DNA from: Anthoceros angustus
Taxonomy: Eukaryota; Plantae; Anthocerotophyta
Direction of reading: 5' to 3'
Assembly: GCA_010909165.1 (NCBI GenBank)
Contig: VJWM01000328.1
Span: forward strand, 2,466-66,465
Length of the DNA stretch: 64,000 nt
Shown piece by piece: positions 1 through 64,000 of the stretch; the stretch's first letter is position 1, and every line of letters begins with the position of its first letter. The position numbers and the translations under genes are program-made. A model generated the notes under the pieces. It searched no databases. It saw only the letters and a list, made by a program, of their open reading frames with translations, and was not told where the DNA came from.

Positions 1-900
1 TCCCGCCACAGAATCACTCGCCTTGTGGCGAGACCGGGTCGCACTATGTCCTCTTCGATGCCCACCGTCTGCTTTTGCCCCTCTTCCTTCTTACCAAAAA
101 GGGAGGTCCTGCTGAGGCTCAGCATTCTTCTCCTTCCCTACGCCTCCCGGATGCCATTATGCGATTCAGAGATCGGCACACCGTCCTCATACGTAAGAAG
201 AAGCACGTTAGTGAGTGAATTACCGCAGATGAGCCCTCCTGGCGACATAATATCACGACACGATTTGACGCAATTCCACACGGGCGCTCGAGGAAGGCGG
301 AACGGAGTCGACACGCTGGGCGCATCGAGAGTGGAATCGTGGTGGAAGCAATTGTTTTAAGCGTGAACCCGGCCTCGAGATTAATTTGGCATTGTTTTCG
401 TTTTAGGGCTTGCATGTTTTAGAAGCATAAAGATGTGGGAATTTGAGCTATATTTGGCCGGATATGGTATCCGGTGTATTTCCATCGGATCGTCAACTAC
501 ATCTGGGATTCCGTTTGCCATGTGCGATATTAAACAACGATGTCAGACGGGCGCGCCCGGCGGAGAGGCTGGTGTCGACATTGCGCGCCCGCACTCAATC
601 CGACTCAGCGCATACATCTCTGATATAGAAGGCCGGACATTGAGGACCTCCAGCAGTAGCTTTCTTCAACGCGGCGGTCCCTATTGTTCCCTTGTCTCAT
701 GAAGCGTTTTCCATACCGCCTATTCACCCAGTGAGTTTTAGCACTACGATGTTACAAGCGACGCACACACCAGAAGACGAAGAGGTCTGTGGCTCCCCGT
801 GTCGATGAAATGCACATGTACAGGCCAGTCACTTCAGCCGGGCTAACGATTGTGGTGGGCAGCCTCTGCTGCCATCTGCTCTTCTCTCTAGTCAAACACC

Positions 901-1616
901 CAATCAGGTTGTGGTCAGGTTCTTGTTCGAGCAAATCATCACTCGATATGGCTGCCCATTGGAGCTAGTCAGCGATAGGGGTACGCATTTCGTCAATAAG
1001 GTAATCTCTAATATGACCAATCATTTCAACGTCACTCACAGGAAGACCACTCCCTACAACCCAAAGGCCAATGGGTTGACAGAGAAGGCAAATGGCCTGT
1101 TGTGCAAGATCCTGACCAAACTCATCAAGAAGTTGGGATCGATAAGAACGCATTAGTAGCTACGGGCGTCTGAGCAATGAAAAAGTGACGACCAAAGGGA
1201 CCCCGTATTACCTAACATATGGACATTCGCCAATCATGCCGATAGAGTTCGAAGTACCCACCCTGAGAGTGCAGGAACCAAGACGAATGTCTGTAGAAGA
1301 AAGTCAGTTGGAAAGGTTGGTCGCACACACGGAGGACAGGGAGCAAGCACTACAAGTTATGCAGGATGTTCAACAAAGGAGGAAAGAATGGCACGATAAG
1401 CGACTGAAGCGCCAAGAGTATGTTGTTCCTGGAGACCTGGCTTTATTGTATGATAACGGATACATGCATTTTCCAGGTAAATTACATCTCAAGTGGATGG
1501 GACCCTACAAAGTCTTGGAGGTTTTCGACAATGGATCTATCTAGCTGCAGCAATTGAGTGGATCGCCCCTGCCAACTAGAGTCAACGGTTGGCGAGTTAA
1601 AAAGTTTTACCAATAA
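901..1616 (+). mobile_element. Ty3/Gypsy integrase remnant (core plus C-terminal GPY/F region), frameshifted
   Basis: RYGCPLELVSDRGTHF, TTPYNPKANGLTEKAN, TPYYLTYG and KLHLKWMGPYKV motifs across ORFs 911-1156 and 1185-1544; a stop interrupts GSI*LQQL. Confidence 0.9.
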
Positions 1617-1636
1617 GTTGGCGAGGACGCCAACAA

Positions 1637-2714
1637 ATGAGAAGGGGAGTATGTGGAGTATCACATGTATCCTAATCCTTCTCTGAACTATCGGGATGAA
1701 TGATTTTTTTTGTTTTTGGTGTCTTAGTATAGCGGAATGCTTTGGAATCGTCCGGGTAAGGCCTTTTATACGGAAAGGATCCTTGGCCCATGGTGATAAT
1801 AATATTTTCTTGTCCTTGGGTTTTGACCCTGGTTAGGAAGGTTAGGTATAGAGTCCTTGGGTTTTGGTAATTTTAGAAATAAGAAGGTGTCTATATGCTA
1901 GGGATGCCTACATTTTGCTACGATTGCTGTATCAAGTGGGAGGTAGCTTCCACCGGTGGCGGAGATGGGCGCATGACTGGGAGTTCACAACCCTAGTGGC
2001 GGAGGCAGTGCAGTCGGTGGGCGCAGAAGAAGAGCACACTGACATCGCGAAGTCGAATCGTGATCGAGGCCCTGGGGCGGATGCAGTACCGGGCGCACGC
2101 ATGCAATTGCGTCTGCGCCAAATCACTCATTCGCTATGCAGTGGCAAGGCATCGTCCAGTCGGTCATAGCGGGCGGCCGAGGAGGGAAACCACGCCAAAG
2201 GCGCCAGCGGGGGGGAAAGAGGCGGAGGCGGAGGACCAAGGCCAAGAGGAGCGACAAGAGCGTACGAGGGTGGTGCTTTCCTCGACCCAGGCGTGCGGGA
2301 GGCCGAGGTTTTGAAGAGAAGGAGGAAGGGAGATGGCGCCTCGAGCCGCGCGCGTAAACTAATGGGTTGCACATCTTGATTCGGGCCACGGCGTTTACTA
2401 GTGGTTCTTTCTAACGGGAGCTGGGGCCTACCCCCAAGTGGTGATCGAGGAGATGAGTGAAACCGGAGGCTGAAGGCGTGGAGGAGGAGACACAGTGGTC
2501 AGCCCGTGGCCGAGGTGGAACAATGCATAGGCCCAGACGCCGACAGCCTACGGAAAGACGCGAAGAAACCGAGTAGGCGAGATAGTGAGGTGGAGGTTTT
2601 GGGGAGAATCGCTTCGGATCATGTGGCGGTGAGGCGAGAGCGAGGGAACCCCATCGGCCGCAGGCTAGGCAACAACCGCGACGCGTGGCCATTTTAGAGG
2701 AGCTGCGACATCAC
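1637..2714 (+). mobile_element. Polypurine tract and probable 3' LTR of the Gypsy element
   Basis: Purine tract GAGAAGGGGAG just after the integrase stop, followed by TGTGGAG at 1652. The right end at CGACATCACA (2714) is tentative because no second LTR is in the window. Confidence 0.45.
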
Positions 2715-3196
2715 AGACGTGGGTTTTTTCGGGTTAGGGATAGGATGTTTTGAGGTCTGTGGAGTCAGAATTCTGGAATTGGTAGGAGCGCCCGTGGTAG
2801 TGGGCCTTATTTTCTAGACATCGGAGAGGAGTGAGCCGAGATCCGCAATTTGGATGTATAAGAGACCTTTTGTATCTCTTACTGCACAATTTGGTGTGAG
2901 CTTGTGTGTTGAACCTCTGGCGAGGTTGGTTAGAGAGCGTCGATCAAGATCAACCGGTTCGATGCATGTCTTCTCTGCTGGGAAGACCGGAAGATCTGGT
3001 GGTCGAGAGCGGAGTGGCCAAGCTCCACGTCCGGGAGTGGTGAGCGAGAGGTAATGCGTGCCGGGAGGGGTATGAATTTCATGAGGGCAGTGGGACTGCC
3101 GCAAGGCGAATCGCCCAAGTACTGACCAGTGTTTTCTTTCCTGTCCTTCCTTTCCAAACCGCTGCCACCAGAACGTGTTTTATTCCATGGGGGGAC

Positions 3197-3290
3197 TGTG
3201 TGGCCCAAGGTGAGGTCTATGTGGCCCAAGGTGAGGTCTGTGTGGCCCAAGGTGAGGTCTGTGTGGCCCGAGGTGAGGTCTGTTTGGCCT
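3197..3290. repeat. 21-bp tandem repeat (TGTGTGGCCCAAGGTGAGGTC), about 4.5 copies
   Basis: Seen directly; reads as an LTLGHTD heptad repeat in minus-strand ORF 2930-3571. Confidence 0.9.
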
Positions 3291-3699
3291 GTGAGAGAGA
3301 GAGGATCTAGTTGTGGAGGTCCCTGGAGGGGGCGGATGAGTGTGCGTTGTAGGGGGTTGCGTATGCGTTTGGGGAAAACGTGGAATGATCGAAAAAAGTG
3401 GAAGTGAATGGTGAGATCACGGGGAACCACAAGAGTGCGGGTGGGCCTCGAGGTCGTAGGCATAACCCTCGGAGAAGATCCGAAAAGGTATTCTTGGAAG
3501 AGAAGTAAGAGTACATGTAGGTGTGTGCATGACCATAACCCCCAAGGACCGCGCCGGAAGCCGGGTGACAATAATCTCCGACACGTAAGCTGGCCACCAT
3601 GGAGTGGGACTCACATGGTTAATAAGCCACTCGGTGGTTGAACCTCCACGTGGTGGCCGAGTCTTCCACGGTGGTGGATTTGGGCATGGTAGAGTTACG

Positions 3700-4814
3700 T
3701 AGCGATTGATTGTGGTAGGACCAGAGTCCATAGTTTTAGAACATCTTGACACAAAACCATTCCTTTGGGATCGAATCCTAGGACTATAACGACATAGAGG
3801 GTAAATGTGGCCTCTTTGCGTCTTCGGATGCAAAAACCCATTCCACAGCGTCCATGGCTAAAACACTATTGTTACCATGCTTGATGAACATCTGCCGCAT
3901 GAAAGGAGTTTGCAACCCTAAAACAAAAGGTTCACCAGGTTCTGATCTATGGAAGATAAGGTCAGCATTCACTTTGAGCCACATCTCAATGGACTTTACA
4001 TCATCGGTGGTCTAGTTTCCACTCACCGCTTCCACTTGTCGTTTCATGTTCAACACATCCTTGTGCTGCATGTAGTCATCTCGAACGTCACCATCACGCT
4101 CATGTCCTTTGTAGTACTCATCTTCTCGTACACAACTGCAACATGCCGACGCATAATCTCCGACATAGAAACCTTGCAATAAAGACAATGTTTAACTCAA
4201 TCCTTTTTCTCTTTCGAGATCCAAGGAGCTCTAGACAATTTAGGGTGTCCCACGTACTGCGGACCATGACAGATATCACCTGCACGATCTACGTGCGCTC
4301 CTTCATGAAGAAGGATTTGAGCAACTTCAGGGAACAAGTGCAACTGCTTCATAACAAAATTGGCCATACATCCGGTCTTCATGCGCACATTCTTGGGTGT
4401 AGCAATGGAAATCCTCCGTCCATATGAACACCAATACCTACATAGAAACACACGATAGCAAATACCAAGATTTGGCTTCAACTTAAGGCAAAGAAAGCAC
4501 ATGGACAGATACCAAGTCAGAAACCCAAGTGGTCGGGAAATTAGTATAGAGAACTTGAAGTTGCGTAAAAGGTACCTGATATATGTGATTGCAAAAGGTT
4601 CAAGGACGGCACAATTGGTGGTGGTAGTGAATTTTGAGTCTTTGAATCCTTCCGATAGAATTTTAAGCACATTTAAGCCTTCACCGTAAATGAAATCTTC
4701 TACTCTATTCCATGGAATGTAGGCAATCTTCAAATCCTTCAAAACCTGCCAAGTTAGATTGTCGGTGCAGAATTGACCAAGCCCTGGAAATTGCACCTTT
4801 AGCGGGCACCCCAT
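3700..4814 (-). mobile_element. MULE/SWIM-type transposase remnant, internally deleted
   Basis: AYIPWNRVEDFIYGE, YWCSYG, KTGCMANFVMKQLHLFPEVA and FVLGLQTPF...GNNSVLAMDA resemble the plant At4g13970/At1g60560-like MULE family; similarity breaks right after MDA. Confidence 0.6.
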
Positions 4815-5174
4815 GGACGGAGCTAGCTTGGCGGCCAGAATGCTTGGTTTAGGTTAATCTCTTTGTCTTTGGGTTGGTTTGTTTGAGATACCCCGCACTC
4901 AGTTCATACTCCTCGCGCACGATTCTAAAATCAAGCATGGTTGGTTTACATCTCAACCTCGTTATGGTGGGTGCACATACTGGGGTTCTGCCGTGCTGGG
5001 CTAAATACGGCACTGACATCCTGTATGGGCCGGTACATGGTGTTGTGTTTAAAGTATATCATGATGAGAGAGAATCGTGATGGGCGAGGCATGGCATCCA
5101 CGCCAGATTTTACACGCGAAGCATTGATTGCTTCGGAGATTTGAGACGCAGGCATGAACAGGCAAGGACCGTAG

Positions 5175-5252
5175 CGGGCAATAGTACTACATTTTCATTG
5201 CATAGTACAGTATCGGGCAATAGTACTACATTTTCGTTGCATAGTACAGTAT
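5175..5252. repeat. 39-bp tandem duplication, possibly a subterminal TE repeat
   Basis: CGGGCAATAGTACTACATTTTC(A/G)TTGCATAGTACAGTAT x2. Confidence 0.9.
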
Positions 5253-6719
5253 CGGCGTTGTTTTCGTGACTTTGCGGCGTGGTTAGTACAAGATGATGCG
5301 CGAAAAGCAGTCGAAGGTAGCATCGGCCATCGATTGTATACCCGCTGTTTCCACTCTGGAAGCGACCGCCATTTGCCATTTGCCTTTGCCATTGCCATGT
5401 CCATCCAAGGCGGGATGTCAGTTTCATTGAGCCCAGGCTGAGGCCGCGCATGACAACAACATGAGAAGGGGGCCTTCTTCTATCGTCCTCACGCACTGCC
5501 TCTTCCCTGGTCTGATGGAATTGGTTTTTAGTTCCCACCTCTGGCCAGCTCACGAGTCTGCTGATCACCGCTTGCAGTGCACATCTTAGCAGGAACATAA
5601 AGACGCACTGGTAGGCCTCCAATCCATTCCACAAGCCTCATTCCTGGATTTCGGATCAATATGTGCCCTGCAAATGGTCATCCAATTGTGGACACCAAAG
5701 AGAGGCACGGTTTCATCTTCCACTGCCTGAAAGTGTGTGACAGAGATTCGTGGATGCTACAGCTTGAGCTTCATTTTAGATCTTTCCATGGTTTCTATTT
5801 TCTTTTCAGTCAGACTATCAGACAGTCAGAGAGAAGTGCCTTTGTGATTGTATGACTGTTCATTCAAATTCGGAGTATCTGTTTTCTGCTTTTCAGTCAG
5901 ACAGTCAGACAGTCAGACAGTCAAGAGAGAAGTGCTTTTGTGATTTTGTGCCCTTTCCATGCGAATTCAGCCTCGCCGAAATTTAGCATATTGTATTTGA
6001 AACAGGTCCGAGCAAGCTGTTTTCTGCAGTTGCTTCAGTTCAACACTATCTTGAGCAGGTCTATTAAATGGAATCATGTAACCAAGTTCGCTAAGAGCGC
6101 TTGAGAACAACGGAAGTAACGGAAGAAAGATCATTACTGCTAGGGTACGTGATGCTGCACAGCGTTTCTGGCGCTATAGTTTTTCCTGGTGATATCTGCT
6201 CGGTTGATCATTGCTCGATCTCGACAGAAATGTTATTGGTTCCGCGGATGTGAGTACTCATCACTTACTTGTAATACTGCAAAAGCCCACAGACAGGAAG
6301 ACGAAACGATTCGGTAATGTTGCCAAAGTAGAAGGCAGAGCTTAGAATTTAATCATTTCCGAGCAAAGAAACAGCCTGCTGGTCGATAGGTTCTCCCACC
6401 TGTCGTTAACCTACAATGCTATAATCCGGTTGCCACTCACACCTGCAAAAGTTGAGCCGCTAACTGCCAGGGCAGAATTCCTGTGGCTGTGAAGGATAAT
6501 GGTCTTTCAAGAATTCGGTCTGAGGGCACCTTAAGGAGGTGGTCTTGTCAATAACCCGTCACAAAACAACCTGACATCGGTGTCTTAACGTTCTTGCACG
6601 AAAGTTGCCAGCCGTCAGCAAGCGACATGGATCCCATGTTTGGGTCCAAGCTTGCACGGAGCATGGACGAGCGCCAAAGACTCTGTATAGTACATTTGCG
6701 TAAAGCCGATGGCTGCACC

Positions 6720-9087
6720 TTACATGGAGCTGATTAGTTTCTGGAGTTTCGCTCTACGCCTGTCCCTCTCCTCTGTGCCATCCACGTCTCCAATATTGTC
6801 ATGGTATTCCTGCACGACGACAACAACCCGGTCTCAACGACTCCCCCGAGTGTATTGATCTCGTCGACTGCACCCTTTCACTAAGACATGGATTCTCGTG
6901 CAAAATGCAGACAACAGTACCTGAAGCACAGCCTTCACATCTTCCCTGGAAAGCTTCTGTTGCTTCAGCAGCAGCTGCAAGCGATCCCTGATTCCTGCGT
7001 TTCTGTTATCCAAGAGCAGTAAGGACAATGTTTGCACTTGCACAAAGTGGGCTACTTAAACAGCAGACAGGTAAGGAACATACTCTGATGACCAAATGTA
7101 CGCCATGATCAAGGCAAGTAACTGCAAACACGAATTGCAGAGAGTTAATCTACACAACCTCCCACACTGCAACTGAAAATGTTGAACCCCAAATCCCATC
7201 ACCAGGGTTGGGAGGAAGGTAGATAGCCAATGATAGGGCCGAGAAATGGAAACTTGCCTGCAAAGTGTACAGTCCAGCTTCCAGTTTTGACAGGTACTTC
7301 TCCTCATCGTCGAGCTGCAGAAGCATGCGAGCATAAGTATTGAAGTGAAACGGCCAGCCTCGTCAGAATTGAAGAATAGATTACCTCCAGATCATCAAGG
7401 AGCTGTTCGTCAAGCCTCCTAGAGGCAGCCTTCACGCGATCTGAATATCTGTACAAGAGAAGCAGAAAACCTGAATAAAGCCCAAAAGACAAGCTTCAGC
7501 GCACCATGTCGAGAAGCCAAGGAAAATATCAAAACAGACCAAGTACGACAGAGCTCAGGTGCAACAAAGTGCCATACCGCAAATACAGCTCCATCAGTCG
7601 ATCCGTTTTCTCAAACTCATTCTCTACGAACTTGGATAGCAAGCGCTCCCTTCTCGATCCACGGGTGAGGCCAACTGCAGGCGGCCAGCTTTGAATGAGA
7701 CACACACACTCATTGTTGGGTGCAAGAAAGGGAGCATCATAATGATGGGGCAGCTCACCGAAAAGAGAAGAGACCAGGGAGATAACCCGTTCTTCTATCT
7801 CCTCTTGTGACCTATCTCCCTTCTTTGCCTTCACTGGGACCTGCCATACCAGAACAACAAGGTGTCATATGATGCACGTCCCGCTGAGGACATCTGATGC
7901 CCAGAATCCAAAATGACCATCGGACCATATGAGTCACAACACACTAACTTGTCAATCAAATGAAGGTCATTGCCTCTAATTTATACCTTCCCCATGAAGG
8001 CTGCGAACAGCGTCTTGAGGCCTAGAACATCCACAAAACGTTCACAAGCTGCAGGACACTTGGTCATCGCAAAATCAAGAGCCTTCATCGCAGATGAATA
8101 TGCCAGCTTCTTTTGCTTCATGATAATGATCATGAGTTCCACTCCTTCAGCTTTGACAAACTTATCCTTGTTTTCTATGGGCATGACTACAGTGCACAAG
8201 GAGTCAAACAGGTCCTCCAGCATCTCCTCCTCCTCGCTGGTCTTTGGATCCCGTGACTTGTACAAAGCGACGGCCTGAAGAATGGTATCCACGCCATTCA
8301 GCTGCCCTAGTCTCTTTTGGTTGCCAGTGCTGTTCTGGAGCAGTATTGCCAAAATCTCACTAGCATACAGCTTGTTACTGTCGAATTCCCTAGTCTTTAT
8401 CCTGTTCAAAAGCCATCGCAGCAGCTTTGTTCTCTCACACACCATGTCTGCAACTGCTGGCTTCACTTCTATCATGTTTTCGATAATTGACAAGGTGTTG
8501 AACACTGCTGCTGCTTCATCGGGCTGGGCCTCATCCAACCTGGACAGGTTTTGGACCAGCAACTCCAGCGCATTATTCTCAATCATTGAGTCCACCAAAA
8601 CCAAGGCAGGCTCATCACTCTCCCCAATAACCTCTTCATCAGTCAGGTCGTTGAGAAGATTTACCACATCTATGGCAATGTCCGTATTATCGTGGCCCAG
8701 CAGCCCTAGAATCGAGGGCACCGAGTTCAGCTTCACCAGCTCCGGATACAGGTCAGGGGCAGCAGCCAGAGCATGCAGCTTCTTCACTTCGTCATCCAGG
8801 TCCACCTCCGACTCCACGAATTTGTCAGGCTGGTCAGTATATTTCATGCGGGCTTCCAAGTTGTCTCGCAGCTTTCTCTCAAACGAAAGCACCAGTTTCT
8901 TCAAACCTCGTACATCCAGCACTTCTACCGCGTCAATCCCACTCTCCAGAGCTTCCAGCAGCGCCAGGTCCACCTCCCCGGCCGCATGTTCCTTTTGCGG
9001 CGGAGGCAAAGCTTTTGCCGCGCCATTTCCCACGCTGCTGCCATTCGCCTCCACAAATTCCCGCTTCCTCTTACCCTGAGATGCCAT
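6720..9087 (-). CDS. CTNNBL1: Beta-catenin-like protein 1 (spliceosomal Prp19 complex), 8 exons
   Basis: Exons 9087-7987, 7840-7759, 7674-7578, 7448-7385, 7314-7258, 7121-7084, 7002-6921 and 6809-6720 join in frame. Motifs KYTDQPDKFVESEVDLD, HDNTDIAIDV, RERLLSKFVENEFEKTDRLMELY, YLSKLEAGLYTLQ and EYHDNIGD. Intron 5 has a GC donor. Confidence 0.95.
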
Positions 9088-9638
9088 TGTCCGGGAAACT
9101 CCACACCACTTTGAGCTCACCGCTCACTTCATTCGTGGAATCCCTTTCACGCCTGGCTGCTCCAAGCAACAGAATACCAGGGTGCCCCAAGCCAGTTCCA
9201 AATCAGTTGCTGGGTCTTCCGAACCCACTCTGCCCACCAGTTGGAGTCGAGGATCCTAGATAAACCTGCCGCTCCCGAGGATGGCAGGTGCCGGAAAGAC
9301 TAGGACAGAAAATTTTCTTCGACACCTACTTAGGGCTGGCCTGATGCCCAGCAAAATGCAACGGGCTGGCTGCCTGGATGGTGCTTCGGTCAACGTCTGC
9401 TTGAGCCTGGCGCTTATGCTCCCTTGCCCATTTGTATGTCAGCAATTCTGTCTTTGATTGGATGTTTTCTGCTGTGTCGCCCAGCAGTGGTGTGTGGCCT
9501 CGCCTTCCACCGGACAGGACTTTGTCTACAATTGCGTACCTCCGTTCTGTGAGCAGGGCCCAGAAAGGTCTGCAAGGGCTGGGTTTCGTTGGCACGGATG
9601 TGCGGGCATTGCACTGCAAAGCAGTGGCCCTTGTACAG

Positions 9639-11268
9639 ATGGGGAAGGATTCCGGAAATCCTGGAGAAGCTGCGGGCGGGGAGGTGGGTGGGTCGGCCCT
9701 CCGTCGAGGGAAGATGAAGAACAAACTTGAGGTGGAGGGATTGCCTCTGGAGGGCATTTCGATTGGGGGGCACGAGACCTGTATCATCCTGCCATCCATG
9801 AAGGTTGCGTTTGATATTGGGCGCTGTCCGCAACGTGCCATTTCTCAGGAGTTTCTCTTCATATCCCATGCTCACATGGACCACATTGTACGCGAAGCTT
9901 GATTGCCTTGTTTCTTTTGTTGTAAGCTGCCAGGCTTTAGTGTTTTTCATCGGTCTGTCAGCTTGGGCTTCACTGTTCCTGGCTGTTGGCGCAGGGAGGG
10001 GTGGCCATGTATGTGGCCACCAGGGGACTGTACAAAATGAAGCCACCAACAGTCATTGTGCCGTCTTGTATCAAGGACACGGTTGCAAAATTGTTTGATG
10101 TGTATAGAGAACTGGATGGATCTGAGCTGAATCATGTTCTGATAGGCTTGGATGTGGGTATGCTGTGCTAGCACTCTATGGAAGTTTTGCCAGAAAATGT
10201 TTGACCTTTTTTGTTACAAGTAGGTTTGGCACTAGCTGGTGAAGAAATTAAGCTGTGGGGTGGTGTACCAGGTTGGACAGGAGTTCAAAATGGGGAAGGG
10301 TTTTGTGGTGAAGCCGTTTAAGACTTATCATGTGATTCCCAGTCAGGTAGGGGGTGTTTCTACTGTTGTGTTTACTTGTTCTGGATTTTTTGTCATGCGG
10401 TGCACGTCTTGTGATGCAGGGCTACTTAATTTACTCTGTCAAACAAAAGTTGAAACCTCAGTACCTAGGATTGCCTGGTGCAGAGATCAGAGATTTGAAG
10501 CTCTCCGGAGTTGAGGTAACTCCTGTCAGCCTGCAATAAAAAATCTGTGTCATGAGGTCTTGCGATTCTATTGGATGACCGACAATGCTCCTATCTTTGG
10601 AGCTACTGACCAGGTATATGTCCTAAGCAGATAACAGACACTATAACAACACCTGAAGTTGCCTTCACAGGGGACACCATGGCGGACTTTTTGGTGGATG
10701 AGGCAAACAGTGACGTGCTGAAGGCAAAGGTGCTGATTATGGAGGTGAGACTTGGGCTCCCGCCCTTCTATATCCCGACCTGGATGTGATGGGCTGCATA
10801 GAAGGTGCATTCTAAGTTACATGCCGGTGTCCGATGCAGAGTACCTTCGTTGACGATGCAGTAACTGTAGAGCATGCACGTGAGTACGGCCACACACATC
10901 TGTTTGAGGTAAATCTTGTGCACTGTTTGAAAGCTGCAAGGCAGTATGATGCTAGATTTGCCATAGAGTCGTAAAATTCGTGGTGTTTAGTTGAAACTCG
11001 ACAAGTAAGGAGACAACTGGCATATGCAGATTGTTTCTCTCTCGGAACGACTGCAGAACAAGGCAATTGTGTTGATCCACTTTTCAGCACGGTACGAAGA
11101 GCAGGTACGTTGTGGCAAAATTTCTGTCCCTTCCAGCAGCTCCTTTTCAATGTGCCTGTGGAAGGGCTGCAAACGAAAGTAACGTTTGTGTAGGACATTC
11201 AAAGAGCCATCCAGGGCCTTCCAGAGTCGTTACGAGATCGAGTATTCCCATTGACAGAAGGCTTTTAA
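9639..11268 (+). CDS. TRZ1: Short-form tRNase Z (RNase Z, TM-type), 8 exons
   Basis: EGISIGGHETC, FDIGRCP, HAHMDHI metallo-beta-lactamase motif, FTGDT, EYGHTHL, IHFSARY, ending LTEGF*. The start (9639 or 9714) and the exon 2/3 junction near 10153-10272 are uncertain. Confidence 0.93.
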
Positions 11269-11962
11269 GAGTCTTGCCTAGACCGGAGATGGGATTGGAA
11301 GGTAAACAGTGAGAACAACTCATGCTAGAAGGTAGGGGCAAGAAATGGCCAAAAGTGGCAATACCCTCCCAAGAGGAGCGAATCACAGGTGCTCGGATGG
11401 TGGGGAAGTTCCGAGTTGTAGGAGCTCCAGCCACATTGGTATGTGCTAACAGAAGAGCGTTAGTACATGCTGGGAGCCTCTGGTCACCAGTTTCCACTGG
11501 AGTTCTATCTCAATGGCAGGTTCCTGCTCTGGACTCCGACATCGACCCCTGCTTGTCCCTGATCACACCAGTGCACAGACTTATTCGAGAACGAAGACCC
11601 CTGGTCCCATTTTTCAGACAGCCAGCCTGTTCCATTCATTCCCCTAGCAGTGGGAATCGGCAAGCTGCAGTCACACTAGTGGCCACGTACGTGTGACCTT
11701 GGTGTCGTCTTTGCTATTTAACTTCAAAAACATGTTGGAAAACTATAGAAAGCTCACAATGTTGAAGAGGATATTTCCTCTGTTTCAAGGGTTTTTCCTG
11801 AGAGGCATGTCCTCAAATACCTGTTTCCTTTAAGGCTTTTTTCCAAAGAGGAAAGAGTCAGCTTGCACCTAGGACTTTAACCAAGAAATTTATATACATA
11901 TAAACTCATTGCATACATTATCCGCTTGAGAGTTATTATCAATGAATATAAACTGTTGGTTG

Positions 11963-12435
11963 GGAGTCCAGGTTTTTGATGGTTGACATATATACGAACC
12001 CGGTAAGGAGTCCAGGTTTTTGATGGTTGACATATATACGAACCCGGTAAGGAGCCAAGGGTTTTGAAGGGTGCAAACTAGTACATGTACGTAGTTGGGA
12101 ACCGGCATCAAAACTGCTGCATGGGATGTGGTGCATACAAATTGGTAAGGAGCAAAGCGTTTTGATGAGTGCGAACTAGTATTCGTATCTGGTTGGGAGC
12201 CGGTGTTCAAATTACCTTGGGCTTATGGTGAGTGCAAAACGGTAAGGAGCCAAGGGTTTTATGAGTGCGAGCTTCTATATTTATCGAGTTGGGAGTCAGT
12301 ATTGGATTTAGTGCCTAGAGTTATGGTGAATGCAACCTACTAAGGAGCCAAAGGTTTTGATGAGTGCAAACTAGTATATGTACTTGTTTGGGAGCTAGTG
12401 TCAGAATTAAAGCCTTGGGTTGATGGTGAACACAT
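11963..12435. repeat. Minisatellite: a short (~44-bp) duplication followed by about 4 degenerate copies of a ~98-bp unit
   Basis: GGTAAGGAGC anchor recurs at 12046, 12144, 12241 and ~12339. Confidence 0.8.
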
Positions 12436-13444
12436 AATGCAAACGTGAGTTAGAACCATTTTCAACATGTACCTAGTTGAGGGTTAGTGTCCTACTCATT
12501 TCTAATAAAGCAAATGTCATATTCGTATTTACATCACACCAAATTACATAAACCAACATTGATGGATTTAAAGTGTAATCTTGTGAATTTTTTGGGAGAG
12601 AAAATATGAAACGTTGGGTGGTCTTAAAAACTCAATATGATGGTTGTCGCAAGCTTTGGATATGTAAAACCAGCCCTATTTTACTTTGACAAAAGAATTC
12701 AAGACTTGCATACTTGTGGGGGATATAGAGCTATGTACTTCGCTGTTACTTCATTGTCATCTTCTATTACTCTTCAACGAGTTCCATTATTGGTAAGCTT
12801 TAGGATGGAGACAAATAAGAGTGATGTTTCGCCACCTACTGAGCAGTAGGTAGGTCTCGTAAGTCCTTTCATCTCCCCAATTATGTCGCATTGATGCTGC
12901 ACGAGTAGTATGTAAGTCCTTGATTGTCTCACCAATAGTTATTATTGGTGTATAAGATCGTATCTTATATGTAGCCGAGCAGTACTAGTGAGTATTAGGA
13001 TGGAGACACATGAGACTTTATGTTTTCTCATCATGTACCCAGCTGTACCTAGAGTCCTTTAACGCCCAATTGTGTGTCATTGATATTGCACTACTAAACA
13101 TTGATATTGTACCACTATACAGGAGTCCTCAATCGTCTTTTCACTATCTACCATGAAATGTTAGTACATCAACTTTCTCTCTCATTGATAATGTACGAAC
13201 TACATACATAAAAGATTTTTATTTTCTAATTTAAAGTTCTATTTATATGACATGACTATAGATGATCTTCCTCCTCTATGCTACGAAAAATCATCTTATC
13301 CTCTTATATGCTATTAAAGTAGGGGGTCCGGACCAGAATTGGCTTGTAGGTGAATCATTGTTGGTGGATGAACAATGGAAAGAGGTAGACAACAAGCCAC
13401 AGCAGAGGCACAGTGGGACCGGGTGTGGCGCGTTGGGGACGTCG

Positions 13445-13471
13445 CCCGGGGCCGGGCCCGGGCCCGGGCCC
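13445..13471. promoter_or_regulatory. GGGCCC cluster (site II-like) upstream of LST8
   Basis: CCCGGGGCCGGGCCCGGGCCCGGGCCC about 500 bp upstream of the LST8 ATG; function is inferred only. Confidence 0.35.
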
Positions 13472-13966
13472 CTCGGGTTTGTCCGGTGGGATATAAGGAA
13501 GGGTAGTAGAGTGAAGGCGGCGACCGAGATGCCGCGAATCTGAGAGCAGCGTTAACGTAACCTTGATGGCGGGCGACCGGTGACACAACAGGGTGTCCGG
13601 GTTGGGGTCCGGTCTCCGGGAGTTGCGGACCGCGGCCTCACGTCCGGGCATGTGCCTGCCTTGGCCGCCTGGCTGCGCGCTCGGGCTCGGGCTCGGGCTG
13701 GCTGCCTGGTCCTGGTCCTGTGCCTGCGAGCCTGCAGCCTGGGCCTGGCTTTGCCTCCTTCCCGCTGATGTCTCCCTTGCGCCTGGGCCTGCGCGATTGT
13801 CCCATGCACGCATCGCCATCGCACTGTCCCTGCCTGTGCATGGGGATCGTCCTCGCCCGAGTGCCGCTCACTCTGCGCCTCAGCCTCGGCCTCCTGCTCG
13901 CGCCCGCTCCAGCTCCAGCTCCCGCGCCCTCAGCGCCTCCACGCCTCTGCGCCCGCGGCGGCTGCC

Positions 13967-16220
13967 ATGCCATACCACTCCGTGGTGCTGGCCACGGCGG
14001 GCTATGACCACACCATCCGCTTCTGGGAGGCCAACAGCGGCACCTGCTACCGCACTCTCAACTACTCCGACTCGGTCAGTAGCACCAGCCCCTGCCCGCC
14101 CACTGCTCCCTGCGCGGGATCGGGCCAATTGTGCGCCAATTCTGCCTGCTTGTGCTTCGTTGCGGCGGGAATTTGGCCAATTGCGTGGCCGCTGTGGAGG
14201 CGGCATGCTAATTGTTGCAGGAATGGCTTTCTTGGACTGTGAATGTGAAATTAAGTGCTGCGGGATGTCCCGCCGCCGGGAGGGAGATCAGATCTGGCAA
14301 TGCCGTACTGTGAGGGACGGGAATTGGCCTTGCTGTCTCTTTGGCGTGCTGCGGCTTGCACCACGCTCTCAATTTGCAGTTTCGTAGCTCTGGCTTGTTT
14401 CGGCCGTGAGCATTGGAAGCTGGTCGCTATTGCAAGAGGGACGGGCCCGGGACAGCTCGCCCCTTGCCGCGGCTCATGAGGCTCAATTGTGACGGCGCTG
14501 CGGGGGTAGTGAAATGCCTCGTTGACGGTTTCTTGCTGCTCTTGTCTGTCGCTGCAGCAAGTGAACAAGCTCGAGATCACGCCGGACAAGCAGCTGCTGG
14601 CCGCAGCGGGTAACCCGCACATTCGTCTCTATGAAGTGGACTCCAGTAACAGCCTGCCTGTATGTGCTGCTTTCTGGCAGTTGTAGAAACATGACACCTA
14701 TTGCGACTCGCGACTCTTCTTGTGTCGGCCACTTGTGTAGCTAACTGGACGCGCTATCAGGTCAAGAGCTTCAATGGACACACCAACAATGTGACTGCGC
14801 TTGGATTCCAGTGCGATGGAAAATGGATGTACTCAGGCTCAGAGGACGGCAGTGTGAAAATTTGGGACTTGAGGTATTCGCTTGTCATCCCCTTCTGTGA
14901 TTACGTACTCTGTTGACCATCGCTTGCAATTGTGCATTAGTGTGAGAAATAGTCACCTGAGGAAGGCTATTCGTGGTTGTATTCAGGGCAGGAACCTGCC
15001 AGCGAGAGTATGAAAGTAGTGCACCGGTGAACACTGTTGTTCTCCATCCCAACCAGGTGCTCTGCATGTGCCCAAGCCTGTCTTGCTTTCATGTCTCTCC
15101 GCGGTGCATTGTTTCCATTTGCTTATGGGACGTTACTGCAGAGAGAGTTGATCTCAGGGGATCAGCATGGAAATATTAGGGTTTGGGATCTCAAGAGCAA
15201 TATCTGCAGCTGTGAGCTGGTTGGTATACCTCAAAGAATTTGTCAATGTTGAGTTTCCTTCTGTGCTTCTTTGTATCTCAGATGATGGTTTTCCCATCCC
15301 TGATATGGCTTTGGTGTGATTTTGTCCGTTTATATGTTCACCTGATTTGTATATGACATTATTTTGTGACTAATGCTCCAGGTTCCTGAGGTGGACACAG
15401 CTATCAGGTCCTTAACTGTCATGTGGGATGGTAGTCTTGTTGTTGCAGCAAACAACAACGGGACATGTTTCATCTGGCGGTTACCAAACAACCAGGTTGG
15501 TGGGGCTCAGTGTCGTCTGATCAGAATCTGCATGAATTATTTGTCATGAGCTAATCAGACCCTATGATTCTTGTGCAGTCAACTACTAACTTCGAGCCTC
15601 TGCACAAGCTTGACGCTCATAAAGCCTACATCCTCAAGTGTCTACTGTCTCCTGAGTACTGTGAACCGTATCGGTGTTTGTCTTTGGCCCTGAAACCAGT
15701 CCGTTACTTCAGAGGGACATGGATATAGAAGCTCTTCCGCTTTGAACATCAATCGTGTCTATTTTGCAGCTATCTTGCTACCACTTCATCTGACAAGACT
15801 GTGAAGATCTGGAATGCCAGCAACTTCACGCTCGAACGTACACTAACAGGTGCCCAACCGAAAGCCAATCTGAAAAGTTGTGTCTAGTGGTGAAGACCAT
15901 CCTTCTTAACTCTCTCTGTGATGCCGACCTCTCTCAGGGCACGATCGTTGGGTCTGGGACTGCGTGTTCTCTGTGGATGGTGCCTACCTTGTTTCTGGTA
16001 CGGCATACACCTCTCGTGACTTCTGCAGATTGGCGTGTGACTTACGTTCGGGCATGGCGACAAGTTTGCTCACCTTACTTTGGGTTCTGCAGCTTCTTCA
16101 GATGAGACCGCTCGGCTCTGGGACATAGCCTCTGGGGAAACTATACAAGTCTATAAGGGGCATCAGAAGGCCGCTGTATGCTGTGCCCTTCATGACGGGA
16201 CTGAACCCCCGTCTGATTGA
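13967..16220 (+). CDS. LST8: TOR complex subunit LST8 (WD40), multi-exon
   Basis: [83 protein letters not shown]; the introns I traced have GT-AG ends. Confidence 0.96.
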
Positions 16221-16872
16221 CCTCAAGTGCATCATGCATGTCATAACGTGGCAGCTTACTCCCAGAACAGAGGCAAGCTGGGACTGAGCACTGTATGGTA
16301 GCAACAATACCATCTTGCAAATTTTGAGCTTAGACGCGCGAATAAACAGTTGCATTGTTTTGTAATAGTTATCTTTTATACAAGCGATGCGGGCCGTCCT
16401 CCCGTTATGAGAGACAATATGCTAAAAATAGTATCCGAATTGCATGCTTTGGTTGTTCAGTTTCAAATGTCGTGTGTAAATTCTCCAGGTGACCCGCTAA
16501 GAACCTGCCAGGAGGTGGCATTAGCATTGTGTCCGTAAAATATGTTGTTGTTCTCCATATCTGTTTTCAACGCAAGAGTGCACACGTTCCAGAACGCAGC
16601 AGAAGTTTTCAGAATGCCAGATAGGGTCAGCAGTGAATGCACTCAGCAAAAGGGTGCTTTTCAGAAATCTCACCCACAAGACGATACTGGCAGCAGACTT
16701 TAACAGATTGACGAGGGCCCGTCCTCGTAGTTTATCTCTGTCCCATCCCTCCATGACATGTACCCTGTTAAGAACGCAGTATTCAAGGGGTTAAGTTTCT
16801 CAGAGGCTACGTACGGCACCCACTAGCACATTGAAACAACCGGGTGCTTCTATCGAATATGTCTGGACTTAC

Positions 16873-18281
16873 TCAGCTAGGAAGTTTTTGTATCGTTTGT
16901 GTCTTGACAGCCATCTTCGGAAGCTTTTGTATCCTTTCTGTCTTGACTGCCATCTCCGGAAGTTTTTGTATCCTGTGTGTATTGACTGCCATCCCCTTTG
17001 TCTGTGTAACCATCCTCGTCCTTATCCGACTCATCAGCATGCTGGGAGTCTGAGTCATAAGGGACATCTGAAATTTTTCACAAATAGGCGACATGGTCAA
17101 TTTTCCACTGCTGATAGAGAGCGAGAATGGCGAAGACAACCAATCCACACCACATTCACGAAAGGTTGGACTGGCCACACCTTCAGGGGACTCTTGAATA
17201 CGAGCTCTGATCCATTTGCCTTTGTAACGACGCCATTCAAACATAGGGCGAGGGTATTTAGCCAATATCTCTTCTTGTCTCTCAATCTTCCCCATCTTGG
17301 CATAGATGCCAGCGACTAGCTCAGCTGTACGCCTATCTGGTTTCACCCCTAGCTCCTCCATGTCTAAGAACAGCTGCAGTTACGAGTTCAAATAGGAGTT
17401 AGAAACAATTTTAGCAGCAGAGCAGGAAGGAATATCGACTAGCTCATTAGCAAGCCAGTAGGAGTGAGCCCACCTCAATAGCCTTCTCCGACATCCCGTG
17501 CGACTCATACATGTACACAACCCGACCAAACATTACTCTAGGTACACACTCCATATACTGTGCAAATACTTTCTCCCAGAGAGCCTCTGCTTCTTCTATC
17601 CTGCCTTCCGCATTATAAGCCTGTATCAAGGTGTCATATGTGCCCAATGTCCTACCTTGGCCCTTGCTGAGCATCCATTTAGTCAGCTGCCAGACAAGCA
17701 AATGTTCAGCTTCCATTCCACGGCACAACACCTTAAAGAATAATAGAACAAGAGTGCCTGCGCCTGCAATACCTGAATCACTCTCTTGTACTCCTTCATT
17801 TGCTGAAGGACTTTAAGAGCCTTCTTCACAGCAACCAAAGGAAATTCCAGCTCCCAAGCTGTCCACGCATCCAGTGCACCATACACTTCTTCTTTGACAT
17901 TGGAAAGTGACAAAACCTGCAGGGCCACTCACAACCAACTCAATACAAACTGAGACCCCCGGCGACCGACAGCTGCGCATATACCACCAGGCTTACCATC
18001 TCTACCAATTTGTTACCCTTGCTTACGGTTCCCCGCCGAGTTTTGGTCTTCCACAACTGAGGCTTCCTCTGCCGAGCCCCACCGGCCAGGCAGACATGCC
18101 TGGGGTGACTCCGGTGGTCAGAGAATGGGGCATACACGATCTCAGACCTTGCAAATGAAATGCTGGTGACTTCGGCAGGCATCATCCTAACGGTTCCCCC
18201 GCCCTTCCCCCTGTCATATCTAATCCCGGGAATCGCCTGTCTCGGCAGCAGCTGGAGGCTGCATTCGCACCTCAAGCTCAT
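16873..18281 (-). CDS. EMB1417: Small pentatricopeptide-repeat protein, At4g21190/EMB1417-like, 5 exons
   Basis: [45 protein letters not shown] and [13 protein letters not shown] match this conserved small PPR family. Confidence 0.85.
16878..16994 (-). repeat. 39-bp coding repeat x3 in the PPR C-terminal tail ([13 protein letters not shown]-like)
   Basis: GGAAG(T/C)TTTTGTATC...GAC(A/T)GCCATC recurs with a 39-bp period. Confidence 0.85.
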
Positions 18282-18459
18282 CCTTCTTCCAATTCTACCA
18301 GCCTCGAATGCCCGTCTGCTTTCACCGGCTTAAATACCCGGTGTCATGTGACGCCGTATTAATAAATAAATAAACTTCGGAAACTCAAATACGTCCGTAA
18401 CCCGCCTTACGTCTTTTGTTTCAATCGCGACGCCGAGAAGCAGCTCAAGAGGAAGAAAG

Positions 18460-18738
18460 ATGATCACGATGCTCAAAGGGCTGGCCGACTTGAAGGTGAA
18501 AGACGTGCCAGAGCACCTCAAGAAGGTCGTGACCAGCGAGAATGTGAAGCGCAGCACCTGGTCGTTCGTGCAGAACTACAATCGGCAGTACATCAAGACT
18601 AGCAGCATCCGCCCGCTCCACGACGTCTTCATCGTCATCGGCCTCTTTGCTTATGCCGTCAATTGGCCAAATGAAGTTCGGCATCTGCGGGCGCGGGAGG
18701 AGCATGAGCGTTCCAAGAGACAAGGTCAAGATTCTTGA
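18460..18738 (+). CDS. ATP17: Mitochondrial ATP synthase subunit f (At4g30010-like), single exon
   Basis: LKVKDVPEHLK...YIKTSSIRPLHDV...AYAVNWPNEVRHL matches the plant subunit f pattern. Confidence 0.85.
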   Translation: MITMLKGLADLKVKDVPEHLKKVVTSENVKRSTWSFVQNYNRQYIKTSSIRPLHDVFIVIGLFAYAVNWPNEVRHLRAREEHERSKRQGQDS

Positions 18739-20100
18739 ACGCCGGAGCAACGGAGCAACAAGCATTTCGTCCATCCTTATTGCTCGGGGACAGGGCAAGG
18801 TGATTAATGTCCATTCTACAATTTACAGAGAAGCGGGAGACTGTTTGCTAGCTAAGAGGCTGTAGGACCTTGCGCTCTGCTTCAGACGTGGAAAAAGGTG
18901 TTTTCATTGTTTCGCGTACACCTAATCGAATTGTTGACTTCTTGATATTCCCGGAGCAAGCGTATGCGCTTGCTTCCAATGCTCCTAAATCAGTGTTATC
19001 GGGGTGCTGATTATCAGTTCTCGGCATTGCCGCGTTTGACAGCCCTTTCCTATGGTGCAGAGGGTCTGCAATGCTGCATGCTTTGCTGCATTACGAATTT
19101 CCACGTCTCTAAGAATTGTGCCATCTTTTGCGTCTTTTGTAATTTATCATTTATGAGATTGTATGTCTTCGTGAATGCATAGGGTTTGGTGTGGTAGATG
19201 ATGAGCCACTTTGAGAAGTGGCTCATCACCCTCCATCATTTGATGAAAAATTATAATGCTTCATTAGATCTAAGAGATTGGACAGCCCAACTATCATAGT
19301 GCAGCTCGAGGGAAGGGAAGATTAGGGCAGCTCATGTGATTCTTTATCATAGGATATATAGTATTGAGAAAGATCATTGGGATAAACTTCTCTGACATAG
19401 AATTATAGCTAGAGCAAGGCCATTCAAAATCAGAATGGACCTAATAGTTTTGGCACAAGATCATTGGGATAAACCTCTAGTAAAAGACACTAAGGAAAAA
19501 CCATTAAAGATCGAGAAAAACCCATGTATCATAGGATAGCTTGAGCTAAGGGAGACCATTGAAGATTGGGATAAACTCATGTATCATATGATAGCTTGAG
19601 CAATGACCATTGCAATAAACCCCTCTAACGAGCAAGATCATAGAACAACTTGGGGAAAGACAATTCAAGCTCACATGAATCAATCTGATGGTGTTTCCAC
19701 CAAAAATTCAAGCTCATTATGGACAGGGGAAGGCTATGTTCAAGAGATAGTAGAGTCGTTTCACAAGTGGAGGCTATTTTGGAGAGATAGTATATCTCTT
19801 TGGAATAAACCCATCCTCTAGGCTATTTTCGAGAGATAGTAGGCCTCTTGGGATAAACCCATCCTCCAATGGAAGGCTATGTTTGAGAGATTGTAGACCC
19901 TTTGAGATAAACCCATTCAGCAAAGGAGAGTATAGGGGACAACTTAGGGGATGATCATTCATGATCACATGTTTGAGGAAGATCATCCAAGGTCCGTGAC
20001 AACGAAATGGAGGATATATTCCGCATATAATAAATCTAACTATCATATAAATAGATATTATGAGCCATTATTATAGCTAAATCTTTACAAAACAAACATA

Positions 20101-21083
20101 TCATATAGGTGGAGCGGATTTCTTCTTTTTCTTTTTTTTGCCTTGAGCCTTAGCCTCTAATTCAGCCCGGTATATACCATTCAACAATTTTACCAAGGCA
20201 AATTCTTCATCTACTACATCAGCTTTCTGTACAAACCAACTTTTTATTAATAAACCATAAAATAATATTATTTAAGTACAATAAAATAACTTTAGATATT
20301 TTATTAAAATATATTCTAAGATAAATCTGATATATGCACTTACCTCATGTATGAAAAATATCTTTTACCGTATGGATAGAAACATTCACTTTGATAAAAC
20401 AATATGTTGTTCTCCATGTAGTACAGTTGATTCTAAGTATGTTGTCAACCTTGCTTGGACATGGAACCCGGATGAACATGATGTTAGGAACAATTTCATT
20501 AGGCTTACTTACCGCTCGGAATTCGTGCACCAATCTCCATATGTGATTAGCTTCGTGACAACGTTTATAACTGTTTCATGTTCAAAGGTAATTACCTCAC
20601 ATAATAATAATAATCAATGTACAACAAGACAATTGTAAGTTTGCACAGATGTTTACCCTTCTATATCCTTTTCAATTGTGGATTTCACACCAGCTCCATA
20701 TGCTGGATATTCTACCCAAAGCTTACCTCCTGCTTCTATATCCCTTTGTTTTGTAGGATATCTGGATTGAAAGACAAGATCATTTTTATAATCTTATATC
20801 GGATTTTCGTGCAAGTATGTAATCAAATAATGAAAATTTTTAGTTCTTACTTCACTCCAAGTATGGTTGCAGTCAACCCTACAGGTGTTTCAATAAGATC
20901 CTTGCCCTGATTGAGTCAAAATATTAAAAATAATATTAATTTTAAGCAACTAAATTAAATCATGTCTTTTCAACATACGCTTAAGTTCCAAAATGGTTCC
21001 ATATCCACGGGTTCAGTCCAATATGCAGGTAGTTTCACTTTCTTCTCCTTCTTTGCCTTTTTTTTGGGGTCAGCAAGCGGCAT
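20101..21083 (-). CDS. Unannotated 149-aa protein, 5 exons, Lys-rich at both ends (missed by the ORF track)
   Basis: Exons 21083-20979, 20906-20851, 20761-20657, 20570-20513 and 20226-20101, all GT-AG with consistent phases. Product MPLADPKKKAKKEKKVKLPAYW...IETPVGLTATILGVKYP...GKLWVEYP...GYKRCHEANHIWRLV...KKKKKKKSAPPI*. Confidence 0.8.
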
Positions 21084-21789
21084 TTTGCAGGATTGTTTAC
21101 TCCTAAAATTAGAATATGTTTTGAAGGATGTTTTAATTTTAAATTTGGATTATTTTCTTGAAGGATCTCTAAATTCTCAAATTAAATCATTCTCAAACTA
21201 AATGTGTATGACTACAGAATCACCTATCATATTTTGCTTACACATTGAAAATAAAGAAATAGGTTTTCTATTTTTTGAAGGAGAAATATTAGTAATATAT
21301 GCTACAATACTTTCCTTGTCCAATTTATGTGCTATGCCTGAAGTTCCTAAAATTTTCTTAATCTTTGTATCAATCATGTTGTCTTACTAGGAAGAACAAG
21401 TTTACTTGAAAATTTTAATGGAATTAAATAAATAAACAAGTTAAGAGGTGGGTACCTAGTATCATTTGGATATGCTCAACTTTAAATTTCAAATACCTAC
21501 TCACTGTAAAAACTTTTATTTTATATTTTTTTGATATTTACACTTTTTAATAGGTTTAACTTTATATATACATGGAGACTTTATAAATATGCACCCTTGT
21601 CCCATCTACACCGGGGTGGTAGGGAACAACCCCCTAGAGGGCCCTAGACCAAGGGGGGACTAGGCCACCCGGATGTCTTCGCTGAAGCTACCTACCGCTC
21701 CCAAGATGTCATAATCTGGAATAAGGAGGAGCTTACTTACCACTCTAGAATTGAAGAACCTACGTTCCCCGCGTTCGAAGTTGTCCTGA

Positions 21790-22110
21790 AAATTGCGTTT
21801 GCCCTTTGTAGAGCAATGGATAATCGTTGCCGGAAGAATGCCACCACACATGAAAAAGGGAGACCTGCCTCGTTCTTGCGGATGCGATATGCTTTAGCAC
21901 AACCCTTGATAAACCTCGAGAAGTCCTTGCCCATGGCCCCATGAGTCTCAATAGCAAAAGGAATGAAAGTATGACCTTCCTACATATGGGTGTACTTGTG
22001 AACCTTGGTTGTAGCGCATCCCTCTACCGCCCAACCCGGAGAGTTGATGACATGCTCGTAGACAGCATCCCGAGTAGAGTCAATTACAACCACATATGCA
22101 ACTCTACCTA
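21790..22110 (-). mobile_element. CRE-like non-LTR retrotransposon 3' fragment (restriction-like endonuclease)
   Basis: TFIPFAIETHGAMGKDF...FFRQRLSIALQRANA. Confidence 0.75.
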
Positions 22111-22200
22111 GTCCCCTTAGATCAGAAACAGGTCAGCCTTGAGAGCAAGCAAAGTATATGGGCGCTCCCTGAAAGGAAAGAATCCACTCCCCCTCTGTAA

Positions 22201-23721
22201 ATAAATATAGCGGAAGTGCTCTTACACAAAAGACACACACAATGCACAAGAGCGAATGAATTAATAAAGCACAAAGGTCTTTAAATACAAAACTGTGTGT
22301 GTAACCCTAAGTTACATAAATAACCCTAATTAACATAACCCAAGGGCAAGATTAAAACCTATTTACTAACACTCCCTCTTAACCCAAGCGCGGGTTACAG
22401 CAGCAGAGCATAGCTTGAGCGTGCACATCATTAAGTGTAAGCGAGGCCAGTTACTCGCGGTAATCCCTTCGAATTCCTCTGTACAGACATGGAGACCACG
22501 CCTGCTGAGCCATGGAGCCTCCTACTTATAGCCCTCATCGCCACGATCCTTCTGGCAACAATTGTGGTGGGCGCCGCGATGGCGAGCATCATGGGCTCTC
22601 CGGCCCAGCAGCCTCGATCACCAAAGGAGTAGGAGATGATCACACTGACGCAGGGAGGATGACCAGCTCGCAAGTAAGAATCCAAGCGGGAACATGGTGA
22701 CAGTGAGAAAGCGCGAGCTTTCCCTCAGAATAAATATAGCGGAGTGCTCTTACACAAAGACACACACAATGCACGAATGAATTAATAAAGCACAAAGGTC
22801 TTTAAATACAAAGCGTGTGTAACCCTAAGTTACATAAATAACCTAATTAACATAACCCAAGGCAAGATTAAAACCTATTTACTAACACTCCTCTTAACCC
22901 AAGCGCGGTTACGGCAGCGAGCATAGCAGCGTGCATCATTAAGTGTAAGCGAGCCATCGCGGTAATCCCTTCAATTCCTCGCAGACATGGAGACCACGCT
23001 GCTGAGCCATGGAGCCTCCTACTTATAGCCCTCATCGCCACGATCCTTCCGGCAACAATTGTGGTGGGCGCCGCGATGGCGAGCATCATGGGCTCTCCGG
23101 CCCAGCAGCCTCGATCACCAAAGGGTAGGAGATGATCACACTGACGCAGGGAGGATGACCAGCTCGCAAGTAAGAATCAAGCGGGAACATGGTGACAGTG
23201 AGAAAGCGCGAGCTTTCCCTCAGAATAAATATAGCGGAGTGCTCTTACACAAAGACACACACAATGCACGAATGAATTAATAAAGCACAAAGGTCTTTAA
23301 ATACAAAGCGTGTGTAACCCTAAGTTACATAAATAACCTAATTAACATAACAAGGATTAAAACCTATTTACTAACACTCCTCTTAACCCAAGCGCGGTTA
23401 CGGCGTGAGCATAGCAGCGTGCATCATTAAGTGTAAGCGAGGCGGTTACTCGCGGTAATCCCTTCAATTCCTCCATGCGGAGCATGGACCACGCTGCTTG
23501 AGCCATGGAGCCTCCTACTTATAGCCCTCATCGCCGCGATCCTTCCGGCAACAATTGTGGTGGGCCGCGATGGCGAGCTCTTCTGGGCTCTCCGGCCCAG
23601 CAGCCTCGATCCAGGTAGGAGATGATCACTTCTGTTGAGAGACGGGAGGGCCGGTGACCACCCGGCCATAGTAAGAATCAAGCGAGACATGGTGACAGTG
23701 AGAAAGCGCGAGCTTTCCCTC
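22201..23721. repeat. Head-to-tail triplication of a ~500-bp unit
   Basis: Units start at ATAAATATAGCGG (22201, 22730, 23225); copies differ by scattered 1-6 bp indels. Confidence 0.95.
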
Positions 23722-23857
23722 GACAGAGAGCATCAGCAACCGGCTACGTCAGCAGGAGTAAGCACTTGAATTCATATAAGCACTTCCTCGACCAACAACC
23801 AAACAAATCTAATCGCGAGATATAGGTGCAAATCAATAACGGAGGGAGTAGCTCGCA

Positions 23858-24409
23858 CATCGTGGCACAAACACACTCTCCCCACGAGAACAACACGCAA
23901 ATTCCTCACATCGCTCCTGAGTCATAGCTTTGGCCTCCTCACAACACCCTTGCATTAGATATCTAGAGGACAAGCTATGATCCGAGCTTGTCCTCAATGG
24001 AAGGGTCTATATATACTAGACCTGGCATCGCATATTCCTAAGATATCCTATTGGCATCAAGATACGAAATATCCTAAGAATACACTATAATATGCAAGGA
24101 ATATGCCAAAGCATATTACTTGAGCTTATCCACTTAGCTATTGTATCCTAAGAATACACTATAATATGCAAGGAATATGCCAAAGCATATTACTTGAGCT
24201 TATCCACTTAGCTATTGCTAACCATGTTTAATTAACACTAATCAATGCTTAATTAACATAAGCACTTTAGATTAATTAACACTAATCAATGCTTAATTAA
24301 GCACTTTAGATTAATTAACACTAATTACTTACTTAAAGATAAGTAATTAGATTAATTAATGCTAATCAAACACTAAACCCAAGTGCATAGATTAGTATCA
24401 CACGGCATG
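23858..24409. repeat. LTR-like direct repeat, copy 1
   Basis: Near-identical to 28914-29468, including the internal ~70-bp duplication CCTAAGAATACACTATAATATGCAAGG. Confidence 0.9.
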
Positions 24410-24939
24410 GCGGTCATCGCACGAGGTAAGCACTTGAATTCATATAAGCACTTCCTCAACAAACAACCAAGCAAACAAATCTAATACGCAGATATAGGTG
24501 CAACCAATCCCCGATAATGTGAGACTCTAAGTCAAAACATTATCATTAGTAGACTACACGTCGCACCTCATGTAGCGCATTGTGCACAAAACCAATCTCC
24601 TTGAATGTCGTCCAGGTTATGAACCTTGTCCATGAGTGGAGGTTGTCTTGACATCCTCATGCTCATGTGGACTACTCTCCCCCGGTTGCTCGCCATTTTC
24701 TTCTTGCCTTCGAGCTGCCTCTGCGAACACTTGTTCATCCTTGATTAGTTCTATGTGGAACTTCCCTTTGGTGTACTTCCCCATCTCCATAGCGTGAAAG
24801 CAAACACATGTCGCGATGCCTCCAACAACTCCTTTAGGGCCCTGATTGCTCTTCAACTCGATGCTGTTAACCACTCATGTGTTGTGGCTCGGATGGCTTG
24901 CACGCTTCCTCTACGCTTACTCTCCTTGCCTCCAAACTC

Positions 24940-25565
24940 GCCTTCTCTTGTTGAGATGCGAGTCGAATCCTTCACCCGAACCGCCTTCAACCCCGCCTTC
25001 TTGGTTTGAAGTTGGTAGCGACTCAGCTAAACAACGGTCATCATGTTCCATGTCAAATGCTTGCCCAAGCAATCGACACCGTTCCTTCTCGGTCACTCCT
25101 CGGATCATGCCAAAATCCTCCGGACTTGCTTCTTCATGCTCATGCATCTTGGCACATTCTCCAACATGTATCCACAAGGCCTTTCTTGCCCTTTACGGAT
25201 CAAGCGCAAGATCCTCATCGTCATAGAACAATGTTGTTCGTGGATCCTTGAGACCTTGACCCTTTTCTGCGGAGGATAGTCCTTGACACTCCCAACTGCG
25301 ATGACAAGGTCCACGGTTGCCCAAGACAACTCAAATGGGACAACCCTATCATGCGAACATCCATCGGCGCCTCACGGTAACCCTTCACTACTCCCGTCGG
25401 AGGTTGGGTACTCCCCATCAAGTCTCTTACGCGCACAATCCTTGCTTTTGGATCCGGGTCACAATGCACGTATCTTCGCACTTTGATGCCACACTTGCTT
25501 GCGCTGGCCGGTGCGATGCCTCCAAAGAGTTCCACGAGCACTATGCCACCTTCCGAGGTCGCCAT
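24940..25565 (-). pseudogene. C5 cytosine DNA methyltransferase domain, frameshifted and internally deleted
   Basis: Motif I VLVELFGGIA (~25541); motif IV VDLVIA(G)WECQGLS (25280-25294) with GLKDPR; motif VI GYMLENVP (25153-25161); motif X-like RCRLLGQAFD. Motif VIII and the TRD are missing. Confidence 0.8.
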
Positions 25566-25849
25566 GTGATGACACAGGTGTTTAGGTCAGCAGGCTCAAC
25601 CCTAGGCAAGAACTTACAGCAGTTCTCCGGCTCATAGGACACTGGTCCTCTTGCACCATCCTCCACAGCTTTTGCACGGCTCATTGCTGCAGTCACCAGC
25701 TCCGTCCGGCTGACTTGAAGAACCTCCTCTGAGGGTGGTTGCAACCCTAGCTTGTCTTCCTCCTCCTCGTCGAAATCCTCCATCAGGTCAGTTGCGGTTG
25801 TTAGACACACGCCAAGAGGTTCAAGCACGTATGGCGTGTCCTTCACTCT

Positions 25850-27900
25850 GGCGCCAAACCTTTGGGTGAGCTGTTGGCAATGAGGTTCTCATGATCCTTG
25901 CCATGCATGCAGAGGGATGCGGGCAATCCGTTCATCGGTTGTCCACAAATCCGACTGACTGTACAAACCACCTGCTCAGCGTGTGACATCAAATGTGTCT
26001 TCCGGTGCCTCGACAAAAAGTCTTGGTTTGAATGAAAACACTTGCCAGTGCTCGTCAGTGCGGATCTTCCACTTGGTTTCCTTCAACCTTTCTTGGTGGA
26101 GACCCAACGCTTCCTTCACTCTTCTTCCAACGATCACCGGCTGTGCTCCGGTGTCAATCAACACCCTCCTTGGTGCGAATCCATTGATTTCAATGTGCCT
26201 CTCCCGATTGTTGACCAAAGCCACCCCCACTCGTGCAGCATTCCGCTTCTCCACAGAGATGCTTGGTTCGGAGGTCAGCAATGACATCATTGCTACCTGC
26301 TGTGGCAAATCTTGGACACTTGCTTCGTCTTCAAGGGTTGTCAACATCCGCCGAGTCAAACCCCTGACTTCCTTCACGCTCAACCCCATGTCTTGTAGGC
26401 TGAAACATGGCATCTCCAGAAGCTTTTGTGCCATCGTCTCGTGCAATCACATGGGTTTCTCCACATCGCCCACTGGACTTTGATGTTGCTCCCGCAGTTG
26501 TTCCTGGCAATGGCTCAAACGACTTTGGCATCTTGGCATAGGTTCAGGAAGAGGATCCGAAGCTTCCTTCCGTGTCTTCCGCACTGCAGGTGTCAAGACG
26601 TCCTCTTCTTCCTCTGAGCTATCTTCTCTCGTAGCTGCCAGAGGTTTCTTCCCCTTGCCCTTGGATCTGGTCACAGTCGCCATGTATCCAAGCTTGTGCT
26701 CATCTTCTTCGTCCTCTGATGATGAACTGCTGCTCTCCTTGATCTTCGCCTTCCGCACCAACTTCTCCAGCTTTGCGAGGCGTGCCACGTAGCTGTCCAT
26801 CGTCTTCTTTGATGCTTCCCGTTTCTTTTGTCCACGGGACTTCGCCGGTGCCTCCTCCACGGCGCCTTTGCTCTTCGCTGATTTTGTGGATGAGGTTGAC
26901 GCAGATGCATTGGCCGGGGTTGCTGCTCGATAACCCGTAGGCCGCAATTCCGGATGCTTCTCCCAACATGCCGCTTCATTGTGCCGTACCTCCACACCTA
27001 GGGCATGGCTCCTCACCCTTGACTCCTCCGAATGCATGCTCGCACTCATGAGGGAATGGTCCGTCCTCGGCACCTCACGCAGGGCTCGTCACTTGGGGCT
27101 GTGGGTGGCTTGTCTCGCCGAGCTCCTCCACTCGACCTCCGTCGGTCATGTCGTCCACCACTCCTACTTGTCTTTGGAGTAATCACTTGCAACACGAGAG
27201 AAAGTGTCGTGGCCCTATCTTGTCGACCATCTCGTACACTTCCTTGAGGGTGTAGTGTTGCCCTCTTGTGCACCGCTTGTTGCACCTTCATGCGCGTGCA
27301 TATGGCAATGCTGCAAGTACTTCTCTGCTGACCCGTCGGTCACTCATGATCTTGGTGTCACGTACCAGCGGTCGATTCTTGATAAGCCATCTTTGCGGTC
27401 TCGACTTCATCTTGAAGTGTGTCACCGGAGATCTTCTCATCCGTGCTTGCGAAACTCCAGGAAGATGTCAAACATCTCTTGATGGGATCGTGCCCACTCG
27501 GTGCCACTGCTCGTCCGTTCCTTTGAGCTTGTACTCACTGGTCCTCCGGATGTGCGCTCAACAACCTCGCCTTGTGCTCGCGATAGCACGCCAATGCTTC
27601 ATCCCCCAAGTACTTCGGCATTTGGATGAAGCCGTATCGCTTCGTGTATCCGGTCTTCAATTCCATCTCCGCACACACCGTACTTCTCGATGAAGTCCTC
27701 CGGTGGCAAGGTGCCGCTCCTGTGAACAACTCCATTCGATCCTTGTCTCCTCCCATCTTGGCGACTCCAAGAGACAAGTCCTCCTCATTGCCGCTCACCG
27801 AGTTGTCCGGCACTAACGTGTCTTGTGTGTTGCCACTCCGGATCCTTCAAAGATTGTTGATTGTGTCTGGGTTCCTCCGCGTCCTTGGTACCAAAATCGA
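25850..27900 (-). pseudogene. Retrotransposon gag (zinc knuckle) and aspartic protease, frameshifted
   Basis: PKYLGDEALACYREHK gag region; C..C...HNEAACWEKHPELRP knuckle; RVLIDTGAQ protease active site (~26150). Confidence 0.8.
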
Positions 27901-28401
27901 GGTGTTCGCACTTCTCTCTCTTGGTCGGGACTTCGAATTCGCTCTGATGGACTTGCTGGTTGGTAGCTCCGTCCGGATCGAGTGTGTCCAGGCATGCACT
28001 CCAGGCGGTTAGTGGCTAGATCAAACCCTTAATCAAGGTTAACACACCCGCTATCTTAGATCGTGATTAGTGAAACCTCTAAGTATCTATGCATGTTAAA
28101 ATTGCATACAAATACTCTGCAGGCTACATTGGTCAAAAAGCTGGGTGAGTTGGATAGCAAAGGCATAGGAACTCAGAGTTAAGCACCCTGGATGGATGGA
28201 TCGTCTGGATGGGGTGCCAACTAACTAGGAGTTTTGGACAGAAAGTGAAATCAAATGGACTGATGACATACCCATGTCTATCCACTTCTCCCTTATCCCT
28301 TGGAATCCGGGGCCCAAGAGTAAAATACTCTTGTTTCTCCCTTGGTTGGTTGGCCTTAAAAGGCCAGCCCCCCTTGTGGAGGCCTCATTCCTCTCCTTGG
28401 T

Positions 28402-28640
28402 ATGGGCTTCTTCGCCTCCTCTCCTTGGCCTTGGACTTGGGCTTCTTCGCCTCCTCTCCTTGGCCTTGGACTTGGGCTTCTTCGCCTCCTCTCCTTGGCC
28501 TTGGACTTGGGCTTCGCCTCCTCTCCTTGGCCTTGGACTTGGGCTTCTTCGCCTCCTCTCCTTGGCCTTGGACTTGGGCTTCGCCTCCTCTCCTTGGCCT
28601 TGGCTTGGGCTTCGCCTCCTCTCCTTGGCCTTGGGCTTGG
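28402..28640. repeat. 32/35-bp tandem repeat (TTCGCCTCCTCTCCTTGGCCTTGGACTTGGGC[TTC]), about 7 copies
   Basis: Seen directly; explains the spurious overlapping ORFs here. Confidence 0.95.
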
Positions 28641-28714
28641 TCCTCTCTGGCCTCAAGCCTTGGGCACACTTGAGTCCCTTGCCTACTTGCGGCGCTTGCC
28701 TCGCCTCGCCTCGC

Positions 28715-28917
28715 CTAGCACGGCCTAGCATCGCCTGGCATCGCCTAGCACGCCTAGCATCGCCTGGCATCGCCTAGCATCGCCTAGCACGCCAGCATCG
28801 CCTGGCATCGCCTAGCATCGCCTGGCATCGCCTAGCATCGCTGGCATCGCCTGGCATCGCCTGGCATCGCCTGGCATCGCCTAGCATCGCCTGGCATCGC
28901 TGGCATCGCCTGGCATC
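28715..28917. repeat. 10-bp tandem repeat GCATCGCCT(A/G), roughly 19 copies
   Basis: Seen directly, abutting LTR-like copy 2. Confidence 0.95.
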
Positions 28918-29468
28918 GTGGCACAAACACACTCTCCCCACGAGAACAACACGCAATTCCTCACATCGCTCTGAGTCATAGCTTTGGCCTCCTCACAACA
29001 CCCTTGCATTGCATATCTAGAGGACAAGCTATGATCGAGCTTGTCCTCAATGGAAGGGTCTATATACTAGACCACGGCATGCATATTCCTAAGATATCCT
29101 ATTGGCATCAGCATATGCCGGAAATATCCTAAGAATACACTATAATATGCAAGGAATATGCCAAAGCATATGACTTGAGCCTATCCACTTAGCTATTGTA
29201 TCATAAGAATATACTATAATATACAAGGAATATGCCAAAGCATATTACTTGAGCTTATCTACTTAGCTATTGCTAATCATGTTTAATTAACACTAATCTA
29301 TGCTTAATTAACAAAATACCTTAGAATAATTAACATTAATCAATGCTTAATTAATATAAGCACCTTAGATTAATTGACACTAATTACTTACTTAAAGATA
29401 AGTAATTAGATTAATTAATGCTAATCAAACACTAAACCCAAGTGCATAGATTAGTATCACACGGCATG
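28914..29468. repeat. LTR-like direct repeat, copy 2
   Basis: Matches 23858-24409. Confidence 0.9.
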
Positions 29469-30009
29469 ATAGCTCCCTCTGCAGCACCGTAGCATGTTGG
29501 TAGCCCTAACTCTTGGTGGCCTAGCTAAGCTGATAGAAACCTCCTGTGGCACCTCCACAAAACCTTGGAGAAGTGCGACGAGTTGAAGACTATTCCGAAT
29601 TCTGCAAAGGAAAGGACACGGCAGCTGGAGGAACTTCTGCAGAAGACGCCACCCAAGGACATCCTGGCTCACCCTTTGACTCCAGCCGAATGTCGAGCAG
29701 TCATCAAAGAGCTAGAGCTCCTTGGATACATCTACCGCCCACCAGTCTGAAACTGGTAAGTCTGATTTGTTGTTTTGCAACTCACTTACTATACTTGGCA
29801 GCATCCACGGCTAGGTTTAGCAACTAAGCTTCATCCATGAACGTTCCAAGTAACCTGTACTGACACTCACCTGTATGCAGCATGAAGATAGAGGGATAGC
29901 ATAAGTACATGCCCTGTCCACGAAGGACCCAGTGACATGAGCTGAAGACTGGTCCCTGCGAGGACATGTCATTTTCTTGGCAGTTGTCCTCTCTGCTGCA
30001 TTAGGTAGG

Positions 30010-30640
30010 TTAATTTCCTGCTATAGGCATAGTGAAAACTCTGAGCCCAAGGGCTGCAAGGTGCTTATAGTGTTTGAGCTTGGATAAGCCTTTTGTAAGA
30101 ACATCAGCTGTGTTCTCATCAGTACTAATGTATTGCACCTTTACTTTGCCTCTTTCAGCCACATCACGGGTGTAGTGGTGATACAATTCAATGTGCTTAG
30201 TCCTTGCGTGAAAGCGAGGATTTGACACAAGAGCTATGGCGGACATATTGTCGCATAAGAGCAGAGTTGGACCTTCCTGTGGTAAGTTGATTGAGTCCAA
30301 AACTGTCTCTCCCATTCTAATTCCTTGCATGCGTATGTTAGGGCTTTATATTCGGCTTCCGTGGACGAGAGGGCAAGTGAGGTCTGCTTCTTGCACGACC
30401 AATTGACAGCACCCATGGCCAACAAGAACACATGTGCTAAAAGGCTCTTCCGAGAATCTGAGTCAGAAGCCCAATTAGCGTCTACATATGAGGCAAGTGT
30501 GAACTCCCTCTTACTGCTGCACACATAGTGTAGACCATAGTCCATTGTCCCTCTGAGGTACCTGTAAATGCGCTTGACAGCACCCCAATGAGCCTTGCCA
30601 TGTGACTTTAAGAACTGAGCTACTATACTCACGGCATTAT
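30010..30640 (-). mobile_element. Ty1/Copia RT C-terminus and RNase H remnant
   Basis: HWGAVKRIYRYLRGT, YVDANWA, SSTEAEY, CDNMSAIAL, RTKHIE, ADVLTKGL. Confidence 0.93.
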
Positions 30641-30644
30641 TGAA

Positions 30645-31470
30645 GATAGGGTGTTGAGTTATTACTTAGAGTTTTAATATATCTGGTTATATAGTATGAT
30701 AAAGAGATGATTTATTGAGGTGAAAGAACGATGAAAGAGACCATCTAGGAAGGGACAACAAATGGGGACCCGGGGGTCGGAGTGAAGAGGAGCAACTGAG
30801 CTCCCTACCTAAAGTGACCAACTGCACCCACAATGTCATATGCGGTAGAATAAACGGCCCGCAAACCACGGAGGAAGAGGAAAGGTATCACCCACCGCCG
30901 CCCCTTATGGAGAATCGCTGAGAGTGCGTTGAAGAGCAATAGAAACCCGTCGGAAGTATCTTTGTGAAGTCTGAGAGGACAACCACTATACTGCGCATGG
31001 TAAGCTTTGGCACAAGACTTGACGAATTTGTCAAAGTCCTCACCATTGCCCCATACGTTTCTAGAGCAAGCGGGATAAAAAGGTGGCCCGCTTGCATCCT
31101 CGCTATACTTGCGGACCTTGAGAGCCGCACGGCGGCACCGGACGGTTGGTGATGACTGGCGGAGGTGGCGTCACATGCGGTCAAGAACTACCCATCCGCC
31201 ACCACAACGGTCGCCACGGACAGGTATAAGTCCACCCCGATTGAGCGACACAGAAGAAGAGTATACTCCCGCTCCCTCCAGCCATATAGCCACTTTCGCG
31301 AGCAATGGCAAACATGACGTCACGGATGGCGTCGTGAGTGGCAATGCGATGACCCCCGTGGGGACAACGAGCAAGGTGGACACCAGAGACGTTAAGGGCA
31401 GAGCCGCACTCACAAGTGAGGAGCGAAGAAGCCACAGGCTGGAGTAGGCCGAGACGAAATCGCATCGCAA
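30645..31470 (-). mobile_element. CRE-like non-LTR retrotransposon 3' fragment (CCHC finger plus RLE endonuclease)
   Basis: CECG...GVHLARCPHGGHRIATHDAIRD and HLFIPLALETYGAM; abuts the Copia RT remnant. Confidence 0.8.
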
Positions 31471-31511
31471 TAGTGAAGGTGGTTGGTGCGATGTGAAGGT
31501 GGTTGGTGCGA

Positions 31512-31727
31512 TGTTATAGTATGTGTGTATATAGCTTTATTTAAATAGCTTACCCTTTCATTAGGGTTGCGTCTCTAGGCCAAAGGTCATGTCTCTTGGC
31601 TACTAGAATAAGTCTAGTTGCTACAATTAATACTTACTTATGTCTTTATGCACATATATACAATAATGTAATTGATAAATACTCAATTGGTTTGCACCAT
31701 TATCATATTTCCACATGGTATCGAGCC
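31512..31727 (+). mobile_element. Copia 5' LTR (31512-31715, TG...CA) and tRNA-iMet PBS
   Basis: TGTTATAG...TTCCACA followed directly by TGGTATCGAGCC, one base short of the canonical TGGTATCAGAGC. Confidence 0.8.
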
Positions 31728-32074
31728 ATGCTAGGTGCATTGCATTCACAAGAATGCACATTAAATTGTGCACATATAGATGTGCATATAGAAGTTCTTT
31801 GTGTTTGTTTCTTTATTAGAAAACAATTTCTAATAGGAAATCAAGAAAATGTTTGAGAAACCCTTTTTGTAGTTATTTTGTTTGATTTGTTTATAGGAAT
31901 TTTGCATTTCTAGGAGCCCATTATAGCGCATCTATTGCCAGATTGTTGCAAAGCAATCTGTCATCAGGTACGCTAGAACGGCTGCCAGAAGCAGCAAATA
32001 TCTTTATAAAAATCATATAGAATTACAAAATGTTTCTTGGAATTTTCTAAAATATAAGAATTTTGGCCAAATGA

Positions 32075-32677
32075 ATGGCCGATCCTCAGGACGGGCAGAT
32101 GCGGCCTGGATGGCACAATCGCCAAATACAACCTGGTGCGCAAGTGAACGCAGTAAGAAGAACTGCTGATCTTCACCAACAGGCGCCTGCCCCTCCACTG
32201 AGGACTCTTCAAAATCTCCCAAATGTGCAACCTGCTATTGTTGGTAACAGCAATCTTCGGGGTTTCCTAACCACAAACGTAGCACCGCACACCAGCATAT
32301 CACATTTAAGTTCTAGACTAGAATCACAACAGCGACATGTAGACAGACGTTTTGAAAACATAAGTCGAAAAATTGCTGCTCTTTCTGAGGACTTACAATC
32401 ATTGCTGGAGCAGGTTGGTCACTTGGATTTCAAATTGCTTGCTTTGTTAAAGCCTGCTCTTCTTGCTAACCCTGCAATCAGAGGGATAGCTTGTAAGCAT
32501 GCTACAAAAACTAACAAGCATCATAAATTTGAGCATCCAAACTCGTGTCCATCATGCATGACCTATTTCTTTAATCGCTGGGAGATTAGGAAACATAACA
32601 TAAAGGAAAAGGTAGATAAGGAGATGGTCAACCTGCACAAGGCTGACCAGCGTACAGAACCCATCTTACCTCTGTGA
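32075..32677 (+). CDS. 200-aa ORF of unknown function between the PBS and gag of the Copia element
   Basis: Uninterrupted ORF with a coiled-coil-like segment and a Cys/His cluster (HKFEHPNSCPSC); no family recognised. Confidence 0.4.
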   Translation: MADPQDGQMRPGWHNRQIQPGAQVNAVRRTADLHQQAPAPPLRTLQNLPNVQPAIVGNSNLRGFLTTNVAPHTSISHLSSRLESQQRHVDRRFENISRKIAALSEDLQSLLEQVGHLDFKLLALLKPALLANPAIRGIACKHATKTNKHHKFEHPNSCPSCMTYFFNRWEIRKHNIKEKVDKEMVNLHKADQRTEPILPL

Positions 32678-32820
32678 AGAACAGGCTGCAGTTGCAGCCT
32701 ACCCTTGATGCACTTGTAGCATCATAGCTCTTCCCTGAATCCTCACACCTGTTAACCTGCAAAGGATCATACAGGTGCATTAGTAATTCATCCATCACAT
32801 CCTCACTGTGAGGAGGAGAG

Positions 32821-33443
32821 ATGTCCCAAAACATGGGTGACGCTAATCTAGTTGGGGAGGGATTTAGGGAAAAGGATAGATTCGGGGGGACAGACTATGA
32901 CATCTGGGTCCTTAGGATGCGGGGAGCACTTCAAAATAAGCAGCTTTGGCCTTGGGTAAATGGAACATCAAAAGTCCCTGTGATCATTGGTACCCCTTCA
33001 GCTGCTGAACAGAAGGCACTCGACGCCTGGAATACAAAGGATGAAGCTGCACAGTTCCTCCTTCGGAGTGGTCTGTCGACTGACATGTTGAGATAGACTT
33101 CTGGTTGCAAGACCTCAGCCGATATCTGGACGCGGCTCCAAAGCCTGTTTGCTGGAACAGATGACACAAGTCAGATGACTGCCCTTCGCAACATACAAAA
33201 CTTGAAGATGAAAGAAGAAGAATCTATTGAAAAACACTTGACTACCTTTAGATCTCTAATCTCCAAGTTTGAAAGTGCTGCACAGGACAATGTGAAGGAT
33301 CAGGCTCTCATCCTTCATTTTCTGATGTCACTCCCAGAGTCTTGGTCACATTTCGTGACCTCTTTCAACACCTCGCAACTACAAAGGCGAAAAATCGCCA
33401 AGGCTGCAGGTGTTGACCTCCCCAAAACCACATTTGCAGAATT
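32821..33443 (+). pseudogene. Copia gag, 5' part, interrupted by the 24-kb insertion
   Basis: DRFGGTDYDIWVLRM, LKMKEEESIEKHL, FLMSLPESWSHFV, ending TTFAE(L) at the insertion site. Confidence 0.9.
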
Positions 33444-33688
33444 AACAAGGTCTCCTAAGAGTGGGAGACGGCTCCTCGTCTCTGGTTTTGAGGGGGTGAA
33501 ATTTGAGACCTGGAAACAAAAAAGCTTGAATTTCATAATTTGCAGATTTTTTTAAAAAAATTGCATGATAAAGATGTGACTTTAAGAATGAAACCATGCA
33601 TTTCAATGGTTTTAAGGTAATAAGACCTTCACATGGTCTACACTCCTCCAAGTTCTCATGAATTTCGCCAATTCTTTAAGATGATACA

Positions 33689-34575
33689 TGCAATTTATAG
33701 GCCGCACAAAATGGATATTAAAAAGGTCCACAAAATGAGTTTAAGGGTCCGTGGTGACCCGAGAAAAAAGCGGCGCATTCTTATGCTTGTATGACCCGGA
33801 CATCCTGAATGTCGAATGGTATGAATCCATTTTAGTCGTGCAGCCCGAGGTTGCACTACCGAAATTGGATGAAATCTCAGAACTTCATACCGCTGGCCTT
33901 TCGGACACACACCGTGCGGCAATCTATTTACAATTGCGGGTTCAATGCGGTCGTACCATCGTGACATCGTCCTTTACATGCATATGATGAATGCATTCAT
34001 CATGTCGCGACTAATCACCGCGAAGGCTTTCCACCTAGCAGACCATGGCCGTGTTCGGACCGAATTTCTTATAGCAATGCATTTCGCTATTCGTTGGTCC
34101 GGTATAAGCGCCCGCCATGGTCGATGCGATTTGCAATTTATAGGCACAAAAATGGATATTAAAAAGGTCCACAAAAATGAGTTTAAGGGTCCGTGGTGAC
34201 CCGAGAAAAAAGCGGCGCACATTATCAGCTTGTATGACCCGGACATCCGGTGAATGTGCGAATGGTATGAATCCATTTTAGGTAGTGCAGCCCGAGGTTG
34301 CACCACAGAATTGGATGAAATCTCAGAACTTCATACCGCTGGCCTTTCGGACACACATGCGGCAATCTATTTACAATTGCGGGTTCAATGCGGTCGCATT
34401 CCATCGTGACATCGTCCCTTTACATGCATATGATGAATGCATTCATCATGTCGCGACTAATCACCGCAGGCTTTCCACCTAGCGACCCGTGGCCGTGTTC
34501 GGACCGAATTTCTTATAGCAATGCATTTCGCTATTCGTTGGTGCAGTATAAGCGCCCATGATATGCGATTTGCAA
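33689..34575. repeat. Tandem duplication of ~445 bp in the left arm of element A
   Basis: Copies start at TGCAATT (~33689 and ~34133); the same 7-mer recurs at the end. Confidence 0.9.
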
Positions 34576-34749
34576 TTCGATAAGGTCTCGGCCATGACAC
34601 TTCACGCACATGGACGAAGCTCGGAATCGGGTGCCACTACCGGCCTTCCCTACGCCTCAGTCTCGCAGGGGGGCCAACTCATGCACACCAATGCGTCGGC
34701 CCGTGACGTGCAGTGCCTGGGAAATGGCGATTGGGGCGGCGTGACGTAG

Positions 34750-37700
34750 TTCTGTCAATCCCCTTTTCCTGGGTGTTCGATTGAAGGATATGCATGAGGA
34801 TGCTCATTGATGCAATGTTGTTCAGGCGCCGACCATGTTTCTCCCTTGCCCGAGCAGTCATCGTGAACAAAAAATGGTTCTGCAAGCCGAGCTTGGATCA
34901 ACTGGACACAATGGACACCGAACAGCAGCCTTTATCACCGGCTGTCCGGTGCACAGACATTTATGCACGCATAAGTTGTCTCAAAGCTGTTTGGAGTCCA
35001 ACACAAAAGCAACGTTAACCGTCTGTGATTTCCGCCCTAACAACTCTCTCCCAATCCCAGTTCGGATGCTACAAGTTTGTTTTGGCTGTCGCGGAAGTTG
35101 TCCGGAGAGTCAATCGTGCCATCATACTTCTCGGCGTCTCAAGGATGGACCTCGATCCATCGCCCCCAATGTTGCAAGAAAAGCCTCTTCTGCAGCCATC
35201 TCGCCAATGTGCGTCTTTCTCACTAACCTCCTCGCAGCCGACGGATGTCCTACAACACCGATCAGTGGATCGACATACGCCTCAATTGTGCATCGCGCCT
35301 TGCTGCCCGACGCCGGCACAACACCGGCCCTCGGCTGCGGCGGTGTGTTCACCATGGGCTCTTTCTTTGCGTCTTGGGTGCTGCATACCCGTCATCTCCC
35401 ACCTCCTCCTCCTCGCTTGGCGGTTGTCCATCGTATTGAGCCGCAAACCCATGAATTGCACTACTGCAGGATCGTCTCGAAATGACATTGCGGCGGACTT
35501 GTTGCTACCATAGCGCACAACCATCTAGGATCCACTCGCCTTCCATTGTGTATGCACTCAATCAACTTCCTCAACAATCTAATGGGCTTGGTAGGAAACC
35601 ACCCTATCATCTGGTGTTGTAACATAGCTTATGTTCCAACCTTCTCGGAAAGCAAGTTGTCAACCCTCTGTAGTCATTCATAACATCGGTGATGCCGAGG
35701 AGAAATCTTGAGGCGGACAATCACCTTTAAGGAGCTGCGCGTGGTGATGTAATCACGCATCATCTGACTTATCATGGAGGTGCCGTCACATTAGTTTTGT
35801 GCGAGCGGGGCGTGACACCACCTTTACATCGCAAGCAAAACTTCACGAACCATGGACATATCATCGTGGTGAATGGAATACCGACTCGAAAAACCTCGAG
35901 CGTTGTGATGCCACGGAATGTCATTATGATCTTCTCAAATTCACGAGTGAACGCGTGTCATACTCCCTAGAGTTCGCATCCAAATTCAACCCGGGGCAAG
36001 TCCAATGTCATGGCAAGCGGACGGGGTTCTAGAAGCTGGGCCATCTCGCGATGTTGCCACATACTATACCTACCTGCAGTTCTCCGGCGTCATCACGAAA
36101 GTCACTTTTTTTGATCGGAGGCCTCAACAATTGTCATCATCGCCATTATCCTCCAAGCTTTGGCTTTCAAAACATGTTCCTTGAAATTGTCGAGTGCACT
36201 CCACTCGAGAGGCATTGGCCGCACGCAATGGCAAAGTTCCAAGCCGGGGCGTGGAAACAAACCATGCGCAAACAAGCATATTTCTGTTTAGTACATATCA
36301 CATGCCGGGTGGTGCTGTCCATGTCACTTACCATATTTTTGAATGCCGGTTGAAAGCTGCTGATCTGCTCCACCATGCTGTATTGAGGGTATCGATCCCT
36401 AACCTGCTGGAAAGTCTCACAATTCAGGTTCTTCGCAAGGGTGATGTGAATGAGGTTCAATTTTTTGGCCTTCTCCACCCACTCTTGCATTTGCTTCAAG
36501 CTCATTTCTCCAGCCAAAACCTTCATGCATGCCGTCTTCAAATTGTTGTTGCCTGCTGCTGAGTGCTCGATACCCTGAAAACACTTCCACACTCTCACAG
36601 GAACATCCGATTCCTTCACATCGATGACCACAAGATCTCTCGCGGCTGCAGATTTCCTCGACTTCCTTGTAGCCTTGCTGTTTATTTGCTAGTGCTCGGG
36701 CAGCATCTATCCGCCGGTAGTTGCATTCCCACTTCTCAAAATCTCGTCCACATACCTCCACACTTCTTCGTCAACTTTAGCCACACAATAATCCAGGTCC
36801 TATTGTCCACCAGCGGTGATCGCACCTTGGGGCCATGCTTGGCGCATCCCACTTGGGGATCCCCTGTCGTGCATACACATCTAGCTTCCAATCCACGTCA
36901 CACTTCAAACCCTTGACCTCCGAGACAACTCACTTGATGTAACGCACACGGTCCATGAAGGTAAATGTCTTCTGGCGTCGCTATGGTGTTGTGGTCCGTG
37001 GCTACGATCCTCATCTCGTCCTCGGTGAGTCCGAGCACATATGCATCCATCCACTTGTACTCTTCCACCGGTGGAGTCAGATGGGGGGGACCTTGCGGAA
37101 GGAATGGTTTCCCCTAAGGCGAAAAAATGTAATCCCCCCATCCACCTTCGAACGTGAAATTCTCTTGTAGCACATTGTGGCGGATCCACAACCACAACCA
37201 TGGGCAACACACCACCACCCGGGACAATGCTTCATCTTTTGCATCAAAGCCTCTACCCATGCGAGATCCAACTTCCTCACCACAGCTGCGACACAATTCC
37301 TCGAAGTGCAACACTTGATTGGCAGCAGTAGACTCCACACTCTCTTCATTGCGATACCGTCCCTTTCCACGTCCGGCTTGCATACGCTTTGATGGCAAGC
37401 ACATCATCGTCTGTAGCCACCGCTATCCTTGGCAATCTCCACAAACACGGGAAGCGGTTCATCCTCCTCCTCCGACTCTTGCTCCCAATTGCAATTGCAA
37501 GCTTCTCCCGTTTGCCCTTGCCTTCTTGGCTTTGCCACTACATGAACTGCGCCTTCTCATCGATTGGTTTGCCATCTCCGGCTCCTCCCTCGCCGCCTTT
37601 GATGCATTCCCCACGGCGGCGACTGCTGCACCCTCCTGCGATCCGGGACAAGCCACGAAGACCGGTGAGCAATCATGCGATGGGGCGGGACCTCGAGGTC

Positions 37701-39390
37701 ATGCTCGCCGTCATTAGCCTCGCAGTCTCCTTCCAGTGAGCCATCTTCACCGTCTTGATCATCTTCGTCCTCCTCGGCGGGTAGGGCGCCATCACATAGT
37801 CCTCTGTGTCCTCACCGTCGTTCTCCATATCCTCGTCATGGGTCAAGCTAGCTTCCTTCAGCCTTGAAGAATCACAAAGTCTGTTGGCAGTCAAAACCCG
37901 GACGTCCGGTGCAGACGCATCGGCTCGGAGCGGAAGCCGGCGATCTTTGGATCATTTGCAATTGGTTGTATTGCGGACCTCGAGCGGATGCGGTGCTAGG
38001 ATGTTTCCCCACCATGGCATTGCGGGGATGCTTCCCTCGGATGCCGCTCGGTTGCATCGGTGAGGCTGGTTGCTTTCCTGCAGATGCCCTTGTGAAATGA
38101 TTCCCCATCTTGAAGATGCTTCCGGATGCTCTTTCTGTTGTTGCTTCTGGCGGATGCCTTCTTGGTGTGCTTTGGCGGATGCACCGCTTGGATGCTTTGA
38201 ATTCCGTCAAGTCGATGTGTCCGCTTTCACCGGCCGATGATCCACTACCACCCACTGCGGCGGGTGGGTTTACACCTGAATCCGAGTACCGGCACGCCTA
38301 ACGCCTTCTAAACATACTTGGTGCATTACCTTGTGGAAAACTCATGCCCATCATTTTTTAGCCCTGCGGCGATTCTTCACGGGCGCTTCCATGGCAAGCC
38401 ACGATGTCAAAATTCTTGATCACGGTGAGTAGACTCGGACGACATTGGGGTCGAGTTTGAGGGTTTGTCTTGATGTACACAAAAATGACATACCCTTGGT
38501 CATCCTTCTCCACAGTGCGTGAACAAAAGCAGCACCAAGACATGAGGGCTTTGAACGGCTTGTCCAGCACCCAAGGTAATGCAATACCAACCGTCTGCGG
38601 GGCGTTGTTGCCTGATCCAACTCGCCGAGATATATCGAAGGAGAGTTGTCCTGAAGCATCATTCCGATCATGTCGATGTCGCTTGCTTGTAAGGACTTTG
38701 GAAAGTTGCTCTAGTTGGGGGCGTTGTCGTGGGGCGCGGGTTCACGGTGTCGGGTATGCATCTTGATGCCTTGGATCGGTGGTCACGGTCTCCATGGGGC
38801 CCTAGAATCAAAGGCTGCCGCTGGTCCGTTTTCTCCCCGCTAGCGCTCCATCGGGTTTGGCGCCTTTGCTCGCTTCTGTTTGAGGGCCCATCTGCCAAAC
38901 AACCCATTGTAGCAAGGAGATCATTGGACATATTAGCAAGTATAACATGAGGGAAGCACATAATTGGCAAGCATTAAGGATTGTCAAAAACGGCGGCGCA
39001 CATCAGCGGGACCGGTATGTTCTTCGTGAAACACGGATGGCCTGTGAGGTTGGAGCGGTGTTGACCTTCAATGAAACCACGCAGAATTGAAAGACACTCC
39101 GATTCCGCGGTCGAATCGAGGGATAAGAGACAAATCATCGCTTTGTCCCTCGCTCAATATATCCACCATCTCGGCTCGAGTTGGCGCCAAAATCGGTCTT
39201 CCAGCGGTGGAGGAAGGTAGTATGACTATGTGGGGTCACGATGTGCAAGAGCGACTCACGGCATCGTCGGTGACATTCGCAATTCCACTCCATGGGAAAT
39301 CATCCAATGCACGATCGTCGCCAAGTTTAGCCTTCATTCGCGCTCCAAAGGCACATCGCAAAACAAGTAGTAAAGCATATTTATGAGAAT
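34750..39390 (-). pseudogene. Element A cargo gene: acidic N-terminus, ParB-like domain and beta-class N4C/N6A DNA methyltransferase-like domain (frameshifted)
   Basis: VRKLDLAWVEALMQKM and GNHS (~37100-37280); motif IV-like LDLP (35991-36005); YQ(K)PIRLLRKLIE-AYTMEGEWILDGCA-YGS (35500-35600), read across single-base frameshifts. Boundaries approximate. Confidence 0.75.
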
Positions 39391-41250
39391 ATTCCATGTT
39401 TTGCCATCTCCGGCTCCTCCCTCGCCGCCTTTGATGCATTCCCCAGGCGGCGGCTGCACACCCTCCTGCGATCCGGGACAAGCCACGAAGACCGGTGAGC
39501 AATCATGCGATGGGGGCAGGACCTCGAGGTCATGCTCATCGTCATTAGCCTCGCAGTCTCCTTCCCGCCATCTTCACCGTCTTGATCATCTTCGTCCTCC
39601 TCGGGTAGGGCGCCATCCATAGTCCTGTGTCCTCATGTTCTCCATATCCTCGTCATACCGGTCAAGCTAGCCCTTGAAGAATCACAAAGTCTGTTGGCAG
39701 TCAAAACCCGGACGTCGGTGCACACGATCGGCTCGGGGCAGCGGAAACCGGCATGTCTCTGGATCATTTGCAATTGGTTGTATTGCGGACCTCGAGCGGA
39801 TGCGGTGCTAGGATGTTTCCCCACCATGGCATTGCAGGATGCTTCCCTCCAGATGCACTGCTCGGTTGCATCCCAAGCTGGGTTGCTTTCCTGTAGATGC
39901 CCTTGTGAAATGATTTCCGCCATCTTCAAGATGCTTCCCGGCTGATCACGATGCTGTTGTTGCTTCTGGCGGATGCTGCTGGTGTTAGGCGGATGCACCG
40001 CTTGGATGCTTTGAATTCCGTCAAGTCGATGTGCCGTCTATCGCCTTTCGGCCGATGATCCACTACCACCCACTGCGGCGACGGGTGGGTTTACACCTGA
40101 ATCCGAGTACCCGGCACGCCTAACGCCTTCTAAACATACTTGGTGCATTACCTTGTGGAAAACTCATGCCCATCATTTTTCGCAAGCCTGCGGCGATTCT
40201 TCACGCTTTCCGTGGCAAGCCGATGTCAAAATTCTTGATCACGGTGAGTAGACTCGGACGACATTGGGGTCGAGTTTGAGCTGGTTTGTCTTGATGTACA
40301 CAAAAATGACATACCCTTGGTCATCCTTCTCCAATTGCGTGAACAAAAGCACCAAGACATGAGGGCTTTGAACGGCTTGTCCAGCACCCAAGATGCAATA
40401 CCAACCGTCTGCGGGGCGTTGTTGCCTGATCCAACTCCGCCGGATATATCGAAAGGAGAGTTGTCACAGCATCATTCCGATCATGTCGATGTCGCTTGCT
40501 TGTAAGGACTTTGGAAAGTTGCTCTAGTTGGGGACGTTGTCGTGGGGCGCGGGTTCACGGTGTCGGGTATGCATCTTGATGCCTTCGGATCGGTGGTCAC
40601 GTCTCCATGGGGCCCTGCGAATCAAAGGCACCGCTGGTCCGTTTTCTCCCCGCTAGCGCTCCATCGGGTTTGGCGCCTTTGCTCCGCTTCCTGTTTTGAG
40701 GGCCCATCTGTGCCAAACAACCCATTGTAGCAAGGAGATCATTGGACATATTAGCAAGTATAACATGAGGGAAGCACATAATTGACTGCAAGCATTAAGG
40801 ATTGTCGAAACAGTGCGGCGCACATCAACAACCGGGACCCTGGTATGTTCTTCGTGAAACACCGGATGGCCTGTGAGGTTGGAGCAGTGTTGACCTTCAA
40901 TGAAACCACGCAGCGAATTCGAAAGACACTCCGATTCCGGATATCGAGGGATAAGAGACAAATCATCGCTTTGTCCCTCTGCTCAATATATCCACCATCT
41001 CAGCTCAGGTTGGCGCCAAAATCGGTCTTCCCGCGCAGTGGAGGAAGGTAGTATGACTATGTGGGGTCACGATGTGCAAGAGTCAACTCCTGGCATCGTC
41101 AGCAGCAATTACTGCAATTCCACTCCCTGCATGGGAAATCATCCAATGCCTGATCGTCGCCAAGTTTAGCCTTCATTCGCCGCTCCAAAGGCACATCTGG
41201 CAAAACAAGTAGTAAAGCATATTTATGAGAATATTCCATGTTTTGCCATC
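37568..41250. repeat. Tandem duplication of ~1.84 kb
   Basis: Copies start at TTTGCCATC (37568 and 39400); the same 9-mer at 41242 closes copy 2. Confidence 0.93.
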
Positions 41251-41412
41251 GGCTAAACATGTTTCGCCTTTTGCATAACCTCTGGCTCCTCGATCCTTGC
41301 AATCTGTTAAGGCAATTAACGAGACTTGACGCCGGATCAGAGCATTGACATCCGCGTCAAGCTGTCATAATTGATTACGGAGGCGGGCCACGAGGCTGGA
41401 TACAAGTTGAAC

Positions 41413-44400
41413 ATGTCTAGCTACGCGTCTTCACCTTTCGAGCACATTGTGAGCAGCACTTTCTTCTACTCTTTGGTAGCGCAATGGCGGTGACCTCGGT
41501 AGCGGAGGAAGAGTTCTTTGATTTGGTGAGCAGCGGACTAGTGGCTGGCGATGAAGATCTCGGGCATGTGTCCGAGTCGACATCGTGGACTTGGCGGCGC
41601 GCTTGATGTGGACAACCAAGGGAACCGCGGGACGTCCGGTGAATGTCCTGTGTCAGAAGAACGCTGGGCACACATCGGACTTGGATGACACCGCCTGCGG
41701 TGGTATAGCGACAGTCATAGCGATGGAGACTTGTTTTGTTCGATCCTGGTGGAACGAGCAGCGGCCGATCGGCAAGAAATTGCAGACCATGTGGATCGGT
41801 GGCTCGTGCCGCCGTGAACAGGCGGCGCCTCGATATCCCTCCCGATATCCGCAATCTTGGCCGCCTCGGCGACTGCGCCGGTACCATTACCCACAGCTTG
41901 TTCAAGTCGGGTGCGAAGAAGTTGGCGAGGATGTTTTGCCCAGATCCAAATCCGGGCCAAGCGGGTGTGTCACCGGCAGCGAGAGAGACAAGGTGGCGCC
42001 TACAGCGGATCCAGTGTGGGTCGCGAGTATTTTCAGCGTTGTGTTTCACCGCAGCCCTGGCCAAAGACGGAATCGGAAGCAGTGTTCTTTGAGTCGCCGG
42101 TTGTGGTGAGAAGGTCCATGGCATTGTTGATTTTGGTTTGGAGTTTGCGGGAGTGGGTGAAGGAGGTTACGGGAGTGGAAGGCGGGGAGACCAAATGTGG
42201 TACGAGATCCGATTGCACCTTTGTTTGGAGAGGAGGCGAGCAGGCCTCTGGCGGTGCAATCTTGCTCCTGCTAATCCCAAGTCGAGGGGTTGGAGTTGCG
42301 TCTATGGATGGGGTTATGTGTTCCACCAAGAACCATCTTGCAAGGAATAAGGTGGACAATGTTTTGGCGAAACCTGTAGTCGGCGAGCTATGTGCAGAAC
42401 TGAGGAGGCGTCTTGTGGGAGAAAGTGCATAGGAAAGTTGGGACATGGCGGGCTAAAGCTTTGTCGGCGTGTCGATGAGTAAGGGGAGCAGCATTTGCGG
42501 GACAGATTGATGTGATCGAAGATGTGGCGGTGTCGTGGCCGGATGGTTGAACAAGCTACCACACGGAAAGGTTTCGGTGTGTGTGAGGGCATTTTGCCGT
42601 GTGTTTTGCATTGGGGCACTCGGTATCAGATATGACCGTCTGAAGGGACGAGGTTTGCCAGTGAGCCTGGCGGAAAAATACCTACCGTATGGTCTACAGT
42701 GTAATGTGGATGGATTTGTTTTCAAAGGAAATGTGGAAAGGCTACCCAATAGGGAAGTCTTTAACCACTGATACATTCACGAAGGAGGAGATTTATATTG
42801 AGTATGCTAGACAACGAGGCAAGAGCGATTACCGCACATGTATGTTACGACTATTTACGCAAGTTGTGGATCGGCGGTGGCTCGTGCCGCCGTGAAGAGA
42901 GGCGGCGCTCGATATCCCTCCCGATATCCGCAATCTTGGCCGCCTCGGCACTGCGCCGGTACCATTACCGGCTTGTTCAAGTCACGGTGCGAAGAAGTTG
43001 GCGAGGATGTTTTGCCCGGATCCAAATCCGGGCCAAGCGGGTGTGTCTGGCGCGCGAGAGGAGACAAGGTGGCGCCTACAGCGGATCCAGTGTGGGTCGC
43101 AGGAGTATTTTCAAGCGTTGTGTTTCACCGCAGCCCTGGCAGAATACGGAATCGGAAGCAGTGTTCTTTGAGTCGGTGGTGAGAAGGTCCATGGCATTGT
43201 TGATTTTGGTTTGGAGTTTGCGGGAGTGGGTGAAGGAGGTTACGGGAGTGGAAGGCGGGGAGACCAAATGTGGTACGAGATCCGATTGCACTGTTTGGAG
43301 AGGAGGCGAGCAGGCCTCCTGGCGTGCAATCCTCCCTGCTAATCCCAAGTCGAGGGGTTGGAGTTGCGTCTATGGATGGGGTTATGTGTTCCACCAAGAA
43401 CCATGCAAGGAATAAGGTGGACAATGTTTTGGCGGCGTAGTCGGCGAGCTATGTGCGGACTGAGGAGGCGGTCTTTGGGAGAAAGTGCATAGGAAAGTTG
43501 GGACATGGCGGGCTAAAGCTTTGTCGGCGTGTCGATGAGTAAGGGGCAAACATTGCGGGACAGATTGATGTGATCGATGACGACGGTGTCGTGGCCGGAT
43601 GGTTGAACAAGCTACCACACGGAAAGGTTTCGGTGTGTGTGAGGGCATTTTGCCGTGTTTTGCATTGGGGCACTCCGGTATCGGAATGCTCGGACAGTCT
43701 GAGAAGGGACGAGGTTTGCCCAGCCAGCCGGAAAAATACCTACCGTATGGTCTGTGTAATGTGGATGGATTTGTTTTCAAAGGAAATGTGGAAAGGCTAC
43801 CCAATAGGGAAGTCTTTAACCTGCCTGATACATTCACGAAGGAGGAGATTTATATTGAGTATGCTAGACAACAGGCAAGAGCGATTACCGCACATGTATG
43901 TTACTATTTCTGCAAGTTGTGGATACGGCACTTCAGGTCTGTTAAAATACCAAGATCCAACCGCTTCTCCGTCTGTGCTATCTGTGAGAAGTTAAAAGCT
44001 AAAATAAAAAACGCCGGGAACGACAGAGAGCAAGGTACAACCGAGAATCCCTCTACCTTATCACTGTAAGCACCGGATGTCCGGTGATTGGATGGTGTCT
44101 TGGTAGAGTGTCGGGCGCAAACCCTATGGCCTTAGGAGACTTAGGGTTTGGCACGTGATGACTTTGGGCCAGGTGCAGAACACTTGCGTTGTTGCGTGCG
44201 TGTCTTGATGGTGGCCTTGTATGTGCGAGATAGAAAGCAGAGAACTCCTCAATTATCACGGGATCAACAACGGATGGAGCGGAGGAAAATGGCGCATCGC
44301 GGAAGTGTATGGCTCAACCGACCAAGTACATAGGGATTGCGATAGATGGTATGGACCAGAAAAAAGCGAGTTGCCTCATTTCCGTAGAGTGCCCAAAGAT

Positions 44401-45095
44401 GTGGATAGTCTGCCCTAATCTCTACATCCATGTGGTTGGGGTTTTGGTGTTCAACAAATTCATGCGCACTTATGTGTACCGAGCTACCCCAATATTGAAT
44501 GATCCTAAGCACAATTCGTAATCCAGCATGTGATTAATTTGTGGGAGGGCAATTGCAAACTCTTTACTGCAGATGGACAATACGGTCGAACAAGAACCAG
44601 GAGGTGTTGGCGTATTGCGATGTTGGTGTCCATTGGTATTTTTAAGAAGGTTAAAGTGGGGTTTCTCATTGTTGGCCATACCCATGATCGATTGATCAAA
44701 TGTTTTCCGTTTTACATTGTCTTGAACTTGAAAGAGGCATACACATTGCGGAGTTGATTGCTTGCTTGGAGAGGGCTTATACTCCTCGCGAAGGTCCATC
44801 TCATGAAGGAGGTGCGATTTTAAGCAATATTTATAAGCCGGAGGTTCTACCTTGTCTGATCTACACAACAGTTTTCAACATCAATTTAAGGTCACTCGGG
44901 AGGAGTTGCCTAGTCATGAGTTTGTGGCGGTCTTTGAGGTGCAAGCAATTTTCCACGGCACTGGACCCGGATGGTGGTGTTCAGGGATGGAGTGCGGAGA
45001 GGAGATTGTTGCGGCTCCACTGAGCCTGCATGGAGGGCTTAAGGGCAAGGAGCAAAAGGAGCATCCACATGTATGTCCTGACAGGGCCTGTCAGG
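41413..45095 (+). pseudogene. Element A DDE transposase (Sola-like/DUF7869-type), 5' part
   Basis: ERLPNREVFN-LPDTFTKEEIY, VKIPRSNRFSVCAICE, IAIDGMDQKK, VGFLIVGHTHD, HQFKVT; probable intron ~44066-44178; start approximate. Confidence 0.8.
41790..43922. repeat. Tandem duplication of ~1.07 kb within the element A transposase
   Basis: Copies start at TGTGGAT (~41790 and ~42866); the motif recurs at ~43918. Confidence 0.9.
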
Positions 45096-45960
45096 ATAAT
45101 ATTTGAAGCGGCTCAATATACAAGAAGGGGCTTATGGGGTACATATACTGTGAAGGGGCTTCTCGATGGGCAACGAAATGGGGTTTTGCCCGTTATGGTA
45201 ATGCCAATGTTTGGAAAAATAGGGTCTAAGATACAGCCCTAAGCGTATACAGATGTGTTCTATTGGTCATTGATGGTCGTTGACTTCCATGGTCACGTAG
45301 TTTTAAATAATACCCATAATGTCGCCATTTGTGCGGGTGATGGAAGGTGAAATATGGATAAGTTTAGGGTATGAGATTTGAAACATGGGAAGAGCCTCCC
45401 GTGATTGAATACCATCCTTGAGTGTTTGTCATGGCTCTACTTCATTGAGCTTTATTATGTCAAGATGTGTGGGGAAGCTCGCGAAGGCGCGGGGTAAGGC
45501 ATGCCGCGCCAACTCTTAGTGGTCTAGCTACAAGCGTTTGAATCAATGACAATGCCGCCGATAACTAAACAGCAGGTTTGGTTTAAACCCTTCACGCAAA
45601 CTACGGCAAGAGATTTGCATTCATGCGGATGGAGAATTCAAATGTGTAATATAAAGATAGCTTATGTCCGAAGATAATAATGGGCGCGGCATGCCGCCCA
45701 TTGCCTATGCCACGATGATCGATATGACCTTCACGGACAATACCCCAATATGCCCACTATGTAAGAATCGTTACATGGGCATACGCTAAAATGAAATGCA
45801 AGTCCGGCATTGGAGTTCTGACACGACTGGTTGATCACTCTTCTCAGTCTAGACCTTCTCCATTTACCTCCTTCTCCTCGTTACAATCGTCATCGCTTTC
45901 ATCTTGGACATCGAGTGCATGGTTGCGAGATGGGGACGAAGGGCACTCGACTTCTCCTAA

Positions 45961-48900
45961 TTACTTTCTTATCGATGCATATAGATGTTTCCTTGAGTTC
46001 AACTTGAACCCATAATAGACAATAACCGTTTTGCGAACGAAGATTGTCTGGATGTTTGGAGGTCTTGAGTTTTTTCCCCCTTTTCCTTTCGATGTTGGTG
46101 CTTCGTCGCCATTCGTTCTACAGACGTATTCTCCAACATACTTGCCCTCGTAAGCATCTGTGTGCTCTGTTCTCCACCAATGCACACGTAAGAAAGGGTC
46201 TGCAGAGTTCAGGTGCACACTTAAAACCTTTGCAACCCAAAATGCTCATTATGAGTGTCTCCCTCGCAAGGAGTGACAATGAACATGCCTTTCAATCTCC
46301 ATGACATCCCCATTCATCCTTGCCACCTCCTCTTGCTGTAAGCTCCGGTGAGCTCCCAAATACATATCTCTGTGGTACTTCTCGAGTAATGCTTCGTCAA
46401 GAATAGCCTCGTCGCGACGTGCGGTGAGGACACAAGTACCTCACAAGTCCCGCCATACCATTTCCATTCGTTCGCAAGACTAGTCCAATGTTGTTGTCCA
46501 CAATAGTTGCGATCTCACTCGATCCTTCCGAATTCAATCCACCACTCCTCTTCATCCGCATTCAAATATGTTGGCAGCTTGAGCAAGCCCTTCCGTAGGT
46601 GGTCTACGCCGCATGCTGTGAGCCCACCTTCACTCCCTTTTGTCTTTTGCACGAAGGGCCATCAATGGTGCAGTCCAATAACCGGCCGAATCGCCGTTAA
46701 GAACTCCAAGCCATCTTGGTTTCCCACCGTGGAGAAGTAGAATCGCTTACAGATGATCAGAACTTCCGCCCTAACTGCTCTTCCTTGTAATTTTGAATTG
46801 ATCTTTGGAGCGAGGTTGTTCAAGCTTAACTGACTTTAAATTGGTGCCCCGGCTCCTTTCGCAAGCCGCCACATATGTTGAAGTCCGCACTTCTGATAAC
46901 CTTGACTGGGTTTGGTGTGTATGCCGTTCTCAATATATCCTCCATAGCCGGAGAGTACGAGCCTCCTTGTGCTTCGGATGCTTTGAAAAACATGAAAACA
47001 TCCGATCCACCGTCATGCTCCGACGAAGAAGCCCACCTTAACCTTTTGAAAATCGCAACTCTACTAGCATATTCGTAGGCAAATAGCAATTGATTCTTAT
47101 TCTCCGCACGTGTTGTCAAGCGCAAATACAACAACGATGGAAGAAGCCCTCGTAAGTGTGTATGACATCCCGTATGATCGAAATCGTCGGTTGCGTCATT
47201 GTGATTCGCATAGTGGAGATAAGCTCGCCTTGTGAGTATAATTATGGATCATACAACCCACAACATGAACCGTGATCTTGTTGTCCTCCTTCAAGTCTTT
47301 AGGCCACCGTAATATGCGGAGCGATGTTTTCTCGTCCATGCCATCAATTGATAATAATATGTATTTATGCTCACTATACCCTTTTGACCGATGCTTGACA
47401 TTTTCTTCCTTTCGTTCATAAGACGGACTCGATGGGAGTCCACTTGGTAAACATGCCCAACCACGGTAAGATCGATTAGAGCCAAGCTTGTCGTGTACAA
47501 GACGAACAAATCTACACCATCAATGACAACCATGAGATTAACATCAGATGCTAGAAAGCCGGGCCACGCAGCCGGCACAAGACGCTCAGAATCAGGGCCC
47601 ATTTCACGCGCTAAATATGGAGGCCACTCCTGTGCATAAACCACTTGTCGCTGACGATCTGAGAGGAATACCGCTGAGAAACATGGAGAGGCGGCCCAGG
47701 GAGAATGAATATTCCGTGATGCGCCCGGCCACCCTTTGGTAGGCAAGGCATGGGCTCATGGGTGGCGCGGCATGCCGCGCCCACCCGCCTGATGGAAGGG
47801 GCGCCGGCATGCCGGCGCCATGCTCTGATGGAAGGAGGCCGGCATGCCGGCGCCATGCCTGATGGAAGGAGGCCGCCGGCATGCCGGCGCCATGCGCCCA
47901 GAGGCGCGCCGCCGCCAGTGCGCTTGAGCCCAGAGCGCGGGCCACATTTCGTCACAGAATATGTGGCCATGCGCTGCGGTGTCGCGGGCGGGTGTGCGGG
48001 CGCCGGCATGCCGCCTGCATACATTGCACTATATTATGTACATGGCTTCCTTCTTGCCACCAAAGATCACACAAGCACATCCTACATTACCGAAAGATTG
48101 ATTGGGAGACATGAACATGGACCGACGTTTTGCTCGATTGCTTGTGTGTCGAATGTTATACTTGATCCAGTATAAGGAACATGTCGAGAACTTTGACTTG
48201 GGAATTTTCACGCGGAAAATTGCTCCCATAACGAGGAAGTACGCATGATATGTACCGCAAGCTGTTTTGTCCATCCCTGCTTGTATTGTGACCAAACTTC
48301 ATGCTTGGTAAAAGTATCGAGCAAGTTATAGACTTCAACATTCGCAACCTCTCGAGATGCAAGAAAGTCGCGTCCATCCACTCAATCGCACCAAGGCGTG
48401 CGTGGATTTTTGACATGGGTTTGGCTTGTTCTCCCCAAGGAGCATTACTCAGACTCGGTCTTCAATTCTTCATACCGCGGACTAATGCAATACATGCGTC
48501 AAGGCTTTCAAACAACATCTTAGTGGTGCGGTGCATGAGAAATGTCTGCACCTTCCCTTTGCACTAGCTTCTTTGTGCGGGCGAACAAGTGCCTCCAAGA
48601 ACCTCTGTTCTCCTCTTCCCGGATCCAAGAATCGACGCTCTTCTTGAAAGCGATTCTTTTGGCATAGGGAGGCATAGCCTCGTGCGGCATGGTTTCCGGA
48701 ATCTTCCAAGATGACATTCACTCTTCCTCGGACACCACCGCTCTCCGCTTTTGCAACATACTTGCCGAGGGGCACTGCTTGCATTGTCTCCGATGCGGCT
48801 TTGGGTGAAACGTTGGTCTTGTACATGTTCCAAATCCTTCTCCTTCATTGTTATCCATTGTACCCGCTATTTCCCGTGATGAGATAAGAGGCTGAAATTC

Positions 48901-49700
48901 CTCGTCATCACCTCTGTCTTCACACTGAACGCCACATCTTCCGGCATTCCCCTGTGCGCGCGGTGAGCCGACTATTGCCGAAGCAGAAGCACCCCCTTCA
49001 TCCTGACCATGATCGGTGAACAAGCCCCGTGCCGCGCGAGTTCTGCTTTCCAGCTGCCTCTTGCAGCCTCCTGGTCGACCCCGCGGACTTTTCTCCAATG
49101 CGCGAAAGAGGTTCACGTTTCTGAGTTCTTGGCACATAGCGGGCATCCGTTGATCTCCACCCGGACTGCGAGAGAAGCGGATGATCGGCCGGCAAGCCTT
49201 ATGATTAAGAAAGTAATGTCCTACCCGATCCCACCATCGTAAACATAACACCCAAGCACAAGACTACAAGACAAAGTCGCAGTCAAATAACACTCACTCA
49301 AAGGCAATGGCAGATGCAGTGGCAGGCATGTTGACATTGCATTCATTGGGTTCATCGGCGCTAGTCTTGCATGTTTGGCTTCTCTGCTTCTCATGTCCAT
49401 CGACCTAAGGAATTGAGGCTTAAACCTCGCAAATCGCATCTTCGGATCCCCGCGAAATGGAATTGGTGAGGAAGACTTAAGGAAGTAAGGATAGTCCAGA
49501 CGCGCCACAAACAGCAGTGCAAACACCTCCGCTTCATCGGTCTTTTGTGTCGCGGTGAGCATCTTCTCGGTCCCTTCAAAAGCACAAGAAGAGCACACAA
49601 CTAGTTCTATAGAATGGTGAAGATAGCAAACCACTATAAGGGCATGTCCAGCTTTGTCCACGCCACTCGTTTGACGCGCATAGGCCACCATGCACGGAGA
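45961..49700 (-). pseudogene. Element B DDE transposase (same family as element A)
   Basis: DTFTKHEVW, VKIPKSKFSTC, SIDGMDEK, ENKNQLLFAY, HQFKVS, EEEWW, WRTEHTDAYEGKY; start approximate. Confidence 0.8.
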
Positions 49701-49899
49701 ATGGCGGCGGTGCCTTAACTACATATTCATTGGCGTTCACCATCCTTTGTGCTACGCAAACGCAGTCATAATCTCATTACACCTAGGGTTTGCAGGAGCC
49801 GCTATTGCTATTTTTAAATATCGAATGTTACCAAGAACGCGGATTTGGCGCATTTCCACTAGATATGCCATGATGCGGGACCTAATTAGGGTGCCACGC

Positions 49900-52800
49900 C
49901 GTGGCAAGGCTGCTCTCCTTCCTCGGTGCGGTGAGCGTAAAACATACCCCTCTCGGCGCGCCTTTGCCCGTGCCAAGGATTGGTTGGGCGACACCTCGTG
50001 GAGCTCGAGCAAGCTGCCTTCAAGAGCAGGATCACCATTGGAGGAGACGGTTTGAGCACGCGAGGCATCGGAACGGACGCGGACGCCGATCGCGGCAACG
50101 TTGTTGTCATCTCTTCTTTGTGGGATTGCGGTTTCGTATGATTCTGTCGATTTCTCCATGTCTTTCTAGTTCGTGAGAAGACATCATCAGCCATGGCTAG
50201 TGGGAGGCGGCAAGAAGGACTGCAAGATGGGCCTTTGTTGGCCCCGGACCCGATGGAAAAGCCGCGCAAGCATCGCAAGACAAAACAGAAGAAGAGCGAC
50301 ACTTTGCCGTGAGAAGGTGGAGCGCGTGTGTCATCGGCACCTGGAGGATCAGTCGGAGGCAAAACCAGCAGTGCAATCGACCATGGTTCGGGAGGAGCCA
50401 GTCTCGGAAAGTCCGGATCGCTGGGTCTCAGGGCAGCAAGCTACGGAGCGGGACAAAAGCGGGCTGGCCAAACCACCTAGGGCAAAAGCTCCAGAACCAT
50501 TCCCTTCTCCTTACACATACGAGGAATCTATCATGATCCGGCACACAAGCAGTAGAAGAAACTAATGCTGGATGGTTTTTAACTAACTGGGAGCTGCAGA
50601 ACGAACTGGACTCCAATGCTGAAGTTGTGGATGTATGGACACGCGGGAGCCTTGCCGAATCAGAGGGCACGAGCAGGGTGGGTGGTGTGGGCAACAATTG
50701 ATATGGAGGAACAGGAGCCACAGTTCGAGATCCTATGCACTAGAAGGCCATATGAATTCAACACTCTTCCAGTAACAACAGAAGATTATAGTGTGTTTCT
50801 GAGTCAGCCAACTTCAATGCCCGCAAGTGTGAGCCGAGCCTTGTCTCGAAATTTCGAGCGGTGCGGTGAGAGTGTGAGTGCGACCCAACACAACCTTTTT
50901 TTAGCATTGCTTGTTGTTTCGAAATGGAGAAACGCTTCACCTTGCTGCTCTTTTCTCGATCTGGTTTGGTCTGCTCAGCCGAAGTGCAGCAGAAAACTAT
51001 GCGAAGCCATTACCTCCTCCATCAAAACACACAAAGTGGAGGTTTCATATCGGATAACGCGCCAAGGACTTGGTGTGTTTGCACAAGGAGAAATGGCATT
51101 TGTTGATGACGAAGAGGAGAATGAGTTTGGGCCATCGGATGAAGAAGATGGGCCAGTCCCGGATGTTTTGGGACATTCAGATGATGAGGCTTCGGGGCAT
51201 GACGGAGAAGGTCGAGGTGGGGAGGTCAGGATGGACCTCCCCGGGGCGTCAATGGATATGATTTCTATCCCATATATCCCAGTAGAGGAAGAGGGAGATG
51301 GAGGACGCCGGCATGCCGGCGCCCTTACTTCGGTATCCCAAGGTCGGAGACACCCTAGCACGTTGGGTGGTGTGGAAGCCCGTTCTGAGGGAAGAGTGGA
51401 CAGACGGCAGGGCGCCGGCATGCCGCGCCCGCTGGGCACATGGGAAGAGGCGCCGGCATGCGCGCCGACATGGGGAAGGGGCCGGCATGCCGCCTGGCAC
51501 ATGGGAAGAAGGGGCCGGCATGCGCGCCCGCCGCTTACAGGGGGCATGCCGGCCGCCCCGACGCAGCGCCGGCATGCGCGCCCGTCGACCATTCTGAGGG
51601 CGCCGCGCCGCGAGGACGATGGGGAAGAAGGGAGCCGCCGGCATGCCGGCGCCCACCCTTCCAAGGAGGGGGTCCATACTCCCAGCGACTCCTCACCACT
51701 TCACAAAAGGCAGAAAACAGGCAAAGGGATGGCAGGAGTAACAGAACACAATCTGGAGTAGTCGAGGGGACGCAAAGTCGGAAGACAGGCAAGCGCGGCA
51801 CCAGACCATCCGACAGCAATGAGATTCAAACTCTTCATGTGGAAACCGACAGTGAGCGCTTGGCGGCGTCGCACATGGAGGAAGACTATCTGACGAATGT
51901 TCGACAGTCTGCATACTCCAAAAAGGTTGTTCCCGAAACTGTTTTGGTAAAACTGGAAAATTTGCGCCCAGCTTCCTTCCTGACCCCTGATGCCCAGATC
52001 CGGAAAGTTGATGAGGCATGGGCCAATTATCTTGCTCGCGTCATTGCTAAGGGGAGGATTGAAGAAGGAGTGCTTCCTCTTCTATGTATGATTGATCCTG
52101 CAGTGCGAGGACATTGAATTGATTGGGAAAGGTTTAGGCGAAGAAGTATGTCATGGGCGTATTAGGTGGAAACCATACCCACGGACCATGAGGCACCTTG
52201 CGGATATCTCACCGGGAAGGCGATTGGATCGAAGCCCATGTGTATTGTGGCCTAACTGTCTCGAGATGAGGATTGCCACCGATCACAACCGGATGGCGGA
52301 CAAGCGAAGAAGATGAATTTTATTGAGCGGTTCGGTATCTCGGGATGAGTTGCGAGATAGCTAAGCGGGATCATGTCATCATGTCCATGAACTGGAAATT
52401 CAATCTCTACAAGGTGCTTGGTTTGATTGAAGACGATGAAGGCCGAAGATGAGCAAGACAAGCGCAATACAAGGTGGACAACAACCCATATCATGCATTG
52501 CAAAACTAGAGGGTAAGGTCCGGGAGAATGTGGACAAAATTTTTCAAGTGGGAAGCGGTGAGCTACCCGAGCGAAGCATGTCGCAGAGAACAAGCAAAAG
52601 AGCAAAGGTAAGCGGAAGGCAACACGAGACAAAACAAGTTGATGGAGTTTTGTGAAGCCCAAAGAGATGCGAGGGAAGCCGTGGCGAAGCTTTCAAGGAA
52701 TCCCTTCGGAGTCGGGACAGATGTTGATAAGTGCCACGGAGAAAGTCGACCGCCTCTTGGACCTGAATCTAATGTCAAGGAAGTTACACTCGGAAGAAAT

Positions 52801-54195
52801 TTCACGTCATTCGTGGCAATGGCAAAACATCCGGGTTGTGACTCATTCAAATGGTGAGACAAGAATACCCTCAACACTCGACGGTTATTGCAAGATTTCA
52901 AACCGCATTTGAGGGCAAGGTAACCATATTTCCTTCCATTCCGTGCGATTGTGAGGCGCGCCGCCCCCGCTCGCCTTCCTCCTCACGCTAACCCATGATG
53001 TTTGCCATTCCATGCACAAGTGAAAGATGTTGAGGACCTAAAGAAATTACGATGATTTTCAAGCCTTTATTCTCGAGGTCCATACATGGAAGGGACTTGA
53101 AAATGAGCAAAAGAGCGCTAGTGATATGGACATGGAGGAAGGGCTTCAATCGTTCACGGTGCCAAAAGCAGAGGACATTGTCAAGTACGGTCATTTCTAG
53201 AGATGCGGCAGATATGAGGGGTTTCTAAGGGTCCAAGTACACCACGATGGTCATGGACATGGAGGATTCAACAGAGGTAAACATGATGTGAAGTTAGACC
53301 ACTTTCAATTGGGAAAAATATTTCACCTGCTCCATGACATGACCATGCCAGAGATGAGAATGATAGTGATGCATGGTGTTGAAGAGCGGCATGTTGTGAG
53401 GGAGGCCATGCGAAAGTGGTGCAGGGAGGAGGGTTGGTGTCTTTGTATGGGACAAGCGAACATGCACAACGACTTGGGTGGGTATGACACTATGGAGTAC
53501 ATCACGATAGGATGGGGGTTAACATCGAGTCAAAGGTCAAAAATCGCATGATCCCTACTAACATCCATGGGTCTTTCAATAATGGGCGGTCATTGGCCAC
53601 CCTACAATGGTGAAGAAGTTGTTGTACACATCATTGGACAAGCTGGTGTGCACTTACCAAAGGCCTTTGGCTTTGATGATGAAGCTCATCAAAAGTTTCT
53701 CGAAGGAGGGACTGGATTTTGGATGTTTGTCTTTGGTAGCGGTCAACAACATTGGCGGCTTTGCTCATGGGCGAATCGCATTGCAATCGAGGTGGACAAG
53801 AGGTGCGCAGAGTTCATTCCCGGAGAATCCATGGGTATGAAGTTCTCCCCACGGTAAGAGGAGTTGAATCATGAGCCACATCGGGACCCACCCGCCTGGG
53901 CAAAAGAGGTTAGTTTGTCCGAGAAGGATGGGTCACATCGCGAGTTGTGCGTTTGGCCGCCAGAATGAAGGAGAAGTCCGGCGACTCCTAGGCGATGGGC
54001 AGGACACGGGTATGGTCAACACGACTCAAAGATCGGGCACTGGAGATGACCATGCCTCAAGACAATGCCATGGAGGAAATTGACAACTTTGAGGACACGA
54101 ACGCTCGACTAAAAGGACTTGAAGTTGTGATGGATGGCGATGTCTGGACAATTTCCTCAGGAAACTCAAACGGCATGGAAGACCATTGTACTTAG
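49900..54195 (+). pseudogene. Element B cargo gene: N-terminal domain, acidic and palindrome-rich linker, ParB-like domain and amino-methyltransferase-like domain
   Basis: QIRKVDEAWANYLAR, VLPLLCMIDP, GVLGGNHT (52162-52179), EMRIATDHN; YQRPLALMMKLIKSFSKEG-DWILD-FGSG...AIEVDK (53655-53800). Boundaries approximate. Confidence 0.78.
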
Positions 54196-54547
54196 GTTCC
54201 ATCAATCCCGCCTCTTATGACATAGACATGTTTGGAACATTATAATATGAGGGTAGTCGCCGCATACCCCCCCCCCTTCTTTCCTTCTCGCATAATACAT
54301 GAAAAAGCTGCTTTGGGGTTCTCCATATCACGTCGTAGTTAAAGTACCGCTTGTTATGCGCGGCCGCATGCCCGGACCTTATCCACCATTACCCTGCGTT
54401 TAAAAACACGTAATCAATCATTCAACCAAGGCTCTGCCTTACATCGCTCGGACACACACACGAAACGGCATGGTTATCACATATTTTCCTAAGCGGCTTC
54501 TTTTCGGGTGGAAGCGGCTTTGTATATTGAGCCGCTTCAAATATTAT

Positions 54548-55400
54548 GCTGTTAGGGCTATGGCTGGAGTGGAAGACAATAGACAGCGGTTAAGAACTTC
54601 CACAGAAATCTTCAATGCGTTGCAGCTATCTTGGTGGGATGGTTTTTGGGAGGAGCAGTTGGCAATAGCGGGTTTAGTAGCGTCAGGTCATCTTCGTCCA
54701 TTGGAAATGGCATGGACATGGTATAACCGGGAAGCGCATGCTCAAGAACCTCCCGTGATGTTTCCTACAAGTAGTGGTGGATGCAAAGACTAGCAAGACG
54801 GTTTGGACAGACCGAGAGATTTATCGGTGCCTCATAGGATCATGAAGCGGAACGGTTGGAACAACAAGCCGAGGATCTTATCGAGATCCAAGCGGCATGA
54901 TGATTGCGGTCCAGCCGCAGATGACCACGAGGCGGCCTTTACGGCTAGGCAAGGTTGTGGAGGTGGACCATGAAGTCGCCGACCCCAAGCACAAATCCAC
55001 CGGTGGCGCACGTAAACCCTAATGCACTTGAGGGTAGGTACTGAGGAAGCGAGTACCCCACCAGCAGTCACAGGAAAGGTAGGCGCGAATCCTTTGAAGA
55101 AACATGTCCAAGCCATCAAGCTTTTGGAGACCACGATCATGGGTTACGATTTTGTGTTGACGAGGAGCAAGGACTTTAAGCAAAAACACCATGGATATGT
55201 TGAAGAGGAAGGTCTTTGAGTTCTGGCGAGCCTAGTGAGGAAGCGGTATGGCTGCCTCCTGGATGGTGAAACCGTGATGAGCGGATTGATTGGGCACAGA
55301 CAACATTGAATCCTCATGCATCTCTGATTATTTGGTGGACTTGATGGCGGTGTGGACTCCGAGGAGCCGGATCCTAACCCACCTAGAATTAATTTTGATG
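54548..55400 (+). pseudogene. Element A transposase, 3' part (after element B)
   Basis: AVRAMAG...LSWWDGFWEEQLAIA aligns with ALRAKD...EEEWWTDLRNDQVEIA of element C; end approximate. Confidence 0.65.
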
Positions 55401-57593
55401 TTGGCTGAGAGAGAGCCGAGGTCATGAGCGATTTCCTAGTTATGTGAAGGTGGTTTGTTTTATTAGGATGTGTGCTCCTCTTTTGGAGTGTTGGCAAGCA
55501 GTGGTTGAGTCTCGTGGCTTCTCCAGGACATCCAGGCACTTGTAACACGTATCATGTTTTGTAAGGTTTCACACTTATCCGGTGTATGGCTGGTGTACCC
55601 CGTTTTTTTGCATGCGAGTACGTTCGACAATTGTATGTAGGATGGGAAGGAATGGGGAGACGAGCGAACCTCCTCCGGCCGTACTCCCCCTCTTGCCCCT
55701 CACTCTCCTTTTATTTTCCATCACGCTCAAGAACTGCGCTTCGGTTGGCGATCCCTGGCGGCTCTTGAGTGCCCAGGGGTGAAGCGGGCGTGAGTGGCCT
55801 TGGGTGGCCGGCAGTGGTGCGTGTTGGTTGAGGGCACCATTTGCGAGGCGCTTATCGGGAGATTGGAAGCTGAGAGGCTTCGCCTGCCGGTGCAGTGTGG
55901 CGCCCGCCCGCTTGCTGCTTACACCTGGCTGGTGCAACAAGCAGCTGCTGCTACTAACCACGGACTTGTGGCACCACCCGCCTTTATGCAGGCTAGTTCT
56001 CTGATTGCGATGAGAACGAGGCGGCGGCTACCACCACGGTGACATCTGACATCGCAGTCAAGAGGGCTAGGAGGAAGACCTCTCGGGCTGGGCCTCAGGT
56101 CCAACACGCGAGGCAATGCTTTTGTTAGGCGATCCGGGCTTCGTGGGCACCCATTTTCCTCACCCCAAACTGACTGTTGGTTCCGGAAGGGAGGTGGGTG
56201 TGAGGTGGCCTTAAGGGAGCCGCTAGGGGTGTGGACCCTTCCAGAGGGATGAGGGTGGAAAGCCAAGGATATATAACCAGGACCTCTCACTTGCCGGGAG
56301 GAGGTGAAGGCAAAGTGAGCTCTGAAGATTCGTAGACCATATTTGGCGGTGAGGAGATCGGGAGTTGTCTCTGGAGGTTGGATGCGAAGGCGTATGGGCG
56401 CTGAGAAGGAGGGAGGAGTTAGCTCGTGATGGTCGCAGCGGCACTGACCCAAAAAGGCTTGGCGGCCAGTGGAGGGAGCGGCCAAGTGAAGGCGAGGCAG
56501 TGAGGATGGCAAGTATGGTTTACGGCCTTACGAGATTCTTATATGGCCGCAGTGTTTTCCATCCTTCTTTGTTGCTTGTGTGTTCTGCGGATATTTGATG
56601 GTGTTGATCAGTGCTAAATGGCACATCTGGTTTGAGTGCCGCTAGTGTTGGTTTCTTGTTCGATGGTGCACATTGGTGTACGAAATTATGCAACGAGACT
56701 AGCCTAGGAATGAGCACTATTGGTTTTGGTTTCCTATAGCAGGATGCTCACTATCGAATAGTGCTTTTGTTGAATCCTTTACACACACTTTGGTCTTTGA
56801 CGGGTACATCGTTTAAAGCATGGTCAATATGGGCATTGTGTGGCTGGTGCTCACCGGACATCCGGGTTTTGGCCAACTGCTTTTCTCGCCTTGTCCCCTG
56901 CTTCATTGCTCATGACAAAGACTTGCGGTGTTTATCCCTTTTATAAGTAAATCACTGCTAGGGTCTGCCTAGTCTAGTGTTCGTTTTAAGCTCGCCTTGT
57001 GTCGTGTATTTTGGATGGCAAATGCGAGAAGGCGATTAGTTAGTTTACATTTGGCTAAATTATACATCTAATTCACCACTTGGATACCAAATGACATGTG
57101 TTGATGCATTTGTTGTATTATGTATAGTGACATGTAGAGACATATTGAACTTGAACTTTCACGTTGCTACATATTTAAAGACACCGTGGGATGTCCGACA
57201 TGAGGGGCATGTGAAGGAAATGAAATGTATCCACAACATTAGTCTCGTCGACTTTGGCCCTTAGTACATATATTCAAAAGCGTCACAAACTTGGCGATTT
57301 TGAAAGACTAACCGATTTTGGAAAAGTGTCCTTGAAAGTGCTGAAAACGCTGGTATTTTCAAACTTGATCCAACCGAGGACCATTATTTGCAAGATCAAA
57401 TGGCATGATAAAGCTAGAAATGGTGTTATGAAAAACCCTGGGTTATCTGCGATGTGTGTTTTTTGACCCTTGTGTCTGGAAAAACCCACGAAATCACGAT
57501 TTGATTTGATTTGATTTCAAATGTAAAATTTGGTCATTTCGACCTCTGTCTCTAAAAAGAGGGGTGTGTCTCCAGGTCTTAGGAGACCTTGTT

Positions 57594-58219
57594 AATTAGT
57601 GGGCGCACTTCTTCAGGAAGAAGTAACAGAGGATGCTTTAAGCCTGCAAACAGCAAGCTTTGTACACCAACAATAAAGGAAAGGGCAAAGCCCAACTTCG
57701 TGAGGTGAGATGAATACCTCGAAGCAGCTCACAAGGAGCTTCTACGTACGCAAGCCCAAGAAGGTCGAAAATGCCACTGTGCCAAATTCCGTGCCATTGG
57801 GAGACCGAGTGTCGAAAGAAGGGCCCCGAGTACCGCAAGGAGGGCAACTCCACTTCACGCATACACGTTGTGGTGACCAAACAGGCTCACCGCAATTTCA
57901 CCGTAGGGACGGGAGTTTTCTTCTCACCCTCTCATAACCCCACATGCTTGCCTCGCAAATACCAAGGCAAACCCATACAGAGTGGTTCCTTGATACAGTG
58001 CAATGCACATCCGTTCGGCTGAAGTTCATTCGGGCATACAGTTAGTTAGTTCGCATTTGTTTACCTAGGTGACGATAGCGGTGCTTGTCGGTGTTGTGAT
58101 CAAGCTACCGATCCTTCGGGCATCACGCCTGTTGGCGTATTTGCATCATGTGTCTAAATGACACTGTAAACAGTTAGAAGGAGATGGAACATGGATAATC
58201 ATAGTCACATCGGGATGGC
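57594..58219 (+). pseudogene. Continuation of the Copia gag (zinc knuckle) and protease
   Basis: LVGALLQEE, CQIPCHWETECRKK knuckle, TEWFLDT protease motif; interrupted again at 58220. Confidence 0.8.
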
Positions 58220-59154
58220 ATAATATTTGAAGCGGCTGAATATACACCAAGCGCTCCGAGGTATTTAAACCGGGAAGGGTGTTTTTGATGGTTGTGAATA
58301 CACCCTTTTGGGATGTAATTGCCAAATTCGCATTGAAAAGCGGGTTTAATCATAGTCATGGCATCTTCCTTTCCACGGACCACTAGTAGAACGGTGGTAC
58401 CGTTGCTGCGACATTTTACGAGGAATAATACCCATGGGCTCCCCATCCTTGCGGGTGCAAAATACTTGCCTCCGTGATTTTCGTGCCATTCATTCCAATC
58501 ATTGTAAAAGAGCGGCGATGATCGTGTTTGAAATCATATTCACGGAACTAAGGAGTGCCATCCGGTCTTTGAAATAATGTTGTAACGCTGAACGCGCCGT
58601 TAGAGGCATGGCGCCGCATGCCGGCGCCGTCAACCGAATGCCGGCCACCATGGAGTTGGATCAAGTGTACATCAACATTGATACCGATTAGTGGATCATG
58701 ATTACGACATGCACTGGTGGATTGTGAAACAACGGTCAATGCTCATCAACGCCTAAATGCGTCATATCGAAGGGGTTTTCACTAGTGAAAGGCAACCATA
58801 CATGCGGGATGGTATGCGGCCGACGGAAGTATGTCCACGAGAAGGCGAGGTTTGGAAGGAACTCAATGCCGGCATGATGTCACACGCTTGTCTTAACAAA
58901 GATTTCAAGCGAAAGTAATATATTGTCGCGGCATGTTATCATGAAACTATAATCCAGTCGCGGCATGTTATCATGAAACTAGGTGCGGAGTTGTTCCACA
59001 CTTATTCCCAAACCCAAAACTAATGACATTACTCCTCGCCTGAATCGAGACCCTCACCCCCTCCTTCAATGACGTCATTACCATCATTGTCACTCTCCAT
59101 CGCCTCATTGGAAGTGCATTGGAGGTGCATTCGGAGAGCACTCACTTTTCCTTT

Positions 59155-60690
59155 ATAGCTTTTTATCCGCTTGCATGAGATGTTTCGGAAGTTAGTTTAA
59201 AACCATAGTATACTATAACGGTTTCCGCACAAACAACTTTTGGATGTTTGGAGGTCTTTGCTCTTTCTTTTCGCAGTGGCTCTCTCCATTCCACTCCTCA
59301 AAATACTCCCCAACATATTTGCCCTCGTAAGCATCGGTGTGGTCCGTTCGCCACGTGCACAAGTATATAGGGTTGGTGAGATGGACATTAAGAACCTTCG
59401 CTACCTGCATATGTGTCGCCACACGCGTCACAATGAACATTCCTTTCTCTATCTCCGTGATATTGCCATTCATCCTCTCCATTTCCTCCTCCGGCGTCGA
59501 TACTTTGATAGGCCCCTGTGCATGGCCCTTTGTGGTATTTCGCGAACAAAGCCTCATCCAATCGCTTCATCCATATTCGCATTGGAGGAACGCAGCTCAC
59601 CACGCCTGCCGTACCATCTCCGTGGGTTATGCGACAAGTCCAATGTTATGGTCTACAATATTTGCGATTTCAACTTGATCATTCCGTAAATCCGTCCACC
59701 ATTCTTCCTCCGCAGTAGTCAAATAAGTTGGTAGCTTTATCAATCCTTTCTTCAAGTGATCCACGCCTTCACGTGCGTTAAGACCACTTCCCTTTTTGTC
59801 TTTTGCCCGCAGTGCCATCAAGGGAGTCGGGCCGATGACGGCGTCTGGAACATGAGACAAAAACTCCAGCCCATCTTCGGATTCCCACAATGGCGAGGTA
59901 GAGTACTGCTTACTTCGAATGACAGTTACCTTTCCGCGGCCGACTTTGTCTTCCCGTGTGATTTTGAACTGGTGTTGAAATGATAGGTTGTTCAACTTCC
60001 GCACTGCACTGTATTTCACCACAATCCTCGCTCCTATAGGCCACACGAATGACCTAAGTCGGCAACCTCTCAACACAATTACCTCTGGATTTGGCGTGAA
60101 TGACTCCTCAAAATTTCTTGCATTGTAGGCGGGGACACAGCCTCTTTATGCTTTAAATGCTTGGAGAAACAAGAGAACATTTGATCTACCGGTCGGTGTG
60201 TATGCCCGACAAGAAGGAAACCAACCTTCACTTTCTCAAACGCCCATTCCGATCCTATGGGTGCGGCACTTGCACCTCTCTTCGAAAAGGGAATCAAGCA
60301 CTCGCATGAACTCGGCATCATCTCCTTCCCGCACTTCATCTCCGGAACAGACTCAACATGTTCAAATTTTGTGAATGCCAATTGAACGCAAGCTAGGCGA
60401 TGACATAATGCTCACCAAGCAAATGAACAAAGCATTACCGGCCGCCTTCAGAGTGCGTGCTGCAGATGGTTGCTGGCGTTGTAGCTCGCCGCCACGGCCC
60501 AATCGCCCTCCACAGTGACTCCACCGAGCTTCGCTCTTTTAGTTCATCCTCGCCATCAAAAGAGCTCAAGGTCGTTAAAATAGGAAATGAGTGATTTGAG
60601 ACCCACAGACACGCCATACCAATGTGCTTTTGCCGAACTAATGACGGCCGCAAAAAGCAATGCCGCATGGTACGCGCCGCCGGCTCATTT
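59155..60690 (-). pseudogene. Element C transposase, C-terminal half
   Basis: VGFLLVGHTHRPVDQMFS, HQFKITRE, GPTPLMALRAK, EEEWW, WRTDHTDAYEGKY. Confidence 0.82.
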
Positions 60691-60769
60691 ATTCAAAACG
60701 ACTACCGGATCATTAGGGTGACGGCGTGATGAACGCGGGCTTCTTAAGGTGCGCCCCGATTAGGGTTTA

Positions 60770-62650
60770 ATGAGAGCCATACCGCCCTCCTCGCCGCCAA
60801 GCCCGAAGTTACGTGAATACGCACCGCGCATAACGGCGAATTCGGAGGCTCGTCCGCTGCGGGATCATTTGGTGTTTGAGGCACAACGATGCTGCGATCT
60901 GGAATTCTCGCGTGACGCCATCGCCGCAAGCTCCCCAACGCTTTCTGACGTGTTTCATTGACGGAGAGGTGTATTTCTTCCCAAAGCGTGGATTTGGTCC
61001 TCCGTCCGGATTTGATGATGGTTGTTGGGCGCAGGACATGGCGAGGACGCCAAGCAAAAAGGACTGCCGACATTGGACCGCCACATGGTGCCCTACCGAG
61101 AAGCCCCAAGGCGTAAGAAGGAAAGAAATGTAAGGATGCGTGTTGTTGAGAAGATCCACCCCGATGATTAGGGTGCCGGCTCTGGAAGCCAATCATTGCA
61201 CCGGAGGAGCATCTTGTTGGGGAGCGGGAGAGGAGGAACAAAGTGGTCGCCTGCAAAGGCAAGCACAACCAAAGCAACGGGGCGTGTGGAGAAGCGTGGT
61301 ATATCCAGAACACGCCGTGTGTTCCGCACTAAACCCATCCCCCTACACGATGTCGAGACGGTGCAGCCCGAGGCACACAACCAAGGACACCTCGGAGCAA
61401 GATTGATTTTGACAGATCAAGAGCCGGACGAAGACAATGTAGTGTGGACTCCTATGTCAAGCTCGATTTTTGGGTATAACGGTGCCGCAAACCAAAGAGC
61501 AAGAGCAAAGTTGGGTTTTGTGGGCAACTATGGATGCAGGTGGAGATCTCAAGTCCGACTTTGCACATCACGGCCGTGATGAATTTGAGGCATCGCCACA
61601 GCAGATGATTACACCGTGTTGAAACTAGCATGCTTGCATGTAAAGAAGTGTGAGCCAAAACAATGCCTTTTATACTTTCCGGGAGGCTTATGGGATGTAA
61701 TGATACATTTTCATGTGGTTGCGAATGTTTATGCGTTCGCGTGCATGAGCTACATTCTAATATCGTGGATGTTTGTTTGCTCACCAAATCTTTCTACAGA
61801 CAGTGAAGCCATCACGAACTCAATTGTGAGTCACCAAGGGAAATGTCATGGAGAACACGCTGTGACTTCCACTTTTGCTTTGGATTTTGAGGATGACGAG
61901 GTGGAGTTCGTCCTTCCGATGAGGAGGATGGGCCTATCCTCAAATCCCTGGCCACTCATGTGGAGGCATCCAAGAGGAGGAGGACCGCGAGAAGGGCGAG
62001 GAGGAGAGGGAAAGTATTCAGCCATGCTATATGTTACGAGCAAATTGGGGCAGGAAGAAGGGCGGATTACGCACCTCCAGACATTCCCAAGGACGCCGGC
62101 ACCAGCACCATGGGCGAGTCCCCATTCCCCGCCAGATTTGACAACAGAGTCCTGAACCCCAAGCCCATCCCAAGAAAAGAGAAGACGGGGACGGACAATA
62201 TTCGCAGCAGATGAGTGCAGATGTCGAGTGTGGTGGCCGCATGCCGCGCCCGTGATGGTGCCGCCGATGAGGTTACGCCGCATGCCGGCGCCACCGTCCC
62301 GGCTGGCAGGGCGCCGCATGCCGGGCGCAGACCGCACTCGGGTTGATGAGGGCGCCGCATGCCGGGCGCCTGTGAAGGTCCACAAGGTGATGAGGAGGGG
62401 CGCCGCATGCCGCCCGTGAAGGTGCACCGATCGATGAAGACGGCGCTGCATGCCGGGTGCGGAAGTGCACCGCCGAGGAGACGGCGCCGGCATGCCGGGC
62501 GCCTCGTGAAGGTGCACATGGCCGGGAGGGGCGCTGCATGCCGCGCCTGTCTGGAAGGTGCAGATGTCGATGAGGAGGGGCTGCCACGTCGCGCTCGAAC
62601 GTCGGCGCAGTCGATGAGGACGCCGGCAAGCCTGCCGCCTGCTTGGAAGG
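60770..62650 (+). pseudogene. Element C cargo gene, N-terminal part only (ParB and MTase domains absent)
   Basis: VWTPM...GAANQRARA matches NWTPM...GALPNQRARA of element B, followed by an acidic patch and a GCATGC palindrome array. Confidence 0.6.
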
Positions 62651-63125
62651 CGTACTCACATTCTTTCCGTGACAAGTGAGCAGGACAAAGTAGTCGTGGA
62701 TGTAATGGAGTATGGGACAAGAAGTCGCCTCTCCAAAAATGCCTCTTTCAAGACGATATCTATGTTGAAAACGCATGACATATGGGTTGCCATTGTCGGA
62801 TCAAGATACTGACGGAGAATGCGCATCGTTCGACGCTCCATGGTGACCACATGGGTACTGCACTTCTAAAAGGAGTGTTTTTTGTTTTGTGTTTAAGTTG
62901 AGAATCGTGGTGGAGTTGGAATGTGAAGTAGGTTAGGAATAAGAAAAGTCTACTAGAGCCTAGTAGGAGGAAGAGAGTCTAGTCCCGATCCCGGATGTAA
63001 CCTTGAGGTTGGTCGCTCGGTTAACGCTGGCCGCTAGCCGATGCTGTGACAAGATGAACCGACTGGGAGCCTGCTATGGTAGCAACCAAGTCGGAGTTAT
63101 TTTCCGATAAATGGAAAACCTAATT

Positions 63126-63309
63126 CGACGATGGCGCGGGCTTCGGCAATTTCCGAATTGAAGCGGCGGTCGGCCTCGGTTTTGTCGATCACCTCGCCGG
63201 CGAACTTGGCCTTCGTGCCGTAGCCGTTGGTGTATTGCGCGTAGTCCCAATCCGCCTTGGGCGTGAAGCCCTCGAAGCCCCGGATCGCGTCGAGATAATT
63301 CGCCGTCAT
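63126..63309 (-). pseudogene. Bacterial lysozyme-like (GH24-like) gene, 3'-truncated at the junction
   Basis: MTANYLDAIRGFEGFTPKADWDYAQYTNGYGTKA...EADRRF; protein-like sequence and bacterial codon usage end at AIVE. Confidence 0.75.
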
Positions 63310-63578
63310 TGCATGAACCGCCGCAGCATTGCCTTTTCGGCAAGAGCTAACCGATCACGCTTGCCTCGCGCTGACCATCTGCAACCGTCGAGAAATCATC
63401 CGCCTAGAGTCGGTTGCAGGACGGACCTCACCTGGAGACTTCAAACAAAAGCGCAATCTCATGACAATAATACAGGATTTCTGAACACGGTTAACTCGAA
63501 ACTAAGCAACTGAACGTATTTCATCAGTATTCGTATTTTCCACACGGCCATGAGGGCCAGCTTGTTCCAGAGGGCGCC

Positions 63579-64000
63579 ATGAAAGTCTCCAATCTCAAAA
63601 TCGTATACAAAGTCCTGCTGCTGCTCACGGCACTGGCAGCCGTGACCCTGTTCGCCACGGTCTACACGACGTCGCACATGACGAGCATGACCAAGACGTA
63701 CTCGCAGCTAGCTGAGGAGGACTATCCAGGGCTCGTCAGCCTCACCCGCGCCAACCGCTTCCTCGCCAGCACGATGAACCATGTCTTCCGCGTCATTGCC
63801 TACGACGACAAGGAGACCAAGGCATCCGCGACGGAAGATTTTGAAAGACGCTGCAGAACTTGAAGACTGCCCTGTCGGATGCTGAACAGATCGATCTGTC
63901 GTCAAAGGCAGAGTACAACGCGTTCTTGCAGGAGGTTGATCGGCTCGATCCAAGTCTGCGGCAAATCGTTAAGGTCGGTTCCGGCGACCAAAGACAGGAA
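63579..64000 (+). CDS. Bacterial chemoreceptor/MCP-like protein, N-terminus (TM helix plus four-helix sensor domain), running off the window
   Basis: AGAGGG RBS upstream; MKVSNLKIVYKVLLLLTALAAVTLFATVY; a single-base loss near 63848 restores KTLQNLKTALSDAEQID. Confidence 0.75.

Follow-up and report, generated by a model that had tools for sequence, protein, structure and literature searches.

A 64,000-nt stretch of a contig of Anthoceros angustus (Anthocerotophyta), referred to here as the window, contains a 24-kb span that is bounded by matching inverted ends and holds genes for a transposase and a ParB-methyltransferase-like protein. The question raised by this locus is whether the span (33444-57593) is one giant DNA transposon with captured cargo, as stated in the original prediction, or whether it has another structure. 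The analysis shows that the span consists of nested cut-and-paste DNA transposons, all of one lineage. The explanation as a whole, which combines the nesting of two elements (A and B) with a lineage conserving a transposase together with a companion gene and with the roles proposed for the companion below, is considered likely to be correct.

The outer ends belong to element A. The sequence AACAAGGTCTCCTAAGA is found at 33444-33460 on the plus strand and at 57577-57593 on the minus strand, forming 17-nt terminal inverted repeats (TIRs) with 0 mismatches; one further and unrelated match with up to three mismatches occurs in the window, against a chance expectation of 0.16. The left TIR (33444-33469, plus strand; AACAAGGTCTCCTAAGAGTGGGAGAC) is perfect over its first 17 nt, and the last 17 nt of the right TIR (57568-57593, minus strand) are its perfect partner. 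With the adjoining AATT included, the arms extend over 30 nt at 90 % identity. The palindrome GTCTCC-N8-GGAGAC that had been claimed to lie within the TIRs was found in each arm, and the pentamer GTCTC/GAGAC has 4 and 3 copies in the outermost 100 bp, compared with 0.175 per 100 bp window-wide.

Directly outside these ends, AATT is present at 33440-33443 and at 57594-57597. As a palindrome, this tetranucleotide could formally also belong to the TIR of element A. The flanks are remnants of a Copia gag gene on the plus strand: the left one (32812-33443) matches PF14223 (E 3.6e-19) and PF13961, both of which also have matches further upstream, and the right one (57598-58019) continues in frame until a stop after 26 codons. 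Past this stop, the right remnant holds a stretch that we read as zinc-knuckle-like. When one AATT is kept, the gag frame is continuous (...KTTFAELVGALLQEEVTEDAL), whereas removal of both copies breaks it. AATT is read as a target site duplication (TSD) and not as part of the TIR because only the one-copy reconstruction preserves the frame. Element A is thus a cut-and-paste insertion into the Copia gag gene that made a 4-bp AATT duplication, and the perfect TIRs, the AATT repeat, and the gag frame restored upon excision bear out the original claim of a real insertion.

The claim that the span is a single 24-kb element did not hold. A second transposase gene and a second companion gene, both absent from the earlier description, are present inside it, and the two transposases are convergent and about 30-38 % identical. 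The transposase gene of element A (TpA, plus strand) is broken off at 45090 and picks up again at 54554, collinear with intact relatives across the intervening block. Its N-terminal part (43761-45089) carries the motifs IDGMDQ (44342-44359) and VGHTHD (44671-44688) and is frameshifted, with one shift immediately past GHTHD, while its C-terminal part (54554-55220) reads …GVEDNRQRL…LSWWDGFWEEQ…. Both parts are matched in tblastn by the transposase of the related locus L002, residues 275-483 of which align to 54590-55183. The interrupting block is element B (about 45090-54553; ~9.46 kb). It has inverted ends of its own (45087-45123 and 54520-54556; 37 nt, 92 %), of which the right one is AACAGCATAATATTTGAAGCGGCTCAATATACAA, and these ends are common to a third element, C. 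Element A therefore measures ~14.7 kb (33444-45089 plus 54554-57593), and a 9.5-kb relative sits within its transposase gene. A single giant element with the ParB-methylase gene as captured cargo would account for the one perfect TIR pair and the one TSD that bound the whole span, but the two convergent transposases, the interruption and resumption of TpA, the separate ends of the inner block shared with element C, and a companion gene that none of the related genomic loci examined lacks make it very improbable. For genome annotation, the locus indicates that seeming giant elements may be nests.

No clean TSD was found for element B in the several registers tried. A 9-bp candidate (CCTGTCAGG/GCTGTTAGG) matches at 7 of 9 positions and was rejected as unconvincing, as were the 4-bp options near an AACAG terminus. 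An element A with intact TIRs and TSD around an element B lacking a recognizable TSD is a pattern that fits an older B, which may have entered A before A reached Copia, the 24-kb composite then having moved as a unit, in trans via the TIRs of A. This order of events is rather unlikely: a 4-bp TSD and a 17-nt TIR hold too little information for dating, no second composite copy is at hand, and a helper would have been required for mobilization, the transposase of A having been broken beforehand.

Within the nest, each element carries a companion gene divergent from its transposase gene. In element A, this is the pseudogene A1 (about 35125-37451, minus strand), which has several frameshifts and stops and contains a ParB-like region (36846-37451), a middle domain (36329-36796), and a remnant of methylase motif IV, TLDLPRVE (35775-36089), all on the minus strand. 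Compared with the L002 companion in tblastn, A1 gave E values of 9e-27 and 2e-33; the family HMM score of its methylase part is marginal. Element B contains the transposase pseudogene TpB (45964-48381, minus strand; IDGMDEK at ~47400), which is 37-88 % identical to the transposase of element C block by block and ~30-38 % identical to TpA, and the frameshifted companion pseudogene B1 (about 50616-53854, plus strand). B1 comprises, on the plus strand, an N-terminal region (50616-51758), a ParB-like region (51920-52449), a middle domain (52494-52937), and a methylase region (53201-53854) that was detected in tblastn with the PF01555 reading frame of L002 (E 2e-6) and with the family HMM (E 1.2e-6). 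Frameshifts or stops occur in all four transposase and companion genes of the span, and all copies in the window are pseudogenes.

Element C (about 58213-62950) lies outside the span, ~600 bp beyond element A. Its left end motif, ATAATATTTGAAGCGGCTGAATATAC, lies at 58220-58245, and it keeps only a transposase gene, TpC (59216-60411, minus strand), and the start of a companion gene (61443-62200, plus strand), being truncated near 62950-63100, where the sequence turns bacterial. The quality of the assembly is imperfect, since the window terminates in this bacterial, Hyphomicrobiaceae-like sequence.

The transposases belong to the DUF7869 family, one of those for which a profile check had been suggested: PF25273 is matched above its gathering cut-off of 26 bits by a TpA fragment (E 7.9e-8, 32.6 bits) and by a TpC fragment (E 4.1e-15, 56.3 bits), and the L002 transposase scores 168.5 bits. 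In the transposases of intact relatives, D...DN...GHTHxxxD is invariant (D-D-D); across 15 diverse homologs, D339, D417-N418, GHTH, and D459 do not vary. D339, D417, and D459 are the putative catalytic residues. The triad motifs are also there in the window transposase, though degraded. In the proposed mechanism, the transposase would bind the terminal palindrome and the subterminal GTCTC motifs, excise the element, and integrate it with a 4-bp stagger.

Relatives were fetched from Riccia, Ceratopteris, Ginkgo, and further assemblies including Logan loci; an HMMER search with a 113-aa exon of A1 yielded seven fragmentary Logan proteins, which led to L002. DNA similarity between the window and the Logan loci is negligible. 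The transposase-companion pair has been kept in 6/6 genomic loci (L002, L006, L007, L008, L009, and L010). In the liverwort Riccia, the gene pair is accompanied by TIRs that start with 5'-AACA and have a short palindrome; the fern Ceratopteris yielded the gene pair alone and Ginkgo the companion protein. The TIR of element A was not recovered from any fetched locus, and L008 showed no clear TIR. The terminus of L007 is AACAACATCCGCTACTTTAAAGCGGG, and termini across the lineage begin with AACA. A TIR of 5'-AACA plus a palindrome, with a 4-bp TSD, can serve as a signature in repeat libraries. Riccia locus L009 has 22-nt TIRs with AAAG on both sides, a 4-bp TSD. According to the original prediction, Sola1 target duplications follow the pattern AWWT; of the two TSDs in all, AATT fits this pattern and AAAG falls outside it. 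The proposed Sola-like character is consistent with the 4-bp TSDs and the invariant D-D-D, a likeness of features. Sola elements have 4-bp TSDs, a DDD transposase, and TIRs, are mostly 2-9 kb with some exceeding 15 kb, and occur in non-flowering plants, Sola1 having been reported in the moss Physcomitrella (PMC10741241, PMC9033089).

No account of a plant transposon family of this kind was found in the literature, in agreement with the earlier suggestion of novelty. This is apparently an undescribed land-plant transposon lineage in which the transposase is always accompanied by a phage-like ParB-methylase gene, and apparently an old one, as it is represented in liverworts, ferns, a gymnosperm, and this window. 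The presence of the companion in 6/6 related genomic loci and in both A and B does not fit the cargo status that had been assigned to it; the companion is a conserved second gene and not cargo. It may be a required or strongly favoured partner of the transposase. For annotation, genes of non-flowering plants listed as DUF7869 or as "hypothetical" with PF01555 are transposon genes.

That the companion gene instead derives from bacterial or phage contamination or from an assembly chimera is extremely improbable. The Hyphomicrobiaceae-like sequence at the window end and a domain architecture typical of phages (PMC12704722) would favour such an origin. Against it, the gene has spliceosomal-type introns, with a GT donor following ...FKNM and with a transcript that is spliced in L005 and unspliced in L001; it is enclosed by eukaryotic TIRs within Copia; and it adjoins DUF7869 genes in the chromosome-scale assemblies of Riccia and Ceratopteris. 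Similarity to phages is weak even in the best matches (E about 4e-4). Since tblastn against phages brought up weak methylase similarities alone and nothing for ParB, no specific donor can be named.

The companion is a protein of ~700-850 aa. In the relatives, an N-terminal region is followed by a ParB/sulfiredoxin-fold domain, a middle domain, and a beta-class (permuted) N6/N4 amino-methyltransferase. The claim of a ParB-like amino-methyltransferase partner gene is upheld by these relatives, namely by the PF01555 match of the L002 companion (43.3 bits versus a cut-off of 26.7; E 5.4e-11) and by Foldseek matches to ParB/Srx folds; Pfam recognized neither ParB nor a methylase in the companion fragments of the window. 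An AlphaFold2 (AF2) model of a fern relative (P0098:205-354), to which the ParB-like fragments of the window align, reached a pLDDT of 86 and a pTM of 0.80; a first model, built from a 13-row alignment, had a pLDDT of 48 and was discarded. All of the best 50 Foldseek matches of the model in the PDB were of the ParB/Noc/Srx/PadC/SbnI/KorB/SerK type, with probabilities from 1.00 at the top to ~0.25 lower down and TMq values of 0.33-0.52. The domain is accordingly predicted, from a confident model with a TM of about 0.5, to have a ParB/Srx fold. Pfam ParBc was not detected in the companion at E values up to 1, and neither sequence nor profile searches matched the ParB-like region to a ParB protein in the PDB. 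At the position of box II, where ParB has the nucleotide-binding arginine motif GxxRxxA, the companion reads GG(S/N/C)H(S/T)xxA(R/K) and not GERR; the sulfiredoxin motif GCHR is closer to this than the GERR of ParB. The stretch VVVVDPPQ was considered as a DPPY-like methylase motif and rejected, as it sits in the ParB-like domain.

Among eukaryotes, bacterial amino-methylases of the beta class count as exceptions. The present one is a transposon product that has been conserved alongside the transposase in a liverwort and a fern, the companion also being present in Ginkgo. Precomputed PF01555 matches exist in Riccia, in the assembly of L008, and in Ginkgo, and the companion methylase also matches beta-class methylases in the PDB, among them 8s9m and 8s9n (N4CMT); the methylase fragments of the window itself are below the PF01555 gathering score. 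The SAM-binding motif I (FxGxG) reads VLDPFSGSGTT in Ginkgo, VLDLCAGSGTT in Riccia, and V-DGCAGSGST in L002. In the window it is degraded, with FVFGSGQQ across a frameshift in B1 and no recognizable motif in A1. Motif IV, (D/N/S)PP(Y/F/W) in canonical form, is near-canonical in Riccia and in the fern-type copy (ADIPYGF), whereas the window clade has DLPR without the aromatic residue (TLDLPRVE in A1, LDLPRGL in L002 and L005). HWPPY in B1 and RWPSF in A1 were rejected as motif IV, the alignment with L002 placing LDLPR there and HWPPY being an out-of-frame artefact.

Writer activity is doubtful in the window clade because its motif IV is DLPR rather than DIPY, and the proposal that the element carries an epigenetic writer is unproven in the window, where the copies are dead and the motif is non-canonical. 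There is an appreciable chance, though below even, that the companion of this clade is a former methylase without catalytic activity that partners the transposase as a DNA-binding protein, in a role comparable to that of the Myb-like protein of PIF/Harbinger. DLPR in A1, L002, and L005 as opposed to DIPY in Riccia and the fern-type copy, and the weakened motif I of L002 (V-DGCAGSGS), point in this direction. Yet L002 and L005 retain the SAM-binding GxGxG core, and the DLPR copies seen all come from degraded or frameshifted genes. In the proposed mechanism, the ParB-like domain may bring the companion to element DNA, possibly to family-specific palindromic repeats scattered there. In lineages with DIPY and FxGxG, the methylase may then mark this DNA with 6mA or 4mC, which could blunt host silencing or couple transposition to replication; in the DLPR clade, the companion may serve solely as a DNA-binding partner. 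That the lineage is old, with an obligate companion, and that intact DIPY/GxGxG copies are active writers of 6mA or 4mC on their own elements is put forward tentatively, as a possibility on the unlikely side. If true, plants would have a transposon-encoded DNA mark other than 5mC for escape from silencing or for timing of transposition. The question thus arises whether some plant transposons mark their own DNA with 6mA or 4mC and in this way counter silencing based on 5mC and H3K9. Riccia, Ceratopteris, and Ginkgo offer genomes, often with native long-read data, in which these marks can be sought.

VANC is an anti-silencing protein encoded by the VANDAL (MULE) elements. VANDAL resembles the present lineage, speculatively and by functional analogy, in being a DNA transposon whose additional protein is assumed to influence the epigenetic state of the element's copies; VANC is unrelated to the companion and causes loss of 5mC instead of writing a mark. 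Fusions of ParB with an N6_N4 methylase (PF01555) are frequent and enriched in phages and prophages (PMC12704722). They share with the companion a ParB/Srx-fold domain and a permuted beta-class amino-methylase, but the plant protein is far longer, has additional N-terminal and middle domains and introns, is not recognized by Pfam ParBc, shows only weak similarity to the methylases of phages, and is tied to a eukaryotic transposase, whereas the phage setting is one of packaging or anti-restriction. Giant Plavaka, Mutator, and Zisupton elements of red algae carry the accessory genes PAG2 (putative N6-adenine methylase) and PAG3 (ParB-like), with tandem or inverted repeat arrays nearby, and TET/JBP genes occur in fungal KDZ/Plavaka (bioRxiv 10.1101/2025.02.11.637652). 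These, too, are large DNA transposons stably bearing chromatin- or DNA-modifying accessory genes; their hosts are red algae and fungi and not land plants, their transposases are of other superfamilies, and in red algae ParB and methylase are on two proteins with 2OG oxygenase and SET partners. The N4CMT of bdelloid rotifers, stated in 2022 to have no eukaryotic homologs (PMC8885841), is likewise a bacterial-type PF01555 amino-methylase living in a eukaryotic genome. It differs in being a host gene, domesticated and single-copy, that carries a chromodomain fusion and silences transposons, whereas the present methylase is encoded by one.

Repeats are also found inside the elements. The palindrome GCCGGCATGCCGGC occurs 14 times in the window (expected: 0.25), with clusters in element B of four copies at 47803-48015 and eight copies at 51307-51650. 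Element A has a subterminal tandem duplication at 33689-34577 (2 × ~445 bp, 92 % identical), each unit of which holds the 20-nt palindrome ATGATGAATGCATTCATCAT, and internal ones at 37565-41250 (2 × ~1.85 kb, 90 % identical) and 41797-43929 (2 × ~1.08 kb, 92 % identical), the last taking in the 5' end of the transposase gene. Internal tandem duplication makes up ~3.4 kb of element A and arose later than the element itself.

In a search of the window, AACAAGGTCTCCTAAGA was found without mismatch at 33444-33460 (+) and at 57577-57593 (-), the two ends of a transposon, element A, which starts with AACAAGGTCTCC... (the A-type TIR). Each arm contains a GTCTCC-N8-GGAGAC palindrome, AATT is located directly outside either end, and the inverted arms together with the flanking AATT form 30 nt at 90% identity. 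As AATT is palindromic, it could formally be part of the TIR instead of a target site duplication (TSD), and both readings were tested on the gag frame of the interrupted Copia retrotransposon. Joining the flanks with a single AATT gave one frame (...AAGVDLPKTTFAELVGALLQEEVTEDAL), while removal of both AATT copies broke it; the Copia site without element A is expected to read GCAGAATTAGTG. Copia gag makes up the left flank (PF14223, E 3.6e-19), and PF13961 and PF14223 are also present upstream. By our own estimate, about 0.1 perfect 17-nt inverted pairs are expected within 64 kb, so such a pair is not rare alone. The pentamer GTCTC/GAGAC occurs in 4 and 3 copies in the end 100 bp, compared with 0.175 per 100 bp overall. 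Taken together, the TSD, the restored frame and the terminal enrichment of GTCTC/GAGAC make chance untenable as an explanation of these ends, which also resemble the termini of related elements. The original prediction of perfect 17-nt TIRs with a palindrome, an AATT duplication and a gag frame restored upon excision was confirmed in all these respects, by direct matching in the window and by the one-AATT junction.

The span 33444-57593 contains two gene pairs, not one. TpA, the transposase pseudogene of element A, runs from about 43761 (+) and contains IDGMDQ (44342) and VGHTHD (44671); the fragment with these motifs matches DUF7869 (PF25273). Its reading breaks off at about 45089 and picks up at about 54557 (...GVEDNRQRL...LSWWDGFWEEQ..., followed by a C-terminal ...LGKVVEVDHE... 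block); the resumed part is collinear with the intact transposase of L002, a related locus on a Logan contig, and with two further transposase pseudogenes. One of these, TpB, lies inside the interruption (48381 down to 45964, -; IDGMDEK near 47400), and the other, TpC, outside the span (60411 to 59216, -; DUF7869 at E 4.1e-15). TpB and TpC are 37-88% identical, block by block; identities with TpA are lower, at about 30-38% for TpB and about 34-41% for TpC. Three copies of a 23-nt core, ATATTTGAAGCGGCTCAATATAC, were found, against none expected by chance: 45099 (+), 54522 (-) and 58223 (+), the last of them with one mismatch. Those at 45099 and 54522 form the two arms of an inverted repeat of 37 nt and 92% identity (45087-45123 / 54520-54556), and the third is located downstream of TpC, in the position and orientation that the core at 45099 has relative to TpB. 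This B/C-type end reads AACAGCATAATATTTGAAGCGGCT..., and the right end of B starts with AACAGCATAAT.... Since TpA is split and the insert has B-type inverted ends of its own, the single 24-kb giant that had been proposed must be given up in favor of two elements: A (33444-45089 and 54554-57593, about 14.7 kb) and B (about 9.46 kb), nested in the transposase gene of A. No convincing TSD was found at the ends of B. Internal tandem duplications are present at three places in element A (2 x 445 bp, 2 x 1.85 kb and 2 x 1.08 kb; 90-92% identity). A third relative, element C (58213-62950), starts about 600 bp past the right end of A and likewise interrupts Copia. Its left end is of the B type, it retains the DUF7869 pseudogene (59216-60411, -) and a companion start (61443-62200, +), and its right part is missing; its nearest kin is the nested element B.

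Divergent from each transposase in the span is a heavily frameshifted companion pseudogene: A1 (about 37451 down to 35125, -) next to TpA, the pair originally described, and B1 (about 50616 to 53854, +) next to TpB, a second pair within the same span. A1 and B1 are homologous to each other, and fragments of them gave no match in Pfam. A clean 113-aa exon of A1, used as query in an exhaustive HMMER search, returned only seven proteins, all fragmentary and from Logan assemblies. One of them is borne on L002, a 9.1-kb contig that holds a 619-aa DUF7869 ORF (E 1.7e-49) and, in divergent orientation, a companion gene. The last ORF of this companion matches N6_N4_Mtase (PF01555, E 5.4e-11, 43.3 bits, cut-off 26.7) and beta-class DNA amino-methylases in the PDB (among them 2zie, 8urk, N4CMT 8s9m, MboIIA, CcrM, RsrI and DpnA). 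The L002 companion matches A1 in the ParB-like and adjacent region (E 9e-27) and in the middle domain (E 2e-33, 70% identity), and B1 in the methylase region (E 2e-6). Two further Logan contigs, L001 (1900-2240) and L005 (2320-2410), from the sister runs SRR33208241 and SRR33208242, share one companion gene, in a copy that carries stops and frameshifts. An intron after ...QLQFNG(V) is present in one of these contigs and absent in the other, which suggests that in that organism the companion is both transcribed and spliced.

Using the L002 transposase as a query, 67 DUF7869 proteins were obtained, all annotated as hypothetical. The liverwort Riccia sorocarpa contributed many of them; others come from two ferns, Ceratopteris richardii and Adiantum. 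Examples of intact transposases are Riccia R1sor_019130 and an 872-aa ORF on L008. The relatives' loci were scanned with family HMMs built from other members, L006, L009 and L010 being outside model building. In every genomic locus with enough flank (L002; L006 from Ceratopteris; L007, L009 and L010 from Riccia; and L008, an ENA assembly contig close to fern sequences), a companion was located divergent from the transposase, each of the six with a ParB-like region and methylase motifs IV and I. That of L006 had no existing annotation. The 549-aa companion exon of L008 retrieved about 30 more proteins, including Ceratopteris KP509_1Z236600 and Ginkgo Gb_10123 and Gb_03516, both Ginkgo proteins with PF01555. 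The companion, which had been interpreted as cargo, is hence a second gene that the lineage conserves and not the cargo of a single copy. The GC content of the window's organism is about 50%, like that of the Logan loci, compared with 41% for Riccia and 37% for fern-type loci. On L007 (1-3804 and 24013-24286), the Riccia element is located between two annotated Ion_trans/EF-hand channel genes.

The ParB-like region of the companion gave no match to Pfam ParBc, none with phmmer and none with a 38-row profile against PDB sequences. An AF2 model from a 13-row alignment was dropped (pLDDT 48). The model of Ceratopteris P0098:205-354, made from the 38-row alignment A3, which includes the A1 and B1 fragments, reached a pLDDT of 86 and a pTM of 0.80. 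Its best 50 Foldseek matches in the PDB were without exception of the ParB/sulfiredoxin fold: Noc, ParB of Myxococcus, Caulobacter and Bacillus, human and Arabidopsis sulfiredoxin, PadC, SbnI, KorB, SerK and the pNOB8 ParB-N domain (probability 1.00 for the best, about 0.25 lower in the list; TMq 0.33-0.52). On the strength of this model, the fold is accepted for the N-terminal domain. CTP binding is not claimed, because the box-II position is GG(S/N/C)H(S/T) and not GERR. The predicted ParB-like and amino-methyltransferase gene is thus upheld by the modeled fold and by PF01555 in the relatives, albeit not by Pfam in the window copies.

Methylase motif I has its canonical form in both Ginkgo (VLDPFSGSGTT) and Riccia (VLDLCAGSGTT) and a weakened one in L002. 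Motif IV is ADIPYGF in Riccia and the fern-type L008, which approaches the DPPY motif of N6-adenine enzymes. LDLPR(G/V) takes its place in the GC-rich clade of the window (L002, L005 and A1), and B1 has no recognisable motif IV. Judged by these motifs, the DIPY lineages could plausibly have an active methylase, which is doubtful for the window's clade; in the window itself, every gene copy is a pseudogene. The suggestion that the element has its own epigenetic writer may accordingly apply to the DIPY relatives and is doubtful for the copies at hand.

The Riccia element of L009 has perfect 22-nt TIRs, AACAGCCGCTAAGATCAACCGG, with AAAG on each side. The terminus of L007 is AACAACATCCGCTACTTTAAAGCGGG; an N run abuts its left TIR, where no TSD can be read. 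Together with the ends of A and B, these show that members of the lineage have 5'-AACA at the terminus, then a short palindrome, and make 4-bp TSDs. The AAAG of L009 departs from AWWT, the target rule given for Sola1 in the original prediction. In fifteen diverse transposases, D339, D417-N418, NKN, GHTH and D459 are invariant. Sola elements have been described as having a DDD transposase, 4-bp TSDs and a length of 2-9 kb, sometimes >15 kb, and as occurring in the moss Physcomitrella (PMC10741241, PMC9033089). The 4-bp TSDs and the D-D-D pattern of the DUF7869 transposases are consistent with calling the lineage Sola-like, the comparison being with Sola by description only.

All 14 copies of the palindrome GCCGGCATGCCGGC in the window (0.25 expected) belong to elements B (12 copies) and C (two copies), in clusters at 47803-48015, 51307-51650 and 62486-62635 that flank the divergent gene pair of B on either side; a different palindrome, ACTGTATGCGCGCATACAGT, has at least five copies in each of two Riccia elements (L007 and L010). 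Both are candidate protein-binding sites. Anatomy, nesting, the conserved gene pair, folds and families, and TSD length have been established; a mechanism may be proposed in which the DDD transposase would recognise the terminal palindrome and GTCTC motifs and cut and paste the element with a 4-bp stagger. The companion would be a partner retained throughout the lineage. Through its ParB-like domain it may be loaded onto element DNA, which the methylase may then mark. Two precedents are relevant here: phages and prophages are enriched in ParB-N6_N4 methylase fusions (PMC12704722), and giant Plavaka elements of red algae carry PAG2, a putative N6A methylase, and PAG3, a ParB-2OG oxygenase, with adjoining repeat arrays (bioRxiv 10.1101/2025.02.11.637652). 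On L008, direct and inverted repeats, each roughly 120-220 bp long, make up about 4.5 kb on the companion-gene side of the element (100-4650) and recall the Plavaka arrays next to ParB-type accessory genes.

No publication on this plant family was found in a search that left out most subscription journals and Repbase Reports. Literature on DUF7869 gave no matches, and that on PF01555 or N6_N4_Mtase with plants and transposons nothing relevant. The family is absent from a survey of eukaryotic adenine methylases (PMC4738411) and from a ParB-fold survey, and bdelloid N4CMT is said to have no eukaryotic homologs (PMC8885841). Given the scope of the search, and as the original Sola paper could mention extra ORFs, the family is not rated as categorically new.

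Over its last ~0.9 kb, the window shows synteny with a genome of the Hyphomicrobiaceae (81% aa identity). The change from eukaryotic to bacterial sequence lies at ~62950-63100 and suggests that the contig is chimeric, that it is contaminated or that records have been joined. Element C ends abruptly there, and the span of A and B is untouched, although the bacterial end makes it advisable to confirm the junctions in long reads. The bacterial stretch (63100-63990) contains a phage-lysozyme-like ORF (63100-63354, -) that is 81% identical to Hyphomicrobiaceae MAG proteins, the next gene being collinear with OZ257134.1, and an MCP-like N-terminus (63495-63860, +). Elsewhere in the window, direct repeats at 23858-24409 and 28914-29468 (~555 bp, 93% identical, 5.06 kb apart) have the appearance of LTRs belonging to a separate LTR retrotransposon; just upstream of them, about three units of roughly 500 bp each form a tandem array (22200-23721, 85-91% identical). 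Two short minus-strand frames (21887-21979 and 31000-31092) have the motif GH.FIP.A.ET.GAMG.DF..F.K.CAKAY in common (42-55% identity) and are probably remnants of another repeat family.
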